From: a virus | Length of the DNA stretch: 64,000 bases | Strand: one strand, 5' to 3' | IMG/VR virus record: IMGVR_UViG_3300045988_174813 | In this document: piece after piece, positions 1-64,000 of the stretch | How the letters are laid out: every line of letters begins with the position of its first letter | Numbering within the stretch: position 1 is the stretch's first letter | Translations under genes and position numbers: made by a program | The notes under the pieces: model-generated | What the model saw: the letters and a program-made list of their open reading frames with translations, nothing else | Told to the model about the DNA's origin: nothing | Databases searched by the model: none

Positions 1-207
1 AAGTAAAATGTGTGTTCTAAATGTAATAATGCCCCAAAAATTTTTCTTTCCGCCCCATATAGGGGGATGCTTCGGAGGCTCTTTGGGGGGTAGGGATTGA
101 GGGATATATATCCCAAATTTTTTCCAAAGTCAAATTTTTTTTACACAATAAATTTCTTCCAAAATTTAGATTTTTTATATAAAAAATAGCAAAACGTATA
201 CTAAAAT

Positions 208-236
208 TTGACAAGTTCAAAAATGTATGGTATAAT
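208..236 (+). promoter_or_regulatory. sigma70-type promoter (TTGACA-17-TATAAT), product unknown
   Basis: TTGACA 208-213, 17-nt spacer, TATAAT 231-236, AAAA tract just upstream of -35; only a 7-codon ORF follows before hairpin 283-306. Confidence 0.4.
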
Positions 237-261
237 AAAAGGGGAAGGATATGTGTCCCGC

Positions 262-306
262 GCGAGAAAAAAAATAAAAGTAAAACCTCGGAGTGATCCG
301 AGGTTT
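262..306 (-). terminator. rho-independent terminator (second of two behind CDS 469-954)
   Basis: 10-bp stem AAACCTCGGA/TCCGAGGTTT (283-292/297-306) with GTGA loop; on the minus strand followed by a T-rich run (262-282). Confidence 0.6.
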
Positions 307-423
307 AAATTTCTCCCATAAAAGGGTGGGGTTTTTCGGTTTTTCTGGCTTTTACAGGCGTTGTCAAATTTTATGTTATGTCAAATTTTTTCTAGACAAA
401 TAAAAAAATTCCAAAATAAAAAT

Positions 424-444
424 AGCAGAGTAAAATACTCTGCT
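424..444 (-). terminator. hairpin terminator directly after stop of CDS 469-954, possibly bidirectional
   Basis: AGCAGAGTA-AAA-TACTCTGCT flanked by an A-run on one side and a T-run on the other. Confidence 0.6.
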
Positions 445-468
445 ATTTTCTATATATAAAGTTGCAAC

Positions 469-954
469 TTACTCTTCAACAATAGGAAGTTGGTTCCATT
501 TTTCCAAAAATTCGTGTTCAGGAATCTCTTTAGTAAGTAAGCCCTTGAGTTCATTATAAGTTACATTGCGCGGGCCGTTCTTAGTCTGTACTGTACGGAC
601 TTCTGGCTTTAGAAGAATATCTTCTGTGGTAAGCGGAGGGTCGTGAGGCGTTTCATAGAAATTGAGCTTCCCATCTTCCTCAATTATATACCCACAGTTT
701 ACTAGGTCTGCTGGCGCGCGCCGGGCAGCATCAACTGATAATCCATATACATTTGAAAAATCTCGTGGAGAATAATCTTTCTCATAGTTATTCTGATTAG
801 ATGCAAGGTATAAGTATAGTTTGAATCCAGAGGGTGTAAGTAACCTCGCGGCAGTAGCTAATGCTTGACAGTCAATAGCAAGGTATTGCTTTTTTTCTGA
901 GAGCGGATTAGAACGGTGGATAATGATAGTCTTTTGATTTTGATAGTGAGCCAT
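469..954 (-). CDS. putative winged-helix DNA-binding protein (replication-organiser/initiator-like), 161 aa
   Basis: Intact ORF with SD (AAAGGAG) before ATG, TAA stop and two terminators downstream. The central segment FKLYLYLAS..YSPRDFSNVYGLSVDAARRAPADLVNCGYI looks like a wHTH. It sits next to iteron array 1090-1390. Function is inferred. Confidence 0.7.
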   Translation of the reverse strand: MAHYQNQKTIIIHRSNPLSEKKQYLAIDCQALATAARLLTPSGFKLYLYLASNQNNYEKDYSPRDFSNVYGLSVDAARRAPADLVNCGYIIEEDGKLNFYETPHDPPLTTEDILLKPEVRTVQTKNGPRNVTYNELKGLLTKEIPEHEFLEKWNQLPIVEE

Positions 955-1004
955 AGTGAGTACTCCTTTTTTGATAAAATAAAATGATAAACTACTGATG
1001 ATAG

Positions 1005-1060
1005 TGAGCCAGCTTTTGGCGAGCGCGCCTTAGCAAAGCGAGCCAGAAAAAGCTGGCTCA
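1005..1060. repeat. 13-bp inverted repeat in the leader of CDS 469-954
   Basis: TGAGCCAGCTTTT (1005-1017) and AAAAGCTGGCTCA (1048-1060) separated by a GC-rich 30 nt that contains a third GAGCCAG copy. Confidence 0.6.
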
Positions 1061-1089
1061 TATTTAGCTTTTTGCGCATATTTCTTTAT

Positions 1090-1390
1090 ATTACTTATGT
1101 AAATTTTACATAAGGATGTAGGAAAATTTACATAAGGATGTAGGAAAATTTACATATACTTTGCTTATTTTTCGTTTTTTTATGGTCGCTATGCGCGGCT
1201 CCTATAGCTAAATTTACATAAGGGTTAGGAAAATTTACATATACTTTGGTATACCTTATGTAAGTTTTACATAAGGTTATGGCTAATTTTACATATACCT
1301 ATAGCTAGTTTTGCGTATACCTTATGTAAAATTTGCGTATACCTATAGCTAAATTTACATATACCTTATGTAAATTTTACATATACCCTC
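1090..1390. repeat. iteron-like array, at least 15 copies of about 12 bp AWTTTACATAWRS in both orientations
   Basis: Repeated AAATTTACATAAGG / AAATTTACATATAC units. Several form palindromes such as CTTATGTAAATTTTACATAAG (1094-1116) and CCTTATGTAAGTTTTACATAAGG (1253-1276). No coding potential. Confidence 0.8.
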
Positions 1391-1405
1391 TTCTATTATA
1401 TATAT

Positions 1406-1434
1406 ATTATATCATAATTTTTAGAAAATTTCAA
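1406..1434 (-). promoter_or_regulatory. extended -10 promoter (TTGAAA-17-TGaTATAAT) reading into the iteron array
   Basis: Minus strand: TTGAAA (1429-1434), 17-nt spacer ending TGA, TATAAT (1406-1411). Confidence 0.55.
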
Positions 1435-1490
1435 ATTCTTCTCAGCTTTCGGGGATTACTCGTGCGCTCGCTCGATAGTATGCTACTTCT

Positions 1491-1519
1491 ATTATATCAT
1501 AAAATCTCCAAAAAATCAA
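1491..1519 (-). promoter_or_regulatory. extended -10 promoter (TTGATT-17-TGaTATAAT) reading into the iteron array
   Basis: Minus strand: TTGATT (1514-1519), 17-nt spacer ending TGA, TATAAT (1491-1496); shares the TTTTATGATATAAT core with promoters at 47012, 57878 and 60317. Confidence 0.55.
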
Positions 1520-1530
1520 ATTTTCTGGCG

Positions 1531-1589
1531 CAGCTCCCCAGCTCTCAAAATTTGCCTATACTCCCCGCCCAGCTTTCCAGCTTCCAGCT
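1531..1589. repeat. CAGCT-rich short repeat patch (5 copies), related to 10439-10475
   Basis: CAGCT at 1531, 1539, 1570, 1578 and 1585; CCAGCTTCCAGCTTTC resembles CCAGCTTCAGCTTTCAGCTC at 10.45 kb. Confidence 0.6.
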
Positions 1590-1833
1590 TTCTTGCGCCC
1601 AAAATTTGACAGGCCTATCCAATGTTCTCCCTATGTGGTGCGCGCATCATAAAATTTGACACGCAACAAAATTTGCGTTGGTGGTTTACGATAATAATGT
1701 TATGTAAACTTTAGTTGTGTGATGAATTAGTGATTTAGTGTGTTAGTAGTTTACTATGCTAAAGAAAATTTGACAAAAATGAAAATCTAACCTAAGATAG
1801 GTTAGATTTTGGGGTAAAAGAAAAGAGGGAAAA

Positions 1834-2016
1834 TTAGATTTCCCCCTCAATAGAATAATTTTCGTATTTATAATGTAAATCAATCTGGTATTCTTTTTCA
1901 CACTGCGGGCAATAATAGATACAACATTCTGTATGATAATCATCACCATATAAATCATCATACGTATCATCAAGAGCAAGAACCGCACCACAATTCGGGC
2001 ATCTAATCTCTTCCAT
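1834..2016 (-). CDS. small zinc-ribbon protein, 60 aa
   Basis: CPNC...CPQC pairs; last gene of a three-gene unit; start abuts the stop of the upstream gene (TAAATG). Confidence 0.65.
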   Translation of the reverse strand: MEEIRCPNCGAVLALDDTYDDLYGDDYHTECCIYYCPQCEKEYQIDLHYKYENYSIEGEI

Positions 2017-2178
2017 TTATTCTTCATCCTCCAAACAAGAATCATTATTTTCACCAGTAGGAAAATAGAAACTTCCTTTCCAGAGAGGACAATTATTAAT
2101 ACATTCCCCTTTAAGGCAATCATTTACGTTGCATCTCTCTATAAAGAAAATAATTTCCTCATTACTTAGATTTTTCAT
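2017..2178 (-). CDS. hypothetical Cys-rich protein, 53 aa (below the track cutoff)
   Basis: Hand translation MKNLSNEEIIFFIERCNVNDCLKGECINNCPLWKG...; exactly fills the gap between neighbours 2016 and 2179. Confidence 0.5.
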   Translation of the reverse strand: MKNLSNEEIIFFIERCNVNDCLKGECINNCPLWKGSFYFPTGENNDSCLEDEE

Positions 2179-2298
2179 TTACTCTTCCTCCTCATACTCA
2201 CACGGTGGAATATCTCCCGCGCACTTTGCTTCAAACTTACAAGTTGGATAACTTTCGTCCTCTTCGCACCAGCAATATGGACAATCCTTGCAACTCAT
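2179..2298 (-). CDS. hypothetical Cys-rich acidic peptide, 39 aa
   Basis: AGGAGG lies 7 nt before the internal ATG (MSCKDCPYCWCEED...). The track ORF 2179-2367 starts inside the promoter. Confidence 0.5.
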   Translation of the reverse strand: MSCKDCPYCWCEEDESYPTCKFEAKCAGDIPPCEYEEEE

Positions 2299-2438
2299 AC
2301 ACTTACCTCCTTTAGATGATACAATTATATCGCGCCCGCGCCATAAAGTCAAGAAAAACATTTCCATAACCTAACCTATCTTAGGTTAGAAATGCACCAA
2401 AAACTTTCCCTCGCTAAAGTATTAGCAAGGGAAAATTT

Positions 2439-3296
2439 TCAAATATCGGCGCGTCCTACGATGCGGAACGGGAAAGCAATAATTCCGTAGGAAAATTTTC
2501 CTTTCGTGCGCTTGTGGATAAGGGAAAAAATTTCGGTTTCTATCTCGGCATCATTCAATGCCGTGTGCGCTTCTTCAAAATCAGTTTCCCCAGTGATAAA
2601 CCGGAAAGACGTTTCCGCGCTTGTCTTGTAGTATTTCCCACTTTCGGTAATCCAACCGTTAGCTTTGCACGCTTCGCGGTAATCGTCGCTATCAAGAATA
2701 TGCTCACAAGCCAAACCCCAGAGGTCAAACAGAGGATACGACCGACCACGGAAACGGAACACTTCCGGCTCATATTCTTTCTTGGAGGTATAGCGCGTCT
2801 TGCTTGCAATGTTGTCGCAGATGCGGTTCTGGAGGGCTTCCCAGTTGTGGAAGTCTGCGCTATACAGTTTGGAAATATAAAGCTCGGTAAACGGGATTGC
2901 TTTCTTGAAGTCAAAGTTGGCGTTATAAGCTCCGACGCCTACCACGTCGGCGAGGTCTGCTTCAAGTTTTGCGGACGCTTCGCGCCACGTTGCAAGCTCA
3001 ATCGTTCCCGCTTCCAGAGCTTCAAGGTAAATCGGACGCTTAGACGCATAGTAAGCAGTATTGAAAATCGCAGGAACGGAGAAAATCTCGGTAATGAGAT
3101 AGTTACGGCGGCGATAAACGTTACCCTTGGCGTCGCAAATCGTCCAGCCCAAATCATAAATAAGCGGCTTTGCGATAGCTACGGATTTTTTCGCTTCCGC
3201 GGACAGCTCCGACGCATAGGGAAGCGTTGCGGTTTCGCAATCGAGGACGCAATAGTATTTGCGGCGGCGGTCAAGTTTCTTCTCGGCAATAGACAT
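2439..3296 (-). CDS. DEDDh 3'-5' exonuclease (DnaQ-like), 285 aa
   Basis: Exo I VLDCET, Exo II YNANFDF, Exo III HTALNDAEIE. SD AAGGAG before the ATG at 3296; the track start at 3380 is a TTG inside the -35 box. Confidence 0.8.
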   Translation of the reverse strand: MSIAEKKLDRRRKYYCVLDCETATLPYASELSAEAKKSVAIAKPLIYDLGWTICDAKGNVYRRRNYLITEIFSVPAIFNTAYYASKRPIYLEALEAGTIELATWREASAKLEADLADVVGVGAYNANFDFKKAIPFTELYISKLYSADFHNWEALQNRICDNIASKTRYTSKKEYEPEVFRFRGRSYPLFDLWGLACEHILDSDDYREACKANGWITESGKYYKTSAETSFRFITGETDFEEAHTALNDAEIETEIFSLIHKRTKGKFSYGIIAFPFRIVGRADI

Positions 3297-3441
3297 AATA
3301 TATACTCCTTTTCTGTCGGGGCGTAACTTCTTTTCCCTCCTGACATTATATATATTACCACACCCTATACAGGAAGTCAAGAAAAATGTGTCCGGCTTCT
3401 AACCTATCTTAGGTTAGAAAAATTCCAAAAAAAGCAGGGAA

Positions 3442-3813
3442 TTACTCCCCTGCTTTTTCTTCCTCTGCCTTTTCCGCCTTGGCTTTTTCCTTTTCGGCTT
3501 TCTTCCGTTCCCGCTCGGCTTCTTTGCGCTTCCGTTCGGCTTCCTTGGCTTCGGCTTTCTCCGCCTTGTCTGCGAGCTTGGCGCGATACTCGTTAGCGAG
3601 CGCGTAACCGTCCGTGCCGTCCTCTTCGTCGGCTTTCTTCGGGATAATCACCGACAGCTTCACCCACCTATCCTCCCCAGCTTCGACAGTCGGGAACATA
3701 AGCGTTCCGGAAGCGGTCTGCATGACCTCTTCGCCGTCCTCCGTGAGAACTTCCACCAGACGCGCAAGCATGCGCGCACGCAGAGCATCATTCACATTTA
3801 CTTTCTTTTCCAT
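3442..3813 (-). CDS. hypothetical protein with K/E-rich C-terminal tail, 123 aa
   Basis: Intact ORF, AGGAGG SD, own promoter and palindrome; tail is KAEKAEAKEAERKRKEAERERKKAEKEKAKAEKAEEEK. Confidence 0.7.
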   Translation of the reverse strand: MEKKVNVNDALRARMLARLVEVLTEDGEEVMQTASGTLMFPTVEAGEDRWVKLSVIIPKKADEEDGTDGYALANEYRAKLADKAEKAEAKEAERKRKEAERERKKAEKEKAKAEKAEEEKAGE

Positions 3814-3928
3814 TTGGGATACCTCCTTTATCTTTGTGAGTATATGATACTATATATTGAGGGAAAAGTCAAGAAAAACTTTCGGTAGTTCTAACCTATG
3901 TTAGGTTAGATATAGATGGCTCGCGCCA

Positions 3929-4147
3929 TCAATGAATAGTGAGTTCTACATCGAGTTTTTCGACAAAATCAGAGTTCTCAAAAGAAGCGAAACTACCATC
4001 CGCAATATTTACTGTATTGCACAAAATATTTTTTGACATGCAAAATTTCGTCCGCATATAGAGTTCGCCTTCCCAAGAAAAAACTTCTCCAACTTTGACG
4101 AGTTCAAATACCATATTGCTCTTTCTTCTCGTATCATTGACCTGCAT
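3929..4147 (-). CDS. paralog family 1 member, 72 aa
   Basis: MQVNDTRR..GEVFSWEGELYMR..LCNTVNIADG..VEKLDVELTIH; close paralog of 5125-5343; own promoter, SD and palindrome. Confidence 0.75.
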   Translation of the reverse strand: MQVNDTRRKSNMVFELVKVGEVFSWEGELYMRTKFCMSKNILCNTVNIADGSFASFENSDFVEKLDVELTIH

Positions 4148-4176
4148 TATACGTTCCTCCTTTATTTTGTAATCTT

Positions 4177-4205
4177 ATTATATCAAATCTCTTTAGTTGT
4201 GTCAA
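4177..4205 (-). promoter_or_regulatory. representative early promoter (TTGACA-17-TATAAT) 6 nt downstream of palindrome 4212-4232
   Basis: Minus strand: TTGACA 4200-4205, TATAAT 4177-4182, AGGAGG about 4157-4162, ATG 4147. The same layout precedes nearly every early gene. Confidence 0.75.
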
Positions 4206-4243
4206 TTGTAGTCTAACCTATATTAGGTTAGAATAGTTGGGTG

Positions 4244-4462
4244 TCAGAATGACACCCGTGCGGGAATGGGAATAACTTCCGTATCGACATTGTAAGAGTG
4301 AAAAACGCCGTCGGAAAGAGAAACTGCATTGAGGTAGCAATCTTCTTTTTCGTCGAAGACAACTTCGGTTTTCATAAGCAGACGCTTATCCGCATTGTTT
4401 GCAAGAAGAAAGCATTCACCTTTAGACAATTCCCCAAAAGAATTACTAGTTTCAATAATCAT
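4244..4462 (-). CDS. paralog family 1 member (divergent), 72 aa
   Basis: ..GECFLLAN..LLMKT..NAVSLSDG.. matches the family pattern; own promoter, SD and palindrome. Confidence 0.7.
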   Translation of the reverse strand: MIIETSNSFGELSKGECFLLANNADKRLLMKTEVVFDEKEDCYLNAVSLSDGVFHSYNVDTEVIPIPARVSF

Positions 4463-4569
4463 ATTATTTCCTCCTTTTCTTTATGGTCGTATTATACTAT
4501 ATTATACGCGCATTGTCAACTAATCTCTAACCTATATTAGGTTAGAAGCCTCCAAAAAATTGTCTACCC

Positions 4570-5007
4570 TCAACCGAGGGCAGACAAAATTTCCATAATC
4601 TGCGACGGGTCAAAACTGTATTCTCCCCAGTTTTCGCGGTTCTTCTCTTCATCATCGAAAAGAATATCTTCCGCGCCGAGCTTGAAAGTTTCTTTCGGTG
4701 TGCCATACTCTACGACGTGGATAGCGTCCCACTTGACAGAGTGGAGATGCTTGTCAAGCCATTTCTTTTTGGCTTCGCGCACGGCTTCAAGATAGGCTTT
4801 CGAGCTTGTCTTGCTTCCCCACGAGATAACGCCGATAGTGTAGCCTGCGCGGTGGAGCTTGTTGAGCTTGCGCGCGAGCGTGCGCATATCACCGAGCGGT
4901 CGCGCCTGGGCATAGGGTCTTGGATTTTCTGCGCGAAGCATAGAAAGCCAATTTTCCACGGCGTAAAGGTCTGAAATTGTGCCGTCCATATCGAACCAAA
5001 TCGTCAT
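4570..5007 (-). CDS. HAD-superfamily phosphatase (5'(3')-deoxyribonucleotidase-like), 145 aa
   Basis: N-terminal FDMDGT (DxDxT) motif; size and later D-rich motif (FDDEE) fit small HAD nucleotidases. Confidence 0.7.
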   Translation of the reverse strand: MTIWFDMDGTISDLYAVENWLSMLRAENPRPYAQARPLGDMRTLARKLNKLHRAGYTIGVISWGSKTSSKAYLEAVREAKKKWLDKHLHSVKWDAIHVVEYGTPKETFKLGAEDILFDDEEKNRENWGEYSFDPSQIMEILSALG

Positions 5008-5124
5008 TTCGTTGTGTCCTCCTTTATCTTTGTGAGTATATGATACTACATAATGAGTAAAAAGTCAAGAAAAAATTGTGTGGTTTCTAACCTATATTAG
5101 GTTAGATTATGATGGCTTATGCCA

Positions 5125-5343
5125 TCAATGAATAATGAGTTCTGTATCGAGTTTTTCAACAAGCTCGGAATTTGCAAAGTAAACCAACATGCCATCCGCA
5201 ATATCGACTGTATTACACAAAGTATCACCAACTTTGCAAGGTCGTATCCTCATCCAAAGTTTACCCTCCCAACAAAAAACTTCTCCTTTTTTGATTGCTT
5301 CAAAAAAAACGTGTTCTTTCATTCTCGTATCTTTGACTTGCAT
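5125..5343 (-). CDS. paralog family 1 member, 72 aa
   Basis: MQVKDTRM..GEVFCWEGKLWMR..LCNTVDIADG..VEKLDTELIIH. Confidence 0.75.
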   Translation of the reverse strand: MQVKDTRMKEHVFFEAIKKGEVFCWEGKLWMRIRPCKVGDTLCNTVDIADGMLVYFANSELVEKLDTELIIH

Positions 5344-5466
5344 TATAGTTTCCTCCTTTATTTTGTAATTGTATTATACTCCACTATGCACTCCTTGTCA
5401 ACTATCCTCTAACCTATTTTAGGTTAGAAACCCTCCAAAAAAGAGAGGGGAGAAAACTCCCCTCAC

Positions 5467-5832
5467 TTACTCCGCGTCCACGTCCGCGGGATGGGCAACG
5501 TAACACTTCTGCGCGCCCTTGCCCTTGACCTTGACATCCTCCACGTCAAGCTCACCGAGCGCGACAAGCTGACGGAGCAGGGCGGACGCCTTAGGTGTGG
5601 ACAGCTCAAGCTCCACAGCGACCTCGGAGGCGAGACGCTTCTTGTTGTCGTCCATCAGATTGCGGATGGCGTCGAGGATGGGCGCGTTTTCGGCGAGCTT
5701 CTTGGAGTTGACGCGAGCCGAAGCCTTTTCGCGCTCTTTGGTAAGCTGGTCAAGCATAGCCTGCGCCTTTTCGTTCATTTCGTCGGAGAGGTTCGCGCTA
5801 ATCACGTTCGCAAAAAATTCCTTATTGGTCAT
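5467..5832 (-). CDS. hypothetical protein with C-terminal winged-helix-like domain, 121 aa
   Basis: GC-rich ORF. ..LASEVAVELELSTPKASALLRQLVALGELD.. resembles MarR-type wHTH. Separate terminator at 5445-5464 plus T-run. Confidence 0.65.
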   Translation of the reverse strand: MTNKEFFANVISANLSDEMNEKAQAMLDQLTKEREKASARVNSKKLAENAPILDAIRNLMDDNKKRLASEVAVELELSTPKASALLRQLVALGELDVEDVKVKGKGAQKCYVAHPADVDAE

Positions 5833-5991
5833 GATGTATTCCTTTCTGGTTTTTCGGTCTTGTCCTTGACCTTGAATTTTAGGGGATTTTGTATCCCCCT
5901 TACGAGTATTATATTACCACATACTCTAAAAAATTGCAAGCAAAATTTTTTGGGTTCTAACCTATTTTAGGTTAGAATGGAAGTGGAGGAA

Positions 5992-6267
5992 TTATTCCTC
6001 CACTTCATCATTTGCGAGCCGAACCTCATAGGGCCCATACACGTCATCATCTTCTGCTTTTTCGTGTGCCCAATCTTCAAATTGCAGGCGCGCCTCTTCG
6101 CGGTCTGCGTCGGTAAACTCAAAGATTTCATCAATGTAATAGTTTTCTTCAAGAAAAACATTGAAGTTATCTTTTGTTTTCCAATCGTCCACAAGACCAT
6201 TGAAGTATTCTTCGTGCGCGCGGTCGGACATCATGTCATTGTCGAAAGAACTATACCATACTGTCAT
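5992..6267 (-). CDS. highly acidic small protein (paralog family 2), 91 aa
   Basis: AGGAGG before the ATG at 6267 (MTVWYSSF...); about one third D/E; shares the EEYF..W..ENY..EIF pattern with 7900-8151. Confidence 0.7.
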   Translation of the reverse strand: MTVWYSSFDNDMMSDRAHEEYFNGLVDDWKTKDNFNVFLEENYYIDEIFEFTDADREEARLQFEDWAHEKAEDDDVYGPYEVRLANDEVEE

Positions 6268-6366
6268 TTGGGTATCCTCCTTTGTCTTTGTGAGTATACT
6301 ATACCACACTTTGCGCGGAGTGTCAATTCTCTTCTAACCTATATTAGGTTAGATGCCCAATTGGAA

Positions 6367-6765
6367 TTATTTTCCAATCGGGCAGACAGTAAGTCCGCGT
6401 TCTTTGAGATACTGAATTGCAATAGTGGCATCGTAATAATCAAAAATTTCTTTGAGACTTGCTTCATATGGGATATAATTGTATTCCACTACAAGGGTAT
6501 GCGGTTTTTTATCAAGAGAACTCCACATAAAAGGTTTACTTTCCACTTCCAGCCCATAAAATTCTTTTTTGAAAAGTTTCTTCCATGTCCATGTGAAGAC
6601 GCCTGCGTTTGCTGGAAGAGAATCAATAGCTTCTTTGAGATTAGTGAATGTCCAGGTTTTTGTGCTGATGTCGGCTTCATCTGCAAGAACAAAGCCATGT
6701 GTGCGGGACTGCATTTCTTCTCCATCAAAGAGAACGCGCACCTTGAGACGATAAGACTTAATCAT
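6367..6765 (-). CDS. hypothetical protein, 132 aa
   Basis: SD AAAGGGGA before the ATG at 6765 (MIKSYRLKV...). The longer track ORF starts inside the promoter. Confidence 0.65.
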   Translation of the reverse strand: MIKSYRLKVRVLFDGEEMQSRTHGFVLADEADISTKTWTFTNLKEAIDSLPANAGVFTWTWKKLFKKEFYGLEVESKPFMWSSLDKKPHTLVVEYNYIPYEASLKEIFDYYDATIAIQYLKERGLTVCPIGK

Positions 6766-6871
6766 TGGTTTATCCCCTTTCTTTTGATGATACAAATATA
6801 CCATATTTGCACTATAAAGTCAATCCCTATCTAACCTAATATAGGTTAGAAAAATAAGGGGCATAAGTCCC

Positions 6872-7189
6872 TTACTTCATAATTGCATAATTTTTTGCAT
6901 ACCAGAATTTTTCTGGAATTTCCATAACCGTGATAAGCACGATACCCTCTTCAACCTTGCCATAGATAAATACATAATTTTTATACACTTTGAAAAACTG
7001 ATTGTTCCCGCGGAATTTTTCAGCCGTATATCTCAAGTAGCTTTCAAACGGCGTTCCCTCGTAGCGTTCAAACTCTACTCCGCGCGCGTAGGCTTGGCGC
7101 GCGATTTTAGATATAGAAATATTGTAGGTGAGATTTTTGCGCTCGCGCCATCTTTTGAAAGCGTGGTCTGAAATGATAATGGTTTCCAT
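6872..7189 (-). CDS. hypothetical protein, 105 aa (weak resemblance to DUF4258-type small toxins)
   Basis: The N-terminal ISDHAFKRWRER motif is reminiscent of the H-A-x-x-R-x-x-E-R signature. Resemblance only, not verified. Confidence 0.55.
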   Translation of the reverse strand: METIIISDHAFKRWRERKNLTYNISISKIARQAYARGVEFERYEGTPFESYLRYTAEKFRGNNQFFKVYKNYVFIYGKVEEGIVLITVMEIPEKFWYAKNYAIMK

Positions 7190-7298
7190 AATTTTGGGAT
7201 ACCTCCTTTTCTTTATGGTCTTATTATACCATATGGAAAGAAAAAGTCAACACCCCTCTAACCTATGTTAGGTTAGAAATGCGCGCGGTCTCCGCGCG

Positions 7299-7514
7299 TT
7301 AGTGGATGACAAGGTCAGCATCGACGAACCGAACGACTTCATCTCCCATGAAGCAAGTAATTGTACCATCCTCAAGACAAATTGCGTTATATATATGACC
7401 ATTAGAGACGGTCTCTCTGAACCTCATAAAAATGCTATTGTTATATTCAAAAATTCCGCCTACGTCTACGTCGTCAAAAAAATGATTCTCATTTTCTTTT
7501 CTAATAATATTCAT
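7299..7514 (-). CDS. paralog family 1 member, 71 aa
   Basis: AGGAGG before the ATG at 7514 (MNIIRKEN..GGIFEYNNSIFMR..NAICLEDG..DADLVIH). Confidence 0.7.
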   Translation of the reverse strand: MNIIRKENENHFFDDVDVGGIFEYNNSIFMRFRETVSNGHIYNAICLEDGTITCFMGDEVVRFVDADLVIH

Positions 7515-7621
7515 AACTTGTTCCTCCTTTATTTTGTAATTATAATATACCATAAAAAATTCCAACTGTCAATACCACTCTAACCTAATATAGGTTAGAA
7601 TTTATGCTGGCTCGCGCCAGC

Positions 7622-7798
7622 TTAGTAGATAGAATATTCAGCTTCCAGGCGCCAGCTCTCACTCTCGCGCAGTTCCATTTCTACGAGCGTTGGCATCTGA
7701 CCAATGAGTGCCATGAGTTGCTTTCCGATGTCTATCGTAGTGATGTAGGGCAAACGTTGCGCGGGCATATCTTTGAACCATGCGGTAAGTGTATACAT
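7622..7798 (-). CDS. hypothetical protein, 58 aa (below the track cutoff)
   Basis: GGGAGG SD 7 nt before ATG; MYTLTAWFKDMPAQRLPYITTIDIGKQLMAL...; replaces plus-strand track ORF 7604-7873, which has no signals. Confidence 0.55.
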   Translation of the reverse strand: MYTLTAWFKDMPAQRLPYITTIDIGKQLMALIGQMPTLVEMELRESESWRLEAEYSIY

Positions 7799-7899
7799 TT
7801 GGAATACCTCCCTTTACTTTGTACTGTAAGTATACTATATCTATACGAAAAAGTCAACCCACTTCTAACCTAAGATAGGTTAGAAAAAAAAGAGGAAGA

Positions 7900-8151
7900 T
7901 TACTCTTCCTCTTCCATGGGTTCATAGTCCATGTCCTCAATAGCCTCTTCCCGCACAGCGTCATAAAACTCTTCGTAAACGTTCTGCCGTTCCATCTCGC
8001 ACATAGAGAAAATCTCGTGAGCGTTATAGTTTTCATCAATCCAGCGCTCAAAGAAATACTCATCCAGTTGCGCCTCCATCTCTTCCTCTACCAGCTCGTC
8101 AAAACGCTCCTCGTCAATAACCTCACCAGTGATAGCATGCTTGTACATCAT
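7900..8151 (-). CDS. highly acidic small protein (paralog family 2), 83 aa
   Basis: 31 of 83 residues are D/E by hand count; DEYFFERWIDENYNAHEIF matches 5992-6267. Confidence 0.7.
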   Translation of the reverse strand: MMYKHAITGEVIDEERFDELVEEEMEAQLDEYFFERWIDENYNAHEIFSMCEMERQNVYEEFYDAVREEAIEDMDYEPMEEEE

Positions 8152-8315
8152 AGTAAAATACCTCTTTTCAAATATTTGAGACGTTCGGTTTGTTTCCTCT
8201 ATCTCTTTACATTATGAATTATACTATATATCGTCCCGAATGTCAACTCATTTCTAACCTATAATAGGTTAGAATATATCCTGCGCAGAAACTAAAAGTG
8301 CCCCTATTGGGGCAC

Positions 8316-8519
8316 TTATTTGAGCACCTTACACTCACGAATCTCAAAAGGCTTGACCCCATTATTATCCGACAATGATTTCCACCACCGTTCAGGGGTG
8401 AGCCATTTCTGCTGGTTCTCTGTGGCAAAACAATCATATAGCGTGTTGATTGCGTCTTTCTTGTTGTTGGCAACTGCGAAAAACGGATGTCCACTTGTTG
8501 TTCTAAAAACTGCTACCAT
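8316..8519 (-). CDS. hypothetical protein, 67 aa
   Basis: SD AAGGAGAAG before the ATG at 8519 (MVAVFRTTSGHPFF...). Confidence 0.6.
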   Translation of the reverse strand: MVAVFRTTSGHPFFAVANNKKDAINTLYDCFATENQQKWLTPERWWKSLSDNNGVKPFEIRECKVLK

Positions 8520-8641
8520 ATCTTTCTTCTCCTTTTGGTTATTTCTTTTATCTTTGTGATTATAATATACCATACTTTTAGAAAGAAGTCAACTAACTTC
8601 TAACCTATATTAGGTTAGAAAAGGATTGATGGCTCGCGCCA

Positions 8642-8863
8642 TCAAATCCGAACCGTGATGTCAGCCCTCACCGGCATGACAATGGTACCGGAGTCATACA
8701 CCGTCATCTCACAGGTGTCAAAATCAAATGCATTGCGTCTCCAGCCGTCACTGGTGTAGGTGTCTGCCAGTTTGAGGCACGGCTTGCCGCAACAAAGAAA
8801 AGTGTCGCCAACTTTCAGTTCACTAAATTCGACGGTTTTACGGTACTGATAAAAGATGTTCAT
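8642..8863 (-). CDS. paralog family 1 member (divergent), 73 aa
   Basis: MNIFYQYRK..VGDTFLCCGKPCLKL..; same length class and G-[DE]-x-F core; stop sits in a GATGGC-N4-GCCATC hairpin as in 3929 and 5125. Confidence 0.6.
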   Translation of the reverse strand: MNIFYQYRKTVEFSELKVGDTFLCCGKPCLKLADTYTSDGWRRNAFDFDTCEMTVYDSGTIVMPVRADITVRI

Positions 8864-8971
8864 TGGTATATCCCCTTTCAAGTTTGTATACACATTATAA
8901 CGCATATGCGCCCGTTTGTCAACCGGTTTCTAACCTATTTTAGGTTAGAAGTCCCCCTTGCGGGGGAACGC

Positions 8972-9157
8972 TTACCGCATATCCTGTCCCATATAGATAA
9001 ATTCCACACGCTTACCGACAAGATTGTGCTCCTGTCTGAACTTTTTCTTAGCGGTAGTCATAGAATACCCATAATAGACAGTATGCGCGCCGTCATAGCA
9101 AAAAGTAAGAGACGCGTTGCGCGGATTGGAACTGATGAACACGGTAGACATAGACAT
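8972..9157 (-). CDS. hypothetical protein, 61 aa
   Basis: AGGAGG SD, own promoter and palindrome. Confidence 0.6.
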   Translation of the reverse strand: MSMSTVFISSNPRNASLTFCYDGAHTVYYGYSMTTAKKKFRQEHNLVGKRVEFIYMGQDMR

Positions 9158-9302
9158 GGTAGAAACCTCCTTGTTTTTATACTTGAATTATACTATATGA
9201 TTATGGGATAGTCAAGAAAAAAATTCCCATATCTAACCTATATTAGGTTAGAAAAAATTGCAAAAAAAATTCCATACCATTATGGGATACAAAAAATTGC
9301 AA

Positions 9303-9358
9303 GAAAAAATTCCATTGCGCGGGCACCATAAAATTACTACAAAGTATGGTGTCCGCGC
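9303..9358 (-). terminator. hairpin terminator after CDS 9373-9540
   Basis: 14-bp stem GCGCGGGCACCATA / TATGGTGTCCGCGC (one mismatch) followed on the minus strand by a T-run. Confidence 0.55.
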
Positions 9359-9372
9359 CGTGTATGTATGTC

Positions 9373-9540
9373 TCAATATCTTACTTCTGTATAAAGATGT
9401 GCTACGCCAGAAATCAGAGAATACACACCTACTAACTCTTGAATTATAAACCGCGCCATAGAAATATTGCCCATATCAATCGCGCCAACACTACCAAAAA
9501 TAAGTGCAATCCCAACAATGATTTTTATCCATTTACTCAT
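9373..9540 (-). CDS. small membrane protein, 55 aa, two predicted TM segments
   Basis: SD AAGGAGAG before the ATG at 9540; MSKWIKIIVGIALIFGSVGAI...LVGVYSLISGVAHLY. Confidence 0.6.
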   Translation of the reverse strand: MSKWIKIIVGIALIFGSVGAIDMGNISMARFIIQELVGVYSLISGVAHLYTEVRY

Positions 9541-9644
9541 TAGAATACTCTCCTTTCGTTTTCTACTTATAGTATATATTATGGAAACCAAATTGTCAAT
9601 ACAGAATTATGTGAACCGCGCGAAACTCTAACCTATATTAGGTT

Positions 9645-9693
9645 AGAAAATATAGTGAAAAGAAACTTCACTACGGTAAAGTAGTGAAGTTTC
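9645..9693 (-). terminator. canonical rho-independent terminator after CDS 9700-9864, immediately followed by palindrome 9627-9647
   Basis: 13-bp stem GAAACTTCACTAC/GTAGTGAAGTTTC (9662-9693), then TTTTCACTATATTTTC on the minus strand. Confidence 0.75.
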
Positions 9694-9699
9694 CTCTAC

Positions 9700-9864
9700 T
9701 TAGTACGTATCGTACCCCATCATTTCCGCCGTGTAATCATCATCAATGGAAATAAATTCCGGGTCGTCAAAATAGAAATAAGCGATTTGGTCGGCGCTGT
9801 CGATGCTGTTGGCGACCACATAGAAATATTCTCCGGTCTGATTGTCATAATACAAATAATTCAT
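9700..9864 (-). CDS. hypothetical acidic protein, 54 aa (below the track cutoff)
   Basis: Hand translation MNYLYYDNQTGEYFYVVANSIDSADQIAYFYFDDPEF...; SD AAGGGGAAA; bracketed by a promoter and a terminator. Confidence 0.55.
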   Translation of the reverse strand: MNYLYYDNQTGEYFYVVANSIDSADQIAYFYFDDPEFISIDDDYTAEMMGYDTY

Positions 9865-10036
9865 AGTAGTTTCCCCTTGTATTTAGTTTGTGGACAAGGA
9901 ATAGGGGTCGGATGGCGGTATCACATAACGCTCTCCATCGGGTCTTTTTCCCTGTCCACATTATGAATTATACCACATTATATGGAAAAGTCAAATGGTT
10001 TCTAACCTATTTTAGGTTAGAATTATGGGATAGGAA

Positions 10037-10066
10037 AAACTTTTCCACACTAAAGTGGAAAAGTTT
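10037..10066 (-). terminator. hairpin terminator after CDS 10077-10247, followed by palindrome 10001-10021
   Basis: 12-bp stem AAACTTTTCCAC/GTGGAAAAGTTT, T-rich 3' side on the minus strand. Confidence 0.5.
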
Positions 10067-10076
10067 CCCCAAAAAA

Positions 10077-10247
10077 TTACTGGTCAATGGTGTATTCGAT
10101 TTTCCCCGTCTTGTCATTTTTCACGACAACCACGCCCGCGCCCGGAAAAGTGGCATAATTTTCGGCAAGATTTTTTGCGGTTTTGAGGGTTGCCACGCCA
10201 GAATGAAATACGGTGCGAGATTTGAAATTGATTTCGATAGTGTACAT
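10077..10247 (-). CDS. hypothetical protein, 56 aa (below the track cutoff)
   Basis: GGAGGT SD 7 nt before ATG; MYTIEINFKSRTVFHSGVATLKTAKNLAENYATFPGAGVVVVKND... Confidence 0.55.
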   Translation of the reverse strand: MYTIEINFKSRTVFHSGVATLKTAKNLAENYATFPGAGVVVVKNDKTGKIEYTIDQ

Positions 10248-10438
10248 TGTATGTACCTCCTTGATTTATTGTACCTATATGATACTATATATATACTATA
10301 TTGTCAATACCCTATCGGGATATTTCTAACCTATGTTAGGTTAGAAAAAAATTTGAGCGGGACAAAATTTCCAGCCTGTAGCTTTCATACTTTAGTGTAT
10401 GAAAGTACGGGCTCTCGCGCGGGTGCGCGAAAAAATTT

Positions 10439-10475
10439 CCAGCTCAGCTCCAGCTTCAGCTTTCAGCTCAGCTCC
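10439..10475. repeat. CAGCT short repeat patch (6 copies)
   Basis: CCAGCTCAGCTCCAGCTTCAGCTTTCAGCTCAGCTCC; related to 1531-1589. Confidence 0.7.
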
Positions 10476-10568
10476 CCTGTGAGTGGTAGGTGATGGGTGG
10501 GTTATGGGTGCATAATATATATACTATGGGCGCGCTTTGCACCTTGACGCCAAATTTCTACTTTATCC

Positions 10569-10614
10569 TGCTAAATCGTTATACTTTCGCGTGCTAAATC
10601 GCTACACTTTCACG
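10569..10614. repeat. tandem 23-bp direct repeat x2
   Basis: TGCTAAATCGTTATACTTTCGCG / TGCTAAATCGCTACACTTTCACG (20 of 23 identical). Confidence 0.8.
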
Positions 10615-10662
10615 ATGTAAAGTGCGACAGTTTATTACACTAAAGTATTATTCCATACTACA

Positions 10663-10691
10663 ATTATAACACATAATGCATAGATATGCAA
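10663..10691 (-). promoter_or_regulatory. early-type promoter (TTGCAT-17-TATAAT) 17 nt downstream of palindrome 10709-10729
   Basis: Minus strand: TTGCAT 10686-10691, TATAAT 10663-10668. Confidence 0.55.
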
Positions 10692-10912
10692 GAAAAATTT
10701 CCCCCGTTTCTAACCTATATTAGGTTAGAGAATATTTATGCATTTTGGGCGCGAATAATGCATAAACATTCAAAAAATCATAGGTTAGAAACGATTTTTT
10801 GCATAAATATTCATGCATAATATTCATGCATATTCATTCATTATGTATGGATATTTATGCAAAGTTGATTATAGGATGTATACTTTCATGCTTTAGTGTA
10901 CTAAAGTGACAG

Positions 10913-10944
10913 GATAAAAAAAGAGAGACGGATTACTCCGTCTC
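10913..10944 (-). terminator. rho-independent terminator overlapping the stop of CDS 10933-11172
   Basis: GAGACGGA-TTAC-TCCGTCTC (10925-10944) followed on the minus strand by TCTTTTTTTATCC. Confidence 0.8.
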
Positions 10945-11172
10945 CCTCTTGTTTCTCTTGCCAAACCAGTATTCGGCGTCAATTTCCGGCATATCCATAC
11001 CAGCGTACCAGTCATGCCGGTAGAAAATGTCGTATTCATCGACAACGTCGACAACGAACCAGTACGCATTTTCGGCCTCATTAATACTCACAAAACCGCG
11101 CTCTTTAATGACGCCGGTAGTGTTGGAACGGATACGAACGACAGCATTGTACTTTTTGATTTTGCTTTTCAT
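10933..11172 (-). CDS. hypothetical protein, 79 aa
   Basis: Intact ORF with a strong terminator; SD GGAG upstream. Confidence 0.65.
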   Translation of the reverse strand: MKSKIKKYNAVVRIRSNTTGVIKERGFVSINEAENAYWFVVDVVDEYDIFYRHDWYAGMDMPEIDAEYWFGKRNKRETE

Positions 11173-11220
11173 TTTTCAAACTCCTATCTAAAATTTGTAT
11201 TTTGGGATATGGCGGATTTT

Positions 11221-11493
11221 TCAATCCGCCATATCTTCCAACAACCAGCTAAAATGCTTAACCAAAATAGGCAAGTATTCAACAGCGTCATCCGCCAACA
11301 TATAGGCGGCGATCATATCGCTATTGTAGGCGATCTGCCGTTCGATCATGCCATAGCGCTTGCGGTTGTCTTTCGTGATAGGCTTGCTATTCAACATCTC
11401 AAGCGTTTTCTCAAGTGCCCTATTTTCTTTTCGCAAGGTTTCAAGGGTGTTTTCGATCTGATCGTTCATGCGTTCCATAGTAGCAATTTTCAT
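11221..11493 (-). CDS. hypothetical coiled-coil protein, 90 aa
   Basis: Intact ORF; heptad-like N-terminus (NDQIENTLETLRKENRALEKTLEML). Confidence 0.6.
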   Translation of the reverse strand: MKIATMERMNDQIENTLETLRKENRALEKTLEMLNSKPITKDNRKRYGMIERQIAYNSDMIAAYMLADDAVEYLPILVKHFSWLLEDMAD

Positions 11494-11555
11494 TTTACAT
11501 AAACCCCTATTCTTTATTTGTTGGGCGCGGTTTGCCCGCGCCCTTGTAGCTTAGT

Positions 11556-11813
11556 TTACGGCCTGTCGTATTTCGGGGATACACTGACAACCAATTCCCC
11601 GTCACCAATGCCAAAATCAAAGATACTGTAATCACGATCAAGCGCGTTGATATCGCGCACGGTAACGCCGTAATCGTCAACTAATTTACCGTCAACGACA
11701 TAGCCCGTAAGCGCAACGCGAAACGGCCTATAGTGGTAAACTTTTAAGCGCATAGGTTTACCGAAATTGTAACGCATGATAAAATCATTAAGCTCCATTT
11801 TTACACACTCCAT
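11556..11813 (-). CDS. hypothetical protein, 85 aa (alternative start at 11798)
   Basis: Intact ORF. GGAG lies 9 nt before the second ATG (MELNDF...), so 11798 may be the true start. Confidence 0.6.
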   Translation of the reverse strand: MECVKMELNDFIMRYNFGKPMRLKVYHYRPFRVALTGYVVDGKLVDDYGVTVRDINALDRDYSIFDFGIGDGELVVSVSPKYDRP

Positions 11814-11859
11814 TCTTATTTATGCGGCGCGGGAATGTATCCCGCGCCGCTTTTGCTTG

Positions 11860-12438
11860 TTAATCAATCAGTGCATAGGACAAAAGCACGGCTTTTTCGT
11901 CAGTGCTCCACGTCTTGCTGATATCAATTTTGCCTTGCGGCGTAGCGCGGTTTTTCCATCTACTATGCGGCGTTAAAATAGCTTTAATAGCCAATTCAAA
12001 AGCAACGCCGTCATAACCGCAATAACCACTATCCGGTTTTTCAACTTTTTCAAGTTGCTTGTTGAAAAGCTCTATGAATTCCGTTTCACTGATAATGTAT
12101 CCCATTTCAGCGAGAACGTCAAAGAGCTTGTCATGTTCCGACACCCAATTACGGATACGCATTTCAGATTTATTTCCCGCGGCGGCGCGATAGGTGACGC
12201 CGTTCTCACAGCTCCACTTGAACACGCGGAAACGATAGGTTTTCTTGTCCGTATCAAAACGGATAAGCTCCGCGCCGTAGCCGCCGGTAAGCATATCCCG
12301 CACACTCTCTTTGTGCATGAGAATGGCGTTCCGGTACAGCTCCGCGGGAGTGTAGCCAAACGACAATACCGTAAGCGCCGGGTTGTTGCGTTCGTTTTCC
12401 GTGAAGTTGCTAATATTTGTTTTAATCTCAAGTTTCAT
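11860..12438 (-). CDS. hypothetical protein, 192 aa, first gene of the leftward early unit
   Basis: Intact GC-rich ORF, GGAG SD, GC-rich hairpin 11824-11850 downstream; no family recognised. Confidence 0.7.
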   Translation of the reverse strand: MKLEIKTNISNFTENERNNPALTVLSFGYTPAELYRNAILMHKESVRDMLTGGYGAELIRFDTDKKTYRFRVFKWSCENGVTYRAAAGNKSEMRIRNWVSEHDKLFDVLAEMGYIISETEFIELFNKQLEKVEKPDSGYCGYDGVAFELAIKAILTPHSRWKNRATPQGKIDISKTWSTDEKAVLLSYALID

Positions 12439-12640
12439 TGTTTTAGCTCCATTCTTTAATATGATAAAGTACAGCTTAGCGTTTTGGCGGTTATTGCCAC
12501 GCTACAACATCCCCGCACCGTTGCGAAAAGGGTATAGTAACCCCTTTGCCGGCGCTCCGTCCTTGCGCGATTTACGCAAACGCATATTTACTTGACAAAG
12601 AACACCCGCCGCCGGAACTCTCGTTCCCTTGACTGTGCCC

Positions 12641-12669
12641 ATATTAACATATGCTCTAACCTATGTCAA
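12641..12669 (-). promoter_or_regulatory. leftward promoter (TTGACA-17-TAATAT) with a TCTAACCTA half site in its spacer
   Basis: Minus strand: TTGACA 12664-12669, TAATAT 12641-12646; about 195-nt GC-rich leader to the ATG at 12438. Confidence 0.5.
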
Positions 12670-12724
12670 GCACTTTTTTCGATTTTTAAAAACTTTTTTT
12701 CGCCGTGCTTATGGCGTTCTAAGC

Positions 12725-12734
12725 GGGGGGGGGG
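12725..12734. repeat. G10 homopolymer tract
   Basis: Ten consecutive G in the divergent intergenic region. Confidence 0.9.
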
Positions 12735-12744
12735 CATATCCCGC

Positions 12745-12772
12745 GCCCTTGCCCTTGCCCTTGCCCTTGCCC
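12745..12772. repeat. hexamer tandem repeat (GCCCTT) x4.5
   Basis: GCCCTTGCCCTTGCCCTTGCCCTTGCCC. Confidence 0.9.
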
Positions 12773-12847
12773 GTGACGGGGGAAGGTTTTCCGGCAGGCG
12801 GGCACACACGAATCGTGTACCCCGCCTACCTGGTACATTCTCTTCAC

Positions 12848-12931
12848 AAACCTAAAATTCCAAACCTAAAATTCCAAACCTAAAATTCCAAACCTAAAAT
12901 TCCAAACCTAAAATTCCAAACCTAAAATTTG
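12848..12931. repeat. 14-bp tandem repeat AAACCTAAAATTCC x6 (last unit degenerate)
   Basis: Five perfect units plus AAACCTAAAATTTG; the last unit overlaps the -35 of the rightward promoter. Confidence 0.95.
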
Positions 12932-12958
12932 AAATTCCTCACCCACCTGTGGTATAAT
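12929..12958 (+). promoter_or_regulatory. rightward promoter of the recoded operon (TTGAAA-18-TGgTATAAT)
   Basis: TTGAAA 12929-12934, TGG 12950-12952, TATAAT 12953-12958. Confidence 0.6.
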
Positions 12959-13023
12959 ATAAGTATGGGGCAGGAATACGCTTCTTCCCCAACCACATAC
13001 AATGGAGGTGAATTACCAAATAG

Positions 13024-14316
13024 ATGTCGGACACAAAACAAAAACGCAATCCAGCGAAGTATGTTCCGCCCTACACTCTGGATTTCTCGCTAAACGATGC
13101 AACCGCACGTTAGAAACTTGTAGATAATGTGCTGAGCGCAATGGAACGCTCTGGACGCAAGCCCAACCAAAAAGACCTAGACTTACTATCTAACTATATT
13201 TTGTGCGGAGAAGATCCCGATGGCTACAACCCAGTACGCTCCAAAGACATAGAACTTGTCGGCTACTCCACTCCCGCACGGCCAAAAGAGTAGTCCCTGG
13301 AAGCCCTAGTGGAAAGTCCCACTTTTTCGGAGTCTCTCTTTCGCCAAGGCCCAACACGTTACACCATCCCAAAACCCAATCTGGAGCGCGCATCCTTCGA
13401 TCCATCCCTAAGTGTTGCGCCTGTCCCCCAAAACGATGGGGCCCGCGCTACACAATCAAACCAACAATCCGATTCTTCTCCTGCCTTGGAGTGTATGAGA
13501 GCTCTTTGGAAGCGTATTGACCGCCTAGATGATGCACTTACTAACCAAGGTCTAACCTCCCAACAAACCTACCACCTACGCAAACTTCTCCTCGAACTTC
13601 GTCGAGAACAATACACCATTGGCGACTTCATAAAACCCCAAATACAACTCCATTCAGTTGTGTAGGATAAATATCGAGGGGGAGAAGAAACCCAAGGACT
13701 TCTTTGGGATACGGACGCATTTCCCATACTTCCTATGGGCCTGTATAATGCGCGTCATCCTTAGACTAAATTCTCTAAACCATATACTATAAACTTACCT
13801 GATGAGCCTTTGCGCGAGCCAAAGAACAATTGCTTCTTGGACTTCCGTAATTGGAAGCACATTTACTGGATGAATGAGTTTAGAGAAGATTTGGAAGATT
13901 GGAGTGTGGGTGATGCGGAAAGCGCGATCCCCGCCTTATACGCCACGTTGGACTTTTACACTAATCTTGCCCATTTGCGCCCCGCGCAAAAACTTATATT
14001 CCAACTAAAATCCCAAAATTACACCAACGAGTTCATTTGTAGGGTACTACACGAAAAGTTGGGGGTAGACTACAGTGAACCCTACATTTCCACTATATAT
14101 ACCAAGCAAATTTGTAAAGGAATAGCCAATGCCGCGCAACTCCATTGGGATACTTTTTGCGCGCGTAAGAACCCCAAAAGCTTCAAACAGTGTAAGGATT
14201 GTGGAGCAGTGCTACTTATGGATGGGCGCAATTTTGCCCAGTCTTCCCGTAATGCGGGGGGATGGAATTGCAGGTGTAAGTGGTGTGAGAGATAGAAACG
14301 TAAGGCCCAGTAGTAA
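13024..14316 (+). CDS. first gene of the rightward operon, 430 aa with 6 in-frame TAG; HTH-like segment plus C-terminal zinc ribbon (regulator or DNA-recognition subunit?)
   Basis: Joins track ORFs 13309-13665 and 13810-14295 (same frame, separated only by TAG) and ends in TAA. ..LRPAQKLIFQLKSQNYTNEFICRVLHEKLGVDYSEPYISTIY.. resembles sigma region 4 / HTH. CKDC...CRCKWC. The SD is far (15 nt) from the ATG. Confidence 0.55.
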
Positions 14317-14482
14317 TTGGGCATTTTATACAATAATCTATATAAAAGATGGATAAATTTTTGGACTGCGCGCACAGACAATTGCGTAGTCTTGGAGGAA
14401 CACATTGCGTTATAGTAAGATAAAGAAATAGATTGGAGTTGAAGTAAGCTCCGAAGAACTACTTCACTTTGTGGAGTAGAGT

Positions 14483-14983
14483 ATGAAGTTGAATCCTGTA
14501 GAGTTTATGGGACTTTTGAAGATTATGTGTGTTGATGGCTGGGTGAGAGGATGTCCTAGGGTGGGGGGTAGTTTATTGGGAAACTAGGAAAATGAAGTGC
14601 CTAGTAGTTCCCCTCTTGAGCCTGCTACGCAGGCTCAAGAGGCAGAAGAAATTGGATTTACTTCCGAATCGCAGGTGCGCGAGCCCATGAATTTGTAGAA
14701 TGGAGAGATATCCATTGAGGAAAATGATGCTACCCGCGCCCTCAAAATAGATAGTGTAAGTGAGACATCCAATTGTGAGTCTAATTTAGATTGCGCGGGC
14801 TCCATAAAAATGGAGCATGAAACCAAACTAAAATCTAAATCTCACCGAACTACGCGGCCTCTTGAGGAAATGTTATCTGAGGTAATTGATACATACCTCA
14901 CCCTTGGACGAAAACAACGTCAAGAAATAGCGGTTCTCTTATATTAGATAACCGAAGAAAAGGAAAAGAAAACTTAGAAATAA
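14483..14983 (+). CDS. hypothetical protein, 166 aa with 4 in-frame TAG
   Basis: Single frame open except for TAG, ends in TAA. Low-complexity acidic/Ser-rich middle. The start is uncertain because the frame stays open upstream. Confidence 0.4.
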
Positions 14984-14994
14984 GGAGGCTAGAT

Positions 14995-15966
14995 ATGCCG
15001 ACACCGAAGAAAAAAGTTATTTTCCAAGATTGTGAGAAATGCGGGCGCACGTATGATAGTTCTAATTATCTTCCCACCCGCTCTCCGCTTTGTCCTTCTG
15101 GATATATTCATATTTGTAATAGGTGTTTAGAAAAGTGGTTCGCAGAACAGCCAGAAGAAACCAAATGGGAGGCTATTGATAAGATTTGTTAGTTAGTTGA
15201 TGTTCCATTTATTCCTGCACGATGGTAGAAATTGTATGATGACCAAAAAGAAAAAGCAATTTCTACTTATGTAGCAATATTCTAGTCTGCGGAGTATTCT
15301 CATATTGGTTGGCGCGAATACCAAAAAAAGTATGAAGAACTACGAGAAGAAGGTACATTAGACTACCAAGTTATCCCCGGATTAGAAGCTCAACGGCGCG
15401 AAGAACTAAAATCCAAATGGGGTTCGAACTATGATGATGAAGAGCTACAATATCTAGAACGTCTTTTCTAGGGTGTATAGAATACCCAAAACATCAATGG
15501 TGACCTTCAAATGGACCAAGCGTTGAAACTTTGTAAGTTGAGCTTGATTATTGATAGTCGTATTCGTGAAGGCGCGGATATTGATAAGATGCTTGGGTCT
15601 TATGAAAAGTTGGTAAAAATCGGAGAATTTACACCTAAGAACGCAAAGAATGCAGAGGATTTTGATAGTATTGGCGAGCTTGCGGCTTATCTTGAAAAGA
15701 CTGGTTTTGTAAATAAGTTTTATGATGGAGTAAAACGAGATATTGTTGATATTACAATGAACAATATTTAGAATTTTTGCCAAAGGCTTTATACTCAAGA
15801 GCCAGGTATTGGCGAAGAAATTACAAAACGTATTGAGGCTCTCCAAACGGCAAAAGATATTGAAGATTCTATGGGTCTATTGGATAATTATGCAAGTGAT
15901 GAAATGACTCAAGAAGTTGATGATTATTTTGAGTCGGAAGATTTTGACCCAGGGGTGATTGAATGA
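14995..15966 (+). CDS. putative terminase small subunit / DNA-recognition protein, 323 aa with 6 in-frame TAG (hand count)
   Basis: AGGAGG SD; N-terminal zinc ribbon CEKCG...CNRC; joins track ORFs 14995 and 15511 in frame; stop TGA overlaps the terL ATG (ATGA). Function inferred from position only. Confidence 0.5.
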
Positions 15967-17759
15967 TTGACACACCTGGTAGCATAATTACTAAAAGCTG
16001 TTTAGTAGCTACTTAGAAATTTTATAAGAATGGATTTGAAGTTGAAAAGGGAGTTATATTGACTCAACAAAAGATTGAATCTAATCGTAAATTATATGAA
16101 TATTATATAAATTTATTTACGGCTTACCCCGATCTTTATCTTGATTTGATCACTCCTTCTTATGATAGCTTTAGTCTCTTCTTTTATCAACGCATATTTA
16201 TTCGTGCGTCTATGCGTTATCGCTATCACTTTTGTACAGCTACACGCGCGTTCTCAAAAACTTTTGTATCAGTTTTAGCACTCATCTTGAAGTGCATTTT
16301 TCTTCCTGGCACTAAAGCATTCGTAGTTGCCCCTAATAAAAGCTAGGCTGCAAAAAATACTAAGGAAAAAATAGTTGAGATTTATTAGCATTTCCCTCTT
16401 TTGAGAAAAGAGATAATTGGTGGAGATATAAGCGATATGCCTGGCAATTTCGGCAAAGATTATATTACTTTGACTTTTAAAAATCATTCAGTACTTGATA
16501 TAGTCGGCGCATTAGATTCTACTCGTGGCGGACGTAGAAATGCTGGCCTGATTGATGAGGTGCGCGACCACGATGCGGATGCATTGAATAGCGTTGTTAT
16601 TCCTCTATTGAACGTTGCACGTCGTATGCCAAACGGAGAAGTAAATCCTTATGAACCACATCAAGCATAGTTATATATGACATCAGCTTCAATGAAATCT
16701 ACATATTGTTATGAAAAATTGGTTGAGCTTTTTGAACAAGAAATAATTGACCCACATAGTTGTTTCGTATGGGGGACTTCTTATCAAGTACCAATGGCTC
16801 ATGGTCTTATAAGTAAATAGTTTATTAATGAAGTACGTAGTGCGAGTACTTTCAAATCTGATGATTTTGCAAGAGAATATTGTAGTATATATACAGGCGG
16901 TTCGAATGAGTCTTGGTTCAACTACGACCGTATTTCTAAATATCGAAAAATTGTAAATCCAGAAACTCATCGAAAAAATATGAGCGACCACGATTTTTTC
17001 TACTTATTATCAGTGGATGTTGGCCGAATCGGTTGTCAAACTGTTGTTAGTGTTTTCAAGGTTTTTCGAAATCCAGAGGGCTTCAGAAGTAACCTTGTAA
17101 ATATGTATATACTTGGCAAACACGATTATGACCGCCATATGGAATACCAAGTGCGCGATTTGAAACGTATTATAAAAGCTTTTGATCCATTAGAGGTTGT
17201 GATAGATGGTAATGGACTTGGGGTATCAATGCTTGATTTTATGGCGCGACCCACTTTCGATAGTGAAGAAGGTATAATGTATTCTGCATACGGTAGTTTC
17301 AATGATGAAGATATGAAGAAAACTCAACCTCGTGATGCTATTTAGATTATTTATGTTATCAAAGCAAATACAAAGTTGAATAGTGAAATTCATAGTAATT
17401 GCTATTCGCGCCTTTATAGCGGGAAAGTTGGCTTACTCATAAAAGAACAAGAAGCTAAAAATAAGTTGATGGCAACTAAAGTAGGCCAAAAAATGAGCGT
17501 AGAAGACCGCGCGAAGCGCTTACTGCCCCATGAAATAACTACACGCCTATGCGATGAGTTAGGTAATTTACGTCTCAAACAAACTGGCAATCAGCAAGAT
17601 ATCGTGCTTGAACAAATCAATTCTCGATTTGGAAAAGATAAATTCTCTTCTTTCGAATATGGGCTATGGCGCATCAAAGAATTAGAAGATGAATACACTA
17701 AAAAGAAAGCCAAACGAATTGGCAAACGTATTTTGACCTTCTATACGGAGGCGAAATAA
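15963..17759 (+). CDS. terL: terminase large subunit, 598 aa with 6 in-frame TAG
   Basis: Joins track ORFs 16059, 16401, 16980 and 17376 (all in frame with 15963, breaks only at TAG). P-loop-like TATRAFSKT, Walker B GLIDEVRD, C-terminal nuclease-like LSVDVGR..VIDGNGLG. Confidence 0.8.
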
Positions 17760-17771
17760 AAGGAGGTATAA

Positions 17772-19292
17772 ATGGAAAACCAAAATGAAACCCCTAAACG
17801 CCTCCATGACTTTTCACTTGACGCTTTCAAAGCTTCTATAAATGCTATGATAGCCACTAGTGATAGTGGTTATCGTAGTATATATGAAATTGGAAGATTG
17901 CGCCGAGTAAAAGAATACAACGAGGAAGAAATAAAACGTATTATAGATAGTGGCACTTTACAATAGCAATAGGATTTATCTTACTCTTATTATTCTATTG
18001 ATGGCTTCTATCGTAGAATTTGCATTTATTATGCAACAATTCTAAAGTATTTAGGTATACTAATTCCAGACCCTGTATTTGGACATAGCATTATAGAAGA
18101 AAATATCTCTCGTCGTTATCACAAAGCCTTAGACTTTATTGACAAAGCGTCTATCCCCGCCTTAGCAACTAATATGATGATAAAGGCAGTAGTATATGGC
18201 GTATATTACGGAGTAATACAAACGCTGGACAAGGAACATTTTGCAATTTTAGACTTACCTGTTGGTTATTGTTATACACGGTATAAAGATGCTAGTGGAA
18301 ATGACCTTATTGAGTTTGATTTACGCTATTTTGCCACTTTGAGCGAAGCTGACGGTACTAGAGAGCGTGCTCTACGCGCTTATCCAAAAGAGATAGTGCG
18401 CGCTTGGAAACGCTGGGAGAATGGAAAGGGGAGCCAATATTATCTCATTCCTTCATCTATTGGAATTTGTATTCCCTTTTTTGATGGCCGTCCTTTTTTC
18501 TTGCCCGCTATTCCCTCAATTGTAAATTATCGTGATTATGAAGCAATGGAAAAAAAGAAGGACGCAGATGAAATAAAGAAAATACTTATTCAAAAAATTC
18601 CCCATCTTACAACCAACGGTGAACTTCTTTTTGAACCTCCTGAAGCTGAAGAAATTCATCGTGGCACTGTCAATATGTTGAAGAATAATAGTAATATTAG
18701 TGTGCTTACAACATACGCAGATGTAGATGTATAGGGAACTAACACTCAAAATGAAAGTGTGACAAAAAATAATCTTGAAAAGATTGCAAATACCGTTTAT
18801 CGCTCTGCTGGAGTAAGTGCTAATATTTTTGCTTCTACAAGCAATTTAGCTTTGACGGTATCGCTTCAAAATGACCTTGCGATGGTTATGCCCGTTGCGC
18901 AAAAAATTGCAAATGTGTTTACTAACGCAGTAAATGCTATGTTTAGCAACTCTAATATAAGGTTCAAATATAATATTTTACCTATTAGTTACTACAACGA
19001 AAAAGAATTTCTTGATAACACTTATAAAGGTGCGACTACTGGATATAGTTTTATTCTTCCGGCTTTGGCTATGGGGCTAAATCAAAAGGATATTGTAAAT
19101 GTGAAAGACCTTGAGAATGATTTACTTGGTTTGCGCGAACGCCTTATTCCACTTCAAACCTCATATACTGAAAGTAATAAAACTACTGGTAATGGTGCAG
19201 GGAGACCTACCTTACCAGATGATTAGAAATCAGATAAAACAATTCGCAATATCCAATCTCAAGGTGCGAGTGATGAAGGGGGCAATGAATAA
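17772..19292 (+). CDS. portal protein, 506 aa with 4 in-frame TAG
   Basis: AGGAGG SD; joins track ORFs 17772, 18174 and 18759 in frame; position directly after terL; length and composition are typical of a portal; ends in TAA. Confidence 0.7.
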
Positions 19293-20683
19293 TGGAAGAC
19301 CAGTTGAAAGACTTTCAACGGCAACTTCAAGTAGTTGTCTACGAAATAAAATCAAAATTTAACGAAATTAGTAGCATAGCCCGTGCACGCATTTTTTATA
19401 AGGGGTAGAATAGGAATGCTACTTATATAACAGAGGAGTTCGCGGAAAAACTTTTGGCTACAGTTCCTTATACTCCAGTAAAGGGTATTTGGGATGAAAC
19501 TAAAGGAGATTTTCTTGACCACGGCGAAAGTCGCACGCAAGGTAAGATTTACGGCGTTGTGCTGGCTGAACCTAATTTTGCTTGGGAAGACTTCATAGAT
19601 AAGGATGGAATTACGCGCACCTATGCTTGTGTTGATGTTCTTGTGTATACTGAAATCTATCCTGAAGCAAAATATATTGTCGGGAAATCATTGTCGATGG
19701 AATTACTTCCAAAGACAATAAAAGGTAAATGGGAAGATATAGATGGAACACAAGTTTATGTGTTTTCTGAAGCTTCTTTTGCCGGCCTCCAAGCTTTAGG
19801 TGATGATGTGGAGCCTTGCTTTGAGGGCGCGGCCTTCTTCGAACTTTTCAACCAAATGTAGGAACTCTACAGTAAAATACAGCAATATAATTTGAAATCA
19901 GGAGGAAAGAGCATGGAAATCAATTTCAAGCTTTCTGATAGTCAGAAGTATGATTTGATTTGGAAAGCCGTAAATCCTGAATATACAGAGGAAGGCGGTT
20001 GGGTGTGTTCCACCTCCGTTTGCGATGTATATGATGATTACGCATTGTGCTATGACTACGAAAATTCACAATATTTTCGTCAGTATTACACAAAGAATGA
20101 GGATAGCATTACTCTCGGTGATAAAGTAAATGCCTATATTATTGAAGTCAATGAGAGTGAAATGAATGCCCTTAATGCTCTGCGCGCCCTCAATGGTGGC
20201 AACTATGAGAAGATTGATGAGAATTACACTGCTTTGAAAGAGCAAAATGAGCAATTCTCTGCTACTATTACTGAGCGTGATGCGAGTATCGAGGAGTACA
20301 ACACGCAGATTACCAATCTCCAGAATGAGCTTGAAACTGCGAATAATAATTTAGCTACTGCGCAGGCTGACCTTGAAGTTGCAAATAATTCTCTTAACGA
20401 AGTCACCACAGAGCGTGATAGCTTGAAAGATTACCAGCATACTGTTGAAACTGGTAACAAGCAAAAGATTATTGAAAAATATGCTTTGAAGTTGGATGAT
20501 GAAGTCGTCGCTAACTACACTGCGAAGATTGATGAGTATACTGTGGAAAGCCTTGAAAAGGACCTCTCTTATGAGCTTGTTAAGGCCACACCGTCTATCT
20601 TTTCGGCTACTGAGCCGACTGTTATTCCCAAGGCGGACACCCCGCTCTCTGGAATTGAAGCAATTTTGAATCAATATAAGTAA
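19292..20683 (+). CDS. putative prohead protease (XkdF-like?) fused in frame through TAG to a coiled-coil scaffold protein, 463 aa if read through
   Basis: TAATG coupling to the portal; joins track ORFs 19454 and 19892 in frame. The C-terminal half is a coiled coil (NLQNELETANNNLATAQADLEVANNSL). An internal AGGAGG plus ATG at 19913 could also give a separate scaffold product. The protease call is weak. Confidence 0.5.
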
Positions 20684-20699
20684 TGGAGGGTAAAACCTA

Positions 20700-21245
20700 A
20701 TGAGCAAGAAATTTGAAATCGATCTCTACTCTCAGTTAGAGTTGAATAACGTTGCCTTCCGCCGCGATGGTCGTATTGAGGCCCAGTGTGCGTTAGATGA
20801 AGGCTTTAGTGAAGCCCCTGCCGAAAATGGTATGCTTCTTGCCGTTGACAAGGCCAATGGTCTTATCAAGCTTCCTGTTGATGGCTCTCTTCCAATTGCT
20901 CTGAATTATACTGCTGAGCATATGTATGACGAGCGCAAGATGGGTCTGAAGAACTTCTGCCTCCGTCCTGAAGATGGCTTCTATCCTCGCATGGGCTATC
21001 TTTCTGTGGGAGATCTTTTTACCACAAACTGCCTTTGCTATAATGAGACAGATTATACTACTCAGAATGCTCTTGAAGAGGCTCTTGGCAAGCTTGGCGA
21101 GACTGCTGTTTATGGTGGCGCTGATGCTTCTGGCCGTATCTGCCTCTCGAAGGAAAAGCCTGCCTTTGGTCCTGTGCTCAAGGCCGTCAAGTTCTATACC
21201 ATGCCTAACGGCGAGCCTGGCGTGAAGTTCCAGGTTATTGGTTAA
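20700..21245 (+). CDS. virion protein (head decoration or accessory?), 181 aa, no TAG
   Basis: Intact ORF with SD GGAGGG, between the scaffold and the major capsid gene. Confidence 0.65.
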   Translation: MSKKFEIDLYSQLELNNVAFRRDGRIEAQCALDEGFSEAPAENGMLLAVDKANGLIKLPVDGSLPIALNYTAEHMYDERKMGLKNFCLRPEDGFYPRMGYLSVGDLFTTNCLCYNETDYTTQNALEEALGKLGETAVYGGADASGRICLSKEKPAFGPVLKAVKFYTMPNGEPGVKFQVIG

Positions 21246-21266
21246 TCTAAGGAGGAGGTAAATATA

Positions 21267-22316
21267 ATGGCTACTATTGCTGAAATCAAAGAATTAGCTC
21301 TTCATGCAGCCAAGGGTACTGCTCCTGCTAATTTTAGTGAGAAGAATGTAAATGATGCTCTTCGTGGCGAAATGGCCGCGATGTGCAGTTCTATCAATGA
21401 GTTCCGTCGTAATCAATATGATATTTTCCAGATTATGATTGAGACTGCGGATGAGGTTGTTCCTCCCAAAGTCATTGCCCGTATGGGTTCTTTCGCGGAA
21501 ATCAAGTCTGTTTCTCAGGGAACAAAGGCTATCTTCCGTAAGAAGCTCGGCAAGAACCGCGCGAAGAGCTTTGTAACTCGCGTTGGTCTTTCTGGCGTAT
21601 ATGAAACCTTCCGTCTTGATGCTGAAGAGTATGAAGTCAGTGCGAAGGCTGTTGGCTCTGCCGGCACGATTGACTTTGAACGTTTCCTTGATGGCGCTGA
21701 AAGCATGGCTGATATTATGGAGATTATTGTTGAAGGTCTTGAAGATGCGGCCTACATTGAAGTTGCTCGTTGCTTGATAGGTAGCTTGAATAATGTCAAG
21801 CGTCCTGCCGCGAACCAGTATATTGATAGCGCTTTCAATGCTGCGAACCTTCAGAAGCTTGTCAACACCGTGAAGATGTATGGCGATGGCGCTGTTATTT
21901 TCGCGGCTCCTGAGTTCATCGCTGCTATGGGTCCTGACGCGATTGTTCCTGCGATTGCTGGTGTCGCCCAGGGTATTTATTCTCCTGATGATATCGAGAG
22001 CATTCACAATCTTGGCCGTATTCGTATTTTCCGTGGTTGCCCGATTGTGGAGATTCCTCAAGGTTTTGTTGACGAAAGCAATACTTCTACTTGGATTAAT
22101 CCTCAGTTTGCTTATGTCTTCCCCGCTGGCCGTGAGAAGGTTGTTAAGTTCGTATTCGAGGGCGATACTCAGATGTGGCTTAGTGATAACCGCGACCAGT
22201 CTATGGAGGTTAACTTCTATAAGAAGATGGGCGCCGCCATCCATACTTTCAATAACTGGGGTATCTATCAGAATACCGGCATTGCCGATACTTCTGCTCA
22301 ACCCTACGGTTTCTAA
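21267..22316 (+). CDS. major capsid protein, 349 aa, no TAG
   Basis: AGGAGGAGG SD; position after the scaffold; size and strong codon bias (long stop-free antisense shadow) are typical of a highly expressed HK97-fold capsid gene. Confidence 0.75.
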   Translation: MATIAEIKELALHAAKGTAPANFSEKNVNDALRGEMAAMCSSINEFRRNQYDIFQIMIETADEVVPPKVIARMGSFAEIKSVSQGTKAIFRKKLGKNRAKSFVTRVGLSGVYETFRLDAEEYEVSAKAVGSAGTIDFERFLDGAESMADIMEIIVEGLEDAAYIEVARCLIGSLNNVKRPAANQYIDSAFNAANLQKLVNTVKMYGDGAVIFAAPEFIAAMGPDAIVPAIAGVAQGIYSPDDIESIHNLGRIRIFRGCPIVEIPQGFVDESNTSTWINPQFAYVFPAGREKVVKFVFEGDTQMWLSDNRDQSMEVNFYKKMGAAIHTFNNWGIYQNTGIADTSAQPYGF

Positions 22317-22390
22317 TCTAGATAACTAATTTATAATATAGGTGGGGAGGTTATCAACCTCCCCAACCGGAGTAAAAGGAGAGAATTATA

Positions 22391-22873
22391 ATGGATGCTG
22401 AATATAAAGTAAAAGTTTCCAGTCAGTGTACTGGTCATGTGGGACTTACAGTTCCAAATCGCAATTTTGTGCGCAATTGGTCAAAGAAAGGACAAACAAT
22501 ACCTATTCCTTTTGAAGTCCTTGAAGAAGCAATTTTTGATGAGGGCTTTATGAATATGATAAATCAAGGTATACTTCATATTGATGACCTTGCGGCTGCT
22601 AAAGCTCTTGGTATTGAGCCAGAGGACGCAAAGATGCCTGTAAATCATAAAGTATATTCTGACGGTGATTTGAAGTATATGTTGAATTTTGATAAGCAAG
22701 CTGACTTTGAAGAAAAGTTTTTGACTATGCCTCGTGAATAGCAAATGCAGTTAGTTGATATGGCTGTAGATATGCGTGTGCGCGATGGCGATAAAATTGC
22801 TTTTATCAAGAAGATTCTTGGAGTAGATATTGATAAGGAGATTTCTTTTGACCTTCGAATGAAGGAGGAGTAA
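22391..22873 (+). CDS. hypothetical head-associated protein, 160 aa with 1 TAG
   Basis: Track ORF 22391-22741 continues in frame through TAG to the TAA at 22871. Confidence 0.6.
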
Positions 22874-22874
22874 T

Positions 22875-23306
22875 ATGAGCACTCCTTATTCACAAGTGTA
22901 TGATGCATTCACTTCGAAAATTCTCGACGATGAATGGCAGACTTGGGATGACCCTGAAATGGTTGCTGCGGATATGCGCCAACTACTTGAAGATGGGATT
23001 GTACATTTCAAGTTCCCCCGAACTTCTCTTACAAGAGATGACGATGGTTTTATCAATACTCTGAATGCCACTGAAATTCAGATTATTGCTACATATATGA
23101 AAATTGAGTGGTTAGATAGATGTATTTTGACGTGGCAACATTTGAAGCCACTGTATAGTGAAGCTGACTTTTCTCAAGCAAATCTTATTGACAAGTTTAC
23201 CAAATTACTTGATAAGGAATGGACACGCGCCCGCAAACTGGAAGCAAATTACTACCGTTCTGTGGATGAAAAGCCGTGGCCTTTCCGTAATATGGCGGGT
23301 AATTGA
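22875..23306 (+). CDS. putative head-tail connector/adaptor, 143 aa
   Basis: AGGAGGAG SD; position and N-terminus (YSQVYDAFTSKILDDEW) are typical of gp6-like connectors. Inferred. Confidence 0.55.
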   Translation: MSTPYSQVYDAFTSKILDDEWQTWDDPEMVAADMRQLLEDGIVHFKFPRTSLTRDDDGFINTLNATEIQIIATYMKIEWLDRCILTWQHLKPLYSEADFSQANLIDKFTKLLDKEWTRARKLEANYYRSVDEKPWPFRNMAGN

Positions 23307-23307
23307 T

Positions 23308-23580
23308 ATGGAACAACTTGATGAAAAGACAGTATGGGATGGGTATATAAATTAGTTTCGCAATAAATTATTTGGACTTCTTTGTGAATTTGAGAAACAG
23401 GGAGAATGGGAAAAATTTCTCGATAGCCTATTGATTGAATTAGGTGGTTTTGATAGCTCCCATAGGTCTATAAATTATTATAAATTGTCTCATAATATGA
23501 ATTAGTTGCGCTATGTGAGATATGAATATTTTCGTAGCATAATTTTTGAATGTATGGGACTTTTGTCGAAGATAAAATGA
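23308..23580 (+). CDS. hypothetical neck protein, 90 aa with 2 TAG
   Basis: Starts 1 nt after the previous TGA; single frame broken only by TAG; its TGA overlaps the next ATG (ATGA). Confidence 0.5.
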
Positions 23581-24281
23581 ATTATTATGATGAAGTTTAT
23601 TTGAAACGTCTAAATAGATATGGGACTGATTTTGCTTCACGGGTGCAAGGTCAGCGCGAAGCTGATTGGATGAGATATAAGTCTATGTCTACTTACAGGG
23701 TTGAATTTGAGGATGAAGAAGGGAATAAACTTTCTGGAACTCTTGAACCAAATAAGTAGGATGAGACGGAAACTACTCAATGGTTGCTTTTAGATTTGGA
23801 TAAAAAGTATCCTGGAGGTACTATTTTTCTAATTTCTGGAAAGCATAGCGAGAATCGCTGGATGATTTTGTTTTTGCGCGAGACACAATCAAAAGGCTAT
23901 AACAAATATATGGTGCTAAAACTGACCCATCTTATTCAGTGGAAAGATAGGGCGGGCGCGCAACATGAAAGTTGGGGATACTTTTATGGGAAAATGGACC
24001 GCATTATTTATGATGTAATTCGTTCTACAGCAAAGAACCCCAATTATCAAGACCCAGATAAAGAAACTCATATTATTATGCCGACCACTAAAGATTTGAA
24101 ACGAGAAGATTATCTCGTTATTGATGAAGAGGGGTATATTGTAACTGGTTATGATTTGAGTTCTACGCCTGGAGTTGAATATTTTAGTTTGAAAGAGACA
24201 ATGGTGCGAGATACTACACCAGTTGATATTGTTGGTGAAACTGGTGATGATACTTTCTGGCTTACAGGAGGTAATGAGTGA
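23577..24281 (+). CDS. hypothetical neck/tail-joining protein, 234 aa with 1 TAG
   Basis: Joins track ORFs 23550 and 23784 in frame; TGATG coupling to the next gene. Confidence 0.55.
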
Positions 24282-24760
24282 TGGGAGTAAGAAATCTAGG
24301 AGAAATGGGGCAAAACTTACAAAAGATAATAAAGCGTTTACTTGCTAATTAGAACCTTTGTAAGTTATTATATTATACTGATAAAGACCCCTTGAACGGA
24401 GAAGATATCTCTGATACTACAATTCTTTATGGTAAGCAAATTACTATAAATCCACAATATAATCCCGCTGAAAAGGATTATAGTGTTGTTATTCCAATGG
24501 TATAGCATGGTCGGCGCGGAAAGAATGATGAATTTACAGATATACTTATTCGTATTTATATCTATGTTCCGCAAACCCAGTGGATTATAAAAAGTGATAA
24601 TTTGCGCCCGTATCTTATTCTTGGCGAATTACAAAACAGTTTGGAAGATAAGAATATAAATGGGCTAGGAACCATCAATTGTAGTGATTTTGTTTTGAAC
24701 ATGGTTACAGAACAAATGACTAGCTACTATATAGATTTCAACATTACTCAATTTGCATAA
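24281..24760 (+). CDS. hypothetical tail-completion/neck protein, 159 aa with 2 TAG
   Basis: Single frame broken only by TAG; TAATG coupling to the next gene. Confidence 0.5.
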
Positions 24761-25473
24761 TGATTGAAGAAGCATTCATAGGTTATCCAATAAACTTTTA
24801 GGATATTTGCTTGGTATATCCGCCTTTCAATAAAGATATAATTGCATTTGGATATTAGAAATTTATGGTGCTTACGTCTCTTTTGACACAAACCCAAGAC
24901 GACATAGATGATTAGTTAGCTGATGCAAAGTTAGACCAAAATCCAACTCCTTTTTAGCAACTATTTCTTTAGGCTACTTTATATCCTCCAATGAAATCAC
25001 ATATTTGTGAAATTTTGAAGTTTTTTACTCATATGGATATCAGGCTATTACCAGAGATTGGTGGTATAGTATTTGGAGAAGTGACTGAAAAGCGCATTAT
25101 TACAGAAGAGAACTTTTTTGATTTTCAAAATGTAATTCGCGCGGTCATAGGCAATAAACTAGAAGAAAAGCCTAAAGAAAATGAAAACCCACGTATTCGA
25201 CGTATGAAAGCATTATCTCGAAAAAGAGATAGAATAAAAGCTAAGTAGCATAAAGCACCACAAGAACTACTTACTTTACTTACTTCGGTATGCTGTATGA
25301 ATACTGGACTAAATCCATCTAATGTCGGTGAAATTACTTATGCAGCGACTAAGTCGCTTATAGATAGATATACCGAAAAGGATGCGTATGAGACACGCAC
25401 CGCTGCGATGCTTGCTGGAGCAGAGAGTGAAGGCAAGGAACAAACTTATTGGATTCGAGACTTAGATAGCTGA
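24760..25473 (+). CDS. hypothetical structural protein, 237 aa with 6 TAG
   Basis: Contains track ORF 24991-25248 in frame; ends in TGA at 25471. Confidence 0.5.
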
Positions 25474-25499
25474 AAACTTCTATATAGGAGGTTACCTAA

Positions 25500-26303
25500 A
25501 TGGCTTCTATTTTAGATAGATATGGCATTAAAGAGGTTGCTGACGTAACATTCTGGCACCTCAATGAGCATGGTGAACCTGATTTCCCCGTGCTTTATCT
25601 TGACACACTGAAGGTTTCTACAATTGAGCAGACCGCTTCTACTGCTGATGCTACTGGCGGTAAGGGCAATGCCAAGCTCGTAAGCTGGGATTATGGTAAG
25701 GAAATCAATGTTACTCTTGAAGATGCGTTGTTCTCTCCTAAGTCCATGTCACTTATGTTTAGTGGCTCAAAGGGTACAATTGATACCACAGCTAAGAAAA
25801 TAAAGAAGACCATCAATTATTTGAATACTACAGATGATGCTGCGCTCCCTCAGAAGCTTATCAAGCAAGAAGATGGAACATACCGTGTTGCCACTGCGGA
25901 AGAAATTACCAATGGTGGAGAAAATCTTGTTGCTGTTGAATGGTATAAAGCTGATGCGAAGGATGCCAAAGATGGTAAAGTTGGAGAAACTGCTACAGCC
26001 AAAGCTGGCGAGCGCTTTATTGGCGTGTATGTTGTGGATGTTGCTGTGGGCAATGGTAAGACCATTACAATCGACGCGGCGCACTTCCCTGGCACTTATC
26101 GTGTTGTTGGCGACACTTATAGCCGTAGTGAAGCGAGTGGCGAGGATGAATTCTTCCAGTTCGTAATTTACAAGGCTAAGGTTTCTGCTGAGAATACCAT
26201 TACTCTTCAGGCTGATGGCGATCCTTCTACCTTTAATCTTAACCTCACTGTTCTTCGTAATAGTGACGGTAAGATGATGGACCTTATTCAGTACAAGGTG
26301 TAA
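25500..26303 (+). CDS. major tail (tube) protein, 267 aa, no TAG
   Basis: AGGAGG SD, strong codon bias, strong terminator downstream, position upstream of the tape measure. Confidence 0.65.
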   Translation: MASILDRYGIKEVADVTFWHLNEHGEPDFPVLYLDTLKVSTIEQTASTADATGGKGNAKLVSWDYGKEINVTLEDALFSPKSMSLMFSGSKGTIDTTAKKIKKTINYLNTTDDAALPQKLIKQEDGTYRVATAEEITNGGENLVAVEWYKADAKDAKDGKVGETATAKAGERFIGVYVVDVAVGNGKTITIDAAHFPGTYRVVGDTYSRSEASGEDEFFQFVIYKAKVSAENTITLQADGDPSTFNLNLTVLRNSDGKMMDLIQYKV

Positions 26304-26318
26304 TTTATATAACATATT

Positions 26319-26348
26319 AGAGAGGGAGAATTCCCTCTCTTTTTTTAT
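26319..26348 (+). terminator. rho-independent terminator after the tail tube gene
   Basis: AGAGAGGGA-GAAT-TCCCTCTCT followed by TTTTTTTAT. Confidence 0.85.
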
Positions 26349-26432
26349 TGATTTGATTGCGCGGGCTCAACAAAAATGTAGGAACTATATGTATAAAAAT
26401 CCACTTATATATGAGAAAGGAGGCTTTAGCAC

Positions 26433-27215
26433 ATGAGTGAACAATTATTTGGTGCCAAAGAACTCTATGACGTAGTTTTACGAACAACCTTTGAAACTAC
26501 TATAAATGGGAAGCATTATGATGAAGGAGAAGTCGTAGTTAGATTTGGACGACTTCAAATCGCGCAATTGAACGGACGTTATTCATATGTCGCTGCGAAA
26601 GGCGGTTATGATAATAGAGAATTAGTTACTTGGGAAAATATGAATAGCGTGTCGCTTACTTTTTCTCAAGGAGTTTTTTCTAAAACTTAGTTGGCTTTTC
26701 TTATGAATAGTAGTATTAACCAGTAGGCTATGCCAGAAAAGAAATTGGTTCCTAAAACAGAAACTCTAGAAGCAGATGATGAAGGGGCTGTAAATCTTCA
26801 TTTTATACCTCAAAAATTATTTGTGTATTAGAAAGATGGCTCTCGCGTAAAGGATTTTGTTCTTGAAGGACAAAAAATAAAGGGTTTAACTACATATGAA
26901 GAATATGTATGTGACTATTATTATGAATATCAAGAAGATATAGTTTATCTCCAAAGTGGGCTTGGAATAACTAATGGTTATTTACGCTTGGAGGGTAAAA
27001 CGAGATTAAAGGATGATAATACTGGGCATATTGTAACGGGATTGATTACAATACCGAGACTAAAGTTGAAAACTGGTATATCAGCAAGATTGGGAGCTAA
27101 TGCGGAACCTATTATTGGAACTTTCCAAGGTGAGGGCTACCCAGTTGGGACAAGGGAAAATAAGACGGTGTGTAGTCTTACTATATTGTCTGATGATATA
27201 GATAGTGATTTTTGA
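26433..27215 (+). CDS. tail tube paralog / tail accessory protein, 260 aa with 3 TAG
   Basis: AGGAGG SD; joins track ORFs 26433 and 26988 in frame. AAKGGYDNRELVTWENMNSVSLTFSQGVFS parallels ATGGKGNAKLVSWDYGKEINVTLEDALFS of 25500-26303. Confidence 0.55.
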
Positions 27216-27250
27216 CGGTATTGGTTAAGAACAATACCGTCATTTTTATT
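27214..27250 (+). terminator. rho-independent terminator/attenuator just upstream of the tape measure gene
   Basis: GACGGTATTG-N8-CAATACCGTC followed by ATTTTTATT. Confidence 0.75.
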
Positions 27251-27262
27251 GGGTGGTGAATT

Positions 27263-30200
27263 ATGGCACAGAATACGTTAGAGATTGTTGCGAAAGTAAG
27301 GGCTGATACTACAGAGGCTCAGAAGAAATTTTAGCAACTGTTTGCAGAGTTTAAGAATTTTAACATAGATTCACGCGCAGGAACAGAAGTAGCAAAAAGT
27401 TTTGAATAGGTCAATAAAGCCCTTGATAAATTGTCTATGGCTGGCAATAATATTGCTGGGGGCAAGGCTAGTGTAGATTAGCTACAAGCACTGTAGCGTG
27501 CAAGTATAGACGTCGATAAAGCAATTGGCAATTTAAATCATACTTTAGGTAAGATTAGTGGGTCTAGTTTTAATTTTGATATAGATACGCCAGCAATTAC
27601 AAAAACAAAATAGGAAATTGAATCACTTTAGAAAACTCTTTCTGGGTCGTATGTTGACGCTTTAGAGAAAGCCAAACAAGCTTAGATAAAACTTTCTGCA
27701 AGTGGCTATGAGAAACCTATTGGGGGCTATTCTGATTTACTTGATGCTCTTTCGGCGCAAGATTTTGATAAAGCAAAACAAAATCTTACAAAGTTAGAGA
27801 ATAATATTGATATAACTGCGAACTAGATTGGTGCAAAAATCTAGAACCTAAAAACTTCTATTGAAAATTCTGTAAAAAGCAAAGAGGGCACTTTAGTTCC
27901 TTTTGAAACATTTCGTAACGATATAAAGTCTGCTTTAAATAAGGTTAAAGCAGATTTAGATGATTTTAATCAATCTATTGAGAATACTGCGAAAAAAAAT
28001 GATATTTTTACGAATTTTCTCGGGAAACTGGGCGATAATAAAGGGGTTGAAGAATTAAAAAGCTAGCTAGAAGAAGTAAAACGCACTTTAGCTAATTTCA
28101 CTCTAAAAGACGCCACAAAACTGAAAACCCAACTCGAATAGATTTGGGAAACATATACAGACACTAAACGTCCAGACAGCATCTCTGCATAGGCATGGTC
28201 GGGTTTTGGTCGTGCTTTTTAGACACGAATGGGAGATGGCGGTGCTTTCCAAGAACTAATTCAATCTGGAGAGAGGGCATCATAGATAGTTGATAATTTA
28301 AAAACTAAATTAAGTTCTTTTATGGGTGAAGCTGCAAATTTAAAAATCAAGGGCGACTTTACTAATATGGTTAAAGGGCTTAATTTAGATAATTTAGATA
28401 TAGGCAATTTTGACCAACTAATTGATCAAAAAATATAGAATATTAAAAAGTCTATTGCAAATTTACGCATAACTTCTAGTGATGCTTTAACTATAAAGGA
28501 TTAGGAAAAATAGCTTGCCGCGTTGCAGAATTTTAAGACTGCTATTCACGATGCTTTTGGACAGACAACCTAGAATTTAGTGACAGATACTCGTGATAAA
28601 CTACAGCAAGCATTAACAACACTTAGCGGACAAAACCAGGAGCGAGCGTAGGGCGCGCTAGAAACATTTCAGTAGTATTTTCAAACAGTATCCTCTACAG
28701 GAGATAATCTCCTTGGTGCTACTAGCAGCATAGAAACAACTACTTAGGCGATAATAAGATAGAAAGAAGAACTAAGTCAGGTAGTTTCACGTTTTGCTTA
28801 TTTTGGAACCGCTGCTGGTATCTTGAGAACCTTTAGTAGAGTTGTTCGTAGTGCTTTCTAGTCAGTAAAAGAGTTAGACGAAGCAATGAATAATATTGCA
28901 GTCGTAACAGATTATACAACAAAAGATTTGTGGAATTAGATTGATGCATATACTGCCATGGCTCAAGCTACAGGTTCTACAATCAAGGGCTCTTATGAGG
29001 TCGCACAATTATATTACCAGCAAGGTCTTACTGATGCAGAGGTAATGGCGGCTACGAATGAGACACTTAAAATGGCTCGCATTTCAAATATTGATTATGC
29101 GGCAGCGACTGACTATGCGACAGCGGCAGTCAAAGGATTTGGATTGGCTTACCAAGACTTGGCGCATATCAATGATGTGTATTCTAACCTTGCGGCAAAA
29201 ACTGCGGCGGACACCGAGGAAATATCTATTGCTATGAGTAAGGTGGCTTCCATTGCACATAGTACTGGTATGGAATTAGAGACTACAGCAGCATTCTTGA
29301 CATAGATTATCGCCACAACACGAGAGGCTCCTGAAACTGCTGGTACGGCATTGAAGACAGTTATTGCAAGATTTGCTGAAGTTAAAAAGTTAATTTCGCA
29401 AGGAGAAGTTACAGGTACTGACGAAGAAGGTACTGAAGTTAGTGTAAATAAGATTGAAGAGGCATTAAAAACTGCTGGTGTTGCATTACGTGATACTACT
29501 GGTTAGATGCGTGATTTAGATGATGTATTTATTGAACTTGCTTCTCGTTGGGACAGTTTGGATACTATGTAGCAGAGATATATTGCTACTTAGGCTGCGG
29601 GTTCGCGCCAGCAAAGCCGTTTCTTGGCAATGATGAATGACTATGAAGGATTGCAAGAGACATTGGGCTATGCTATGGATAGTGCGGGTGCATCACAAGA
29701 ATAGTTTAATAAGACATTAGATAGTTTGCAAAGTAAGTTAAATAATTTATCTAACGCCTGGACAGAATTTACTACTGGTATTGCTAATTCTGCGGCTATA
29801 AAAGGTACGGTTGATATTCTTACCAAAATACTTGATGTTATAAATGATTTGACTGGCGCACTTGGCAATTTCGGAGGAACTACTTCGAAAATTTTATTAC
29901 TTTTTAGCGGATTGAGATATGGCACTGGTGCAATGGGGAATATATTGAAATTGTTAGGAGTGCCTACAAAAGTTCCAACTATAGGAGATTAGTGGAGTAC
30001 TGGTTTTGGGAGCATTTTTAATGGTCTAAAAGCCGTAAAAAGTAGTAAGCTTGTTCGCACCCAAGAAGTATTATTTGCTCAAAATGAACTAGCCGGTTTT
30101 GAAAGAATGCGCAGTTCATTGGCACAGCAGCTTTTTGCCGCTGAAGATGCGGGCGATATTTTAGGCGCACAAAAATATGGTAAATCATTAGAAGAGTCGA

Positions 30201-33200
30201 ATGCCGAATTACTTGTTTTATAGACAAATTTAGCAAATGCATCAGCAGCCGCCGGAAGCGCGGGGGCGAGCTTTAAGGCCTTTTGGGGCGCATTATCTGC
30301 TCCAGCAAAAGTGTCTGTTGTAATTGCGGGGTTGACTGCTGTAGTTGCTATTATTTAGTTATTCGCAAAATGGATAAAAACTGCAAAAGAGCGAGCAGAA
30401 GAATTTTAGCAACAAATCCAAGACCTGACTTCGATGGCGCAAGAGCTTAATGATTTAGAATCTACCCTTAGAGACTACTAGAGCTATAATGAGGGGATAA
30501 AAAATAAGAACGGCAAGGTAGTTGAGCAAGATTTTTCCACTTTGGTAAAAGGGGTTGGGACATATGGTCAAAATCTTACTCTTACCACAGATGAGTATGA
30601 TAGATATCTAGAAATTTGTGATGCCATTATTGCGAAAAATCCGAAATTGGCGGAAGGATATGATAGTAATGCCGAAGCTATTGCTAACAATAAAGAAGCA
30701 TTAATAGAACTAATTGCAGAGTAGCAAAAGTAGATTCAAACGTAGGGAAAATAGATAAGCGCCCAAATGGATGCTAATTTTTTCAAAAACACTAAAGGTC
30801 AAGCAAAAACTTATTAGAATGAGATAAAATAGGCTAATCAAGATAAAGCTATGCTTGGTGCCGAAAATCTTGGAGACATTTGGAATAAGGCTGGTATATC
30901 ATTCAAAGACTTCAATCTGTTTGGTCGAGCGATAGATGTTAACTAGACTTCCTTATCGGGTCTTATACAAAATTATGATTATTATAGGGACCAAATTAAA
31001 TAGAGACTTAAAGATAAAGATAAGTAGGAGAGAGCACTGTTAGCTCTTCAAACTTATTAGAGCTATTATAATAATGAGATGGAAAAATATGACTCTGTAA
31101 TAGATAACGCTAATTAGGGATTAGAAGACTAGAAAGATACTATAAAGGATATGTATATAGCAATGCTTCCTGGTATTGATGGATGGACTGAATTGTCAGA
31201 TGCTCAGCAATCTTTTATAGAGCAAAGTATTAGGAACCAAGATGTAAATATTTTTGATGCGGGTTCAATGAGCCGGTAGAAACAAGAAATCAAAAACTCT
31301 GTGGAAGAAATGTAGGAAACTTTTAAGATTAAAATTCCTGTTTCTTTTGGGGAAGAACCATCAGTAAATTATAGTTTTGGGGATATAATTGAGGAGCTTG
31401 GTTCTGGAGAATTTTAGTCATTAGGAATAAATGCTGGACTAGAGTGGCTTGATGGATTTTATTAGGCAATATTGAGTTATGGTGAGAAACATACAGATGC
31501 CCAACAATCTATAATGAATTTATTTGGTTTTTCTGGAAGTTGGGAAGATTTTGGCAAATTGGGAGCAAGCGGCTTTGCAGAGACAACTTATGGTTCTTCT
31601 TATACTGATAGAAAAGATGATATGCAAAAATTTGCTATGAAAAGACAAGAAGAGCGTTATGGCACATAGAGTTTACCATATACAGAAAGTGGGCTTGAGG
31701 GTACTGCATCAAGTTGGTATAATTGGCTTGCTGGACTAAGTGGCGATACAGCGAATATAATAATAGACCATTATAGTGAATTAGTTACAGCCCTAAATAA
31801 TAAAGGTGAAGAAGTTACTAAAAATACCTTAGAGCAGGCCGCCAAAGAATATCTAGATGCTGTTACTAATGTAGAAGAAATGATTAAAAAAGCGACAAAA
31901 GCTGGTTTGGATGAAGATAATATTAAGGCTGTTAAGGAATACTATGATGACTTATATAAAGACGAAGATATTGGTTCGTCCTTAACAACAGAGGTAGCAA
32001 TCAATGCGATAGCCTAGAAAGAAGCAGTTGATGAAATATCTTCAAGCTATGAGAATTGGGTTAGTTTATTAGAAGATGCTGGTAATGATATAGACCATCT
32101 AACTACAGATTAGATACTTGCTTTTGACGAAATGAGCGATGCGTTAAGAAAGCTTTTTGGATTAAATGAAAACTTTAAAATTAATAAAGATATTCTAAAA
32201 AGTCCAAAAGTTTTTGATTTAATGCAGAAAGCTGCTGAGGGAGATGCAGACGCAATAGAAGAATTAGGCGATATAATTAGTGAAGACTTTGGTAAGGCTA
32301 TCAATAAAACCGCTAAAGAACTTAATGAGGCTAATAAAGAAACAGAAAATTATACGCCAATTATGGAAGATTTAGCTGGAGGAATGGATCGGCTAGGCGA
32401 AATGATGCAAACTGGCGAATATCTTTCTTTTGCAGATATGGACCAAGGTATGTAGGACACTATTTCTGGTTTTTAGACTTTACTTGATGCTGGAGTGGCG
32501 ACTGTTGATTAGGTACAAGCATACGCATCTGCTAATGGTATTGTCCTTGATATTCAAGAAAGTGATGCTGAAATGGAAGATGTACCTGGTAAGATTAGTT
32601 ATGAAGCTAAAGGCGTTACCACATTAATGGGATAGGAGTATCCTTCAGAAATGACTATGACTGGTACTTCTTCAGTTCCTATGCCTAAAATTGTTGGAGC
32701 ATCCAAGCCTGGCAGTAGTGGTGGAAAGAAACCTTCTGGTGGTGGAGGCGGAGGCGGTTCAAAACCCACTAAACCCAAACAAGACCCCTTCTACAACTAC
32801 ATCAAAACCGTAGATGACTACAAAAAGCATCTCGAATCTCTCCAAGACGTCCAAGAGCTCCTCACCAAACCCGTTGATATCTTCAATAACACCAAAGCCC
32901 AAGAAGACTACTACAAAACTCTCCTTGGCTCTAACCAATCCTACCTCAATCACGTCAATTCCGAACTCGAACGTCTCCAAAAAGAAGCTCAATCTAAATA
33001 TTCCAAATACATCGAAGTATCTATTGACGGCTCTCTCCGTCTAACCGAAGAGTATTGGGCATCCACTGGTGATATCACCGAAGAACTTGATGAATGGATT
33101 GACGCTTATGATGACGTCCTTGGTCGTTAGAAAGACCTTACTGATGAAATCAACGATTATAAGAAAGAGCTAAAAGAACTTTGGGAAGGCTGGCGCGATA

Positions 33201-34321
33201 GTTTCATTGACCTCACTAATGATATTGCAGATGTGTTCCAAGAGCTTGATGAAAAATAGCTTGAAGACCGTCAAGAGTTTTATGAGAAGCTTGAAGAACA
33301 AGACCAACGCTATCTTGAAAGTGTGCGTAATAACATTGAGGAAGAACGTAAGGCGCGCGAACGTGCAAATAGTTTTGAAGACCTTCAAAAGAAGCAAAAT
33401 CGCTTAGCCCTGCTCCAGCGTGATAGTTCTGGTCGTTATGTAAATGATATTGCAGAACTTCAAGAAGAAATAAATTCCGACCAGCAAGATTTAGCTGATT
33501 AGAATGTGGATAATATTCTTGACACTCTTGAAAAGCAAATGGATAAAGATGCTGAGCGCCATCAAGATATTCTTGATGCAATGTAGAAGCAAATTGACAG
33601 TAATGTTGAAAATCGTATATACATTGAGCGCGCAGAGCAAACCATTGCGCAAGGCGAATAGGCTATTCTCGATGCCATTCATATGGGTGAGGATTGGCGT
33701 AATGCTTCTAACGCCGAACGTGAAAAGATGGATGAAGAGTAGGCTACAAATATTGCTGGGTCAAAGAACTATCTTGAAAAGTTGAATGAAGGTATTACTT
33801 CGTCTAGTGAGTATATATCTAAGATGGTTACAGATGCGCTTACTAAATAGACCGAAAGTCTTATTTGGACTATTGGTGATATTCCTCAAAATGATGAAGC
33901 CCATGTGGCACACGCAATGGAGACGACACTGCCTTCAATTCTTGAATAGTTCTTCGCGCGGACCAATACGGCCCAAGACATGGCAGATGACAATAAAGTT
34001 AGTGGTGCTAGATACGCTACAGGTGGTCTTGTAGACTACACTGGCCCCGCTTGGGTTGATGGCACTCCTGGTAAACCAGAAGCATTCCTCAATGCCAATC
34101 AAACTGCTATGATTGCTTCATTTACTGCTAATCTTGCAAAAATGATTTCTGGTAAATTCCCCTCTTCTAACGTAGAAGCAGGAAGTAATTGTGAAATCAA
34201 TATTGATATTGGTTCAATTGGCGCGGACTATGATATTGACCAAGCTATCAATAAAGTCAAACAAGAAATTGTAAATAGCGCGCAGTTCCGTAATGTAACA
34301 TTACTCAATCGCAGACGCTAA
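27263..34321 (+). CDS. tail tape measure protein, 2352 aa, dense in-frame TAG
   Basis: Track ORFs 28958, 29726, 30542, 31472, 32132, 32651 and 33980 are all in frame with the ATG at 27263, and breaks occur only at TAG. ORF 28958 (..AQLYYQQGLTDAEVMAATNETLKMARISNIDYAAATDYATAAVKGFG..) is the TP901-type tape-measure core. Ends in TAA. Confidence 0.85.
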
Positions 34322-34340
34322 ACACAAGGGAGGAAATAAA

Positions 34341-35414
34341 ATGAGAAATATTTACTAGAAAGACGACTATACAGGCTTTGTATATAATGGCATACATTCC
34401 TCTCAATTTGGCCTGTTTAGCGTCGCTAATGGGGACAGATACTCACGAGGTCTGTCCCCGACCTTTCAAGACCTGACACAATCTGTGCCAGGTCAGGATG
34501 GAACACACTACTTTGGAACACAAATGACGCAACGAGTTATTACATTATAGGTTGCTTTTGATAGTGTAACGGAGACAGAGTTTCATTAGTTAAAGCGCTG
34601 GTTGAATTGTGGCATCAAGCCACTCATTCTTGACGAGACGCCTTATATTCAATACTATGCAAAAATTCAAACCGCGCCAACCATATAGTTCGTGCCTTTT
34701 GAAGAAGATGTAGATGAACGGATATATAAGGGAGAAAGTACAATTACTTTTGTATGTTATGACCCATATGGATATTCTGTTTCTAAATGGCTAAGTTCTT
34801 ATGGCGTATATGGTGAAACTGGACTCTAGCCAGTGAGTTTATATAGTGAAAATGTGCGTGAATGGGCATTAGCAAGTAGATTACAACCGCGCCAGTCTAC
34901 AAAGCAATATACTATTGATACTTATCAAGAAGATAATGAGCTTAGTGCGAATGCATATAACGGGCTAATTACAATATATAATGCAGGAGATTTACCTGTA
35001 GATTATATATTGAATTTTACATTGTCTGATGCGGTAACTACTAGTCAAGAAATCAAAATCACACTGACTCATAACGACGTGACCATTGTTGAAAATGCTA
35101 TTGACTTTTCAGTTGCTTCAAATTTACTCAAAAAGGCAATGAAGAATGTTGATACTAATGCCATAATGGTAGGCATCAATTTTTCACTAGACACAAAGAA
35201 AAGATTACTTTTTGCCTCGCGCATATATACAGTTACAACCAATGGTGAAGTAGAATAGAAAGTTTCAGATAGAGTTATTGCGAACCATGCTTTGCGCGGA
35301 GACTTTTCAAAAATCCCGCTTTCAGAAAATAAAGATGATATGTCTTATATGTAGTTGAGTTGTGACAAGCCTATTAGCAAAGTAAGTATTGATTATCTAT
35401 ATAAATACTACTAA
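34341..35414 (+). CDS. distal tail protein (Dit, Sipho_tail-like), 357 aa with about 7 TAG
   Basis: GGGAGG SD; directly after the tape measure; N-terminus ..FVYNGIHSSQFGLFSV.. is typical of Dit; contains track ORF 34833 in frame. Confidence 0.7.
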
Positions 35415-35425
35415 GGAGGTGCCAA

Positions 35426-38400
35426 ATGGCATATACATATTATATACAAACTGGCATACAAACATATGATAGCACTACTGGCACCTGGGTTATCATTGAT
35501 GGAGAAAAAATTACTGCATCTACAACTAAATCAATATTATATTATAGCCTTGATGAAGATACAAATGAGATTTTAGGTAATGTTACAAATATTACAACTG
35601 AGTAGGCGAAAAGTAACCGAGTACCTAGAGTGCGGTATAACATAAATGTTGATAAAGTGCTTGGAAAGCTTACTGAAGCAGAACCTTATTTGACAGTTTA
35701 TGTTGATTATCTTCAACAATTCATTATAGATTACTATTATAAAAATGAGGAAGGCGCGCTAGTAAAAGACCAAGAATCTGGCATAAAGTATGTTGACTAG
35801 GGATATACAATTCGAAATACTTCGCGCCTAAAGGAAGAAACTTACTCTATATATACCAACATGAATGGAACCCAAACATTCCAAAAGAAATACTACTATC
35901 GCCCGATTGCAAAATGGATCTCGCAAACTGAAGATGATAGTACTATTTACAATGCTGGTGACCTTTATAATGGTAATGCCAATTTATCACTTGTGCTTGA
36001 TAATACAAGTTCTTATGTATTGCAAGGAAATTATATTGATGACATTCCGAATCCCAGTCGTGAACCGGATAAAGTTGCAAATGCAATTCTGGTAAAACTT
36101 TATCCCCAAGGTGGCGACTTAAGTTCAACGAGTGATTTAAAGTATATTGATGGCTATAAATCTTATCACTTTTTAGGATGGACAGACACACTAGGTGGTA
36201 TAGTTTTACCTGATGGATATTAGTTAGGTAAACTACCCAATGATGGAGATAGTCTTATTTTATATCCAGTTTGGCAAGAAAGTCCATGCTAGAGGGCCTT
36301 ACTCTCGGCGCAAAGTGATTTATCAAAGCCATCTGCTCCGACTCGCGCGGGCTATCGCTTTTAGATATGGTCCGCGCGCTCACAAGAAGAAAACTTGCCA
36401 ATACTTCAAGACAATACAACAGGAGTAGAAAATCCAGAGCCAATTCCTATCTTTGCTCTATGGCAGAGCGAACTAGAGTATGCCAATGAATATGAGCAGA
36501 CTATTCGTAAAGTACCCTATAAAATTGAAATATGGGAAGACCAATTCAATGAAGAAAACAATAGATGGGAAGAAATACGTTTGGTAACTCTTGGCGCGGA
36601 CACCATGGAGGATTAGGGACGCGCCTTCAATATCAAGTTCAAATAGACCGTATATGGTGAGTTGACGCTTACTTTCTCCCTCTATGGAACATATATTGAT
36701 AATCAAACAGGTCAGCGCGTAGAAAACTATCTTATGCCATATTGCTTCAATGAAGCCAAAGTAAAACTTTGGTATGATGGAGAGTGGTATGATTTTATTA
36801 TAAAAGATATTCAAGAAACTCATAATCAATAGTTTACTAAAACATACACTTGCTAGTATTTACCTATTTATGAACTAAGTAAGATTGGATATACTCAAGT
36901 ATTTAGCTTAGATAACCGTGATGGGAGCGGTATTCAAAGCGCGCCTGAATTTATGGAAAGTATTCTTGAAGATACTGAATGGCGTTATGTGTAGGCAGGA
37001 AGTGATAAAGTTCCTACTGTGGCAGACTTGGAAGTAAATCTAACTGAAACAAGTGAAGAAGTAGTTTATTCTACTGATGTAAAAGACGTAGAAAATGGAC
37101 GTATCAATTATGAAACCTACTCTATTGATGAAAATGGTATTTTACATCCTGGCATCAGTGGTACTATATCTAGTGGTAAGGTGTATATTCCATATAGTTA
37201 GCTAAATAAAGAAGGAAAGATTTTTGGTTGCTTTTCTGAGGGTCTTATTGAAGTTGATGGTGACCTAATTCTACAGCAAAGTTTGGTTACTTTCACAATG
37301 GACTGGGCACTATATCCTCTAACAGATTTTACTATTACAAAATTCACTGCGGAAGTCCCTAAAAAGAGTAATGTTAGTGAGTGGATTGAAGCATCTATCA
37401 AAGAAAATGATAGCACAATTGATACTATTAGTCAGTATTGCAATAAAGGTTCTTCTCCTAAGTATCCATCTTTATATTATCGTGTAAAGACTGCTACTAC
37501 AGATACAGCAATGACCTATTCATCTACTTAGGATAAAAAGCCGTGTTATTTTGGAACGATAGATAGCGTAACTTATGGTAGTGAAAAAACCAAACTTGCC
37601 AGTTTAGGTACAAATACTGTATTTGCCTTTACAAATGGAGATAATTTCTATACCTTCAAATTGAATTAGCTTACTGTCGCGAATGAACTTCCCTTAGGAA
37701 CAGAATATAGATATTATTTTACCGGTAGTACAAATAATTCAATGGTTGCTATTATTGGAGAAGTAGATAGTAGTGTAACCGCAGAGCAATGGGCTAGCAC
37801 GTCAGCCACTTCTGTAGTAGTAAATGGGAAAACGACTTATATTCTACCGCTTACTGGATTTACTGTGTCAGATAATCGTTTTGCTTCTGAGTAGGTATCT
37901 ACGGCTGTCTTTCTTAGTGCTTCTCCAAAGACCTACTACCAAAAATCAGGTTCTGCTGGAGATGAATATTATCGTCCTTACATTGATTTGGCTATTCCTG
38001 CAACAGCAAACTTTCCAACAAATTTTTATGAAGCTTCAATAAATACTGAAGGATTATCGGCAAATAGTAGTCAAGTTCATTCTATTCGGCAGTATTTTAC
38101 TCTCAATGGAAATACTGCTACTGTAGTTGGAACTGCGCCCGTCGATGAAACAGATGGATTTTATATAAAGGATGCTAATGGTCTATACTATTATGATACC
38201 GCAAATCTAAATTATACTCTTATTGCGCCGCCTACGTGGAAAAATGGGGGAGACCGTTATACTCGCGTATCATTTACTCAATTAGAGAGCTATATAATGT
38301 ACCGTAGTCTTGAAAGTTCAAATAGTAACTGTTTTGACCTTACTCAAAAAGTTGCCGAGACTTTTGAAGTTTGGTGTAAGTATATCATTGAGCATAATGA

Positions 38401-39769
38401 TGACGGTAGTATTGCTTATGATGATACAGACCAAATAACTCTTGAACCGCGCAGAAAAAAGTGGGTAACACTTACATCTTATGCGGGCGCAGAAAATCCA
38501 GTAGGTTTTACATATGGTATCAATCTCACCAATCTTTCACGTACCATAAAAACAGATAGCTTGGTTACAAAGCTTTATGTTGACTATAGTGAAAATAACT
38601 ATACTTCTGACGGCTATGTTGCTATTAGTGGTGCAGAGGATAATATAAGTAAGGAAAATGTTCTTTACAATTTTGATTATTTTATTCAAGTTGGCTTGCT
38701 TGAAAAGATGCAGGTATATAACGATTTTTATAAAATAGAGAGTAGTGAGGTGTCCGCGCAAGACCCATTAGAAATGAAGTGCGTAATTGAGGCTAATGGT
38801 AAAAATGGTCCAGGTTACCTTCGTTTGCTTGGCTTGCTGAATACTTAGTATGATAAATTGAGCGAACAAATAAATGGCGCAACAGGATACAGTTATCAAG
38901 CCATCCATTTGAAAGAAATGCTTTCTGCATATAGCTATGCTTCTGCTTTTACAGTAGATGCAACTATTACAGGGCAGGGGGTTGCTCCTTCAATTGGTAC
39001 TTCTACAACAGAGGATTAGGAAACGCTTTAGCGTCTCACTAAAGAGTATAATCGTGTTTCTGCATAGCTGGCCGCCGCGAAAAAGCAACTTGCAAAAATT
39101 GTGGCTCGTAAACAAGAGCTTGAACGTAAATTCAATCAACGCTATGCACGCTATATTCAAGAAGGTAACTGGACAAGTAGTGACTATATTGATAGTGATA
39201 GCTACTATGCAGATGCCTTGAAGGTTAGTAATGATGGCGCGAAGCCTAGTATCAATTATAACTTTACTGCAATTGACCTTTATGCATTACCAGAGTATAA
39301 AGATTATAAGTTCTGTATAGGTGACCGCACTTGGATAGAAGATACAGAGTATTTTGGTTATGAAGAGGATGGCACACCATACCATGAAAGTGTTATTCTT
39401 ACGGAAATAAATTATGACTTGGATAATGCATCTGCATCTACCTTTGCAGTATAGAATTATTCTAACAAGTTTGATGATTTGTTCTAGACCCTTTCTGCAA
39501 CGGCAAATTCATTCAGTCTCAATCAACAGATGTATGGGCGCGCGAGCAAGCTTCTTACTTCTGGCGGGTTGAATGATGAAACTACCCAGAAGAGCCTTAC
39601 ATCTAATAAAGAACTAACTCTTATGTCAAGTTCTGCTATTTAGTTTGATAATGATGGTATTATATTTACCAATGTAGCAAACCCAAATCAAATATTACGC
39701 ATAGGTAGTGATGGTATTTCAATGTCAAATAACGGTGGCGCGAGCTACGACCAACGCCTAATGTGGTAA
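35426..39769 (+). CDS. tail-associated/minor structural protein (Tal, prophage-tail endopeptidase family), 1447 aa, many TAG
   Basis: AGGAGG SD. Track ORFs 35861, 36395, 37019, 37283, 37988 and 39101 are all in frame. Segments such as ..IQEGNWTSSDYIDSDSYYADA.. are typical of Gram-positive siphophage minor structural proteins. Ends in TAA. Confidence 0.75.
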
Positions 39770-39779
39770 TAATTCACTT

Positions 39780-40079
39780 ATGAAAGAATTGACAACACTC
39801 TATCAAATTATCTATGATGATTTGAAAGATAGTGATATGCTTATTGGATATGCGAAAGAACTAAAAGATAGCAACAAATAGCTTGCGGATATTTATATGA
39901 CAGATGCTAAGAATAGGCTTGCGCATTCTCAATAGATGCATAAATAGTTTACCTCTATCGTTCAAGCAATGGGAGAGAATGGTGAGAAAGAAAAGGTGGC
40001 AGATTGTTTATGGGAAGCAACTCATAAACATTATATGGAATGGTTTGAAAATTTAGAAAATTGTATAAAGAAATGGTAA
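39780..40079 (+). CDS. hypothetical protein, 99 aa with 3 TAG, last gene of the rightward operon
   Basis: Single frame broken only by TAG; TAA followed by a strong terminator. Confidence 0.45.
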
Positions 40080-40082
40080 GAG

Positions 40083-40112
40083 AAAAGAGGACACTTTCGA
40101 GTGTCCTCTTTT
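40083..40112. terminator. bidirectional terminator at the convergence of the late (+) and replication (-) modules
   Basis: 13-bp stem AAAAGAGGACACT/AGTGTCCTCTTTT with TTCG loop, T-runs on both strands; abuts the ruvC-like stop at 40113. Confidence 0.85.
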
Positions 40113-40856
40113 TTATGCCCAATCAAGCATTTCACTCTATTTTGTATGGCTGGCGCAAGCATACTTACCAATACAAATTGCTTCTGCTTCATCAAGTGAG
40201 CACATTTGCCCATACCACACTTGAACTTTTAGCTATGCACTTTTCTTACGGTCATCTCGACTGCGCCCTTTGATACCACAATATTGGCGCCAAGTACCTA
40301 CTGGAGTAATCTCATAAGCTATATTATTAGCATAAAGTAAATTTATTAGCACGCCTTGTAAATGTGCGAGAGACTTATAAGTTGTTACGCCTATCTCCGC
40401 ACCCTTTATTCCTTCTGCTTTGTTGTCTTGAAACTATATGTCCTCAATACATACAAAGTCTATACGCCATGCAGTAATCATATTTAGAACCCAATTGCGA
40501 ATCTCATTTATACGATTTGCTTCACTATCAAAATTTACTCCGTAAGTGCCATGCCGAATTAGCTCTCCATTTTCAAAAATAGCCCAACCAGTAATATACG
40601 TTGCCTAGTCTAAGGCAAGAATGCGGTAAGCGCCTTTGGGTTTAGGAGAACTAATTGTAGTCGTGGCTTTTTGCTTTTCGGCGCAAACAGGACAAAAAGG
40701 CCGTTTGCGCCATTTTTCATAGGGGGTAAGGACTTTGTGGCCTTCTGGACATCGCCACTCCATTTCTTCTTTGAGATTTTTATATTCTGTTGAAAGGACT
40801 TTCCACTATATATTTTCGGCTTCTTGCTGAATTTGTGTTAGTAGAATGCGTGCCAT
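40113..40856 (-). CDS. ruvC: RuvC-like Holliday junction resolvase with N-terminal zinc ribbon, 247 aa with 5 TAG
   Basis: Hand translation: ..CPEGH..CPVC.., ILALD[TAG]ATYITGWAIFE, CIEDI[TAG]FQ, DEAEAICIG (RuvC-type acidic catalytic motifs). The frame is broken only by TAG. Confidence 0.65.
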
Positions 40857-40859
40857 AAT

Positions 40860-41720
40860 TCACTTCCCTGAAGAGCCAAACCCGCCAGAACCACGGGTAG
40901 TTTCATCTTCATCAATGGATTTTACTTCCATAAAGCTTGCAAGAGGAACTTCGTTGAGGACCATTTGCGCGATCCTCATACCTTTCGTGATATAGAATGG
41001 ATAAGTACCAATATTGTCAATAATAAGACCAACATCCCCTCGATAATTACTATCTATAGTTCCAGGTGTGTTAGCAACACGTATTTTGGTTTTCAGACTC
41101 ATACCACTGCGCGGACGCATTTGAAGCTCATATCCCTTTGGAATAGCTACTTTGAAACCAAGAGGAATCATCATCGTTTGATGAGGCTCAACAGTATAGT
41201 CATCTAAAGCATACACATCGCATCCAGCATCACCATCATGCGCATAAGTTGGCACATGAGCATCTGGACTAGTAAGCTCAATAGGAATACGAATAATTTT
41301 ATTGCTTGATGCCTTTGCGCTTTGCAACCCATTCACAGCAAGAGTAAGTACTTGCTTGACGAAATCTCTGCGAGACTGGTCATAATCTTTGAACTGCTCA
41401 TCAATCTTTGCAATACTGTCTTCAAATGCTTTATTGAGTTCTGCAACGGACATTCCTGACATATTCAGTGCGAGCGCCATGTCATACTTTGCATTGGAAT
41501 TATTGAACCCACGTTCCATCTCTTCAAGCATAAGTGGCTTCATTGCTTCAAAAGCATCGTCTGGCATAGAGAGAAAAGAAGCAAGAGCTTCAAGCCCATC
41601 CATTCCAGGGATTTTAGTTGCAAGGTCACGAAAATAAGCTTCGCTACTTTCTTCAGTCGCTTCATCCACTACGTCGGCAGTAGGAATAGTTGGCATAGCT
41701 ACAATTTTATTTTCGTCCAT
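40860..41720 (-). CDS. dut: dUTPase with about 150-aa N-terminal extension, 286 aa
   Basis: The C-terminal half carries trimeric dUTPase motifs (AHDGDAGCDVYA, RPRSGMS, GTIDSNYRGD, RIAQMVL, RGSGGFGSSG). Confidence 0.85.
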   Translation of the reverse strand: MDENKIVAMPTIPTADVVDEATEESSEAYFRDLATKIPGMDGLEALASFLSMPDDAFEAMKPLMLEEMERGFNNSNAKYDMALALNMSGMSVAELNKAFEDSIAKIDEQFKDYDQSRRDFVKQVLTLAVNGLQSAKASSNKIIRIPIELTSPDAHVPTYAHDGDAGCDVYALDDYTVEPHQTMMIPLGFKVAIPKGYELQMRPRSGMSLKTKIRVANTPGTIDSNYRGDVGLIIDNIGTYPFYITKGMRIAQMVLNEVPLASFMEVKSIDEDETTRGSGGFGSSGK

Positions 41721-41914
41721 TATTCCATCTCCTTTTTACCGCAATAAATGCATTTTCCAGACTGGAAACAATGCGGACATAAGTTTTGAAGCTCTTTAAT
41801 ACGCTCCATATTTTTACTGATAGTGGAATTGAGGGTGAAGAAGCCCTGAGTGATAATATCTGTATTTTCTTGAAGCAGTTGATTTACTTCATTTTGAATC
41901 TGATTTACTGTCAT
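41720..41914 (-). CDS. hypothetical small Cys-containing protein, 64 aa
   Basis: Intact ORF, translationally coupled on both sides; CPHC..CIYC. Confidence 0.55.
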   Translation of the reverse strand: MTVNQIQNEVNQLLQENTDIITQGFFTLNSTISKNMERIKELQNLCPHCFQSGKCIYCGKKEME

Positions 41915-42894
41915 ATCTTTCCTCCATTTTCAACAAATTCTTTTGGATTACATCTCATTAGTTTATCAATTTCATTGTATTTATTACACAAAGTTATTAT
42001 TGCATATCTTGCATCCATTGTGGGGCGCGCGGTATATAGTTGAGGGGCAAGTACTTCAATCAATCTATCATAAAGACTTCTAGTCTCAACTTTTGAAGCG
42101 TTGTTTGTCTTATTCATCTTTTGGGTTATATATATCCAAGCCATATACCATCCGCCAAGTCCAGGTGCCATTATTGGTGGCTCTAACTTATATTTTATGC
42201 GCGAGCCCATACACCAAATAACACTTTTCAATCCATCAATAAATAGGTCATAAGCTTCTTCAGTTGTTGAAGGTATTTTTTGTTCTTGGAAGTAAATAAT
42301 ATCCAGCCAATTCTTGCCGGGCATACCTTGTAATTCTTGAAGCTATTCAAAAGTTGGGCGCTCTAGGCAAGTAATTCGAGCTTGAAATTTACTCTCAGTT
42401 TTACTGGTGTAAAATTGAAATAATGGACGAAGCTCTTCTAGTGATGAAAAAATAATTGGATAACAAAAGACAACGCTACGCTTCATGGTATATTTATCTA
42501 ACTAGAGGTACTTTGGCAATTCTTCTGCCCAATTATTTGGTAGTTCATGGTCATGGATATATAATGTACTGCCGGCTTCAAAATTGAAATCATTATATGG
42601 ATATGCGCGAGTTCCATCAGAAAGAAGAATGTGTTGCCCGCGCGAAAAAGTTTTATCATTTTTATTATCTATAGGCCTTTCACTTTTTGTATATATATAA
42701 GCCATTGGATTTAGCGGACATAGTTCTGCTTCTTTTTTCATTGGTTTATATTTTTTATTTACTGCATATCCACATAACTCAATATTTTCATATTGCACTA
42801 TTTCCGGCGAAAAAGGAATAGATATATCTTCTTGAAAGTAATATACCTTTTCATAGTAGGGCGCGCGAGAAAGGTCAGAAATAAAACTGACCAT
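41911..42894 (-). CDS. hypothetical protein, 327 aa if two in-frame TAG are read through (track ORFs 42502-42894 and 41911-42324 fused)
   Basis: ORF 42502-42894 stops at TAG. The frame continues without another stop through an SD-less ATG at 42486 and a second TAG into ORF 41911-42324. No family recognised. Confidence 0.45.
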
Positions 42895-43007
42895 TTCTCG
42901 CTAACGGTTGAGGTAAGTAGATAATTTCATAAGTTGAAAGTTGGGTGGCGGAATAGGCTTTTTATTTTTTAGCGCATATATTCTATCTGCGTCATACAAT
43001 GCAATAC

Positions 43008-46000
43008 TCATTCTCTTACCCTCGTTATAATCTGTCCATCTGGAAGTATTTCATCAATAGTTTCTACCAAATGCCAAGGAGTACGAGTATATTTCTTAGC
43101 AATAAAGGTTGAACCGCGACGAATACCGCTGATAATAATTTTATTACCTCGCTTGAACATAGATGGTTCAATTACGTGTTTTTTCCCATCAGACCCGCGC
43201 TCACTAATTTGACGGTCATATTTTGTAAATGCGTCACCAAACATACGAATTGTTACTACTCCTGTTGTGGTGAGTATTGTAATAAGACGCTTAGTTTTAT
43301 CTCGGTCAAGAACTGTTCCTGCGATACGCTCAATATGGAACATAGGAATAGTCTTTCCATCTTTTGTAGTAAAAGTATATTCTGGCTCTGGCTCTTCAGA
43401 AAGTCTATTGAAGTCAGCCCATCCTTGCGCGATTTGGTCAACCTGCGCAAGCTCATGGGGATGATTATAATAGGAGACACTATCCATTTCCCACTTACTA
43501 ATTGAACCAAGACAATACTTATTATATACTTCTTGATAAAGTATATTGTTCAAATTGGTCAGAAGTTCTTCTTTATTTGCTTTGATATAGTCGCGCACGG
43601 GGTTCATAAGTTTCGTATATGTTTTATCCCACCTTGAAGCATCTATACGACCGCAATCATCATTCTCATAAATTATAGCATCTTCGTCAAAATGGGTCTT
43701 ATAAAATTCAAGAGGATAATCTTCTAATTTATAATATAAGCCATCTTTACAATTCTTTTTGAGATATTTTTGAAAGTTGAATATTTTTACCTCAAGCGAA
43801 AGCTCATTGGGGAGTAAATTATATCCAATAAGCATTTGCATATTGCGTAAATTCAATTCTTTTTTCTGGTCTGCAATAGAAGAAATATAGTGCTCCATTA
43901 CTTCTTCGCGTGAAGAGCCAAATTTATCAAAAGCACCAGCTTTGATAAGGTTTACCATTTGGGTTTTATTTATTTTGATTTTAGCTAAAAAGTCTTCAAT
44001 AGAGGTATAGGGACGCGCGTCTATAATCGAAGAAACTAGCTCTGCTCCAATTTTTACAATGCCGCTCAACCCGTAAATAATAGTATTATTGTCTACGTCA
44101 GGAACGAAAGTAAAATCTGAAGCATTTACATCTGGAGGTTCAATAGAAACACCAGCGTTTTTCATTTTATTGATAGCGGTACTTACTTTTCCATAGTTGG
44201 TTGTAGAAGTCTTTTTTTTCTTTTTCTTTTCTATTGATACAACTTCTTCTGATTCGTCATCATCTTCATCTTCTTCTGTTTCTTCTTCTACCAATTCTCC
44301 AACACATGAGACAGGGTCTACATAATCATCAACTTCGGTAATATCTTCTTCGTTGCCAGCGCTATCACAAATAAGACAAGCACAATTCCAAAAAATAATA
44401 GGAAAGTGGAAAGCGAGATTCATTTCTTGAAGAGCAACAAGACTATAGGCAAGGGTATGAGATTTATTGAATCCATATCCTCTACTTGTAGCTACAAGAA
44501 CATTCCATACATAATTACATAAATGCTCACTCAAGTTCTTTTCTCGCATATTTTCAAAATATTGCTTAGTAAGTTTTTCATATTCTGCGGGATTCTTTTT
44601 AGCAATAGATTTTCTAAGTTTATCTGCAAAAGTAAGGTCAAAGCCACCGCATTCGGGAATTTGTACCAATTGCATAAAGCCTTCTTGACTTTCACAAATA
44701 CCATTAGAAGTGAGAAGAACGGGTTCAAGAATTTTTTGTTCTTCCTTAGTCAGTCCATAATTATCCATTTCATCATACCAATCTTGGATATTATGTTTGA
44801 ATCGTGCGAATTTGTGAAGTGGCTGTTCTGCCCCCTTTTCTGGAGCCATCAATCGAATTACTGAATTTAGAGTAGCAAGGTCATCGACGGATGTGGGTTT
44901 AGCCAATGCAATACCTTGAATACCACTTTGCTGTTCCATTTGGAAAAGAGCATTGATTTTGTGCTCCCAGACCATTTTCCACATCTTTTGATTCTCACGC
45001 TCAAGATTATATATTCCAATAATTTTTTCGTAAGTATCCTTCAAAGTAGCTTCTGGCTGAATGTAATTTTGTTTTATCAAAAGGTCAAGACAAGTATGAA
45101 TTTTGTCTAGAGCTTCAACACTCAGTACATCATACTTTATCAAGCTAACTTTTTCTGCATCGTGGAGGTCATATTGTGTAATAATTGTTCCATCGGGTGC
45201 GCGCATAAGCGCAGTAGAATTTTCAAAAGGCTCATCAACAAAAATTACACCGCCTGCATGGATACCAGTTCGACAGATAAGCCCTTCAATTTTATGAGCT
45301 ACTTTCCAAAGTTCTGGATAATTTTGTGTCATTTCTTCTACAAATTTCTTATTAGGAAGAATACCATTTTCTTCATCTCCATAAAAAGTTTGGTCAAGGG
45401 TTTGCATAATACCACGCTCAGATTTTATCATAGAGGCAAGGTAAGAAGCAACATCTACATCAATACCTAGTCCTCGTGCGGCGGTAAGAATGGCACTTTT
45501 AGATTTTTCAGTTCCAAGAGTAAGTACATTAGCCACTCTATCACTACCATAAACTTCGCGGAAATGATTGAGCACTTGCGCTCTGCGCCCGCCCTCAATA
45601 TCAATATCTACGTCTAATACAGATACACGGGCAGGATTTAGAAAACGCCATGGAAAGGTTTGGGTTCGTTCCCAAAGAGGGTTGATTTGTGTAATATCTA
45701 AGAGGTAAAGTAAAATAAATCCTACACCTGAACCACGTCCAGGCCCTACTAGAGTTCCTGCTTCCCAGCAAGCTTCAATTATCTTTTGAAGATTGAGATA
45801 GTAGGCACTCCAATGAGCTTTATTCACGTCAGAAGAAATGCGAGTCATTTCAAGACAAGTATTTATTGCATCATAAGTTGCCTGATTTTGAAGGCGCGCG
45901 TCAGAATTTATTTTTTGAATAATTGCTTTTACAAGCTCTTTATCTCCAATATATTTTGATGAAAGGAACGATTCAAATTCGGGAATCTTTTTGCACCAAT

Positions 46001-46979
46001 TATCAGCATCTACAATATCATCGAAATTTTTCCAAGGCAATTGAGGAATTTTCAACGGCTTTTTGAGACTATAATTTTCGCATTTATTTTGAATTTCAAT
46101 AATAGAATTATATGCTTCTTGAATTTGCTCTATAGACAGCTCAGACATATAAGAACGTATTTCTTCATGCCCCATAAGATAAGTAGTGGCATAGAATCCA
46201 TCTACTTCTCGGTCACCATTTTGTGAATTGAGATATGCCTTGTGGATTGCACGGTCTTCTTTTTTGAGATAGTGAGCATCAAGAGTAATCGTGTATTTGA
46301 CATCTAACTCTTTTGCAAGACGTAATAATGTGCAATTCACTAATTTTTGTTCGGGGTTCGGTGAAGGTTGCATTTCTAAATAGAAATTTTCTTTTCCAAA
46401 AACCTCTTCCATGCGCCGACACCATCGTATAATATAGTCCCACTTCGATTCATCATTAGTGGGCGCCCAATCAAGAATCAAATGAGGAAGAAACCCACCA
46501 AGACAAGCAGTCATTCCAATTACATGACCTGGGTTTTTCCCAATTACATCAATTATATCTTGATAATAAGTAGGTACTCTACGCATACCTCGTGCCATAT
46601 ATGACCTACGCCACGCACGGGTTGAAATTTCACGAATTTGCTGATGCCCTACTAAATCTTTAGCAAGCAGAATAAAGTGCCAATAACGGTCTTTTTTGCT
46701 GTCATAGTTTTCGCTATTTAGGCCATTACGGACGAGATATATCTCATTGCCACGAATAAGTTTGAGATTAGGGTATTTTTCATGGGCTTTCTCGATAGCT
46801 TCTTCTGCTTTTATATGTCCTGCTATGGTTTCATGGTCAGTTATTGCAATGCAAGAATAACCAAGTTCTCCTGCATAATTAATTAGGTCTGGTATCTTAT
46901 TGATACAATCACGCAAACGGAAATTTGAAAAATCAGTATGCGAATGTAATGAACCTGGATATGTTATTTGATTACTCAA
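43008..46979 (-). CDS. dnaE: DNA polymerase III alpha subunit (DnaE-type, PHP domain), 1323 aa, no TAG
   Basis: N-terminal PHP motif LHSHTDFS; polymerase core and OB/HhH regions; TTG start with AGGTGG SD; acidic/Lys-rich low-complexity insert. Confidence 0.9.
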   Translation of the reverse strand: MSNQITYPGSLHSHTDFSNFRLRDCINKIPDLINYAGELGYSCIAITDHETIAGHIKAEEAIEKAHEKYPNLKLIRGNEIYLVRNGLNSENYDSKKDRYWHFILLAKDLVGHQQIREISTRAWRRSYMARGMRRVPTYYQDIIDVIGKNPGHVIGMTACLGGFLPHLILDWAPTNDESKWDYIIRWCRRMEEVFGKENFYLEMQPSPNPEQKLVNCTLLRLAKELDVKYTITLDAHYLKKEDRAIHKAYLNSQNGDREVDGFYATTYLMGHEEIRSYMSELSIEQIQEAYNSIIEIQNKCENYSLKKPLKIPQLPWKNFDDIVDADNWCKKIPEFESFLSSKYIGDKELVKAIIQKINSDARLQNQATYDAINTCLEMTRISSDVNKAHWSAYYLNLQKIIEACWEAGTLVGPGRGSGVGFILLYLLDITQINPLWERTQTFPWRFLNPARVSVLDVDIDIEGGRRAQVLNHFREVYGSDRVANVLTLGTEKSKSAILTAARGLGIDVDVASYLASMIKSERGIMQTLDQTFYGDEENGILPNKKFVEEMTQNYPELWKVAHKIEGLICRTGIHAGGVIFVDEPFENSTALMRAPDGTIITQYDLHDAEKVSLIKYDVLSVEALDKIHTCLDLLIKQNYIQPEATLKDTYEKIIGIYNLERENQKMWKMVWEHKINALFQMEQQSGIQGIALAKPTSVDDLATLNSVIRLMAPEKGAEQPLHKFARFKHNIQDWYDEMDNYGLTKEEQKILEPVLLTSNGICESQEGFMQLVQIPECGGFDLTFADKLRKSIAKKNPAEYEKLTKQYFENMREKNLSEHLCNYVWNVLVATSRGYGFNKSHTLAYSLVALQEMNLAFHFPIIFWNCACLICDSAGNEEDITEVDDYVDPVSCVGELVEEETEEDEDDDESEEVVSIEKKKKKKTSTTNYGKVSTAINKMKNAGVSIEPPDVNASDFTFVPDVDNNTIIYGLSGIVKIGAELVSSIIDARPYTSIEDFLAKIKINKTQMVNLIKAGAFDKFGSSREEVMEHYISSIADQKKELNLRNMQMLIGYNLLPNELSLEVKIFNFQKYLKKNCKDGLYYKLEDYPLEFYKTHFDEDAIIYENDDCGRIDASRWDKTYTKLMNPVRDYIKANKEELLTNLNNILYQEVYNKYCLGSISKWEMDSVSYYNHPHELAQVDQIAQGWADFNRLSEEPEPEYTFTTKDGKTIPMFHIERIAGTVLDRDKTKRLITILTTTGVVTIRMFGDAFTKYDRQISERGSDGKKHVIEPSMFKRGNKIIISGIRRGSTFIAKKYTRTPWHLVETIDEILPDGQIITRVRE

Positions 46980-47011
46980 AATACCACCTACCTTTCCTAT
47001 TTTATATTTAT

Positions 47012-47040
47012 ATTATATCATAAAATTCTCAAATTTTCAA
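47012..47040 (-). promoter_or_regulatory. extended -10 promoter upstream of dnaE (TTGAAA-17-TGaTATAAT)
   Basis: Minus strand: TTGAAA 47035-47040, TATAAT 47012-47017, TGA immediately upstream of -10; no palindrome nearby. Confidence 0.6.
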
Positions 47041-47074
47041 ATTTCTCTACTAAGGAAAAAGTGTGATTGAATAT

Positions 47075-48520
47075 TCAATCACACTTACTCCATCCACAAT
47101 TCTTGCAAATAATGCAACCGCCTTCTTGTATCAATTCCTCGCCACATTGCGGGCATTTATTTATCTTTGCCTTTTGCTTTTCATGCTCTACCCTTGGAAT
47201 ACGAATTTCATTGCTCTCATTATTTTCCATCCAGTCTCTAAATTCATCACTCATTTCGAGAAGCGCACGCCCAATAGCCATCGGACAACAGGCTCCAGGT
47301 GAAGTATCATGTTTAGTTGCATGACGCGTTGCATAAGATGGGCAAGCACCACAAGAATTTAGTTGGTCTACGATATCTTCTAGACCCACACCGGCGCGTG
47401 AAGCAAGAGAAATCATACGTGATAATCCAATCATAAAGTTGTTGCATCCGCCTGTGCTTCCTTTAGAAAAATATGTTTCTTGAAGTAAGCCAGTATTAGG
47501 GTCAAAGAAAGCTTGAACGTGAAGAGAACCACAACCAGAAGTGAGTTTGCGCTTGAGGCCAATTACATTATCATCAGCTACAAGAATATCGCCACGACCA
47601 AGGATGGTACTTGATTTTTTTTCTTCTTTTTTAGGCTTTTCTGTGGTAAGTATACCTTCGCGCATACATCCACTACGATAAACTGTAATTCCTTTCAGCC
47701 CTTGTTTCCAGGCAGTGAGATAAATTTCTTTCACATCATCTACTGTGGCTTCTTTGGGTAGATTGACAGTACTACTAATAGAGGCATCAATATGAGACTG
47801 CCAAACACCTTGCATACAAACGCGGTCTTTTGGAATGATAGTTGCAGATGTTTCAAACCAGGCAGGCAATTCTTCTTCTTCTGTTAGTCCATTCGCTTTC
47901 ATATATCTATCAACAATTGGAGTATAGATTTTATAGTATTCATCATGCCCATGTAGCGACTCTGTTTTTCTCGTATATGAATTAGCAAAAATTGGCTCCA
48001 TTCCCCCAGATACTCCGAGCATTGTGGAAATTGTTCCAGTCGGCGCGATAGTAAGTAATTGGGAATTGCGAAGTCCATAGTGATCTACTAGTTCATCTAC
48101 CTCTGGGATGACATTTTTTTTATAAAATGGAGTTTCACGGACGGCTTTTGTATATTTGGGGTAGGCTCCATCTTTTTTAGCAAGCATCGCACTCGTTGCA
48201 AGAGCGCTATTGATAAGGTGTAAGCCAATTTCATCACTAATTTCTCTTGCACGCTGACTACTATATGGAATTTCCATTTCAATTAGCATATCGGCCAATC
48301 CCATAATACCTAATCCGCACTGGCGCCAATCACGGACAGTTTCTCGTTGTTCTTTTAGAGGATGCTTAGGTAGCCCTTCATCCAAAACATCATTCAAAAA
48401 ACGAATACCAATATCTACTGTTTCAATGAAACTGTCAATATCAAATTCTTTATCTTTTACAAACATTGAAAGATTGATACTACCTAATAGGCAGGAGCCT
48501 CCCGCTGGGAGGGGCTCTTC
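47075..48520 (-). CDS. nrdJ: B12-dependent (class II) ribonucleotide reductase NrdJ, exon 2
   Basis: Begins EEPLPAGGSCLLGSINL, continuing the ..TNPCA end of exon 1 (the NrdJ active-site signature TNPC-x-E-x-P-L..C.LGS.NL); C-terminal zinc ribbon CPQCG..CKNCG. Confidence 0.85.
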   Translation of the reverse strand, partial: EEPLPAGGSCLLGSINLSMFVKDKEFDIDSFIETVDIGIRFLNDVLDEGLPKHPLKEQRETVRDWRQCGLGIMGLADMLIEMEIPYSSQRAREISDEIGLHLINSALATSAMLAKKDGAYPKYTKAVRETPFYKKNVIPEVDELVDHYGLRNSQLLTIAPTGTISTMLGVSGGMEPIFANSYTRKTESLHGHDEYYKIYTPIVDRYMKANGLTEEEELPAWFETSATIIPKDRVCMQGVWQSHIDASISSTVNLPKEATVDDVKEIYLTAWKQGLKGITVYRSGCMREGILTTEKPKKEEKKSSTILGRGDILVADDNVIGLKRKLTSGCGSLHVQAFFDPNTGLLQETYFSKGSTGGCNNFMIGLSRMISLASRAGVGLEDIVDQLNSCGACPSYATRHATKHDTSPGACCPMAIGRALLEMSDEFRDWMENNESNEIRIPRVEHEKQKAKINKCPQCGEELIQEGGCIICKNCGWSKCD

Positions 48521-49667
48521 CATTGTATTATCATAGAGACTTTTTATTCTCTACATCTGGAGATTTCTCTCATATCTCTTATTGAGAATACGTCTGTCAA
48601 TTCAGACCAGTTTAGCATATATTTTCAGAAATTTCTTTCAGATATTCCAATAATTTTTTCTTTGAGGGGTTATTACATAAAGCTGTGCTAATACTTCTCC
48701 AATCAGAAAAGCCATATTTTGAAGAAGCAATTTCTTGTATTCCCTGCAAAGTAGTTGCTATTCTATTGCCAGGACAATTTTGAACTAAAGACTAATGAGA
48801 CAATACCCATTCAGCTATATCTTTCTAAAATTCTTTATTACGCTGAGTGGTTTTTTCTTTTTTCTGCTCAGTGGCAACCTAAGAAGCTTTTTTAGCATTT
48901 ACCTTATTAGCACATTGAAGAGAACAATATTTCCTATTACTCTCATATGGTGGAACAAAGAAAGGCTCTCCACAACATTGGCAAATGATTTTTATCCTTT
49001 GAGCTTCACATTTTTCTTGCCAAGCTTTTGTGGCTTTTATAAGACCTTTTTTCATTTTCTCTGCTATTATTGGGTCTTGCCAATTTTCTTTTTTCCTAGC
49101 ACCAATTTTTTGTTTTGTTTCTTCACTTTTTGTACCACTTTTTCCACCAGGCATTAGATTGTATCCTATATCATGATTTGTAGAATTATAGAAATCAATC
49201 CAATAAATTTCTCTATCATTTAGCTACTCTAAAGAACTACATTCTTCTAAAAGTTCTATAGAAAAATTTTCTTTTCCATATTTGAGTAAAGCATTATGAA
49301 AATAGTTTTCAGGCCTATTGCCTTCTGCCTGATATAAAGCTTCTTTCCAGTGTTTCTCAAAGCGCTATTCTATAGTTTTAGTAGTTTGTCCTATATAAAT
49401 CTTATTATTTATCTTATTGGTTATTTTGTAAATATACATATTCTACCTCCATTTATCATTCTCCAATTATAAGTGGCGGTTGTAGAATATCTATCCTAAA
49501 AAATTCCTGTCGAGCACTCGTGGTGAAATTATATTTATTCATTCACTATGCGTTACACTGCCTATATACCTTTCGCAATTATATAGGTTAGCACGGTATT
49601 CCCATATTATAAAAGACTTAGGGTTCACCGTTTTTGCTCGATGTTTTACGTGCGCCCAAGAACTTTA
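48521..49667 (-). mobile_element. putative group I intron (about 1.15 kb) with GIY-YIG homing endonuclease, splitting nrdJ
   Basis: It interrupts nrdJ inside the catalytic NPC-x-E motif. Exon 1 ends in T and the intron ends in G, as group I splicing requires. The exons fuse in frame. Boundaries are inferred. Confidence 0.65.
48879..49439 (-). CDS. GIY-YIG homing endonuclease with NUMOD3-like C-terminus, 186 aa with 2 TAG
   Basis: GGAGG SD. MYIYKITNKINNKIYIGQT.. (GIY..YIG), ..R..KH.., N-terminal part joined in frame through two TAG to track ORF 48879-49154 (SEETKQKIGARKKENW). Confidence 0.75.
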
Positions 49668-50456
49668 AGCACACGGATTCGTACCTGCATACTTGAATTT
49701 AGGGTTATTTGAAAGTAAATTCCAATTTTCAATTCTATCCCAGAATAATATTCCAGGCTCTGCCCAATTCCAGTTATTTTCGCATAATCTATCAAAAAGC
49801 TTATCAGCCATAGCAGTCTTGATAATTGTTTCATTAGTTTCTGGTCGGCTAAACTCCATTATCCATTCTTTATGTTCAACTGCACACTGCATAAAATCAT
49901 TTGTAATACGAGTTGAAATGTTTGCTTTGGTAACGCTATCTGGTTTAGCTTTGATATCAATAAATTCTGGGAAGTCGGGATGATGGCAATCCAAAGAAAT
50001 CATTAGTGCTCCACGTCTTCCTTGCTGCCCTATTTCTTCTGTTACTTGACTATAGCCCGCCATAAAGCTAACTGCGCCTGAACTTTCTCGTGCAGCATTG
50101 CCCACTTTAGCTCCGCGTGGAGCAAGTTTAGATATATCTATGCCACATCCGCCACCATAGGAATAAGTTCGTGCAAGTTTTTTCCGACTATCATAAATTG
50201 ATTCCAAATTATCTTTTGGGGGTTCAACAACGTAGCAATTGCTCAAGCTCATCTTACAATCGTCCACCCCGCGTCCGCTAAGAATACGGCCACCAGGGAT
50301 AAATTTTTTGCTACGAATAGCGTCTTTATATGTGTCGACTCCGCCACTTACGCGGTCAAGCCACTCTTCAAAACTTTCGTTATTATGTTGATATTTACGC
50401 TTCCAGATATCAATACCAATTTGATTATTGGGGCCAAGCCACTGTTCTACTGTCAT
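49668..50456 (-). CDS. nrdJ: class II ribonucleotide reductase NrdJ, exon 1
   Basis: GGGAGAG SD before the ATG at 50456 (MTVEQWLGPNN..); ends ..KYAGTNPCA; the track start at 50474 overlaps the upstream gene. Confidence 0.85.
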
Positions 50457-50470
50457 GCAGTTCTCTCCCT

Positions 50471-52192
50471 TCAAAACATAAGACGATTATCATATACATT
50501 ATAATCATCTACAAAAATTTGGGGTGTATATTGTCCGCCCCATTCATTTACATTTGCACGCCCTACTACTTCTAAACGCATAGATGATAAATTTTCTATT
50601 TGTTCGATAAACGCACTTGCGCGGAAAAACATATATGCTATACCATTTTGAATTATCTTCACAGTATCTTTATTTTTACCCATTATTTGGACATCTTTCT
50701 TTTCAACATCAATATTAGTTATTGCAATAATTGGTTCTTGGCAACCTTGACCATAAATTGAATGATATTTATCTATATCATAGATTATATCCTCTATATC
50801 ACTATCAAAAGCTTTGCGCTCAAAATTTACTTTATAATATGTTGTGCCAAAATTATATTGAGCTAAATCCTTATCTGCGCGCGCTAATAAATCAGGAATA
50901 AGGTTGTGTTTGATAGATGAACCAAATGCCTAAGAATGTCCTTGGCAATATTCAAATAAGCCAAGCTCTGTAAGATAGCCCTTCAAATCTTCAAGTTTTG
51001 AATTATTTATTCCTCGCGCGGAACCGCGAGAATAGCCTTCATTATTTTCTCGAAGTACAAGAGTTGGCTTTTGGTATCTCGCCGCGCACTTCATTGCAAG
51101 TAACCCATTGAGTGTTGGATTGAGACAATCTTCATCATTCAACTCAACAACTAGTAAATTATGCTTGTCTAGTCCTTGGTCTTGAATACGAAAATCAATT
51201 TGTTCAAGTGCGCACTCTAATTCTTTATTCTAACGAGCCCGCGCGTTCACACAGTTACGAACTACTTGAGTAGCCAATTTTTCACTCATTCCTTTTTCTC
51301 CACGTTTTGTTGAGGGGACAATTTTTTCTCCATCGATAAACGCAAGGAACAAATTTTCTTTTTCTTCCATTGTCCCAACACGAATAAGCGCATTGATAAG
51401 TGGAGTAACATAAAAGGCAATAGAAATATAATTCATGCGCGCACCGATAGAGTAAGACTGCTTGTCAAGAAAAGATTGAAAAAGGAAATTCTTTATTGGC
51501 TTTTCTAAACCCTGCTTTACAAGATAAGCAATTTCTGGTTCAACCATTTGCGCCATATCGCTTATAAGCCCAAGGGCTACCAAGTCAATATAGTCATCAG
51601 CATAATTTACTCCATAAAGGCTATCTAAATAACGACAAAATTGGTAAACTACGCCCGCACCAGTGAGCTGTTTGTTTTTGTAATTTGGTGAAGATTGGTT
51701 ATTGATTATAATTGCATTTTTAGATTGTACATCTACTTCATGATGGTCAAGACAAAGAACAGGTATGCCACAATCGTGGAGTACAGTATGTTGTTCTTCA
51801 TCATTACTACCTGCGTCAGGGACAAGAATTAGGTCAAGAGTTTCACTCTCTTCAATTAGTTCATCAATAAGGTCAGATAGGCCATGTTGCTTAGCAGTAT
51901 GAATTTTGAAATCCAATTGTGCTTCTGGATATAGTCTTTTGATATACATCCATATGGTACTAGCACTTGTCATTCCATCAACATCGCAATCGCAAATAAC
52001 TACAATATGCCCATTTTTTTGGAGCACCTATTTGAGTAAATGCGCGCCTTCTCGAATATTTTCTAAATCTAAGGGAGATTGCAATACTGATTTAGATGGG
52101 TCGCGCAAAACATCTGCATCAGCGCCCCAACTAGCTACTAACTACTTCACATAATTGCTTTTATAATTTTCATTACATAATTTATATTCCAT
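50471..52192 (-). CDS. recJ: RecJ-like DHH single-strand exonuclease, 573 aa with 4 TAG
   Basis: Track ORFs 51230-52027, 50930-51142 and 50471-50683 are in one frame, separated only by TAG. DHH motifs ICDCDVDG, VPDAGSND, CLDHHE, GHS[TAG]AFG. The ATG overlaps the dnaG stop (TAATG). Confidence 0.8.
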
Positions 52193-53247
52193 TATCCACG
52201 TATCACCACTTTCTTTTCCATTAGTCGTTGGAATATTTCTGGCCCTTTATCAATAGGACTATCCTTATAAGCTAGAAGTCCTTCTCTATCAGCAATATAA
52301 TAAAATTGATAATATTTACTATATTTTTCACCAATAGCTCTAATTTTATTCAAATATTTTTCACATTCTGGCGTTCCAATTTTTTCATATTCTTTATCAA
52401 AAGCTAAAATTACATTTTTTACTTTACAATTATGAAGCAGAATTAGTAATTGGTTTTTATTGAGATTACTGCCACAAACGGCTACACTATTATTTTTAGG
52501 AAAATAGCTATCCATGAGCATAACACTCTTTTCGGCCTCAAAAATAATTACAGTCTCATAATAATTTATATCTTCTTTTGTCCAATTCAATCCATATAGA
52601 TTGAGAGACAACGGATGATTATATTGTTTACCTTCTACATATACAGGCCGGTATTTTCCTTGTGATGCTTCTTCTGGATTGAGGGCGCGCCCTCTAATCC
52701 CGACAAGTCTTCCAGCAACATCATAATGAGGTATAATAATCTTATTTTGGCGAATAGAATATCGTATATTGAATTTATCCATAGTTTTTGGTGTTATACC
52801 TTCGCGTAACCATTCTTCGCAATAGGTTTTTGAAAAAGTGTCTAACACTCCAGCAGGGTATTCAGGCAATTCAATAAGTTTACGTTTGAGATATTTCTTT
52901 TGCTTTTCATAGTGAAAAAATTCAAAACCCTCTTCTTCTATTCCACTATCATTCATTATATCAGAAAGAATAGAATAGAAAGGTTTATCTACTCCACGCA
53001 AAGCCCAATATTTTCGGTATAGTTCAAAAATATCAAAGCAATCTCCACACTCTGTATAGCATTGAAACAATTTTGAGTTCCTATAATAATAGAGCTTCAT
53101 ACTTGCTTCTTCGATATTTATATTGTGGCATAAAGTCGGAAAAATAACTGCCGAAGGAGTTTCAATATAATTAGTCGCACCAAGCTTGATAAGTAAATGA
53201 ATTACTTGTTCATCTGTAAGAGACAATCGTACCTCATTAGCTTTCAT
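52192..53247 (-). CDS. dnaG: DnaG-type primase (CHC2 zinc finger plus Toprim), 351 aa
   Basis: LCHN..(17)..CYTECG zinc finger; Toprim-like IIFEAEKSVM...DKEYE. Confidence 0.75.
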   Translation of the reverse strand: MKANEVRLSLTDEQVIHLLIKLGATNYIETPSAVIFPTLCHNINIEEASMKLYYYRNSKLFQCYTECGDCFDIFELYRKYWALRGVDKPFYSILSDIMNDSGIEEEGFEFFHYEKQKKYLKRKLIELPEYPAGVLDTFSKTYCEEWLREGITPKTMDKFNIRYSIRQNKIIIPHYDVAGRLVGIRGRALNPEEASQGKYRPVYVEGKQYNHPLSLNLYGLNWTKEDINYYETVIIFEAEKSVMLMDSYFPKNNSVAVCGSNLNKNQLLILLHNCKVKNVILAFDKEYEKIGTPECEKYLNKIRAIGEKYSKYYQFYYIADREGLLAYKDSPIDKGPEIFQRLMEKKVVIRG

Positions 53248-53248
53248 A

Positions 53249-54895
53249 TTATATCAATCCCACGAATGGGTCTCCTTTCTTCTCTTGTATTTTTTCAAGA
53301 AGCTGGTCAGTAATAAGAAGCTTTTCTTTCTTTTCCACAGGAGGAAGTATTTCACCTGTATTTAGGTCAACTACTGTTTTTTGAATATTCCAAGTAGTAT
53401 CTTCCATCACATACTCTTGCTTGAGTTCACCTATATCTACTCGTTTGAAGAATTGGTCTGTAGCAAATAAATCTGTTCTACGACAAGTTCCTAAATCAAC
53501 TAAACTCCAAATTCTTACCTATGTGTATTTACCTCTACGCATCTTGTATATATCTGTTACAAGGTTTGGTCTAATATTAGATAAAGTTTCAAGTTTATGA
53601 ATTTCTTCGTCTGTTGGCCGTGCCATAATACAACCCATATCTGCTTTATCAGCTAGACTGCGCGCGCCTCGAATAACACTTTCATTTTTTATTTGACGTC
53701 CACCATCTTCTACTTGGGCATTAGTCTGAGTAGACGAAAGAATAAATACATTGAGTTCTACAGCTAAATCTTTTAGCGCAGACCCCATTAGGCCAAGAGC
53801 AACATCTTCTCGAATACGCAAATCACGAAATTCATTCAGCAAAGCAGGATTAGAAAAAATATAGTCATAAAATACATATCCAATATCATTTTCAAGTACC
53901 TGCTGACGCAGCATATACTGTAATTGGGAAATATTTGGATTAGCCATTCGCGCGAGAGTAAGATTATCAGAATATGTATCCATAAGCCAAATAGCTTTTT
54001 GGATTCTTTTTTCTTCTTCACTGTCATAAGTACCAAAAAGTATTTTGTTTTCATTCACACCTGAAAGATAAGCAACTATCATGGTTTGAATTTCATCAAG
54101 CTCTTGCTCTGTCGCAATATATAATACTTTTTCGCAGGCGCCTGCCCATTCCCACGCTTGTTTTTCATTATCATATCTAATTGGGTAAGCTAAATAACAA
54201 GCATCACCAACCATTGTACGGCTTTTACCTATGCCACTAGACGCAGTTCGCAAATAGAATTTTCCTTTGCGCGCCCCACGCACCATTGTATTGAATATTT
54301 TCCCTTGAAGGCGCGCACCCGTATCTGGTTCATTTTTGAGAGTTTGAATAAGTTGAGCTACCTTGAAGTTAGCAGTTTCAACTTTATTTTCTTGAGTAAC
54401 GCCAGCCTTAGTTTCTGCTCCAGTAATTTGCCGACGCAAAGCATTCACAATATCTTGGGGTTTGAGTGCATCAAATAATTCATTGATTTTCTTATCATCA
54501 TCAGTAATAATTGTCTCTACATAGAACCTTGAAGTATCATAACCTAACTTTTTGAGTTCAAAAAGAAGATTGACTTTTTTCATTCTATTATAGTAGTAAT
54601 CAAAGTTACCAAGGTCACTTAGAGCTTCTGCATCATCAAGAAATTCATGCCCATTTTCTTTTTCCCAAACAGCCCAATTAGTGGGATTTTCTTTGAGAAC
54701 ATTTTCAATATCTATAGCGGAAACGCTTTTCGCACCACGCTCATAGAGATTGAAAATTATACCAAATACTTTACGATAAAATGTATTATGAAAATCTGCA
54801 AGAGAAAGAGCATATTTATCTGTTTGGCCAAGGATAGATGGCTGTTTGAGTAAACAACCGATTATTTGGATATATAAATCTTTTTCTTCAAGCAT
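53249..54895 (-). CDS. dnaB: DnaB-type replicative helicase, 548 aa with 1 TAG
   Basis: DnaB N-domain, Walker A SGIGKS. Track ORF 53519-54895 stops at TAG and continues in frame for 89 codons to the TAA at 53249. Confidence 0.8.
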
Positions 54896-54900
54896 TTATA

Positions 54901-55380
54901 TCACTCAATTTCATCTATGTTATATTTAGGTTTACGCTCTTTTTGTTTAGGGATAGGAACCACCTTTATAATCTTTTCCTGTGCTTCTGCTTTTTCAGTA
55001 TCTTTTCTAAACTGCTCATTGATTTTATCGGCGCGCGCATAATAAGCTTGGGCATCATTATAGACATATGGAATGATGCCTATTGTTCTATCTTCAATAG
55101 GACGATTCTCTGGATTATGTTTGACTTCTATCCAATACCTGAGTGCGCGCTCCATACCTAAAAAGCTATATCCATATTTTTCATTATACATTTTGGCTTG
55201 AGTGATAATAGTTGGGCCAGGTGATTTCAAACAAAAAATATAGTTTATATACTCATAGAAATGAGCTCTTTGCTTCGCAATTTCTACACATTCTATATGG
55301 TAATTATGCCCATTGTAAGAAGCCCAATCATTGCTGCCTTTTTCTACTTTTTCTTTACAGTACCAACATTTTACAAGCAT
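54901..55380 (-). CDS. hypothetical zinc-finger protein (helicase loader or accessory?), 159 aa
   Basis: CWYC...H..H.IEC N-terminus; position directly upstream of dnaB. Function is a guess. Confidence 0.55.
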   Translation of the reverse strand: MLVKCWYCKEKVEKGSNDWASYNGHNYHIECVEIAKQRAHFYEYINYIFCLKSPGPTIITQAKMYNEKYGYSFLGMERALRYWIEVKHNPENRPIEDRTIGIIPYVYNDAQAYYARADKINEQFRKDTEKAEAQEKIIKVVPIPKQKERKPKYNIDEIE

Positions 55381-55399
55381 AAATATCCCTCTCTTTCAT

Positions 55400-55432
55400 A
55401 TAAAATAAAAAGAGAGGGAAATAACCCCTCTC
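55400..55432 (-). terminator. rho-independent terminator after the ATPase gene
   Basis: GAGAGGG-N7-CCCTCTC (55412-55432) followed on the minus strand by TTTTTATTTT. Confidence 0.7.
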
Positions 55433-55437
55433 TTATA

Positions 55438-56403
55438 TTACACTAAATCGCGCATTTCAGCAACAACAACCTCATAAAGGTCTTTTTGTGCCGGAGTAAT
55501 ATTGGAGAGTTTCATTTTTTGACCAAAAACCTTTTCAACAATTTCCATTATTCTTTCGGCATTGCGCTCGTCTTTAGAAACAGCCTTACCCCATAGCTCA
55601 CGGGCTTCAGCTTCAACCTCTTCAAAGGAGCGCTCTTCCTGAATGACTGGAGTGCGATTATCTACGACAACGGCACCATCATCCTTTTCAGAACGCTCAA
55701 TTGCACGGCCAATCGCATCTACAAGTTCCTGATAACCAAAAGGAATTACGGGGTCAAGATATTTCCAACGGGAACCAGCCATTACAGTGGGCGTGCGACG
55801 AGTATAGAGAAAACGTTCAGATGTTCCATCTTCCTTGAAACGAACGTCAATATATCCAATAATATCGACAAGCTGATTGACAATAGAATAGCAACGCTTG
55901 TCAAGGTCGGGGCTAAAGAACTCAATTTCACTATCATCAGACTGCTTTTCAACTCTACGAGAAGAATGCGCAATAAGGATAATACCAAGACCCATCATAG
56001 AAATCTTACGAAGAGTTTCTTCAAACTCCTGCTTGACCATCGCATAGCCGCGACCCCAAGGGATATCAGAAATAGACTGTACTCCATTCTGGGCGCAAAT
56101 ATACTTTTCACAAAGCCCATATGCAATGCCAACAGTATCAAAAGTTACTGTATGGAATTTAGCTTGAACTTCTGGCTTTTCTAACTGCTTGACAGCTAAC
56201 TTCAATTCAGACCATTTAGTAATGGGAAGGGCATAAATGCCCGAAAGAGCATTAGTACCAATTTCAAAACTAAAAATCAAATTGTTGGGCAGAGAGGCCG
56301 CGAAAGAAGTCTTTCCGGCTTTCGGCTGAGAATAAATCAGAAGATACTTTGAACGAAGGTCTCGGCTAATTGTTGTAGGCTGAAGGTTCAGTAAATCAAC
56401 CAT
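55438..56403 (-). CDS. phage AAA ATPase (Sak4/AAA_24-like recombination ATPase), 321 aa
   Basis: Walker A YSQPKAGKTS, Walker B-like GIILIAHS; typical neighbour of phage SSB. Confidence 0.6.
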   Translation of the reverse strand: MVDLLNLQPTTISRDLRSKYLLIYSQPKAGKTSFAASLPNNLIFSFEIGTNALSGIYALPITKWSELKLAVKQLEKPEVQAKFHTVTFDTVGIAYGLCEKYICAQNGVQSISDIPWGRGYAMVKQEFEETLRKISMMGLGIILIAHSSRRVEKQSDDSEIEFFSPDLDKRCYSIVNQLVDIIGYIDVRFKEDGTSERFLYTRRTPTVMAGSRWKYLDPVIPFGYQELVDAIGRAIERSEKDDGAVVVDNRTPVIQEERSFEEVEAEARELWGKAVSKDERNAERIMEIVEKVFGQKMKLSNITPAQKDLYEVVVAEMRDLV

Positions 56404-56422
56404 AATTTACCTACCTCCCAAT

Positions 56423-57319
56423 TCAAAATCCTAGGTCTGCACCCTTGGTGGGACGAGCATTTGCAATATTCTTCTGCGCGGCCTTGCGCTTCATCTCTTC
56501 AAGACGCACCTTACGCTCATTGAGAGCCTTAGCAATTTCATTAGTATCATAGGCCTGGTCGCCCTCAAGGCTTCCAGCAGAACCACTAGTAATGATAAGG
56601 TCGCTAGTATTGCGAGTATGAGGAGTGCGAATGGGCTCACCAAAACCTACTTCTTCTTCAGTATAGAAAGTGGTCTTAGAGAAACGAAGCTTACCGCAAA
56701 TCTTTACTGTATCGCCCTTCTGCCAATTGGTCTGAATATGGTCGATAGCATTCTTATTAGTAACCTTATATCCAACAATATCCGCACGGCCACCATACTG
56801 GACAAGAACACCAGTTACAACAAGCGCGCCAGTTGGTTCGTTTTCACGGTCAACTTCATCACGAATATTTGCAATGCAGATAGTATTCTGGAAACGGGTC
56901 TGAGGCTCACAATCAGCCTTAGAAATCTTCTGGAAGAAAGAAGCATTGACCTTCGGGAAAGAAACCGTCTGCTCCTGACGTCCAATATAAGCATTCTCCT
57001 GAATAGTACCAGAAGTAATGCGGATGCGGTCAGCAGTATCAATATCGCTCGCCGCGATAGAAACAAAATTAGAGCGCAAATCATTCACAGACTTATAAGC
57101 CGGATTTTCAGCGCCACTATTAGTATATTTAGTAACGAAGAAACTGACTGGGACATCATTTTCAACCATTCCACCGTCAAGCACTTCATTTACTTTTATA
57201 ATAATTTCACCAGAAAGGTAAGGAACCTTACTGCCGTTCTTGGTAAATTCACCTTCACGAACATTGATTTCACTAAGGATACCTTCGATAAATACTTTAT
57301 TTTCACCCTAATTCAGCAT
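56423..57319 (-). CDS. putative phage single-stranded DNA-binding protein (gp2.5/DUF2815-like), 298 aa with TAG at codon 4
   Basis: AGGAG SD plus ATG CTG AAT TAG...; in frame with track ORF 56423-57184; C-terminal ..GADLGF tail; adjacent to the AAA_24-like ATPase. The family call is inferred. Confidence 0.5.
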
Positions 57320-57440
57320 ATTTTTCTCCTTTATTTTTTCTTTTAGTCATTTTTAGTTGTTTAGAAATATATAAATTGGGACTTACCCAAGAGTATATGT
57401 GTAAGTCCCATATTTATATCAATCAATATTCGATTGTAAA

Positions 57441-57707
57441 TTACTCCGCCTTATCGGGGTCAAAAGCCATGCCTTCCTCAGTGAGGGAAACATACTTCAC
57501 CTTCGCGGTCTTGCCATCCTCAGCAGGAACCTCAGCCTCGGTGCGAATAGCATAAGCAGGATGCTTCTTGGTAGAAGCAAGGCCATTCACAGAACCAGTG
57601 ACAGCAGAGAGAGACACGCCAAGTGCGGCGGCGACATCCTGAGCAGTAACCTTTTCACCATAATGAGCACGAAGATAATCAAATACTTTACGAGAGTTCT
57701 CAGTCAT
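57441..57707 (-). CDS. small winged-helix (MarR-like) DNA-binding protein, 88 aa
   Basis: AAGGAG SD before the ATG at 57707; ..KVTAQDVAAALGVSLSAVTGSVNGLASTK.. HTH; two promoters upstream. Confidence 0.65.
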   Translation of the reverse strand: MTENSRKVFDYLRAHYGEKVTAQDVAAALGVSLSAVTGSVNGLASTKKHPAYAIRTEAEVPAEDGKTAKVKYVSLTEEGMAFDPDKAE

Positions 57708-57789
57708 AATAAACAATTCTCCTTTTACATTTTTGTATAAAATAAATAAATTTTTGGTTCGTTCGGTTGTTCCTCAACCTTACAAACAT

Positions 57790-57818
57790 ATTATATACTA
57801 AATTTTAGAAAAAGTCAA
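57790..57818 (-). promoter_or_regulatory. promoter TTGACT-17-TATAAT upstream of the wHTH gene
   Basis: Minus strand: TTGACT 57813-57818, TATAAT 57790-57795. Confidence 0.55.
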
Positions 57819-57877
57819 AATTTACAAGTTTCTTTCTCTAAAAGGTATACCGAACTCTTTCCTCATTTTCTATATAT

Positions 57878-57906
57878 ATTATATCAGAAAATTCAGAACT
57901 TTTCAA
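57878..57906 (-). promoter_or_regulatory. extended -10 promoter TTGAAA-17-TGaTATAAT
   Basis: Minus strand: TTGAAA 57901-57906, TATAAT 57878-57883, preceded by TGA. Confidence 0.55.
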
Positions 57907-57930
57907 ATTTTACGTTTCACTTTTTTCGAT

Positions 57931-60285
57931 TTAGAGTGCCAGTATATCTAGCACTCTATCTCCATTCTTGACTTTCATTCCTTTCACTCCAACCGCGCTG
58001 CGTCCAGTTTCAGCAATGCTATCACTATCTACTTTCAATGCAGTAGTGCTTGTTGTAAAAGTCAATTCAGTCTTTCCAGTAATTCCAATAAATCCGCACA
58101 TCGTATCTCCATCACCAAGTTTCTGGAGTTTATAACCTTTTACATCTCTATTTGATGTAGGGCAATCTCCAATAGGCGTCTTACTCGTCATTCCATAAGA
58201 AGATACAGATACAATACTCTTTACATCTGAATATATGGGGCGCGCGCAACATACGCTATCTCCATCATTCAATTTCATCCCGCGCACACCCATTGCAACT
58301 TTGCCAATGGGATTTATATCTTTTGTATTTATTATAGCAAATTGGCTGGATTTTGTCAAAATTCCAAGCCGTTCATCATTCATAAAGGAAATAGACACAA
58401 TTTCGTCTCCATCCTTTAGCTTGATGCCTTGTGCGCCCAGAGATTTTTTAGCTTTATATTCTTCGAGAAGAGATTTTTTGAGCATACCTTCTTTGGTTAT
58501 AAAGACAATATACTTGTAGGATTTTGCTTTTACAAAACTCATTATATTCGTAATTTGTTCTCCATCTTGGAGTTTCACCATATCATAGATACTTTGTGCG
58601 CCCTTGATATTCAATTCACTCATTGGATAAGAGTAATATCTTCCCTTATTAGAGAACAGCATCAGCGTTCCAATATTAGTGTCGGTAATCGTATCAATTA
58701 TACATTCACCACTATTGAGTTTTATTTTAGAACCAACTCCTCCTCGACGTTGAACAATAAGGGTTGAAGTTTCTTCTGCAAGAATATTTCCATAATTCGT
58801 TAGCGACACGATAAGTTGCTTTTCTTCAATAATCTCATCCTCAGAAGTAGAGTTGAGATTTAGAACTTGTGTTCTGCGCGCATCGCCAAATTTATTTGCT
58901 ACTTCATGTAGGCCCTTTTCAATTTCTTTCTTGAGTAATGTTTCATCATTGAGGATGGATGTAATGCGCTTCTGCTCAAGTTCAAGATTACCTTTTTCTT
59001 TCAAAAGTTTATCAATTTCCAAATGTGCAAGGCGCGCAAGCTTAATTTCAAGAATTGCTTTTGCCTGCACCTCATCAATGGAAAGAAGTTTCTGAAGCGC
59101 AAGATTGGCACTGCGAGTATCTGAGGATGATTTGATAGTGTGGACAACCTCATCAATCATTGAGATGGCTTTGAAAAGCCCATCAATAATATGAAGGCGC
59201 TCATTGATTTTGTTTAGATCATAATTGAAGCCACGGATGTAAACTTGTTTTTCGTGGGAAAGATAAGCAAGAAGAGCTTCACGCCAAGTAAAGACTTTAG
59301 GATAACGACCATTATCGAGCATTGTGAGATTGACTGGATAGTAATACTCTAATGAAGTATTCTTATAAAGAAACTTCATAATTTTTGCAGGATTTGCGCC
59401 TTTGCTTAGATAAATCTTGATACAAGGCTTTTCACCAGTCAAATCATTGAAACGTTCAATACCTGGATTATTATCTCCGTTGATAATCTCTTCAAGCTGT
59501 CCGCAGATAGTTTCAGTATACACCATATAAGGTATTTCTTTGACAATAAGGCATCTATCCTTACTATCAAACTCAACTACACTACGAAGCTTACAAGCTT
59601 TACCAGTTCCATTTTTATGGCTTTCTTTTACTTCATCGGCATTTAGAAGTATCGCACCTGTCGCAAAGTCAGGAATACAATAAATATCATCGAAAGATGC
59701 ATTTTCATTCCACAAAAGAGTAATAAGTGCATCATTGACTTCTTTCAAATTATATTGAGGTATAGAACTACTCGCGCCGACTCCTATGCCATACGAACCA
59801 TTTACAATATTATAGTATCCTTTGCTTGGAAGTACACTTGGATACTGCTCAGTATTATCATAGTTGTCTCGCCATTCTTCAATGGTATCTTTGTTTATAT
59901 CGGCAAAAAGATATTCACTAAGTTCCGAAAGACGAGAACCTGTATATCGTGGTGCTGCCCAACTACCAGAAGCAAGAAGCGTACCATATGAGCCTTCTAC
60001 ATCAATAAGTGGGTAGCGCATTGAAAAAGGCTGACCTGCGCGCATAATAATTCCCTCTGCGCTACTATCGCCATGGATATATAAACGGAAACTATTGCCA
60101 ATTGCCTTTACAGTCTTATGAAAAGGCTTAGAATGGATAAATTTATCTGTATAAAGGCAATAGAAGATTTGTCTTGCAGATGGTTTACAGAGGTCGCGCA
60201 CATCAACCAAAGCACGTGATTGAAGTACTGCACCTGCATATTGGAGAAAACTTTCTTTTATAATTGGTGTAAGTTCGACTTCCAT
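57931..60285 (-). CDS. gyrA: type IIA topoisomerase subunit A (GyrA/ParC-like), 784 aa, no TAG
   Basis: N-terminal ..YAGAVLQSRALVDVRDLCKPSARQIFY.. and AAPRYT catalytic-Tyr region; beta-pinwheel-like C-terminus. Confidence 0.85.
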   Translation of the reverse strand: MEVELTPIIKESFLQYAGAVLQSRALVDVRDLCKPSARQIFYCLYTDKFIHSKPFHKTVKAIGNSFRLYIHGDSSAEGIIMRAGQPFSMRYPLIDVEGSYGTLLASGSWAAPRYTGSRLSELSEYLFADINKDTIEEWRDNYDNTEQYPSVLPSKGYYNIVNGSYGIGVGASSSIPQYNLKEVNDALITLLWNENASFDDIYCIPDFATGAILLNADEVKESHKNGTGKACKLRSVVEFDSKDRCLIVKEIPYMVYTETICGQLEEIINGDNNPGIERFNDLTGEKPCIKIYLSKGANPAKIMKFLYKNTSLEYYYPVNLTMLDNGRYPKVFTWREALLAYLSHEKQVYIRGFNYDLNKINERLHIIDGLFKAISMIDEVVHTIKSSSDTRSANLALQKLLSIDEVQAKAILEIKLARLAHLEIDKLLKEKGNLELEQKRITSILNDETLLKKEIEKGLHEVANKFGDARRTQVLNLNSTSEDEIIEEKQLIVSLTNYGNILAEETSTLIVQRRGGVGSKIKLNSGECIIDTITDTNIGTLMLFSNKGRYYSYPMSELNIKGAQSIYDMVKLQDGEQITNIMSFVKAKSYKYIVFITKEGMLKKSLLEEYKAKKSLGAQGIKLKDGDEIVSISFMNDERLGILTKSSQFAIINTKDINPIGKVAMGVRGMKLNDGDSVCCARPIYSDVKSIVSVSSYGMTSKTPIGDCPTSNRDVKGYKLQKLGDGDTMCGFIGITGKTELTFTTSTTALKVDSDSIAETGRSAVGVKGMKVKNGDRVLDILAL

Positions 60286-60316
60286 TTCTTTTCTCCTTTC
60301 TTTACATTATATAAAT

Positions 60317-60345
60317 ATTATATCATAAAAAGAGAGGAAAATCAA
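60317..60345 (-). promoter_or_regulatory. extended -10 promoter upstream of gyrA (TTGATT-17-TGaTATAAT)
   Basis: Minus strand: TTGATT 60340-60345, TATAAT 60317-60322; overlaps the stop of CDS 60342-60848. Confidence 0.55.
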
Positions 60346-60848
60346 ATTTCCTCTCCAAAATCACAGTCAAAGAATAATGGCGAAAATAACATTTTCAAAC
60401 CAAAATATAGTTCTTCAACTGAATTATATTTATAATAAAAACCTTTAGGCAATTGACTGGCAATAGTAAGAAGTTCTTCATCTTTCCAGGCATTAGATGG
60501 CGCGACTTCAAGCCATTTTGGGCTAAGAAGTGCGCTAACATCTATTTTTGATACATTCAAAAGATAAAGCTCATTTTCATCACCCAAAATAAAGAAAAAA
60601 TTTTTACCAATAGGTATCTTTTCTTTATCTACTAATTTACGATAATAACAAAGAAGCTGGCATAAAATTTGTGCGCGTGTTTTTTCATTGGTGAAATTTC
60701 TCTTATATTTTAGTTCAAGAATACCAACAGGTTTCCCATCTATTCTTACAATGCCATCCGAACGATATTCATTCGTAATAGTAATATGACTGGAAGTTTT
60801 TATATCAATAGCTTGCTTGATAGCAAATTCAACGTCTTTTTCAACCAT
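60342..60848 (-). CDS. PD-(D/E)XK-like nuclease-fold protein inserted between topoisomerase subunit genes, 168 aa
   Basis: ..RIDGKPVGILELKYK.. fits a D-(x)n-E-x-K motif. The family call is inferred from the motif only. Confidence 0.5.
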   Translation of the reverse strand: MVEKDVEFAIKQAIDIKTSSHITITNEYRSDGIVRIDGKPVGILELKYKRNFTNEKTRAQILCQLLCYYRKLVDKEKIPIGKNFFFILGDENELYLLNVSKIDVSALLSPKWLEVAPSNAWKDEELLTIASQLPKGFYYKYNSVEELYFGLKMLFSPLFFDCDFGEEI

Positions 60849-60852
60849 TTTA

Positions 60853-62718
60853 TTATTCCCTTATTGTAGAAAAATCAATATTCTCAAAAATAAAATCATG
60901 CTTAGGTTCACTATCTTTACTCATAAGAGTCGTAAGCAAAGGCAAACTATCATCATCAGGTCTAAGTATATCAAGCTTTTGATATGCTGGGTCAAACATT
61001 GATTTTCGCGCTTGTTCTGCACTCAAGGAACCGAGTCCCTTATTTCTTTGCACTTCCCCTTTCACTAGACCTTTTGCTTTTGCTCGCGCGAGTTCTGCAT
61101 CACTATAATAATAGGTTTCAGTCTTACCATTAGTTGTAATATGGAGGGGCGAACGAAGCCAGCAAAGTCTACCCTCCTCGATGAACTGTGGAGCAAACTT
61201 ATAAATTGCACACATAATAAGAAGTCCAATAGCAAAACCATCACTATCAGTATCACTACATATTCCAATACGTCCATAACGAAGCTTTTTACTATCATAC
61301 TTTCCTGGCACAATATTCATCGCACTAAGTAAGAGTTTGATTTCTTCGTTTTGATAGATTTTTTCGTCATCGTTAGAAAAAGTATTTATTGGTTTTCCGC
61401 GTAAGGCTAAAATGCCCCATTTAGTGGCATCACGCGCCTGAGCAATACTGGATGCCGCGGAAAGACCTTCCACGAGAAGAAGAGTGGCATCCTGGCCGAG
61501 AAATTCTGCATCTTTGAGCTTATCACTGGCGAAGACCTTCCGCTTTTGGTTTTTTTCAATATCTTTGGACGCTTCGAGAACTTGTTTACGTGCGCGTTCT
61601 GCGGCAACCTCAGCTTTCAACTCTTTCCCAAGAAGCTCTACTATTTTCCCAAACTCGTCTTTGTGCTCAATTTCAAAACGTTCAAGCATTTTAGTGGTCA
61701 CACGCTGGCATATACCGCGAAGTGAAGGAGAAACACATTTGGTTTTTGTTTGGTTGGAATATTGAGGATTAGGCAACTTACAAGAAACTGCATAATAAAG
61801 TCCACGTCTGTAAACGTCAGAATTATCGACATCTTTCAATCTCTTTTTGAAGAAATTTGTAAGTGCAGTTTTGATTCCAGTGATATGAGTTCCGCCATCA
61901 ATATTTTCAAGACCATTAGCAAAAGCATGGGCTTCTTCTTTTCGCGAGCTAGTCCAAGCCATTACAATTTCGACTTCGGTATCTTCTTCTTTTATTTCAA
62001 TATGAAGTGGAGTCCTATGAATAAGCTTTCCACCTTCATCTTTGAGTAAGTCAACTAAACCATCTTTAGACAAGTATTTTACTTTTTCGTTAGTAATATG
62101 ATTTACTAATACAAAGGTCAAACCCTTGCAAAGATATGACCAATCTCGGCACATCTTCTTTACTTCTTCAAAGTCAATGTTGATAGGTTCAATTTTATAG
62201 ACTTCTTGAGAAGGAATAAATTCCACATAAGTGCCTGATTTTGGGTCTTTAGATGTAGTTGCGCGCACGGTCAATGAAGTTTTTATCCCATCTTTCAACT
62301 CAAGAGTAGCACATTGCCCGTCACGAAAACTTTGTGCCTTGAAATAAGACGAAGAAAGGGCTGTGCCTTTTGCCCCTATGCCATTGAGTCCTGCCACATT
62401 TTGATAAACTTTTTCATTGAATTTACCGCCTGAATGGGGGAGCATAAAAATGGCTTCCATAGCATCAGTTCCATCATCACGTGTGCCAAAGGGAACCCCT
62501 CGCGCTCTATCTGCTATAGTAATTCGATTTCCTTCATATAAATCTACATAGATTTCATTACCATAACCCATAGTATATTCATCAATGGAGTTCGTGATAA
62601 TTTCTCGAATAGCTTGAAGTACTCCTTGATTATCGGCACTACCGAGATACATTGCAATTTTAGTTCTTATTGCAGTTCTAAAATCAAGCGTTTCAATATC
62701 ATTCGCATTATAATTCAT
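60853..62718 (-). CDS. gyrB: type IIA topoisomerase subunit B (GyrB/ParE-like), 621 aa, no TAG
   Basis: GHKL ATPase motifs (EIITNSIDE, GLNGIGAKG), Toprim (LLVEGLSAA, CSDTDSDG). Confidence 0.85.
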   Translation of the reverse strand: MNYNANDIETLDFRTAIRTKIAMYLGSADNQGVLQAIREIITNSIDEYTMGYGNEIYVDLYEGNRITIADRARGVPFGTRDDGTDAMEAIFMLPHSGGKFNEKVYQNVAGLNGIGAKGTALSSSYFKAQSFRDGQCATLELKDGIKTSLTVRATTSKDPKSGTYVEFIPSQEVYKIEPINIDFEEVKKMCRDWSYLCKGLTFVLVNHITNEKVKYLSKDGLVDLLKDEGGKLIHRTPLHIEIKEEDTEVEIVMAWTSSRKEEAHAFANGLENIDGGTHITGIKTALTNFFKKRLKDVDNSDVYRRGLYYAVSCKLPNPQYSNQTKTKCVSPSLRGICQRVTTKMLERFEIEHKDEFGKIVELLGKELKAEVAAERARKQVLEASKDIEKNQKRKVFASDKLKDAEFLGQDATLLLVEGLSAASSIAQARDATKWGILALRGKPINTFSNDDEKIYQNEEIKLLLSAMNIVPGKYDSKKLRYGRIGICSDTDSDGFAIGLLIMCAIYKFAPQFIEEGRLCWLRSPLHITTNGKTETYYYSDAELARAKAKGLVKGEVQRNKGLGSLSAEQARKSMFDPAYQKLDILRPDDDSLPLLTTLMSKDSEPKHDFIFENIDFSTIRE

Positions 62719-62751
62719 CCACTCACCATCCTTTCATATCTTATTTCCATT

Positions 62752-63837
62752 TTACCACTTCATCAATCCATCATCAAATTTTGGCTTTTTTACTTTTGGC
62801 TTTCTTGTTTTTCTTGGCGCGCCCATCCACAAAAGCCCATCCATTGCGCGTGTCGCGGCGACATAAGCAATACACTTCTCTTCGACGCCAGATGCGCGCA
62901 GGCCAGTAGCAATACAATATTTCCATTCGAGTCCTTTCGATGCGTGGATAGTAAGTACCTTCACTGTATTTGCTTTCATTTTTTGAGTAAGTTCTTCTTT
63001 TGTAAGATCAGATTGTTTGAACGTATCAAATGGAATATCTGCCCCGCGCAGAATATTACAAATCATTTCCACTTGTTCATTAGTTCGCGCAAGAATAGCC
63101 CAATCACGCCATTCACCAGCAGACTTTAGGAAAACAATAATCTGTTCCGGCGAATACTCCAAAAACTTTACTCGTCCGCCCTTGCCCCTCATTGCTATTG
63201 AAGTATCAGGCGGAGAAGCTTCGGAAAGAAGCGTTCGCGCGAAATCCAATATTTCACTATGATTTCGATAGTTTTCATTCAGCTCAAATACAGTTGCACC
63301 CATTTTTTGTTTATATTGCTCCAACAATTCGGGGCGCGCGCCAGCCCAACGATAGATTGACTGACGAGTATCATACATAATAAAATATTCTCGCGCACGG
63401 AGTATATCAAACATAAACTCTAATTGTGTCTTGCTGCTGTCCTGTGTTTCATCACAAAGACAGATATCAATTACCGGAGGATTTGGCGCGATATATTGTT
63501 TCGCAAGCTCAAACAGCTTATCAAACTCTTCATCTTCTATTGCTTTTTTTGCGGCCTTGACGCCACGCATGGCAAGAAGTTTTGCGCAATAAGAGTGAAT
63601 TGTGCCGATAAATACTTGCTCATTATTTTTCAAACCAAGTCGCTGACGCATTTCTTCTGCGGCCATATTTGTGAAAGTAAAGGCAACAGTGATTTTACTC
63701 TCATGCACTGAGCGTCGAACTTTTTCACAAAGCACCTGAGTTTTTCCTACTGCACAAGAAGCTTCAATAAATTGGATGGGCTCGCGCGCAGAAAGAATTT
63801 CCTCCTACTTTTCACTTAGTTCAATATATTCACTCAT
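62752..63837 (-). CDS. UvrD/PcrA-like SF1 helicase (short), 361 aa with TAG at codon 11
   Basis: GGAGG SD plus ATG at 63837. MSEYIELSEK[TAG]EEILSA..ASCAVGKTQ (Q-motif and P-loop), in frame with track ORF 62752-63735 (..TFTNMAAEEM.., ..VLTIHASKGLEW..). Confidence 0.7.
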
Positions 63838-64000
63838 CTTCTACCTCCACAATACATAGGTTATTATTCTTCATAGGAATAGCACGAAAGCTAATATTTG
63901 TGTTGAGAGTTTGATTTGAACACATTTGCCACAAACCATAACCGCCATAGACGGTCGTATAATCAGTACTAAAATTTATAGACATAGCATCTAAATAAGG
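63830..64000 (-). CDS. 3' end of an upstream gene (partial, runs off the window)
   Basis: Frame open from 64000 to the TGA at 63830-63832, overlapping the helicase start (ATGAGTGA). Confidence 0.4.
   Translation of the reverse strand, partial: PYLDAMSINFSTDYTTVYGGYGLWQMCSNQTLNTNISFRAIPMKNNNLCIVEVEDE

Follow-up and report, generated by a model that had tools for sequence, protein, structure and literature searches.

What does a palindrome do when it recurs between nearly all the genes of one short region of a gut phage genome? In the window (the whole 64,000-nucleotide stretch of DNA analysed here), an exact-match search for TCTAACCTANNNTAGGTTAGA returned 21 matches, from 1786 to 10729, and a search allowing up to 3 mismatches returned a 22nd copy at 2370–2390 with a single mismatch at its outermost base. 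The 21-bp motif, TCTAACCTA-N3-TAGGTTAGA, has all of its copies within 1786–10729, and an exact match occurred in none of 100 dinucleotide-preserving shuffles (the chance expectation is zero). The original prediction of 22 perfect copies was thus correct in number, but one copy is imperfect; the frequent arm extension that it described was borne out, with arms reaching TTCTAACCTA in 17 of 22 copies and TAGGTTAGAA in 12 of 22. No full palindrome was found in the other 53 kb of the window with up to 3 mismatches, as had been claimed, and the two half-sites already described are present; a third, however, had been missed. The restriction holds beyond the window, in that two IMG/VR contigs (84 kb and 123 kb) carry every copy inside one 9–14 kb stretch. 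The isolated half-sites are as follows.

10781–10788: left half-site CTAACCTA, ~50 nt upstream of the first palindrome; kept in relatives L062 and L063
12656–12663: right half-site TAGGTTAG, just past the -35 that serves operon 12438 to 10933; relatives do not keep it, and it is probably a coincidence
49584–49591: third half-site, absent from the earlier description

The palindromes bound an array of cassettes, predicted to be the immediate-early region, in which N cassettes are accompanied by N+1 palindromes, including a terminal promoterless copy, whose lack of a promoter fits poorly with a binding site. The ORFs of the array use the standard genetic code, and transcription starts and timing were inferred from sequence only. 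On the minus strand the elements follow one another in the order first proposed, namely stop codon, gene-specific hairpin, palindrome, -35 TTGAC(A/T), 16–17 nt, TATAAT-like -10, Shine-Dalgarno sequence and ATG, with a near-consensus sigma-A promoter after each palindrome copy but the last. (Note that promoters so close to consensus show no obvious need for an activator, which runs counter to a binding-site reading.) That last copy lacks a downstream gene, as had been noted, and has no credible promoter either. The description of palindromes bracketing every early unit was slightly overstated, the operon that adjoins the array upstream having no full palindrome, and that of promoter-gene units holds for the promoter of the first cassette but not for a gene, since no ORF lies there. 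The features are listed below (gap, distance from palindrome to -35, in nt).

1786–10729, minus strand: array of 21 promoter-gene cassettes, each palindrome-bounded
12438 to 10933: operon adjoining the array upstream, promoter near 12640–12668
10709–10729: palindrome 1, spacer ATA (minus strand), gap 17 to TTGCAT-17-TATAAT; cassette 10346–10708, without ORF
10325–10345: palindrome 2, spacer ACA, gap 17; gene 10077–10247, 56 aa
10001–10021: palindrome 3, spacer AAA, gap 6; gene 9700–9864, 54 aa
9627–9647: palindrome 4, spacer ATA, gap 27; gene 9373–9540, 55 aa, hydrophobic
9232–9252: palindrome 5, spacer ATA, gap 16; gene 8972–9157, 61 aa
8929–8949: palindrome 6, spacer AAA, gap 6; gene 8642–8863, 73 aa
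8599–8619: palindrome 7, spacer ATA, gap 6; gene 8316–8519, 67 aa
8253–8273: palindrome 8, spacer TTA, gap 6; gene 7900–8151, 83 aa
7864–7884: palindrome 9, spacer TCT, gap 6; gene 7622–7798, 58 aa
7579–7599: palindrome 10, spacer TAT, gap 6; gene 7299–7514, 71 aa
7257–7277: palindrome 11, spacer ACA, gap 6; gene 6872–7189, 105 aa, core cassette
6830–6850: palindrome 12, spacer TAT, gap 6; gene 6367–6765, 132 aa
6333–6353: palindrome 13, spacer ATA, gap 6; gene 5992–6267, 91 aa
5956–5976: palindrome 14, spacer AAA, gap 16, weak promoter TTGCAA-17-TAATAT with 78-nt leader; gene 5467–5832, minus strand, winged-helix protein, 121 aa, core cassette of all arrays
5408–5428: palindrome 15, spacer AAA, gap 6; gene 5125–5343, 72 aa, member of a paralogous family
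5086–5106: palindrome 16, spacer ATA, gap 17; gene 4570–5007, 145 aa, NT5C/HAD-like nucleotidase, core cassette
4526–4546: palindrome 17, spacer ATA, gap 6; gene 4244–4462, 72 aa
4212–4232: palindrome 18, spacer ATA, gap 6; gene 3929–4147, 72 aa
3890–3910: palindrome 19, spacer ACA, gap 17; gene 3442–3813, 123 aa, core cassette
3398–3418: palindrome 20, spacer AGA, gap 17; gene 2439–3296, 285 aa, core cassette, homologue in Enterococcus phage H1 annotated as exodeoxyribonuclease
2370–2390: palindrome 21, sole imperfect copy (outermost promoter-side base A to G), gap 17; three small Cys-rich genes, 2179–2298, 2017–2178 and 1834–2016
1786–1806: palindrome 22, array-terminal; arms grow to 13 bp (1782–1810), then a T-run; flank TTTCATTTTTGTCAAATTTTC conserved even where the lineage has another palindrome

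Within the window, the gap between palindrome and -35 is 6 nt in 12 cases, 16/17 nt in eight and 27 nt in one. The same steps recur in 237 unique promoter contexts from ~50 human-gut contigs, with gaps of 6 (n=120), 16/17 (n=90) and 26/27 (n=14) and none between; the Rayleigh R at a 10.5-bp period, calculated per cassette type (38 types), is 0.989. With 71 different hexamers filling the 6-nt gaps (among the 237 contexts), the sequence of the gap is free. Because no fixed distance separates it from the stop codon upstream (range 11 to 587 nt) whereas the -35 follows at set steps, the palindrome is, judged by its spacing, part of its downstream promoter, and whole-turn spacing upstream of ~20 early promoters points to a putative shared control site bound by protein.

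The arms hardly vary. Of the 317 unique sites compared (the window lineage, relatives included), 289 match perfectly; 27 have one mismatch, which in 26 of them affects the outermost base. The spacer never departs from 3 nt in length, and 16 triplets are seen in it. Since nearly all mismatches are outermost and so many sites are perfect, the base sequence, rather than shape alone, would appear to be what is read. On the sense strand the spacer reads A.A in 221 sites but T.T in 46, a polarity that would not be expected if a symmetric dimer bound duplex DNA and that weighs against a binding site.

The palindrome has been replaced lineage by lineage. Lineages with TTAGACGT-N3-ACGTCTAA have their own ladder of gaps, 9, 18–19, 28–29, 39–40 and 50–51 nt (449 contexts), with 435 of 488 sites perfect (sites with up to 3 mismatches), and a third palindrome, TTCGTACGT-N3-ACGTACGAA, stands 6–7 nt from the -35. 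One sister lineage has ~19 copies of CGAACATATGTTCG within its array, a sequence identical to the LexA SOS-box consensus of B. subtilis (PMC8270828). These boxes lie 33–72 nt upstream of the -35 in their lineage, a spread that speaks against a binding-site reading. The L068 and L073 lineages are a further awkward case for such a site, their palindrome standing 40–57 nt from the -35 with looser phasing and a centre that varies in length by 1 nt.

On balance, the palindrome is probably a site for a dimeric, sequence-specific protein placed on one helix face relative to RNA polymerase, its copies serving also as recombination joints. The original proposal of an operator thereby gains support that is indirect but strong (the integral-turn lock to the promoter, the constant arms and the free centre). 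The dimer would bind the palindrome as double-stranded DNA and sit on one face relative to the host sigma-A RNA polymerase, with the centre of the site ~52, 62–63 or 73 bp before the predicted start of transcription. Because the site is phased on one face at each promoter, a single factor could touch polymerase at ~20 immediate-early promoters and switch them all together. As to the direction of the effect, we tend to favour negative control, in the form of silencing or an early shut-off, since the promoters are already of consensus strength and since the array of a sister lineage has host LexA repressor boxes; simple occlusion would not explain repression, because a site at -52 or beyond misses the core promoter. 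The protein might instead work as a class I activator does.

The putative reader could come from the host, or it could be a conserved phage protein whose gene lies outside the array. Three regulators had been named as candidates (5467–5832, 469–954 and 57441–57707), and the first two are disfavoured. The winged-helix gene at 5467–5832 encodes the only DNA-binding-like protein of the array, but its recognition helix (helix 3, residues 79–91) and wing are invariant, better conserved than the rest of it, between lineages that have entirely different palindromes. The Rep-like product of 469–954 has no homologue in relatives that share the palindrome.

The second half of the favoured reading, that copies are also joints, agrees with the earlier suggestion of a recombination boundary. 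Arrays of relatives contain 40 cassette types in 76 different adjacencies, homology between arrays stops within 10 nt of the palindrome, and gene content changes exactly at palindrome boundaries. The arrays vary by insertion or deletion of whole cassettes; cassette cluster 23 occupies two different slots, an order swap is seen (0-12 vs 12-0) and so is a tandem duplication (8 8). At L001 site 8470–8490, the upstream flank matches that of window copy 10729 (95% identity) and the downstream flank that of copy 8949 (95%). Since all the promoters share one and the same site, it would offer a patch of homology through which promoter-gene-terminator cassettes could be deleted, inserted, duplicated and moved, a regulatory site thus being a cassette joint too.

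Such exchange raises the possibility that the palindrome is primarily a portable joint like the PeSL elements of T4-type phages, a precedent (PMC2839356), with no dedicated regulator, gene conversion keeping the copies alike and promoter distance reflecting structural tolerance. The rearrangements, the homology limits and the N+1 arithmetic with its promoterless end copy all suit this account, and the spacer triplet differs even where cassette adjacency is identical, as expected under continued recombination between copies. We nevertheless consider it unlikely. It predicts neither the 10.5-bp ladder with free gap sequence, which recurs in three lineages with different palindromes, nor the perfect dyad, nor a LexA box taking the same role elsewhere; a homology patch could be any 21-bp repeat. 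Moreover, TTAGACGT-type sites keep their 16 arm bases perfect in phages too diverged for frequent recombination (array proteins only 30–59% identical in amino acids).

It is less plausible still that the palindrome acts as structural DNA, a small cruciform or fixed bend under negative supercoiling that tunes the promoter or is bound by a structure-specific host protein, the bases themselves not being read. Bacillus phage promoters do respond to rotational phasing of upstream structural elements, such as the curved DNA of SP82 promoters; the perfect dyad, 3-nt centre and A/T-rich core would favour extrusion, the spacer polarity hints that one strand matters, and the 1-nt centre variation in the L068 lineage suits a hairpin better than a rigid dimer. 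However, a role for shape alone predicts compensatory arm changes, of which the 317 sites of the window lineage show none, and in the TTAGACGT lineages 186 pair-breaking changes far exceed 31 compensatory ones (mostly one recurrent symmetric variant). A stem of 9–10 bp is also short for stable extrusion, and the LexA box of the sister lineage speaks for reading by protein.

A role as the 3'-terminal RNA hairpin of the preceding transcript, whether as terminator, stabiliser or processing site, is very improbable. The palindrome does come after every gene, the last one included, its spacer is polar relative to the transcribed strand, and the terminal copy scores as terminator-like (13-bp arms plus T-run). 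Yet the U-tract is missing in 21 of 22 copies and a stronger, gene-specific hairpin comes right behind the stop codon of nearly every gene, in accord with the earlier remark that the element is not simply a terminator. The processing or stability hairpin offered as an alternative is likewise disfavoured: the RNA fold reaches only -10.8 kcal/mol, the invariant sequence without covariation is atypical of structural RNA, no Rfam family matches the palindrome, and phasing with the next promoter would not be expected of an RNA element, whereas here the stop-to-palindrome distance is the free one.

Least credible is an integron-like site cut and rejoined by a dedicated cassette-capturing recombinase: cassettes are site-bounded and found in different slots, and the palindromes are lineage-specific as recombinase/site pairs are, but 16 central triplets conflict with the identical overlap regions required by tyrosine and serine recombinases, no integrase or recombinase family was found among the window proteins scanned (a subset of ORFs), and the promoter phasing would be left unexplained. 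Of the original interpretation, the operator and the recombination boundary are supported, and the named regulators at 5467–5832 and 469–954, the RNA hairpin and the integron are not. The likeness to integrons lies in outcome only, the window site being 21 bp, perfect and not attC-like, and each cassette bringing its own promoter. A parallel is offered by the PeSL elements of T4-type phages, in that identical copies of the window palindrome would likewise act as recombination joints.

An exact search of the window for TCTAACCTA-N3-TAGGTTAGA returned 21 copies of the palindrome, all between 1786 and 10729, and none in 100 dinucleotide-preserving shuffles. The original prediction had counted 22 perfect copies; 22 copies do lie where it had put them, but one of these (2370–2390) carries a mismatch at its outermost base. 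The arms are longer by an extra T in 17 of the 22 copies and by an extra A in 12. As had been claimed, the other 53 kb contain no full copy, even with up to three mismatches allowed, and the half-sites at 10781 and 12655 are present, together with a third at 49584–49591. The proposed minus-strand order of elements also holds: stop codon, usually a gene-specific hairpin, palindrome, TTGAC(A/T), 16–17 nt, a TATAAT-like hexamer, a Shine-Dalgarno sequence and ATG. Such a pair of hexamers at this spacing follows 21 of the 22 copies; most array promoters agree with the consensus at 10–12 of 12 positions and two (those of the copies ending at 10729 and 5976) at only 8–9. The terminal copy (1786–1806) has no gene after it, as noted earlier, and no promoter either; it has 13-bp arms and then a T-run. 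The statement that the palindrome brackets every early unit was too broad, in that a four-gene operon immediately upstream of the array is without a full copy. Exact matches to the palindrome come from 53 metagenome stretches and 2 IMG/VR contigs; the array-bearing contigs have as many as 22 copies apiece and are mostly labelled human gut. Related genomes have 10–22 palindromes each, all inside the early array. Comparison of the array with GenBank phages by megablast gave no match, Rfam gave just one spurious miRNA match in window positions 1–14000, and a literature search with the arm sequences returned only primers and unrelated constructs. Because of its consensus host-type promoters and its position, we infer that the array is probably the immediate-early region.

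Some cassettes have features of their own. The first (10346–10708, minus strand) has a promoter (TTGCAT-17-TATAAT), no ORF and internal repeats, among them GCTGAGCTGAAAGCTGAAGCTGGAGCTGAGCTGG; it is kept as the first cassette in relatives (cluster 10) and may specify a non-coding RNA or be a DNA site. An AGCTGG-rich stretch at 1569–1592, past the other end of the array, resembles these repeats. Five cassettes encode apparent paralogues of a small-protein family of 71–73 aa (3929–4147, 4244–4462, 5125–5343, 7299–7514 and 8642–8863), two of which match phrog_6570 (unknown function); tblastn detected no homologues of this family in the lineages with other palindromes. PDB sequence searches with the 285-aa and 123-aa core proteins were uninformative.

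The key new result is that the palindrome is phased with the promoter. In the window, 12 copies have a gap of 6 nt to the −35 hexamer downstream, 8 have a gap of 16 or 17 nt and one has a gap of 27 nt. Over 237 unique promoter contexts the gap is likewise 6 (120), 16/17 (90) or 26/27 nt (14), with none in between and the promoterless terminal copy as the sole exception, and when each of 38 cassette types is counted once the resultant vector length reaches its maximum, 0.989, at a period of 10.5 bp. The gap-6 class contains 71 different hexamers, indicating that the length is fixed and the sequence free. The palindrome, by contrast, follows the upstream stop codon at anything from 11 to 587 nt, without pattern. 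Together, the quantized gap and the free stop-codon distance indicate that the palindrome belongs to the downstream promoter and lies on one face of the helix. If the usual promoter geometry is assumed, the palindromes are centered near −52, −62/−63 or −73; in the longer-gap classes the interval from the site to the −35 hexamer usually contains an A-tract/T-tract, for instance AAAATTTTTC. The ladder predicts that shifting the site by 5 bp would matter and that shifting it by 10–11 bp would not.

Homologues of the winged-helix protein encoded at 5467–5832 (40–53% identity) occur on other long gut contigs, in loci of the same layout, with tandem small genes that have their own promoters adjoining a divergent block that includes a YonG_N-domain gene. 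The repeated element differs by lineage.

Repeated elements of related loci, with the gap to the −35 hexamer
L064: TTCGTACGT-N3-ACGTACGAA; gap of 6 nt in 8 of 9 copies
L070: TTAGACGT-N3-ACGTCTAA; gap of 9, 19/20 or 30 nt
L068 and L071: AGTAGTCT-N4/5-AGACTACT; gap of 40–57 nt, with a second conserved box in between
L073: TAGTAGT-N8-ACTACTA, a variant related to the L068/L071 element; gap of about 50–57 nt
L072: TAGTTAAAA...TTTTAACTA; unphased
L066: about 19 copies of CGAACATATGTTCG or near variants; gap of 33–72 nt

The TTAGACGT type is found in 81 IMG/VR stretches, and its 449 unique contexts form a ladder at 9, 18–19, 28–29, 39–40 and 50–51 nt that reaches five helical turns. Recurrence of the ladder with another palindrome argues that phasing is general to the architecture and independent of palindrome sequence. 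Moreover, the window and L070 have in common the flank TTTCATTTTTGTCAAATTTTC after the terminal palindrome despite their different palindromes, which argues for a concerted replacement of the entire palindrome set in homologous arrays. In the sister lineage L066 (ENA ERZ27317920 k141_182304, 1–9400) the boxes, of which five match CGAACATATGTTCG perfectly, are distributed over the homologous early array and lie upstream of promoters. CGAACATATGTTCG is the consensus of the LexA SOS box in B. subtilis (PMC8270828, Table 1), a match that implies putative SOS-linked control of a phage early array. The boxes of L066 are often followed by GACCGGCCG. The window itself has a single one-mismatch match to the LexA box (CGAAC-N4-GTTCG), which equals the chance expectation.

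On balance we consider it just on the probable side that the palindrome is a dyad operator: one dimeric protein would bind each copy and contact RNA polymerase from a fixed face of the helix at every early promoter, and the identical operator copies would act as recombination joints as a by-product. As for the direction of control, the consensus promoters and the LexA precedent would favor silencing or shut-off, and a ladder of several turns, together with the A/T tract that separates the site from the −35 hexamer, would resemble class I activation.

Cutting all arrays at the palindromes defined 338 segments of 40 cassette types in 76 different adjacencies. Cassette order is colinear overall, with whole cassettes gained or lost; cluster 23 turns up in either of two slots, the order of clusters 0 and 12 can be reversed, and one genome has a tandem duplication of cluster 8. 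Where two arrays share the downstream cassette and differ in the upstream one, identity is 0.66–0.76 right after the palindrome and 0.25–0.36 right before it; the result is symmetric where the upstream cassette is shared, and controls in which both are shared give about 0.8 on either side (0.81). Two sites in a relative's locus (L001) are explicit chimeric junctions between close relatives. The site at 8470–8490 joins the upstream flank of the window copy ending at 10729 (95%) to the downstream flank of the copy ending at 8949 (95%), and the site at 3775–3795 joins flanks of the copies ending at 2390 (80%) and 1806 (97%), with removal of the last cassette. These breaks in homology at the palindrome, and the many cassette types and adjacencies, bear out the suggestion that it is a recombination boundary. 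The spacer triplet tracks neither the upstream nor the downstream cassette and varies even within identical adjacencies, so the crossover point inside the palindrome cannot be placed. A pure recombination joint would account for the exchange of cassettes but leaves the phasing, the dyad and the LexA case unexplained, and we regard it as unlikely.

Variation within the sites bears on whether the palindrome acts through its sequence or its shape. Perfect copies make up 289 of the 317 unique sites; of the 27 single mismatches, 26 fall on the outermost base of the promoter side, and none of the sites has compensatory arm variants. The spacer is constantly 3 nt, yet 16 different triplets occupy it. 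Invariant arms without compensation and free triplets indicate that the arms are read as sequence and the centre is not. A structural element indifferent to sequence, which would fit a perfect dyad with a 3-nt centre, is contradicted by the lack of compensatory variation and appears decidedly improbable. The polarity of the spacer on the sense strand (A.A at 221 sites, T.T at 46) is the remaining oddity.

An RNA hairpin or terminator, also among the roles first put forward, fares worse. The palindrome is A/T-rich, with only 3 G-C pairs in its arms, and its RNA fold amounts to only −10.8 kcal/mol; copies other than the terminal one have no sense-strand T-run, unlike intrinsic terminators, in which a G/C-rich stem is followed by a U-tract. 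The separate gene-specific hairpins that follow the stop codons, just upstream of the palindrome, are stronger. In its favor, a terminator scan of the transcribed minus strand passed the terminal copy (1782–1810), and that copy alone; two further copies appeared on the opposite strand. The site is, however, attached to the next promoter rather than to the previous gene, and we judge this explanation very improbable. Least probable of all is an integron-like site-specific system, a comparison that the original prediction had drawn with attC: exchange of cassettes is common to both, but the palindrome is a perfect 21-bp dyad with a variable 3-nt centre rather than an imperfect 57–141 bp palindrome with R/L boxes and extrahelical bases, each cassette has its own promoter in place of a common one, and no integrase or recombinase family, and hence no adjacent tyrosine integrase, was detected among the scanned window proteins.

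Of the three proteins first proposed as candidate regulators (5467–5832, 469–954 and 57441–57707), the first two do not fit that role. The winged-helix protein of 5467–5832 gives an AlphaFold model of N-terminal helices and a winged helix (pLDDT 71), generic MarR/ArsR/PadR-like Foldseek matches and only sub-threshold Pfam matches. Conservation within the family is highest in helix 3 (residues 79–91, TPKASALLRQLVA) and the wing, both invariant across at least five palindrome types, which argues against this protein as the specific reader, since the recognition helix stays constant while the palindromes differ. The weakly Rep/DnaD-like protein of 469–954 is without a homologue in the relatives that carry this palindrome; its gene adjoins iteron-like 22-bp repeats (AAAATTTACATAAGG...) at 1101–1387. 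We also rejected the 192-aa gene at 11860–12438, which shows just 27–29% identity in relatives with the same palindrome, and the half-site at 12656–12663, which lies inside a promoter and is not kept in relatives. Six exact copies of TGTCAAATTTT, in both orientations, lie inside 203–1775, and the box also follows the terminal palindrome in L070. It could be an origin element or, considered alongside the invariant recognition helix, a conserved target of the winged-helix protein.

None of the protein families encoded in the arrays of the 81 TTAGACGT loci stands out by its conservation; the families have median identities of 30–59%, and winged-helix identities are 32–98%. Of the TTAGACGT sites found with up to three mismatches, 435 of 488 are perfect. 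As the sites are near-perfect while the early proteins diverge, the reader must show much stronger conservation than the early genes do. Candidates are a host protein, with the LexA lineage as a precedent, and a conserved phage protein encoded elsewhere. A genome scan for the window palindrome found single terminator-like copies only, in Metabacillus and one Clostridium MAG, which does not bear on the host of this phage.

The window derives from a large tailed phage that infects a Firmicute. Outside the array, a minus-strand block at 40–64 kb contains genes for Pol III alpha, a DnaB-like helicase, gyrase A and B, dUTPase and a split ribonucleotide reductase, and is read, like the early array, in the standard code. 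The plus-strand block at 13–40 kb is readable only with TAG translated: the late/structural genes (13000–40100) have hardly any long ORFs in table 11 and are continuous with TAG read through, for example at 27260–34321 (2352 aa, 65 in-frame TAG codons) and 35405–39769 (1447 aa). ARAGORN found no tRNA, and hence no suppressor tRNA, in the window. The barrel domain of the ribonucleotide reductase large subunit is divided over two ORFs, 47075–48523 and 49665–50474, about 1.1 kb apart, which suggests that an intron, intein or homing element may intervene. A near-perfect palindrome of 38 bp (AGTGTGATTGAATATTCAATCACACT core, 47054–47091) between the genes for ribonucleotide reductase and Pol III alpha could be an operator or a terminator. 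The divergent control region that separates the early operon from the late block (12745–12929) contains two perfect tandem repeats, (GCCCTT)x4.7 at 12745–12772 and (CAAACCTAAAATTC)x5.9, with a 14-bp unit, at 12847–12929. The AACCTA of the latter was considered as a palindrome half-site and dismissed as coincidence, as the repeat units of relatives are without this core.

A broader reading, tentative and as a whole doubtful, is that a clade of gut/rumen Firmicute phages wires its whole immediate-early set to one conserved dimeric regulator, most probably a host factor, through a phased operator at each promoter. In one lineage the regulator would be LexA, and host physiology would gate phage takeover; different lineages would have moved to different host factors through concerted replacement of all of their roughly 20 operators. 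The clade would be large and uncultivated, with many members, including the window phage, having TAG-recoded late genes. Since the operator is also the cassette joint, a gene caught between two operators would be regulated at once and exchangeable among phages with the same operator, making the system, if the reading is true, a promoter-carrying, regulator-addressed counterpart of the integron. In each of hundreds of genomes of abundant gut phages, about 20 strong promoters appear to be under one-site control, and the identity of the reader would reveal the master switch of the immediate-early program in a major uncultivated phage group, a switch that, one lineage suggests, can be a host stress regulator. 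The palindromes mark the borders of fast-exchanging small early genes, likely a host-takeover and anti-defence repertoire, and so offer a practical handle for cataloguing them.

The array has points in common with several known systems. The host-takeover module of the Bacillus phage SPO1 is likewise a terminal block of many small genes, each with a very strong host-type promoter and a terminator, and its TF1 is a dimeric DNA-binding protein that binds at early promoters. SPO1, however, has no invariant palindrome and TF1 recognizes hmU-containing DNA; no HU-like gene was seen in the phage described here. Class I activators such as CRP act from sites at −61.5, −72.5, −82.5 and −92.5. In the array, too, a predicted dimer dyad lies upstream of the −35 hexamer at integral helical turns, the only positions at which CRP is functional, and the longer-gap classes have an A/T tract where the alpha C-terminal domain would sit. 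Class I-dependent promoters, in contrast, are normally weak with a poor −35 hexamer, whereas both hexamers here are close to consensus, and the closest position here (about −52) is not one used by CRP.

The conserved inverted repeats of phiC31 and the C1 operators of P1 are dispersed operators of one phage repressor. The stoperators of cluster A mycobacteriophages are also dispersed operators of a single repressor (PMC9283540, PMC6550527). The array resembles these systems in its short, lineage-specific motif, repeated 15–30 times per phage genome and tied to transcription units, many of which one protein is thought or shown to control. Unlike the palindrome, a symmetric dyad helically phased upstream of each promoter, stoperators are asymmetric 13–14-bp sites read by a monomer, in one orientation inside transcribed DNA, where they block elongation. 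Furthermore, the motif is far more conserved here than the neighboring phage proteins, and no cognate phage repressor was found among the candidates and array-encoded families compared. LexA SOS boxes are known in Bacillus prophages such as SPbeta (PMC8270828). The near-consensus boxes of L066 lie in a homologous array, and the phage group has further SPbeta-like features, namely YonG_N-domain genes by the arrays of related loci and a Pol III alpha gene in the window; SPbeta, however, has about 10 degenerate boxes at scattered genes rather than one per promoter, and the window palindrome has a different sequence and 9-3-9 geometry, with no LexA box in the window.

The closest parallel to the exchange of cassettes is with the promoter-early stem-loop (PeSL) cassettes of T4-type phages (Arbiol et al. 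2010, PMC2839356; Comeau et al. 2014, PMC4122927), the described behavior of which it matches. In both, repeated intergenic modules with a strong σ70-type early promoter in each unit and a stem-loop are gathered where small unknown genes lie, and close relatives differ by insertions, deletions and replacements that have their ends inside the modules. PeSL cassettes are further characterized by circular by-products (mini-circles). PeSL stem-loops, in contrast, are G/C-rich terminators of variable sequence in five positions relative to the promoter; the repeat here appears to be no such terminator or attenuator and is one invariant A/T-rich 21-bp dyad, with no U-tract, always integral turns upstream of the −35 hexamer, the terminator being a separate gene-specific hairpin. 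The phage is also unrelated to T4, with a large terminase (encoded in the 13–40 kb block) closest to those of Geobacillus virus E3 (42% identity) and large Enterococcus phages. A cultured relative, Enterococcus phage H1 (L165, OP534061.1, 91.5–102.7 kb), has a homologous early array that ends in the same hydrolase and exonuclease genes. The H1 array has no invariant palindrome; its −35 hexamers lie in the loop of the terminator hairpin of the previous gene (e.g. GGGG-TTGACA-ACCCC and then a T-run), an arrangement that is clearly of the classical PeSL-like type, and arrays of this family could be studied experimentally in H1.

Operator arrays are already known, as are promoter/stem-loop cassettes that shuffle. 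In the searchable literature we found no invariant dyad that is separate from the terminator and lies at integral turns upstream of about 20 consensus promoters, no wholesale replacement of such a dyad between lineages, including by a host SOS box, and no such site that is far more conserved than the surrounding phage proteins. The array joins two ideas that are usually kept apart, those of operator arrays and of recombination-prone regulatory cassettes.

Follow-up and report, generated by a model that had tools for sequence, protein, structure and literature searches.

TAG use follows gene class in a gut phage with TAG as a glutamine codon

The 64,000-nucleotide stretch of viral DNA analysed here (the window) belongs to a siphovirus-type gut phage in whose genome TAG stands for glutamine, and its use of TAG is specific to gene class. 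The source genome is the 122.6-kb ENA scaffold_150, of which the window covers 52%. The class-specific pattern is real: of all TAG, CAA and CAG codons, TAG makes up 30% in the late class and 7.1% in the replication block, and early genes have none (0%). We propose, with a probability of roughly 60%, that two filters shape this distribution, one acting on genes needed in a naive host cell and the other on abundant virion proteins.

We built the gene table independently of the original prediction, allowing TAG as a sense codon and anchoring starts on Shine-Dalgarno sites. Once TAG was read as sense, the summed length of ORFs of at least 150 codons rose from 40 kb to 74 kb. The curated window genes contain 157 in-frame TAGs and not a single in-frame TAA or TGA, both of which are commoner than TAG out of frame. 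TAG terminates 0 of 64 window genes (P = 6 × 10⁻⁷ under the assumption that 20% of stops are TAG), and it is also absent as a terminator from 32 genes in the flanks and 31 genes of the L122 segment. In close relatives, the positions of window TAGs are occupied by TAG at 60 sites and by glutamine at 19, with few other residues; these exchanges resolved to CAA and CAG codons. In distant relatives, the commonest residue opposite window TAGs is again glutamine. TAG is thus most likely a glutamine codon in this genome. Proteomics has demonstrated glutamine at TAG in crAss-like phages alone (Peters et al. 2022, PMC9523058). The same data bear on whether replication genes with TAG have decayed into pseudogenes, or their TAGs stem from assembly or sequencing errors, a reading that we rejected as highly improbable: the frames are interrupted by TAG alone, homology runs full-length, and identical TAG positions recur in orthologues and in independent assemblies from different samples. 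For TerL, portal, RecJ, DnaB, the UvrD-like and the RuvC-like protein, the profile match spans the TAG positions along most of the length when TAG is read as sense.

The early class comprises 27 ORFs with no TAG in 2,555 codons, the replication block 19 genes with 20 TAGs in 7,577 codons, and the late class 19 genes with 137 TAGs in 8,740 codons, TAG being present in 15 of the 19. The TAG share of late genes differs from that of replication genes (P = 4 × 10⁻¹⁵) and of early genes (P = 8 × 10⁻⁷). The difference between replication and early genes is weak (P = 0.089 per Gln-type codon, 0.004 per codon), because early genes hold merely 42 Gln codons. The replication block is itself heterogeneous (permutation P = 0.002), and its 12 TAG-free genes together have 152 Gln-type codons. 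Early-class genes elsewhere in the source genome did not prove TAG-dense; 49 further genes there lack the codon.

The early block (469..12438, minus strand) consists of small, TAG-free ORFs with strong AAAGGAGG Shine-Dalgarno sites. As originally predicted, none has an in-frame TAG or a TAG stop; 19 end in TAA and 8 in TGA. Since these ORFs were defined from a strong Shine-Dalgarno start to the first TAA or TGA, the count of zero is not circular. Within 13 kb there are 17 sigma-70-type sites (at least 11 of 12 positions), the coding strand having 14, and GC3 is 0.50 versus 0.28-0.32 elsewhere; the label "early" derives only from these promoter-like sites, the small size of the ORFs and their codon usage.

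In the replication block, on the minus strand, our recount agreed with the predicted absence of TAG from DnaE, both ribonucleotide reductase (RNR) exons, primase, GyrA, GyrB, dUTPase and the AAA_24 ATPase; YorH and the ORFs hyp64, hyp88 and hyp168 are also free of TAG. DnaE (43008..46979; Pfam DNA_pol3_alpha; TTG start at 46979), preceded by a promoter-like site at 47040-47012, has 47 Gln codons among its 1,323 codons and no TAG, an absence with P = 5 × 10⁻⁸ if TAG were as frequent as in late genes and P = 0.03 if it were as frequent as in the replication block. An intron of about 1.15 kb divides the class II-type RNR gene (47075..50456, a Pfam match) into exon 1 (49668-50456) and exon 2 (47075-48520), which were mapped against the uninterrupted 744-aa orthologue of L119. 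Primase, a DnaB-like helicase, YorH and the AAA_24 ATPase occupy 52192..56403, and GyrA (784 aa), hyp168 and GyrB (621 aa) occupy 57931..62718, all identified by profile matches except hyp168. The standard code suffices to read the early genes with their consensus sigma-70-type promoters, as well as the enzymes of the core replisome and of nucleotide metabolism, in line with the idea that genes needed first can be translated by an unmodified host.

TAG-bearing genes lie among these. The predicted counts were matched for the RuvC-like Holliday junction resolvase (40113..40856; PHROG 159/827; 5 TAGs, with 4-6 in three relatives), the RecJ-like exonuclease (50471..52192; Pfam DHH and RecJ_OB; 4 TAGs), the DnaB-like helicase (one, at codon 459 of 548), the YorF/SSB-like protein (56423..57319; PF27337; one, at codon 4) and the UvrD-like helicase (62752..63837; Pfam; one, at codon 11). 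Two counts changed: the GIY-YIG ORF in the RNR intron (48612-49439; Pfam) has 5 TAGs rather than 2, and the ORF at 41911-42894, given 2 TAGs, has 3 if its start is 43011, where it overlaps the DnaE stop by ATGA; relatives keep this 366-aa form (hyp366). DnaE (0 TAG), hyp366 (3), dUTPase (0) and RuvC (5) seemingly form one operon. The match between TAG content and promoter class is therefore not a clean one.

The late block (13024..40079, plus strand) was recognized from PHROGs and Pfam matches to TerL, portal, virion proteins and Sipho_tail; no promoter site (at least 11 of 12 positions) was found in 13000-32999. Its first gene (13024..14316, 6 TAGs) is weakly sigma-factor-like (PHROG 5767, E = 1.6 × 10⁻¹¹, C-terminal part only), a reading without support from Pfam, NCBIfam or PDB. 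It is followed by the terminase large subunit (15963..17759, 6 TAGs; 42% identity to Geobacillus virus E3 TerL), portal (17772..19292, 4 TAGs; PHROG 2739, E = 4 × 10⁻⁶²), a presumed tape measure gene, so called from its size and its place upstream of the Sipho_tail gene (27263..34321), and Dit (Sipho_tail, 7 TAGs) with a 1,447-aa minor tail protein (21 TAGs), both by profile matches (34341..39769). Of the 2,352 codons of the tape measure gene, 65 are TAG (2.76 per 100, below the roughly 4 per 100 first estimated). The claim that virion genes are unreadable without suppression holds for 15 late genes but fails for four TAG-free ones. These are the major capsid gene (21267..22316; tblastn matches in phAss-1 and in the Bacillus phages Thrax1/3, in the latter to their annotated major capsid proteins), which uses 3 CAA and 9 CAG; the adjoining gene at 20700..21245, whose position suggests a decoration role; a gene at 22875-23306; and the major tail gene (25500..26303; 36% identity to annotated major tail proteins; PHROG 2729). 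The sole recognizable lysin (NlpC/P60 and SH3, 259 aa; L005 18570-19349) is likewise TAG-free, and no holin was identified in 103 of 122.6 kb.

Codon usage separates two kinds of TAG-free gene. Codons cognate to phage tRNAs account for a share of 0.31 among early genes, 0.20 among late genes without TAG, and 0.41, 0.45 and 0.43 among TAG-free replication, TAG-bearing replication and TAG-bearing late genes, respectively. Early genes and abundant virion proteins visibly shun all codons for which the phage has tRNAs. DnaE, gyrase, RNR and primase have phage-type codons, yet TAG is specifically missing; these genes are thus not host-optimized in general. Up to five related lineages share the per-gene pattern: the three relatives sampled all lack TAG in DnaE, RNR, primase and dUTPase, and five lineages lack it in the capsid gene and its neighbour at 20700..21245.

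These comparisons make it improbable that the TAG-free modules (early block, DnaE, gyrase, RNR) were recently imported from standard-code phages or hosts. Such an origin could account for the GC3 of the early block, for the introns and endonuclease genes gained and lost between strains, and for the DnaE allele of L121, whose identity of just 53% stands against 96-99% for the genes on either side. That allele is also TAG-free, however, the pattern is stable across lineages, and TAG-free genes are interleaved with TAG-bearing ones within operons. Moreover, the AT-rich, phage-tRNA-matched codon usage of TAG-free replication genes equals that of their TAG-bearing neighbours, so that they look long-resident.

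A tRNA(CUA) gene (anticodon CTA) was absent from the window but present on the same scaffold (L122 8974-9049), about 34 kb past the window's right end. It is part of a 16-tRNA cluster and lies right after TTGACT-17-(TG)TATAAT, a predicted near-consensus promoter of host type. The same slot holds tRNA(CTA) in every retrieved congener tRNA cluster that spans it; in congeners a group I intron interrupts the suppressor tRNA, whereas that of the source genome is uninterrupted. The promoter suggests that the suppressor may be produced from the start of infection with little time gap, so that any delay could be short. Pfam matches revealed no release-factor or aminoacyl-tRNA synthetase gene in 103 kb of the 122.6-kb genome. 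Only certain clades have such accessory code-change genes, which do not strictly define the code-switch type. The 65 TAGs of the tape measure gene nevertheless demand near-complete read-through (0.95^65 = 4%, 0.99^65 = 52%), and the lack of these genes in 103 kb counts against our explanation.

The original prediction, that TAG acts as an adaptive timer or lock, seems compatible with the counts. In its full form, TAGs would be positively selected, their number and position setting when or whether a protein is made; N-terminal TAGs would be near all-or-none switches, and TAG-rich homing endonucleases would be held off until late. We regard this as possible but clearly less probable than the two filters. 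Of 32 TAG-bearing genes, 15 have their first TAG no more than 30 codons from the start (null 9.2-10.1, P = 0.009-0.036), as do 5 of 11 single-TAG genes (null 1.7-1.9, P = 0.013), but the 30-codon cut-off was set post hoc, and misassigned start codons would produce a similar excess. Shine-Dalgarno sites lie 5-6 nt before the ATGs of the codon-4 and codon-11 genes (6 nt for YorF/SSB-like), and both TAGs are conserved in four genomes while adjacent codons vary. Each of the seven endonuclease-type ORFs examined, whether in an intron or free-standing, is rich in TAG (3-7 per ORF); five have a GIY-YIG match and two (L120) were assigned by weak similarity or position. Also, TAG-bearing and TAG-free genes share operons, and the difference must then act at translation. 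On the other hand, about one-quarter to one-third of TAG sites swap with CAA or CAG between close relatives, as near-neutral synonymous sites do, neither the major capsid nor the major tail protein is locked, and the suppressor has a host-type promoter.

Phage recoding of this kind, with class-specific TAG use, has been published before, and the timer idea is essentially the code-switch model of Borges et al. (2021/22; bioRxiv 10.1101/2021.08.26.457843), not a new one; our own proposal likewise includes a code switch during infection. Their recoded gut phages (crAss-like, Lak, Garnet, Amethyst, Topaz, Jade, Sapphire and Agate) have their own suppressor tRNA, standard-code-compatible early genes and recoded structural genes, all present here except in the four TAG-free late genes. 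Also common to both are variable recoding of replication genes, loss of TAG as a stop, a low-GC genome and preferential recoding of a group I intron endonuclease within an early gene; TAG-rich intron endonucleases were already noted in that work. The present lineage differs in its TerL, nearest to those of Geobacillus virus E3, Enterococcus EF1-type and SPbeta-type phages, in a lysin, the one recognizable in 103 of 122.6 kb, that is unrecoded, unlike the lysis-gene bias reported for other recoded phages, in having no release-factor or synthetase gene in the part searched, in its TAG-free, host-optimized major capsid and major tail genes, and in a suppressor behind a host-type consensus promoter.

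Another similar system is phAss-1 of the proposed Phassvirus (OQ749652), a human-gut siphovirus-type phage of about 130 kb (Babkin et al. 2023, PMC10607447) in which TAG encodes glutamine and occurs "mostly in virion genes and several DNA-processing enzymes". Both have tRNA-Sup(CTA) in a large tRNA set, and the phAss-1 capsid homologue is a single annotated CDS under the standard code, as is the TAG-free capsid gene here. Identity is only 32.5% for TerL and 33.9% for capsid, genome layout differs, and we found one suppressor tRNA gene (about 84% of the genome examined) as against three in phAss-1. Membership of Phassvirus calls for synteny and nucleotide similarity with phAss-1, the similarity exceeding 80% among the three members described. 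Megablast of 20 kb of the late block matched no GenBank phage, phAss-1 included, and with the TerL divergence this led us to reject membership. The partition of codons by phage tRNA arrays in T4-like phages (per Borges et al.) has a counterpart here, with host-type codons in early genes and phage-tRNA-matched codons in TAG-bearing late and replication genes; it differs in that one tRNA reads a stop codon, making dependence absolute rather than kinetic, and in that the most abundant late proteins are host-optimized. In other recoded gut phages, theta (HDV-like) ribozymes adjoin the suppressor tRNAs (Kienbeck et al. 2024, PMC10879173). The congeners also couple a ribozyme to the suppressor tRNA, in their case a group I intron inside the tRNA, so that ribozyme class and position differ; an Rfam scan reported no theta ribozyme, a family that Rfam 15 may lack.

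Under the two-filter explanation, TAG without a suppressor would be a lethal nonsense codon and would thus be kept out absolutely from genes needed in the naive host cell, that is, the host-promoter early genes, DnaE, primase, GyrA/B, RNR, dUTPase and AAA_24. By the second filter, major capsid, major tail and their two neighbours would drop TAG along with all phage-tRNA-dependent codons. In the remaining genes, probably those for low-copy late proteins, recombination- and packaging-linked nucleases and homing endonucleases, TAG would swap freely with CAG and CAA and would build up as a result of the AT-rich genome. We infer the order of infection events, the relative protein copy numbers and any regulatory use of TAG dependence. 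TAG-bearing proteins would then be made only after charged suppressor tRNA outcompetes release factor 1, and more TAGs per gene would steepen the dependence on suppression. The gene readings support the view that TerL, portal, tape measure, Dit, tail fibre and 10 other late-block genes would not be completable without it.

Reading TAG as a sense codon almost doubled the total of long ORFs in the window, from 40 kb to 74 kb. The genes are arranged in three blocks: small early ORFs on the minus strand (469-12438), virion genes on the plus strand (13024-40079) and replication genes on the minus strand (40113-63985). Profile searches bore out the gene names originally assigned. They identified TerL, the portal, virion proteins, Sipho_tail and a minor tail protein in the late block, and dUTPase, RecJ, DnaB, DnaE, AAA_24, GyrA, GyrB, a UvrD-like protein, a RuvC-like resolvase and a primase in the replication block, where ribonucleotide reductase (RNR) is split, with a GIY-YIG ORF between its two halves. 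Annotated major capsid proteins match 21267-22316, and annotated major tail proteins match 25500-26303. The first late-block gene, 13024-14316, contains 6 TAGs and is weakly sigma-factor-like on one PHROG match alone; Pfam, NCBIfam and PDB sequence searches gave nothing for this label. Should it be the driver of late transcription, suppression would act upstream of that step.

The window is practically identical to ENA ERZ28573108 scaffold_150 (122,567 bp), with window base 1 at about record position 109,669. The record ends map to about 12,850-13,020 of the window, in the gap from which the early and late blocks diverge, and this junction at about 12.9 kb could be either a physical genome end or the assembler's cut of a circular contig. 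We read 103 kb (84%) of the source genome, made up of the window with 9.5 kb on the left and 8.7 kb on the right of it, and record positions 76,690-97,463 (hereafter L122). A crAss-like identity, which we had expected first, was ruled out by the TerL search, in which the nearest sequences were those of Geobacillus virus E3 (42% identity), Enterococcus phages (37%) and SPbeta-type phages; TerL of phAss-1, a published code-15 phage, was 32.5% identical. The host probably belongs to the gut Bacillota. No GenBank phage matched at the nucleotide level.

We then tallied TAG by gene class, using genes curated by Shine-Dalgarno-anchored starts, independent gene calls and exon mapping. TAG was absent from the 27 early genes (2,555 codons; 0% of Gln-type codons), occurred 20 times in the 19 replication genes (7,577 codons; 7.1%) and 137 times in the 19 late genes (8,740 codons; 30%). 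The late class differed from both the replication class (P = 4e-15) and the early class (P = 8e-7). The difference between the replication and early classes was weak (P = 0.089 per Gln-type codon), because the early proteins are Gln-poor (42 codons). TAG was also distributed heterogeneously within the replication block (permutation P = 0.002), and DnaE has 47 Gln codons with no TAG. Across genes, TAG share anticorrelated with CAG share (Spearman -0.55, P = 7e-4), and GC3 alone did not predict TAG share (Spearman -0.15, not significant). The early block (469-12438) is distinctive in composition: Gln accounts for 1.6% of its codons versus 3.7-5.2% elsewhere, and its GC3 is 0.50 versus about 0.30.

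The original prediction was that TAG density follows gene class. All the genes it had scored as TAG-free remained so in the curated table, and its counts for RuvC (5), RecJ (4), DnaB (1, codon 459), the YorF/SSB-like gene (1, codon 4) and the UvrD-like gene (1, codon 11) were reproduced. Some figures required revision: the intron GIY-YIG ORF has 5 TAGs rather than 2, ORF 41911 has 3 in its conserved 366-aa form rather than 2, and the tape measure has 2.76 per 100 codons rather than about 4. The description of virion genes as TAG-dense holds for the late class overall, but not for four TAG-free late genes, those for the major capsid protein, its upstream neighbour, hyp143 and the major tail protein. 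As predicted, TAG is never a stop codon, with no case among 64 window genes, 32 flank genes and 31 L122 genes. Five TAGs placed in early ORFs by a greedy longest-ORF model proved, by Shine-Dalgarno-anchored starts and independent gene calls, to belong to over-extended or wrong-frame ORFs, and an apparent codon-2 TAG in RNR exon 2 is located in the intron. Standard-code annotation fragments about one-third of these genes, such that the terminase, portal and tape measure would be missed.

Where the window has TAG, close relatives have TAG as well (60 sites) or a Gln codon (19 sites), and rarely any other codon; Gln is also the commonest residue at these positions in distant relatives. The window and 18 kb of its flanks yielded no tRNA. 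Elsewhere, scaffold_150 has a cluster of 16 tRNAs that includes an uninterrupted tRNA(CTA) (L122 8974-9049), flanked by tRNA-Gly(tcc) and tRNA-Ile(tat) and immediately preceded by a promoter-like TTGACT-17-(TG)TATAAT. A tRNA(CTA) occupied this slot in every retrieved congener tRNA cluster that spanned it. No release-factor or synthetase gene was seen in the 103 kb examined. An ARAGORN call of an intron-containing tRNA(CTA) at L103 1373-1454 was not relied on, as its anticodon stem is mismatched.

The slot between tRNA-Gly(tcc) and tRNA-Ile(tat), downstream of the conserved promoter-like site, is occupied by one of three unrelated tRNA(CTA) sequences, depending on the strain (L122 8974-9049, and L105 5430-5504 and L106 5159-5430 from other strains), which, judged from sequence, suggests replacement of the suppressor cassette. 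Furthermore, a group I intron splits tRNA(CTA) in several congeners (L109 8723-8982, also in L110-L112 and L114-L116; L106 5184-5368). The introns scored 52.9 and 58.2 bits against Rfam RF00028, which in both cases exceeds the gathering threshold. The intron of the 275-nt form lies between U33 and C34, immediately 5′ of the anticodon, and the joined exons give the exact sequence of the uninterrupted L105 allele; in the other intron-bearing allele, ARAGORN places the intron inside the anticodon. Our literature search found no report of a group I intron in a suppressor tRNA(CTA). Two tRNA-like genes with abnormal anticodon loops, to which ARAGORN assigns a 4-base 'tata' and a 2-base 'cc' anticodon, are found at L122 11155-11231 and 15025-15106 and are conserved in several congeners.

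The flanks and L122 showed no early-class genes as dense in TAG as late genes, which would have spoken against the prediction. TAG is missing from each of the 23 genes left of the window and from 26 of the 31 around the tRNA cluster, the exceptions being a GIY-YIG endonuclease (7 TAGs), a 566-aa protein (11 TAGs) and three single-TAG genes with the codon at position 9, 13 or 26. Nor are the TAG-bearing replication genes decayed copies: they contain no TAA or TGA, have full-length homology and carry the same TAGs in independent assemblies. The 566-aa protein (L122 16081-17781; its orthologue at L102 3327-5114 gives a range of 566-595 aa and 10-11 TAGs) adjoins PhoH in an otherwise TAG-free block. 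It had no match in PHROG, the single library searched, and may be a displaced late or lysis-related gene. A putative endolysin of 259 aa with SH3_3 and NlpC/P60 domains, left of the window (L005 18570-19349), has no TAG, in contrast to the lysis-gene recoding bias reported in crAss-like and Agate phages.

The per-gene TAG pattern recurs in relatives. Five lineages, one of them richer in TAG overall, lack it in the capsid gene and the gene next to it; DnaE, RNR, primase and dUTPase have no TAG in 3/3 relatives sampled. TAG counts are likewise kept in RuvC (4-6), RecJ (2-4) and hyp366 (2-3), and the TAGs at codon 4 of YorF and codon 11 of the UvrD-like gene are retained in four genomes in which nearby codons vary. 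TAG and CAA/CAG replace one another between close relatives at a quarter to a third of TAG sites; therefore, many behave like synonymous sites. In the relative L121, a TAG-free DnaE allele (9635-13561) is 53% identical to that of the window between flanking genes that are 96-99% identical, which, from the sequence, looks like a sharp recombination mosaic. Mobile insertions vary between strains: the RNR intron (window 48521-49667) is missing from L119 and L121, RecJ and DnaE carry further insertions in the near-identical strain L120 (4397-5504 and 11116-12406), each with a TAG-rich ORF, and L121 has a 243-nt insertion without an ORF in RecJ (6418-6659). Rfam at gathering thresholds detected no family in the window, the RNR intron included.

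Codon usage separates two grounds for TAG absence. For each gene set we measured what share of codons, within their families, has a cognate tRNA encoded by the phage. This share was 0.31 in early genes and 0.20 in TAG-free late genes, and 0.41, 0.45 and 0.43 in TAG-free replication, TAG-bearing replication and TAG-bearing late genes, respectively. Early genes and abundant virion proteins thus avoid every phage-tRNA-dependent codon, and CAG is their preferred Gln codon (64-71%). In DnaE, gyrase and similar enzymes, codon usage is of the usual phage type and yet TAG is specifically missing. It is here that the evidence of TAG itself being constrained is cleanest, and this fits a need for translation before, or independently of, the suppressor.

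Sigma-70-type sites, scored as consensus matches at >=11/12 positions, numbered 17 in 13 kb of the early block (14/17 on the coding strand) and four in 20 kb of the replication block, one before DnaE and two before hyp88-YorF-AAA_24; 20 kb of the late block had none. The early cassettes (3800-10350, minus strand) have repeated leaders, such as cacaaagaTaaaggaggtatcccaaATG, and five perfect TTGACA-17-TATAAT promoters. Three early ORFs encode 72 aa (3929-4147, 4244-4462 and 5125-5343), the first and third with near-identical leaders. In the replication block, TAG-free and TAG-bearing genes appear to share operons (DnaE 0, hyp366 3, hyp64 0, dUTPase 0, RuvC 5). Any gating would therefore be translational, not transcriptional.

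Given the established code, tRNA and conserved TAG distributions, we infer that the host RNA polymerase would make the early transcripts and the suppressor tRNA, that TAG-free proteins would be produced immediately, and that TAG-bearing proteins would increase as release factor 1 loses out to charged tRNA(CUA). Yield should drop roughly as (read-through)^n. For the tape measure, with 65 TAGs, the calculated full-length yield is 4% at a read-through of 0.95 per codon and 52% at 0.99; late suppression must therefore be nearly complete, with a read-through of at least 0.99 per codon required for this protein. In an exploratory analysis with a cut-off set post hoc, the first TAG fell within 30 codons of the start in 15/32 genes (P about 0.01-0.04), and, with a cut-off again set after seeing the data, 5/11 single-TAG genes had it there (P = 0.013). 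N-terminal placement would limit wasted synthesis. It is conceivable, at a probability of roughly 0.15 for the joint reading, that TAG number and position form a graded, protein-specific threshold system. A lone N-terminal TAG would then switch a protein on or off, and many TAGs would gate it late and with ultrasensitivity. The system would take its input from the promoter-proximal slot, where the suppressor-tRNA cassette, with its three unrelated tRNA(CUA) alleles, would be swappable. In some strains the cassette would first have to lose, by self-splicing, a group I intron lying at the anticodon or inside it, which would delay the code switch, or set a condition on it, at the RNA level.

Borges et al. 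described the same architecture and model in eight phage clades, and also reported preferential recoding of a group I intron endonuclease within an early gene (bioRxiv 10.1101/2021.08.26.457843), and Babkin et al. found phAss-1 TAGs 'mostly in virion genes and several DNA-processing enzymes' (PMC10607447). What was found here thus correctly rediscovers a published pattern, in a lineage new to it. Beyond that pattern, we describe abundant virion proteins without TAG, replication enzymes of phage-type codon usage that avoid this codon specifically, operons in which both kinds of gene appear mixed, and how the suppressor locus is built in its promoter and its alleles. The phages that redefine TAG in the course of an infection gain a Bacillota-type lineage of large siphoviruses, whose related contigs are frequent in public gut metagenome assemblies. 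The published model is sharpened in three respects. A plain early-late division does not describe the split, since the most abundant virion proteins are still readable in the standard code; the core replication enzymes separate a TAG-specific constraint from general codon optimisation; and operons that mix TAG-bearing and TAG-free genes place any control at translation.

Follow-up and report, generated by a model that had tools for sequence, protein, structure and literature searches.

A phase-locked 21-bp palindrome upstream of phage early promoters, a probable docking site for a putative regulator next to RNA polymerase

The locus described here raises the question of what a short palindrome does when it is repeated ahead of one early promoter after another, and in particular whether it works as a protein site in the DNA, as a structure in the RNA or as a junction for gene exchange. 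The window, i.e. the whole stretch of 64,000 nt that was analysed (IMG/VR record IMGVR_UViG_3300045988_174813), comes from a gut phage. A pattern search with TCTAACCTA-N3-TAGGTTAGA returned 22 copies, where 0.01 would be expected in shuffled sequence, and every one of them lies within positions 1786-10729. The palindrome is 21 bp long and AT-rich, with a free 3-nt centre, and the array of about 9 kb places one cassette ahead of almost every small early gene, about 20 genes. These genes lie on the minus strand, so the -35 of an earlier note on this DNA corresponds to GTCAA in plus-strand letters. Along the minus strand, each unit runs from a terminator hairpin through the palindrome to a near-consensus sigma-A promoter; the promoters, like the transcription starts and the terminators, are predicted from sequence. 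The predicted core promoters are mostly consensus or at most one base off, with 17-nt spacers and often an extended -10, and palindrome and promoter make up about 60 bp shared by every cassette. Among the strongest promoter matches in the window, 14 of 22 are linked to the palindrome and none of the remaining eight carries one. Since the palindrome lies 3' of the upstream gene's predicted terminator hairpin and 5' of the next predicted transcription start, it should be mostly untranscribed; the GC-rich hairpins vary between units and several of those upstream have no T-run, so that some read-through transcripts would include it.

The gap between palindrome and -35 hexamer was obtained by direct extraction and by an independent consensus scan, which agreed. 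Twelve units have a gap of 6 nt and eight have one of 16-17 nt, as the earlier note had reported. The 6-nt units, all on the minus strand, lie at 4177-4232 (palindrome 4212-4232, centred at about -52; TTGACA 4200-4205, TATAAT 4177-4182), 4491-4546 (palindrome 4526-4546, TTGACA 4514-4519, TATAAT 4491-4496, with a terminator just upstream at 4560-4587), 5373-5428 (palindrome 5408-5428, TTGACA 5396-5401, TATAAT 5373-5378, terminator upstream at 5445-5464), 6298-6353 (palindrome 6333-6353, TTGACA 6321-6326, TATAGT 6298-6303), 6795-6850 (palindrome 6830-6850, TTGACT 6818-6823, TATATT 6795-6800), 7223-7277 (palindrome 7257-7277, TTGACT 7245-7250, 16-nt spacer, TATAAT 7223-7228), 7544-7599 (palindrome 7579-7599, TTGACA 7567-7572, TATATT 7544-7549), 7829-7884 (palindrome 7864-7884, TTGACT 7852-7857, TATACT 7829-7834, adjoining a terminator at 7888-7915), 8218-8273 (palindrome 8253-8273, TTGACA 8241-8246, TATAAT 8218-8223), 8564-8619 (palindrome 8599-8619, TTGACT 8587-8592, TATATT 8564-8569), 8894-8949 (palindrome 8929-8949, TTGACA 8917-8922, TATAAT 8894-8899) and 9967-10021 (palindrome 10001-10021, TTGACT 9989-9994, 16-nt spacer, TATAAT 9967-9972).

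A gap of 17 nt was found, again on the minus strand, in the units at 2324-2390 (palindrome 2370-2390 with one arm mismatch, ..TTAGG, and its centre at about -63; TTGACT 2347-2352, TATAAT 2324-2329), 3352-3418 (palindrome 3398-3418, TTGACT 3375-3380, TAATAT 3352-3357), whose predicted promoter drives a 285-aa DEDD-exonuclease-like gene (2439-3296), 3844-3910 (palindrome 3890-3910, TTGACT 3867-3872, TATCAT 3844-3849), 5040-5106 (palindrome 5086-5106, TTGACT 5063-5068, TATCAT 5040-5045), 10279-10345 (palindrome 10325-10345, TTGACA 10302-10307, TATCAT 10279-10284) and 10663-10729 (palindrome 10709-10729, TTGCAT 10686-10691, TATAAT 10663-10668), the last being the first, most upstream unit of the array, followed by about 300 nt without an open reading frame. 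The gap is 16 nt in the units at 5911-5976 (palindrome 5956-5976, TTGCAA 5934-5939, TAATAT 5911-5916) and 9187-9252 (palindrome 9232-9252, TTGACT 9210-9215, TATAAT 9187-9192). In six of these eight units the gap ends in TTTTTC before TTGAC or TTGCA, the palindrome at 5956 has TTTTGC and that at 10325 has no T-tract, just as previously described. By contrast, the unit at 9571-9647 on the same strand (palindrome 9627-9647, TTGACA 9594-9599, TATACT 9571-9576, centre at about -73), earlier taken as an outlier with 30 nt, has a real gap of 27 nt; as 27 is 6 + 21, exactly two turns, this unit represents a third class. Thus, the idea of spacing classes one helical turn apart holds for the quantum, but the classes number three (6, 16-17 and 27 nt), with palindrome centres at about -52, -62/-63 and -73. 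To the 21 units already listed we add a 22nd copy, outside the range of that list, at 1786-1806 in a terminal unit (1748-1806, minus strand; gap 9, weak TTGTCA 1771-1776 and TAAACT 1748-1753), which marks the end of the array and has neither a gene downstream nor a good promoter.

The same pattern was observed when the window was pooled with 61 related metagenome loci, which gave 349 promoter-linked units in all. Gaps of 6 nt (179 units), 16-18 nt (125) and 26-27 nt (36) account for 340 of the 349; about ten units have other gaps (4, 9, 29, 38), and none falls at 10-15 or 19-25 nt. The spacing pattern exceeds chance: after conservative clustering into about 17-19 sequence families, a Rayleigh test of (gap - 6) with a 10.5-bp period gave R = 0.83 and p about 9e-6. 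The three classes contain 70, 68 and 23 distinct gap sequences, respectively, with at least eight unrelated insert families at 16-17 nt and at least four at 26-27 nt. While the gap is fixed, the flanking distances are wide, 11-587 nt from stop codon to palindrome and 25-415 nt from -10 to ATG. T-tracts occur in 78% of the long-gap units, whose core elements are somewhat weaker (TTGACT in 64%, TATCAT or TAATAT in about half).

Comparison between lineages adds to this picture. The palindrome arms are identical in the 349 copies of the lineage, with a variable centre, and between lineages they change in concert: six more distant loci (L062, L063/64, L065/66, L068, L069, L070) have other palindromes, with arms TTTAGACTA, TTTAGACGT, TTTGGACGT and TTTAGACGG, and retain quantised gaps of 7-9, 17-20 and 28-29 nt. 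At the promoter of the orthologous exonuclease gene the gap is 17 nt in the window, 18 in L063, 7 in L068, 17 in L069 and 29 in L070, from which it follows that the classes interconvert by whole turns.

Taken together, the phasing and its recurrence with other palindromes, the free gap sequence, the invariant arms, the mostly untranscribed position and a half-site within the spacer of a separate promoter (see below) support the earlier proposal that the one-turn quantum reflects a site for a protein working with polymerase at the DNA level, rather than an RNA structure, and judged from the sequences the palindrome is very probably such an operator. It would be the probable docking site of a putative phage regulator next to RNA polymerase, i.e. 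the operator for a dimeric DNA-binding protein that is particular to the lineage and most likely encoded by the phage, within a portable cassette of terminator hairpin, operator and near-consensus sigma-A promoter. With the operator at whole-turn distances from the -35, the bound protein would always lie on the same side of the helix, facing the polymerase. In the one-turn-longer class the added turn consists of A/T-tract sequence similar to an UP element, to which the alpha C-terminal domain of polymerase would bind. The unit anatomy, the quantised gaps, their conservation between lineages and the joint change of the operator copies are seen in the sequences, whereas we infer that a protein binds, that it touches polymerase and which way it regulates; granted an operator of this kind, a negative effect is the one we lean towards. 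A regulator made early would contact the alpha C-terminal domain, or displace it, where promoters are near consensus from the outset, and in this way shut off the early array. A dimeric phage regulator with a negative role at early promoters is the best explanation overall, to which we give about an even chance.

A separate promoter, P_reg (12641-12669, minus strand; TTGACA 12664-12669, TAATAT 12641-12646), carries a single half-site, TAGGTTAGA at 12655-12663, directly after the -35 and within the 17-nt spacer, and the same regulator may repress it by direct occlusion. The same layout, each time with the lineage's own half-site, is found in the window lineage and in L063, L068 and L069. A leader of about 190 nt separates P_reg from a downstream 192-aa gene (11860-12438, minus strand) of a fast-evolving family, whose members lie on the upstream side of the array in five lineages, those of the window, L063, L065, L068 and L069. 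The product of the 192-aa gene is by position a candidate for the palindrome-binding protein; it has no match in Pfam, PHROG or PDB and no recognisable fold. Within the array one protein alone has a DNA-binding fold, a winged-helix protein of 121 aa; it is an unlikely specificity determinant, as its recognition helix is the same in phages whose palindromes differ.

A phase-locked site placed upstream, without overlap, is what classical activators have, and this counts against a negative sign. CRP class I sites lie at -61.5 and -72.5, and the CRP position at -41.5 is on the same face; the palindrome centres occupy this face too, and with such a match of geometry the sign could be positive. The same operator could in that case serve a class I-type phage activator, recruiting polymerase via the alpha C-terminal domain from -52, -62.5 and -73, and the array would be delayed-early or stay active after shutdown of host transcription. 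The UP-like A/T-tract between operator and -35 in the long-gap class, as in class I promoters, and the somewhat weaker core elements of that class would suit an activator. We nevertheless consider it unlikely, because promoters that are already consensus or one base off, often with an extended -10, should not need one, the related Enterococcus phage EF1 has a similar array of consensus promoters with no palindrome at all, and the half-site in the P_reg spacer indicates occlusion, a repressor mode.

The cassettes also mark junctions where genes are shuffled. When the window was compared with its relatives, 49% of homology-block ends lay no more than 15 nt from the centre of a palindrome, compared with 7.6% of random positions, and the roughly 60 bp of operator and promoter common to the cassettes would make them crossover points for swaps of early genes between related phages. 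It could be argued that the palindrome is non-regulatory, a recombination module whose gap classes are founder effects of a few ancestral cassettes spread by duplication or exchange, for which T4-like phages provide a documented precedent in their PeSL (promoter-early stem-loop) cassettes (PMC2839356, PMC4122927). This is improbable, since the gap sequences are substitution-saturated with their lengths still exact, the inserts of the longer classes come from many unrelated families (at least eight and four, as above), and quantised gaps survive in lineages with a changed palindrome. Moreover, what homologous recombination requires is shared sequence, and a perfect palindrome around a free 3-nt centre is not needed for it; nor does a module of this kind account for all copies having switched together to a new palindrome.

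Similarly doubtful is a bound protein that acts as an insulator or roadblock, stopping read-through from the upstream cassette without regulating downstream initiation. The palindrome does lie between every pair of transcription units, the upstream hairpins without a T-run could be leaky, the terminal copy at 1786 without a promoter could mark the array boundary, and stoperators offer a precedent of many repressor sites across a phage genome (PMC9283540). However, a roadblock has no need of a -35 at an exact distance in phase with the helix, and the palindrome is symmetric, whereas stoperators are asymmetric and orientation-dependent (PMC9283540). Lastly, it is very improbable that the palindrome works at the RNA level or by hairpin extrusion, whether to stabilise the 3' end of the upstream transcript, to terminate it a second time or to have it processed: the palindrome does fold (-7 to -10 kcal/mol; a 9-bp stem and 3-nt loop at -9.2 kcal/mol) and sits just past the upstream gene, the same sequence with a T-run is an ordinary terminator in Metabacillus genomes, and TTTT comes next at the 1786-type copy and at some 27-nt-gap units, but the distance to the upstream stop codon or hairpin spans 11-587 nt while that to the -35 is exact, most copies already lie 3' of a separate GC-rich terminator hairpin, gaps mostly begin with a purine and not a T-run, the arms are invariant where an RNA stem would show compensated variation, the halves vary independently, with no pairing covariation at the variable outer positions (76 Watson-Crick pairs versus 77.7 expected), and helical phasing to a promoter is meaningless for an RNA element.

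In its geometry the proposed repressor operator resembles CRP class I sites and the phi29 p4 sites at A3 and A2c, which share a dimeric site upstream of the -35, without overlap and at whole-turn positions only, and an alpha-CTD or UP-like stretch in between in the longer classes. The spacing rules there come from engineered insertions at one promoter, while here a natural series covers about 20 promoters per genome; the window system has no sequence or protein relationship to them, and its polymerase contact is the one proposed above. According to PMC11806353 (its references 77 and 84), p4 represses A2c via the alpha subunit and regulators that stabilise RNA polymerase repress strong promoters; with p4 it is the same contact that represses a promoter having a strong -35, and the window regulator would resemble p4 at A2c. 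The stoperators of Cluster A mycobacteriophages are immunity repressor sites that co-evolve with their repressor between phages, and they resemble the palindrome in that a single repressor site recurs dozens of times across the phage genome, in short stretches between genes (PMC9283540, PMC6550527). They differ in being 13-bp, asymmetric, monomer-bound and orientation-dependent, against 21 bp and symmetric here, and in acting on elongation inside transcription units with no phasing to the -35.

Among phage systems with repeated sites at promoters, SPBRE (SPbeta repeated element) of Bacillus phage SPbeta is the experimentally shown operator of the master repressor MrpR/YopR (PMC10516654). It too recurs between the genes of a large phage, as an imperfect palindrome of 15-20 bp found at many promoters, and the copies at aimR and yonX precede the -35 by 6-7 nt. 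Among named relatives of the window's polymerase, the best is the DNA polymerase III alpha encoded by SPbeta (37% identity). The SPBRE sequence, about AAATACAAAWAATATGTATA, is unrelated, SPbeta has about 10 bound sites versus 22 copies in the window, their placement is mixed, most lying between the -10 and the ribosome-binding site with no phase-locked series, and no MrpR homologue was found in the window (best tblastn E = 0.03). The PeSL elements of T4-like phages combine a terminator with a consensus early promoter; they lie on either side of small orphan genes in a hyperplastic region, and genes are shuffled by crossing over at them (PMC2839356, PMC4122927), much as 49% of the window's block ends fall at the palindromes. 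There, however, the conserved stem-loop is the G/C-rich terminator itself, whereas here the terminator hairpins vary and the invariant element is an additional AT-rich palindrome of 21 bp, spaced from the -35 in quantised steps, in another phage group with a host of another phylum. Operator-promoter cassettes are already known, and the phase-locked series of the window is a variant of them.

The 21-bp palindrome TCTAACCTA-N3-TAGGTTAGA was found in 22 copies by a pattern search of the 64-kb window, against 0.01 expected, all of them between 1786 and 10729 in the early-gene array, the genes of which lie on the minus strand. The units, named here by the start coordinate of the palindrome, share the same order along this strand: the upstream gene ends at its stop codon, a GC-rich hairpin comes next, in many cases with a T-run, and then the palindrome, a gap and a promoter composed of TTGAC(A/T), a 17-nt spacer (16 nt in two units) and a TATAAT-like hexamer. 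The next AGGAGG and ATG follow 25–100 nt downstream of the -10; among the units in the window, the distance from -10 to ATG spans 25–415 nt and that from stop codon to palindrome 11–587 nt. Fourteen of the 22 strongest promoter matches in the 64 kb are linked to a palindrome, the other eight being without it, and 18 out of 20 scanned array proteins have no Pfam match.

In 21 of the 22 units the palindrome is placed upstream of the -35 hexamer, without overlapping it, at a gap of 6, 16–17 or 27 nt, with centres at -52, -62/-63 and -73 (counting the hexamer as -35 to -30). All spacings were obtained both by our own extraction and by an independent consensus scan, which gave the same values (6, 16–17 and 27 nt). 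The 12 units to which the earlier note had assigned a 6-nt gap, and the eight at 16–17 nt (six at 17 nt and two at 16 nt), were recovered unchanged, as were the details it described of the T-tracts in the long-gap units. Instead, unit 9627, reported there as an outlier with a gap of 30 nt, measured 27 nt; the proposed step of one helical turn between classes holds, but the classes are three rather than two. The twenty-second copy, at 1786, had been missed and lies 9 nt from a poor promoter match. The motif GGAAAnTTTTC, considered as a second operator in the long gaps, was rejected, its copies being too few and too loose for a motif, and was treated as an A/T tract.

Exact-pattern scans of public collections retrieved 61 further loci (2 viral, 53 metagenomic and 6 unrelated genomic), which together with the window contain 401 palindromes; the 349 flanked on one side by a promoter match scoring 9/12 or better were counted as units. 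Of these, 340 have gaps of 6 nt (179 units), 16 nt (21), 17 nt (102), 18 nt (2), 26 nt (1) or 27 nt (35); the others are found at 4 nt (1), 9 nt (6), 29 nt (1) and 38 nt (1), and no unit falls at 10–15 or 19–25 nt. The gap sequences are highly diverse, with 70 distinct hexamers in the 6-nt class, at least eight unrelated insert families in the 16–17-nt class and at least four in the 26–27-nt class. The maintenance of gap length, while its sequence is scrambled, is the signature of a spacing constraint, as for the spacer between -35 and -10. When the units were grouped by single linkage at 30% edit distance, a very conservative setting, 19 clusters were obtained, and in the 17 with a gap other than 6 nt the excess over 6 nt clusters at multiples of 10.5–11 bp (Rayleigh R = 0.83, p ~9e-6 at 10.5 bp). 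The computed placement depends on the helix face, with whole-turn spacing.

More distant relatives were reached through a 285-aa exonuclease-like gene of the array (2439–3296), whose copy in the phages retrieved is only 62–70% identical. Every distant array carries a palindrome of its own at the corresponding place, built likewise of two 9-bp arms around a 3-nt centre, and keeps quantised gaps. In L062, TTTAGACTA-N3-TAGTCTAAA is found at gaps of 7 (11 units), 6 (1) and 17–18 nt (8); in L063/L064, TTTAGACGT-N3-ACGTCTAAA at 8 (13 units), 7 (2), 18 (2) and 39 nt (1), and the same palindrome in L069 at 17–18 (16 units) and 7 nt (1); in L065, TTTGGACGT-N3-ACGTCCAAA at 8 (13 units), 18–19 (5), 29 (1) and 36 nt (1), this last unit keeping a half-site at the standard 8 nt; in L068, TTTAGACGG-N3-CCGTCTAAA at 8 (10 units), 7 (1), 9 (1) and 18 nt (1); in L070, ATTAGACGT-N3-ACGTCTAR at 8–9 (13 units), 18–20 (7) and 28–29 nt (2). 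The promoter of the orthologous exonuclease gene has a gap of 17 nt in the window and of 18, 7, 17 and 29 nt in L063, L068, L069 and L070, respectively; since these differ by whole turns, the spacing classes interconvert in whole turns. The extra DNA of the long classes is mostly an A/T tract, ..GAAAnTTTTTC in the lineage of the window and TTTTnnGAAAAnn in L065, L069 and L070, and both tracts resemble UP elements.

Other palindromes were observed further afield. The phages L073 (4856–11272) and L074, which share a winged-helix protein with the window, carry another 9-3-9 palindrome, AGTAGTCTR-N3-YAGACTACT, with no fixed spacing to a sigma-70-like promoter; its hexamer TAGTCT/AGACTA is identical to that of L062, in everted order, and TTAGA/TCTAA is likewise everted in the window palindrome with respect to those of L062–L070. 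Single copies of the same 21-bp palindrome as in the window, followed directly by GTTTTTTT, occur in unrelated Bacillota chromosomes, those of Metabacillus (L003–L006, L008); in this setting they are intrinsic terminators of the ordinary kind and have no relation to the element of the phages.

The earlier note had argued for a protein site in DNA, phased to the polymerase, and against a structure acting only in RNA, and several lines of evidence support this view besides the quantised gaps. The 18 arm positions are constant in the 349 copies of the window lineage, except one position in one cassette family, and the three central bases vary; between lineages, all copies of the palindrome changed together. 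At the variable outer arm positions the two halves vary independently within a genome, with 76 Watson–Crick pairs observed against 77.7 expected at positions 1/21, and 117 against 114 at positions 2/20. The palindrome, with a folding energy of -7 to -10 kcal/mol, lies after a separate terminator hairpin and before the predicted start site of the next transcript, and its position is fixed to the downstream promoter, not to the upstream gene. It is usually not adjacent to a T-run, as an intrinsic terminator would be: the 6-nt gaps mostly begin with a purine and have no T-tract (0% with T4), and TTTT follows the palindrome only in the 1786-type copy and in some units with a 27-nt gap. Rfam gave no match in the window at the gathering threshold, and nothing credible at an E-value threshold in 10300–10950 and 12400–13050. 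Invariant arms, a free 3-nt centre, concerted change and independent halves are indirect evidence for a sequence-specific dimeric protein as the putative binder.

An independent pointer to a trans-acting protein could be a separate promoter upstream of the array, at 12641–12669 (minus strand), with the sequence TTGACA-TAGGTTAGAGCATATGT-TAATAT, in which a single half-site directly follows the -35, within the spacer. This layout is kept in two relatives with the same palindrome and, with the half-site proper to each lineage, in L063 (TTGCAA-TTTAGACGC..), L068 (TTGACA-TTTAGACGG..) and L069 (TTGAAA-TA-TTTAGACGC..). A protein bound at the spacer half-site would occlude the polymerase. The half-site promoter precedes the gene 11860–12438, which is therefore a positional candidate for an autoregulated regulator. 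It codes for 192 aa and is conserved but fast-evolving (157–213 aa elsewhere, 16–46% identical); comparison of its product with Pfam, PHROG and PDB sequences gave no match, and the AlphaFold model (pLDDT 45) could not be used, so that the gene is a candidate by position only. Between the half-site promoter and the first gene, several lineages show a GC-rich leader of ~150–330 nt (12440–12640, minus strand, in the window; ~2320–2480 in L063; ~160–382 in L069), without an Rfam match, which could be a structured RNA.

Among the array proteins, a DNA-binding fold or signatures were recognised in one alone, the 121-aa winged-helix protein 5467–5832 (Pfam FeoC/MarR_2, ~2e-3, and homologues with MarR_2/TrmB matches). 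Its AlphaFold model (pLDDT 68) has a C-terminal winged helix, and Foldseek matched it to wHTH regulators with E ~4e-3. The putative recognition helix, KASALLRQLV, hardly varies among 32 homologues, and it is the same in phages with a different palindrome (L073, L074) or with none (L072); for this reason, the protein probably does not set the specificity and was discarded as its determinant.

The best-supported reading of these sequences is that the palindrome would be the operator of a phage-encoded dimeric regulator, bound on one face of the helix relative to the promoter-bound polymerase. An operator that is upstream, non-overlapping and phased suggests an action via the alpha C-terminal domain: in the short class it would cover -42 to -62, the normal site of this domain, and in the longer classes the UP-like tract would lie between operator and promoter. 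We lean towards a negative role, because the core promoters are at or near consensus and should be active alone, because the half-site promoter implies a repressor mode, and because Enterococcus phage EF1, a distant relative, has a comparable series of consensus promoters but no palindrome. In this cultivated relative (L071, MF001358, 4500–9500), whose exonuclease homologue is 31% identical, each gene of the small-gene array stands behind a TTGACA-17-TATACT/TATAAT consensus promoter with A-rich sequence in front of it, and no conserved palindrome was found in 4500–9500; EF1 was set aside as a ready experimental model since its consensus promoters are without the palindrome. The logic would be that by which p4 of phi29 represses A2c, a strong promoter, and by which factors stabilising the polymerase in general repress strong promoters (PMC11806353, with its references 77 and 84). 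On the other hand, a class I activator would have the identical geometry with the opposite sign and fits it equally well, which makes the sign the least secure element of the model.

The cassettes also have a second role, in gene shuffling. In the comparison of the window with its relatives, 151 of 309 ends of homology blocks (49%) are at most 15 nt away from the centre of a palindrome, and 88% at most 80 nt away; the corresponding figures for random positions are 7.6% and 38%. This concentration indicates that the cassettes are joints for the exchange of early genes, a role already described for the PeSL cassettes of T4-like phages (PMC2839356, PMC4122927). Nevertheless, recombination alone does not explain the element as a whole, since it leaves the perfect palindrome, the phasing and the concerted sequence change unaccounted for. 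Looping between neighbouring operators is not supported, the distances between palindromes having no 10–11-bp periodicity.

Returning to the phased operator, at least five operator variants occur among the related phages compared. A wider proposal, to which we give distinctly less than even confidence, is that these variants are the operators of phage regulators forming a hitherto unrecognised family, which act only from one face of the helix beside the host RNA polymerase, the one of the window being encoded by 11860–12438, that the specificity of operator and protein has switched repeatedly among related TAG-recoded gut phages, and that the cassette is the exchange unit of the early genes. 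If this were true, the repeated switches would give regulatory incompatibility groups.

The window is part of a large tailed phage. Its DNA polymerase III alpha subunit (43008–46979, minus strand) is 37% identical to YorL of Bacillus phage SPbeta, the best named relative, and topoisomerase II subunits, ribonucleotide reductase, a DnaB-type helicase and a primase are also encoded. The terminase (~16161–17741) is 26% identical to SPbeta YonF and is the only gene shared with the 50–100 kb region of SPbeta by tblastx/tblastn; a megablast of 1–12000 against GenBank phages gave no match. The related contigs, of 110–136 kb, come from human and animal gut metagenomes. The late/structural block (13000–40500, plus strand) is readable only with TAG as a sense codon, which opens a tape-measure-like frame of 2353 aa (27260–34321) and one of 1454 aa (35405–39769), and, with overlapping frames counted, the summed length of all ORFs reaching 100 aa or more goes up from 0.53 to 1.12 times that of the region. 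No such recoding is needed for the early array or the replication block, which read in the standard code, and no tRNA, suppressor tRNA included, was found in the window. To judge from the consensus promoters (TTGACA/TATAAT) and the AGGAGG ribosome-binding sites, the host would belong to the Bacillota, in agreement with the host guess for a similar published group (PMC10607447). The large subunit of the reductase is split in 47075–50474 (minus strand) into the start of the barrel domain (49665–50474) and a C-terminal part (47075–48523), with ~1.1 kb in between, possibly an inserted intron, intein or homing endonuclease.

Several further repeats were observed in and around the array. At 12847–12929 (plus strand), 5.9 perfect tandem copies of the 14-bp unit CAAACCTAAAATTC stop exactly at the -35 of a plus-strand promoter, TTGAAA-18-TATAAT (12929–12958), which heads the recoded late block; within the unit is AACCTAAAAT, identical to the inner portion of the palindrome arm together with the centre, and the unit is present in ~5, 2 and 1 copies in the relatives L021, L025 and L032, respectively. 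The most upstream cassette promoter (10663–10691, minus strand) is followed by ~300 nt without an ORF (10350–10660), with short repeats of AGCTGA type (10438–10475), similar to those at the array start in L063 and L065, two copies of TGCTAAATCGCTAC (10559–10614) and three of CACTAAAGT. Just upstream of the first palindrome, an ATGCAT-rich stretch (10740–10865) has three 13-bp repeats TGCATAATATTCA, and a solo half-site ATAGGTTAGAA is found at 10781–10791, in the same context as in L002. Extra copies of the promoter-like motif GGAATTTTTTcTTGCAA / ATTATGGGATA occupy 9253–9330 (within 9253–9372). The iteron-like 22-bp direct repeats of TTTACATA type at 1101–1387 adjoin a 161-aa gene (469–954, minus strand) with a weak HTH_36 match, and the two may be a replication origin with its initiator. 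Finally, a conserved hairpin, TGGC-GCGA-GCCA, with a GNRA-type loop and no T-run (GGCATAAGCC in one copy), occurs on the minus strand at 3911–3935, 5107–5131, 7600–7625 and 8620–8645: it overlaps the stop codons of the paralogous small (~72-aa) genes 3929–4147 and 5125–5343, further copies are at the 3' ends of 7622–7798 and 8642–8863, and the stop codon of the third paralogue, 7299–7523, has none.

To our knowledge, the control of early genes in uncultivated gut phages is essentially undescribed, especially in large TAG-recoded siphoviruses near SPbeta. The phages analysed here offer a natural spacing series of ~20 promoters per genome, in steps of one turn and in several lineages with different operators, which is rare comparative evidence for face-of-helix regulation and provides ready-made constructs to ask how a regulator controls promoters that are already consensus. 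The cassette accounts for the swapping of early 'host-takeover' genes, the concerted changes of the operator are a handle for finding the regulator by covariation, and the palindrome is a precise marker to find and delimit the early region in the metagenomic contigs of this group. No earlier account of these palindromes was found in the literature, and the phAss-1 paper (PMC10607447), which deals with a related group, is silent on promoters, palindromes and repeats.

Among known systems, the repeated operator of the master repressor of the related SPbeta lineage, SPBRE (PMC10516654), also repeats in the promoter regions of many phage genes. The consensus that we derived from seven SPbeta promoter regions, ~AAATACAAAWAATATGTATA, has no resemblance to TCTAACCTA-N3-TAGGTTAGA; SPBRE is 6–7 nt upstream of the -35 at aimR and yonX and, at most other genes, between the -10 and the ribosome-binding site, with no phase-locked series, unlike the window element. 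No homologue of MrpR, the tyrosine-recombinase-fold repressor, was found in the 64-kb window, about half of a roughly 130-kb genome (best tblastn E = 0.03); the element would work like the SPBRE/MrpR system, to which it does not appear to belong. PeSLs share the cassette logic, with an intergenic stem-loop terminator and a consensus sigma-70-type early promoter beside orphan genes, at junctions of insertion, deletion and replacement among related phages. However, they have no separate invariant operator, and their conserved stem-loop is a G/C-rich terminator, whereas here the conserved element is an AT-rich palindrome, mostly without a T-run, and the GC-rich terminators are separate from it and variable in sequence. 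Stoperators likewise have many copies per genome and a repressor logic, but, as described in PMC9283540, they are asymmetric, orientation-dependent, inside transcription units and act on elongation, whereas in the window the site is perfectly palindromic and is placed after a terminator and before the following promoter. With CRP class I and phi29 p4 the element shares the face-of-helix rule, here for placement only. The original observation is confirmed and strengthened, and the finding belongs to the operator–promoter cassettes. It introduces no new principle, but as a natural series of spacings in a poorly understood group of gut phages it is unusually clean, and it recurs across lineages.

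Follow-up and report, generated by a model that had tools for sequence, protein, structure and literature searches.

The interval at positions 12439-13023 (585 bp) of the 64,000-nucleotide stretch of viral DNA analysed here (the 64-kb window) is a divergent transcription-control region, with the early standard-code genes of a phage on one side and its late recoded genes on the other. It is a repeat-bearing promoter region of a known sort, here present in a recoded phage. Its anatomy and the fast change in copy number of its repeats are solid; the layout of the region, its conservation, the copy-number polymorphism and the recoding can all be read directly from the DNA. From these we infer function, including the UP-like role and the tuning effect proposed for the repeat units. 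The best overall explanation, for which the chances are judged about even, is that in this divergent control region of a TAG-recoded phage the units closest to the rightward promoter are UP-like, and that additional copies tune this promoter or barely affect it.

Under this explanation, two back-to-back promoters of the host sigma-A type, both having extended -10 elements, would fire apart from each other, the leftward one heading early standard-code genes and the rightward one heading the recoded block of ~27 kb. The DNA between them combines a small set of deeply conserved cis-elements (the G5 motif and dyad, the box TACATTCTCYYCACRAA and the A4T2 unit) with a GC-rich spacer of simple repeats and an array of A4T2 units. 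The two units proximal to the rightward promoter may help RNA polymerase to dock, as AAAAT-TTGA may do at other promoters. The array probably arose by tandem duplication of a promoter-proximal module, the additional units being putative recent duplications. Each extra unit would shift the upstream box and the dyad a further 14 bp away and, because the displacement occurs in such steps, extra units would at most tune late-promoter strength gradually, with no on/off effect.

Phage, relatives and coding regimes

The source is a gut Firmicutes phage of the human gut with a genome of ~130 kb and ~38% GC, in which TAG is translated as an amino acid. Reading through TAG raises the summed length of open reading frames of at least 150 aa in the window from 13,248 aa to 24,709 aa. 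It also yields a compact run of large plus-strand genes with packaging and structural functions at 13024-39769 (~27 kb). From 13024 the order is a sigma-like gene, two shorter reading frames, the large terminase and the portal, and the same operon also encodes a YonG_N-like protein. The interval is the gap between this TAG-recoded block and a leftward standard-code gene, and so marks the boundary of two coding regimes. An earlier sequence-only reading had described a divergent early/late control region, which is borne out by the leftward standard-code genes facing a rightward packaging and structural block. That this block is TAG-recoded turned out additionally.

The nearest terminases are those of Firmicute phages and of phAss-1, a 'code 15 clade' phage from the human gut whose predicted hosts are Clostridia (PMC10607447). 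Promoters and repeats go unmentioned in the phAss-1 genome paper (PMC10607447). About 20 related upstream regions were collected for comparison, all from contigs of human-gut metagenomes, up to ~130 kb long and cited by L numbers (L001 and so on). Two long contigs, of 129,661 and 130,191 bp, carry the locus internally and at differing offsets, which rules out a fixed genome end. A blastn search of 11800-14400 against GenBank phages gave no match, and the sigma-like gene is without relatives in the bacterial genome collection. Among cultured relatives, Geobacillus E3 and Enterococcus EF1 were considered and set aside, as their homologous genes are not arranged divergently and tell nothing about the array.

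Searches for other kinds of element in and around the interval were negative. An Rfam search of 11800-13600 (E <= 1) gave three weak sub-threshold hits near 11800-11907 and left the interval empty. A scan of the whole 64-kb window for tRNA and tmRNA genes found none, so no suppressor tRNA is encoded in the window. Short open reading frames within the interval (e.g. 12592-12855) were rejected because they cross variable repeats that are absent or of other length in relatives.

The first gene served by the leftward promoter (11860-12438, minus strand, 192 aa, standard code) has no PHROG or Pfam hit, and an exact look-up of its protein in the window returned no identical record. Three allelic types, with 27-44% identity between them, can be told apart among its homologues in the relatives, a divergence which suggests frequent module exchange at this position.

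Divergent promoters and their leaders

The rightward sigma-A-type promoter (12929-12958, plus strand) consists of TTGAAA, an 18-bp spacer and the extended -10 TGg TATAAT. A consensus scan recovers it with 11/12 consensus positions plus the TG, in the place where the sequence-only reading had put it, and it is kept in relatives. The hexamers, the TG and the 18-bp spacer are identical in every close relative. In the distant L012-L014, whose adjacent protein is 27-34% identical, the -35 is TTGACT or TTGACA, the spacer 17-18 bp and the -10 TGnTATAAT or TGGTATACT. Promoter geometry is preserved in all 21 of the 21 related upstream regions. Within the window this is the only strong intergenic plus-strand candidate heading 13024-39769, and its -10 region motif is unique there.

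Consensus geometry predicts a rightward transcription start at ~12965. A 5'-terminal stem-loop is predicted 1-3 nt past this putative start (12966-12991, plus strand), with an RNA fold of -11.5 kcal/mol and z = -3.2. Leaders were assessed by single-sequence RNA folds; among 17 of them the stem-loop has a z of about -3 or lower in nine and is weaker in six, and it is not predicted in the leaders of L013 and L014. It lies at the same place in most relatives, with 3' arms of differing sequence, and this retention lends indirect support to the putative start, since transcripts are expected to begin 6-8 nt past a -10. Further downstream, the ribosome-binding site GGAGGTGA (13004-13011, plus strand) is located 12 nt before the ATG at 13024 and is identical in all close relatives.

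The first recoded gene (13024-14316, plus strand) encodes a sigma-like protein of 430 aa with a C-terminal helix-turn-helix region and a zinc ribbon. Its reading frame contains TAG at residues 30, 90, 214, 247, 424, and 430. Since four of these six codons precede the invariant C-terminal cysteines of the zinc ribbon (C390-C421), read-through is required. The protein matches phrog_5767, annotated 'sigma factor', at 1.6e-11, and 21/21 homologues match the same PHROG. Pfam detects no sigma domain in it, its predicted structure (mean pLDDT 62) has no PDB match at E <= 0.001, and a profile search of PDB sequences gives marginal hits only. With neither a Pfam sigma domain nor a PDB structure match, the name 'sigma factor' is owed to the PHROG label alone.

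The leftward sigma-A-type promoter (12669-12641, minus strand) has TTGACA at 12669-12664, a 17-bp spacer and TGt TAATAT at 12646-12641. It agrees with consensus at 10/12 positions and carries the extended -10 TG in the same type of scan. Both promoters thus have a TG one base before the -10 and a hexamer spacing within the 16-18 bp typical of sigma-70/sigma-A extended -10 promoters. The leftward promoter was also recovered in L007, L015, L023, L024, L006, and L018, and all seven contigs that yielded the promoter have a 17-bp spacer. The sequence-only reading had located this promoter at 12641-12669 with a palindrome half site in its spacer, and both were found there.

The half site, TAGGTTAGA (12655-12663, minus strand), is one half of a 21-bp palindrome that occurs 22 times at 1786-10729, in the early region. 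In a bacterial genome collection the palindrome is represented by six single sites, estimated to be about the chance number. Relatives carry the half site in the same spacer in either orientation, as TAGGTTAGA in L023 and L024 and as TCTAACC in L015 and L017 (by eye in the latter). One group of relatives keeps the leftward promoter, its upstream A-tracts and the spacer half site together. The A-tracts belong to an UP-like region, AAAAAAAGTTTTTAAAAATCGAAAAAAGTG (12671-12700, minus strand), which lies upstream of the leftward -35 and is kept in group A relatives. On the other side, a transcription start predicted from the position of the -10 would give a 5' leader of ~195 nt (12439-12634, minus strand). 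This predicted leader contains the hairpin AAAGGGGTTACTATACCCTTTT and folds as RNA at -63.9 kcal/mol (z = -2.1).

Divergent early and late promoters are familiar from the Bacillus phage phi29, in which they are A2b, A2c, and A3 and the late promoter has no -35 and needs the protein p4, an activator that binds inverted repeats. The region described here resembles phi29 in that it belongs to a Firmicute phage, its divergent promoters are within a few hundred bp and the DNA between them is bent and rich in A-tracts. Unlike phi29, it has a good -35 (TTGAAA) together with an extended -10, and its repeats are direct and variable in number. The rightward promoter is therefore not of the phi29 type, in which late transcription depends on an activator; being near-consensus, it should be active without one.

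A published idea holds that the TAG codons of recoded gut phages serve to delay late-gene translation and hence expression, and a rightward promoter able to work free of an activator would fit this idea. A late promoter resembling a strong host promoter would shift the burden of timing to translation or to upstream elements. To our knowledge the transcriptional control of recoded gut phages has not been described, and the region offers a concrete, conserved candidate late promoter for one recoded lineage.

The 14-bp array and its possible roles

The array of 14-bp A4T2 units (12847/12848-12929/12931, plus strand) is variable in number and is reported by TRF as 5.9 copies with 100% matches and a score of 166. 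It is made up of five perfect copies of AAACCTAAAATTCC and a sixth unit, AAACCTAAAATTTG, the TTG of which is the start of the rightward -35. An earlier suggestion that the last unit supplies the -35 is confirmed for the start of this hexamer. In the window the unit has 7 matches with up to two mismatches against 1.24 expected, and 0/100 shuffles reach 7. A link between the 14-mer and the early palindrome through a shared AACCTAAAAT was considered and treated as coincidence, because most relatives have AAACCCAAAAT yet the same palindrome.

The unit is conserved in its form, CRAAnnAAAATTYC, even in relatives at 27-34% protein identity, and is also conserved in its position. An A-tract/T junction falls at -1 from the first base of the -35 in 18/18 contigs scored, and a second at -15 or -16 in 16/18. 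The two -35-proximal units are kept in almost all close relatives, and L001 holds just these two. They place A-tracts at about -38/-41 and -52/-55, in keeping with the A/T-rich subsites of an UP element at about -46 to -38 and -57 to -47. UP elements and phased A-tracts are well known upstream of strong promoters, as at rrnB P1 and Bacillus phage promoters. The likeness extends to the remainder of this genome, where AAAAT abuts many -35s. In the window, (A)AAAT directly precedes TTGA at seven or more further candidate promoters, some of them in the replication block. As the AAAAT-TTGA junction is present at so many non-late promoters, the proximal unit looks generic and not late-specific. Classical UP elements differ in that they are not tandem 14-bp arrays, do not reach -110 and are not copy-number polymorphic. 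The 14-bp period is also out of helical phase, so distal units are unlikely to be simple alpha-CTD sites.

A different proposal, which follows the sequence-only reading, is that the 14-bp units are tandem sites for a dedicated regulator, bound cooperatively and touching RNA polymerase at the -35. Such a regulator, of phage or host origin, could be a late activator, an anti-repressor, or the sigma-like product of the first gene acting on its own promoter. The overlap of the last unit with the -35 would suit this arrangement, as would the helix-turn-helix protein encoded directly downstream and the conservation of CRAAnnAAAATTYC and the adjoining box down to 27-34% protein identity. One unit is inverted in L010 and L023-L025, producing CCAAAAT-AA-ATTTTGG, as half sites can be. 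The unit also has conserved non-A/T positions (CC..AAAATTCC) which, together with this inversion, would fit a protein half site as well. However, unit spacing varies (13, 14, 15, 19, and 20 bp), copy number is unconstrained from 2 to about 8, and no candidate protein was linked to the site. A near-consensus extended -10 promoter should not need an activator, and this phage also has the AAAAT-TTGA junction at promoters that are not late. A dedicated regulator is accordingly rated as rather unlikely. The unconstrained spacing and box distance, together with the common junction, appear to suit a generic UP-like role better than a late factor.

Two further roles for the repeats, in replication and in packaging, also have to be weighed. 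Like a dedicated activator, both are weaker alternatives than the UP-like reading. Tandem direct repeats in non-coding DNA at the cumulative GC skew minimum might be iterons of a replication origin; in the lactococcal phage c2 the origin lies where early and late genes diverge. The locus does not have the make-up of an iteron-type origin, however, and this role is extremely improbable. No initiator gene adjoins the array, DnaA boxes are not enriched anywhere in the window and are absent from the region, and the switch of coding strand accounts for the skew minimum. L001 has only two copies, and no DNA in the window has a higher GC content than that next to the array. A much better iteron-like array, AT-rich and built of 22-bp repeats, is present at 1090-1390.

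Repeats directly upstream of an operon with a YonG_N-like protein, large terminase and portal could instead be a pac site for the terminase small subunit, placed before the packaging operon as in some Bacillus phages. In SPP1 and P1, for example, the pac site combines short repeated boxes with bent DNA. The internal and differing positions of the locus in the two ~130-kb contigs provide no fixed end, and genomes neither begin nor end at the site as they would at a cos site or other fixed terminus. Copy number is again unconstrained, and the proximal unit runs into a promoter feature that unrelated promoters also have. A pac site is judged very improbable.

Conserved upstream elements and repeat turnover

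Upstream of the 14-bp array, 12701-12830 is the most GC-rich 130-nt stretch in the 64-kb window (67.7%). The G10 and (GCCCTT) tracts and the six 14-bp units listed in the sequence-only reading are all present, either at the positions given for them or no more than a few bases away. The G10 homopolymer (12725-12734, plus strand) is private to the window genome; the 21 related upstream regions contain no G or C run of 8 or longer and have interrupted runs instead, such as G4CG5. The hexamer array (12745-12772, plus strand) is (GCCCTT)x4.7 with 100% matches by TRF and is variable in number, with 4.7 copies in the window, 3.2 + 6.5 in L015, 6.0 in L017, 5.5 in L023, and 6.5 in L024. At the same place L022 has (GCC)8 and L005 has an array of a 12-mer, (CCCCGCAGGAAG)n. 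The minus strand of the hexamer array carries a canonical G-quadruplex motif (12740-12772) that has no counterpart elsewhere in the 64 kb. It was rejected as a conserved G-quadruplex element, being absent from 13/18 related loci scanned.

Three conserved elements lie between the hexamer array and the 14-bp array. A G5 motif, GACGGGGGAAGGTTTTCCGG (12775-12794, plus strand), is seen by eye in all close relatives with the conserved form GACGGGGGAAGGTTTT; the distant L012 and L014 have a similar CCGGGGG(T)A..TTT..GGG, again by eye. It is followed by a GC-rich hairpin or palindrome (12793-12830) with arms GGCAGGCGGG (12793-12802) and CCCGCCTACC (12821-12830) around the inner palindrome ACACGAATCGTGT (12806-12818). 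As DNA this hairpin folds at -12.3 kcal/mol (z = -3.9), and 0/200 shuffles fold as well. It had been proposed at about 12786-12826; the structure is present, with its span a few bases further right. Relatives have a dyad with either inner ACACGAATCGTGT or GTCCG..CGGAC, and a third group is without the dyad; dyad type shows no association with the left-gene allele among relatives.

The third element is an upstream box, TACATTCTCTTCACAAAC (12834-12851, plus strand; consensus TACATTCTCYYCACRAA). The motif ACATTCTCYYCACRAA occurs once or twice in 19/31 loci, some of which are the same contig again. In every gene-oriented locus the box is on the plus strand upstream of the sigma-like gene, its only position, and it is exact in L012, a relative at 34% identity, against 0.01 expected. 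Six relatives (L002, L006, L007, L010, L011, and L020) have the box duplicated together with the unit at a period of 37-38 bp. The proximal box lies 34-119 bp from the -35 across relatives, and these distances show no helical periodicity. The box was also considered as a repeated phage-specific promoter motif and rejected as such, with only one other weak match in the 64 kb, at chance level. The deep conservation of the box and the G5 motif implies at least one sequence-specific upstream factor, and a pure UP-element model leaves both elements unexplained.

The 14-mer and hexamer arrays are variable-number repeats among about 20 related contigs. Copies of the 14-mer number 1.9 in L001, 2.6 in L024, 2.9 in L026, 3.9 in L015, 4.6 in L023, and 5.9 in the window, with at least 4.9 in L021, where the contig is cut. 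For L015 the protein identity is 98%. Hexamer copies range from 3.2 to 6.5 across genomes. The closest comparison is between L023 and L024, which come from different assemblies and, when aligned over 2.6 kb, show one mismatch and two gaps. These gaps correspond exactly to two 14-mers and one hexamer, with L024 having two fewer of the former and one more of the latter. All copy numbers were taken from short-read assemblies, which may miscount, and several contigs break inside the arrays. Such breaks are compatible with heterogeneity, and also with k-mer limits. Both arrays are variable repeats of the slippage type, with very rapid turnover in evolutionary terms.

This turnover invites the view that the G10 and the arrays, apart from the two proximal units, are neutral by-products of slippage and recombination in a poorly constrained mosaic module junction. 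The expanded units are perfect copies and therefore recent, and unrelated simple repeats (GCCCTT, GCC, and CCCCGCAGGAAG) occupy the same place according to lineage. The G10 is private, G-quadruplex potential is not conserved, and the three divergent left-gene types point to frequent module exchange. Yet the central spacer is ~68% GC in all close relatives against ~38% for the genome, which mutation pressure alone is not expected to maintain, and many lineages have acquired repeats at the same two positions. On balance neutrality is considered unlikely, and the explanation with UP-like proximal units and copies of graded or little effect is preferred.

The sequence-only reading had further raised the idea that slippage in the G10 and hexamer tracts could make the region a phase-variable switch. 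The 14-mer and hexamer arrays do differ in copy number among lineages, even between near-identical genomes; of the two tracts it named as slippage-prone, the hexamer is thus variable and the G10 is confined to the window genome. A switch is not supported. As at contingency loci, copy number differs between very close genomes, but on/off switching at such loci calls for a repeat in a reading frame or between a -35 and a -10. Here every repeat tract lies upstream of the -35 of either promoter and leaves the two spacers untouched; these are invariant at 18 bp on the right (close relatives) and 17 bp on the left (seven contigs), so a change in copy number cannot break the core promoters.

A selected contingency device could still act through strength, with 14- and 6-bp slippage generating subpopulations that differ in the activity of the one promoter behind the entire TAG-recoded late block and its sigma-like first gene; this is judged quite unlikely. 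If true, late-gene dosage could be quickly re-tuned to hosts or to suppressor-tRNA supply, and a mutational rheostat, otherwise a matter of surface-antigen genes in bacteria, would be found in a virus.

In bacteria, repeats close to a promoter are known to tune expression through upstream geometry, and sabA of H. pylori and nadA of N. meningitidis are the nearest mechanistic analogues. The sabA promoter contains a T-tract 'rheostat', a homopolymer upstream of an adhesin gene that has been experimentally tested, and it is proposed to grade promoter strength through alignment of UP-like elements with the core promoter (PMC4081817). The present region is similar in having a slippage-prone repeat directly upstream of the -35, with a length that differs between close relatives. 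In contrast to sabA, its repeat is a 14-bp unit in a phage, ahead of a 27-kb late operon, and is known from sequence alone. In nadA, a TAAA tract is flanked by the repressor NadR and expression is reported to be periodic with copy number (PMC2791445). Here too a tandem repeat upstream of the core promoter alters the spacing of distal regulatory elements, but no phase is favoured among the distances.

Should promoter strength depend on copy number, repeat-based tuning would extend from bacterial contingency genes to phage late operons. Whatever their effect on transcription, the arrays provide a clean natural example of repeats changing between almost identical phage genomes, and could serve as strain markers.

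Mosaicism and length variation at the control region

The 192-aa gene immediately left of the control region (11860-12438, - strand) and its counterparts in the related loci L001-L026 fall into three allelic types with a mutual identity of only 27-44%, whereas the right-hand gene shows 87-98% identity across this set of genomes. Given this difference between its two flanks, the control region is a mosaic junction adjoining a fast-evolving early gene.

The related contigs L018 and L019 are 97.8% identical, yet short homopolymers differ between their upstream regions (T12 vs. T7CT5, G4 vs. G5, and C2 vs. C3), which is one more hint of slippage in the upstream region, or else of sequencing error. 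Additionally, six contigs (L005, L008, L009, L020, L021, and L025) have an end within or beside the repeat arrays. These ends are consistent either with samples in which arrays of several lengths are mixed or with assembly breaks at repeats that exceed the k-mer.

Palindromes and other repeats of the early region

The early region carries 22 copies of a 21-bp perfect palindrome, TCTAACCTAnnnTAGGTTAGA, between 1786 and 10729, at a spacing of one per 300-500 bp. This amounts to 46 observed strand-wise matches where 5.4 are expected, and no enrichment of the palindrome was found in bacterial genomes. All but one of the copies (21/22) are followed on the - strand by a recognisable sigma-A-type promoter, which starts either ~6 nt or ~16-28 nt further on, and many are preceded by terminator-like hairpins. 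This arrangement supplies one cassette for each small early gene. The palindrome arms are identical in close relatives, while the distant relative L012 has TTTAGACGTnnnACGTCTAAA instead.

An AT-rich non-coding stretch at 1090-1390 contains TTTACATAAGG / TTTACATATAC in a dozen copies, some direct and some inverted, set in 22-bp repeats, and is a plausible candidate for the replication origin. Further short tandem repeats, with periods of 10-23 bp, lie at 3446-3546 and 10276-10861 in the early region.

TAG recoding and a probable replication module

Throughout the packaging and structural block (13024-39769, + strand) TAG must be a sense codon, with ORFs of 2353 and 1454 aa among those requiring read-through. 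Read-through is mostly unnecessary for genes on the - strand, although a few ORFs of the replication block on that strand are also longer when TAG is read through. The 64-kb window contains no tRNA genes, and hence no suppressor tRNA.

Judged by eye, the translations from 40113-63870 (- strand) look like a replication module, with resemblances to a DNA polymerase III alpha, an anaerobic ribonucleotide reductase, RecJ, a primase, a DnaB-like helicase, and the A and B subunits of a gyrase or topoisomerase. Strong sigma-A-type promoters that lack the palindrome are located within this stretch at ~47020, 57886, 58339, 60325, and 62757.
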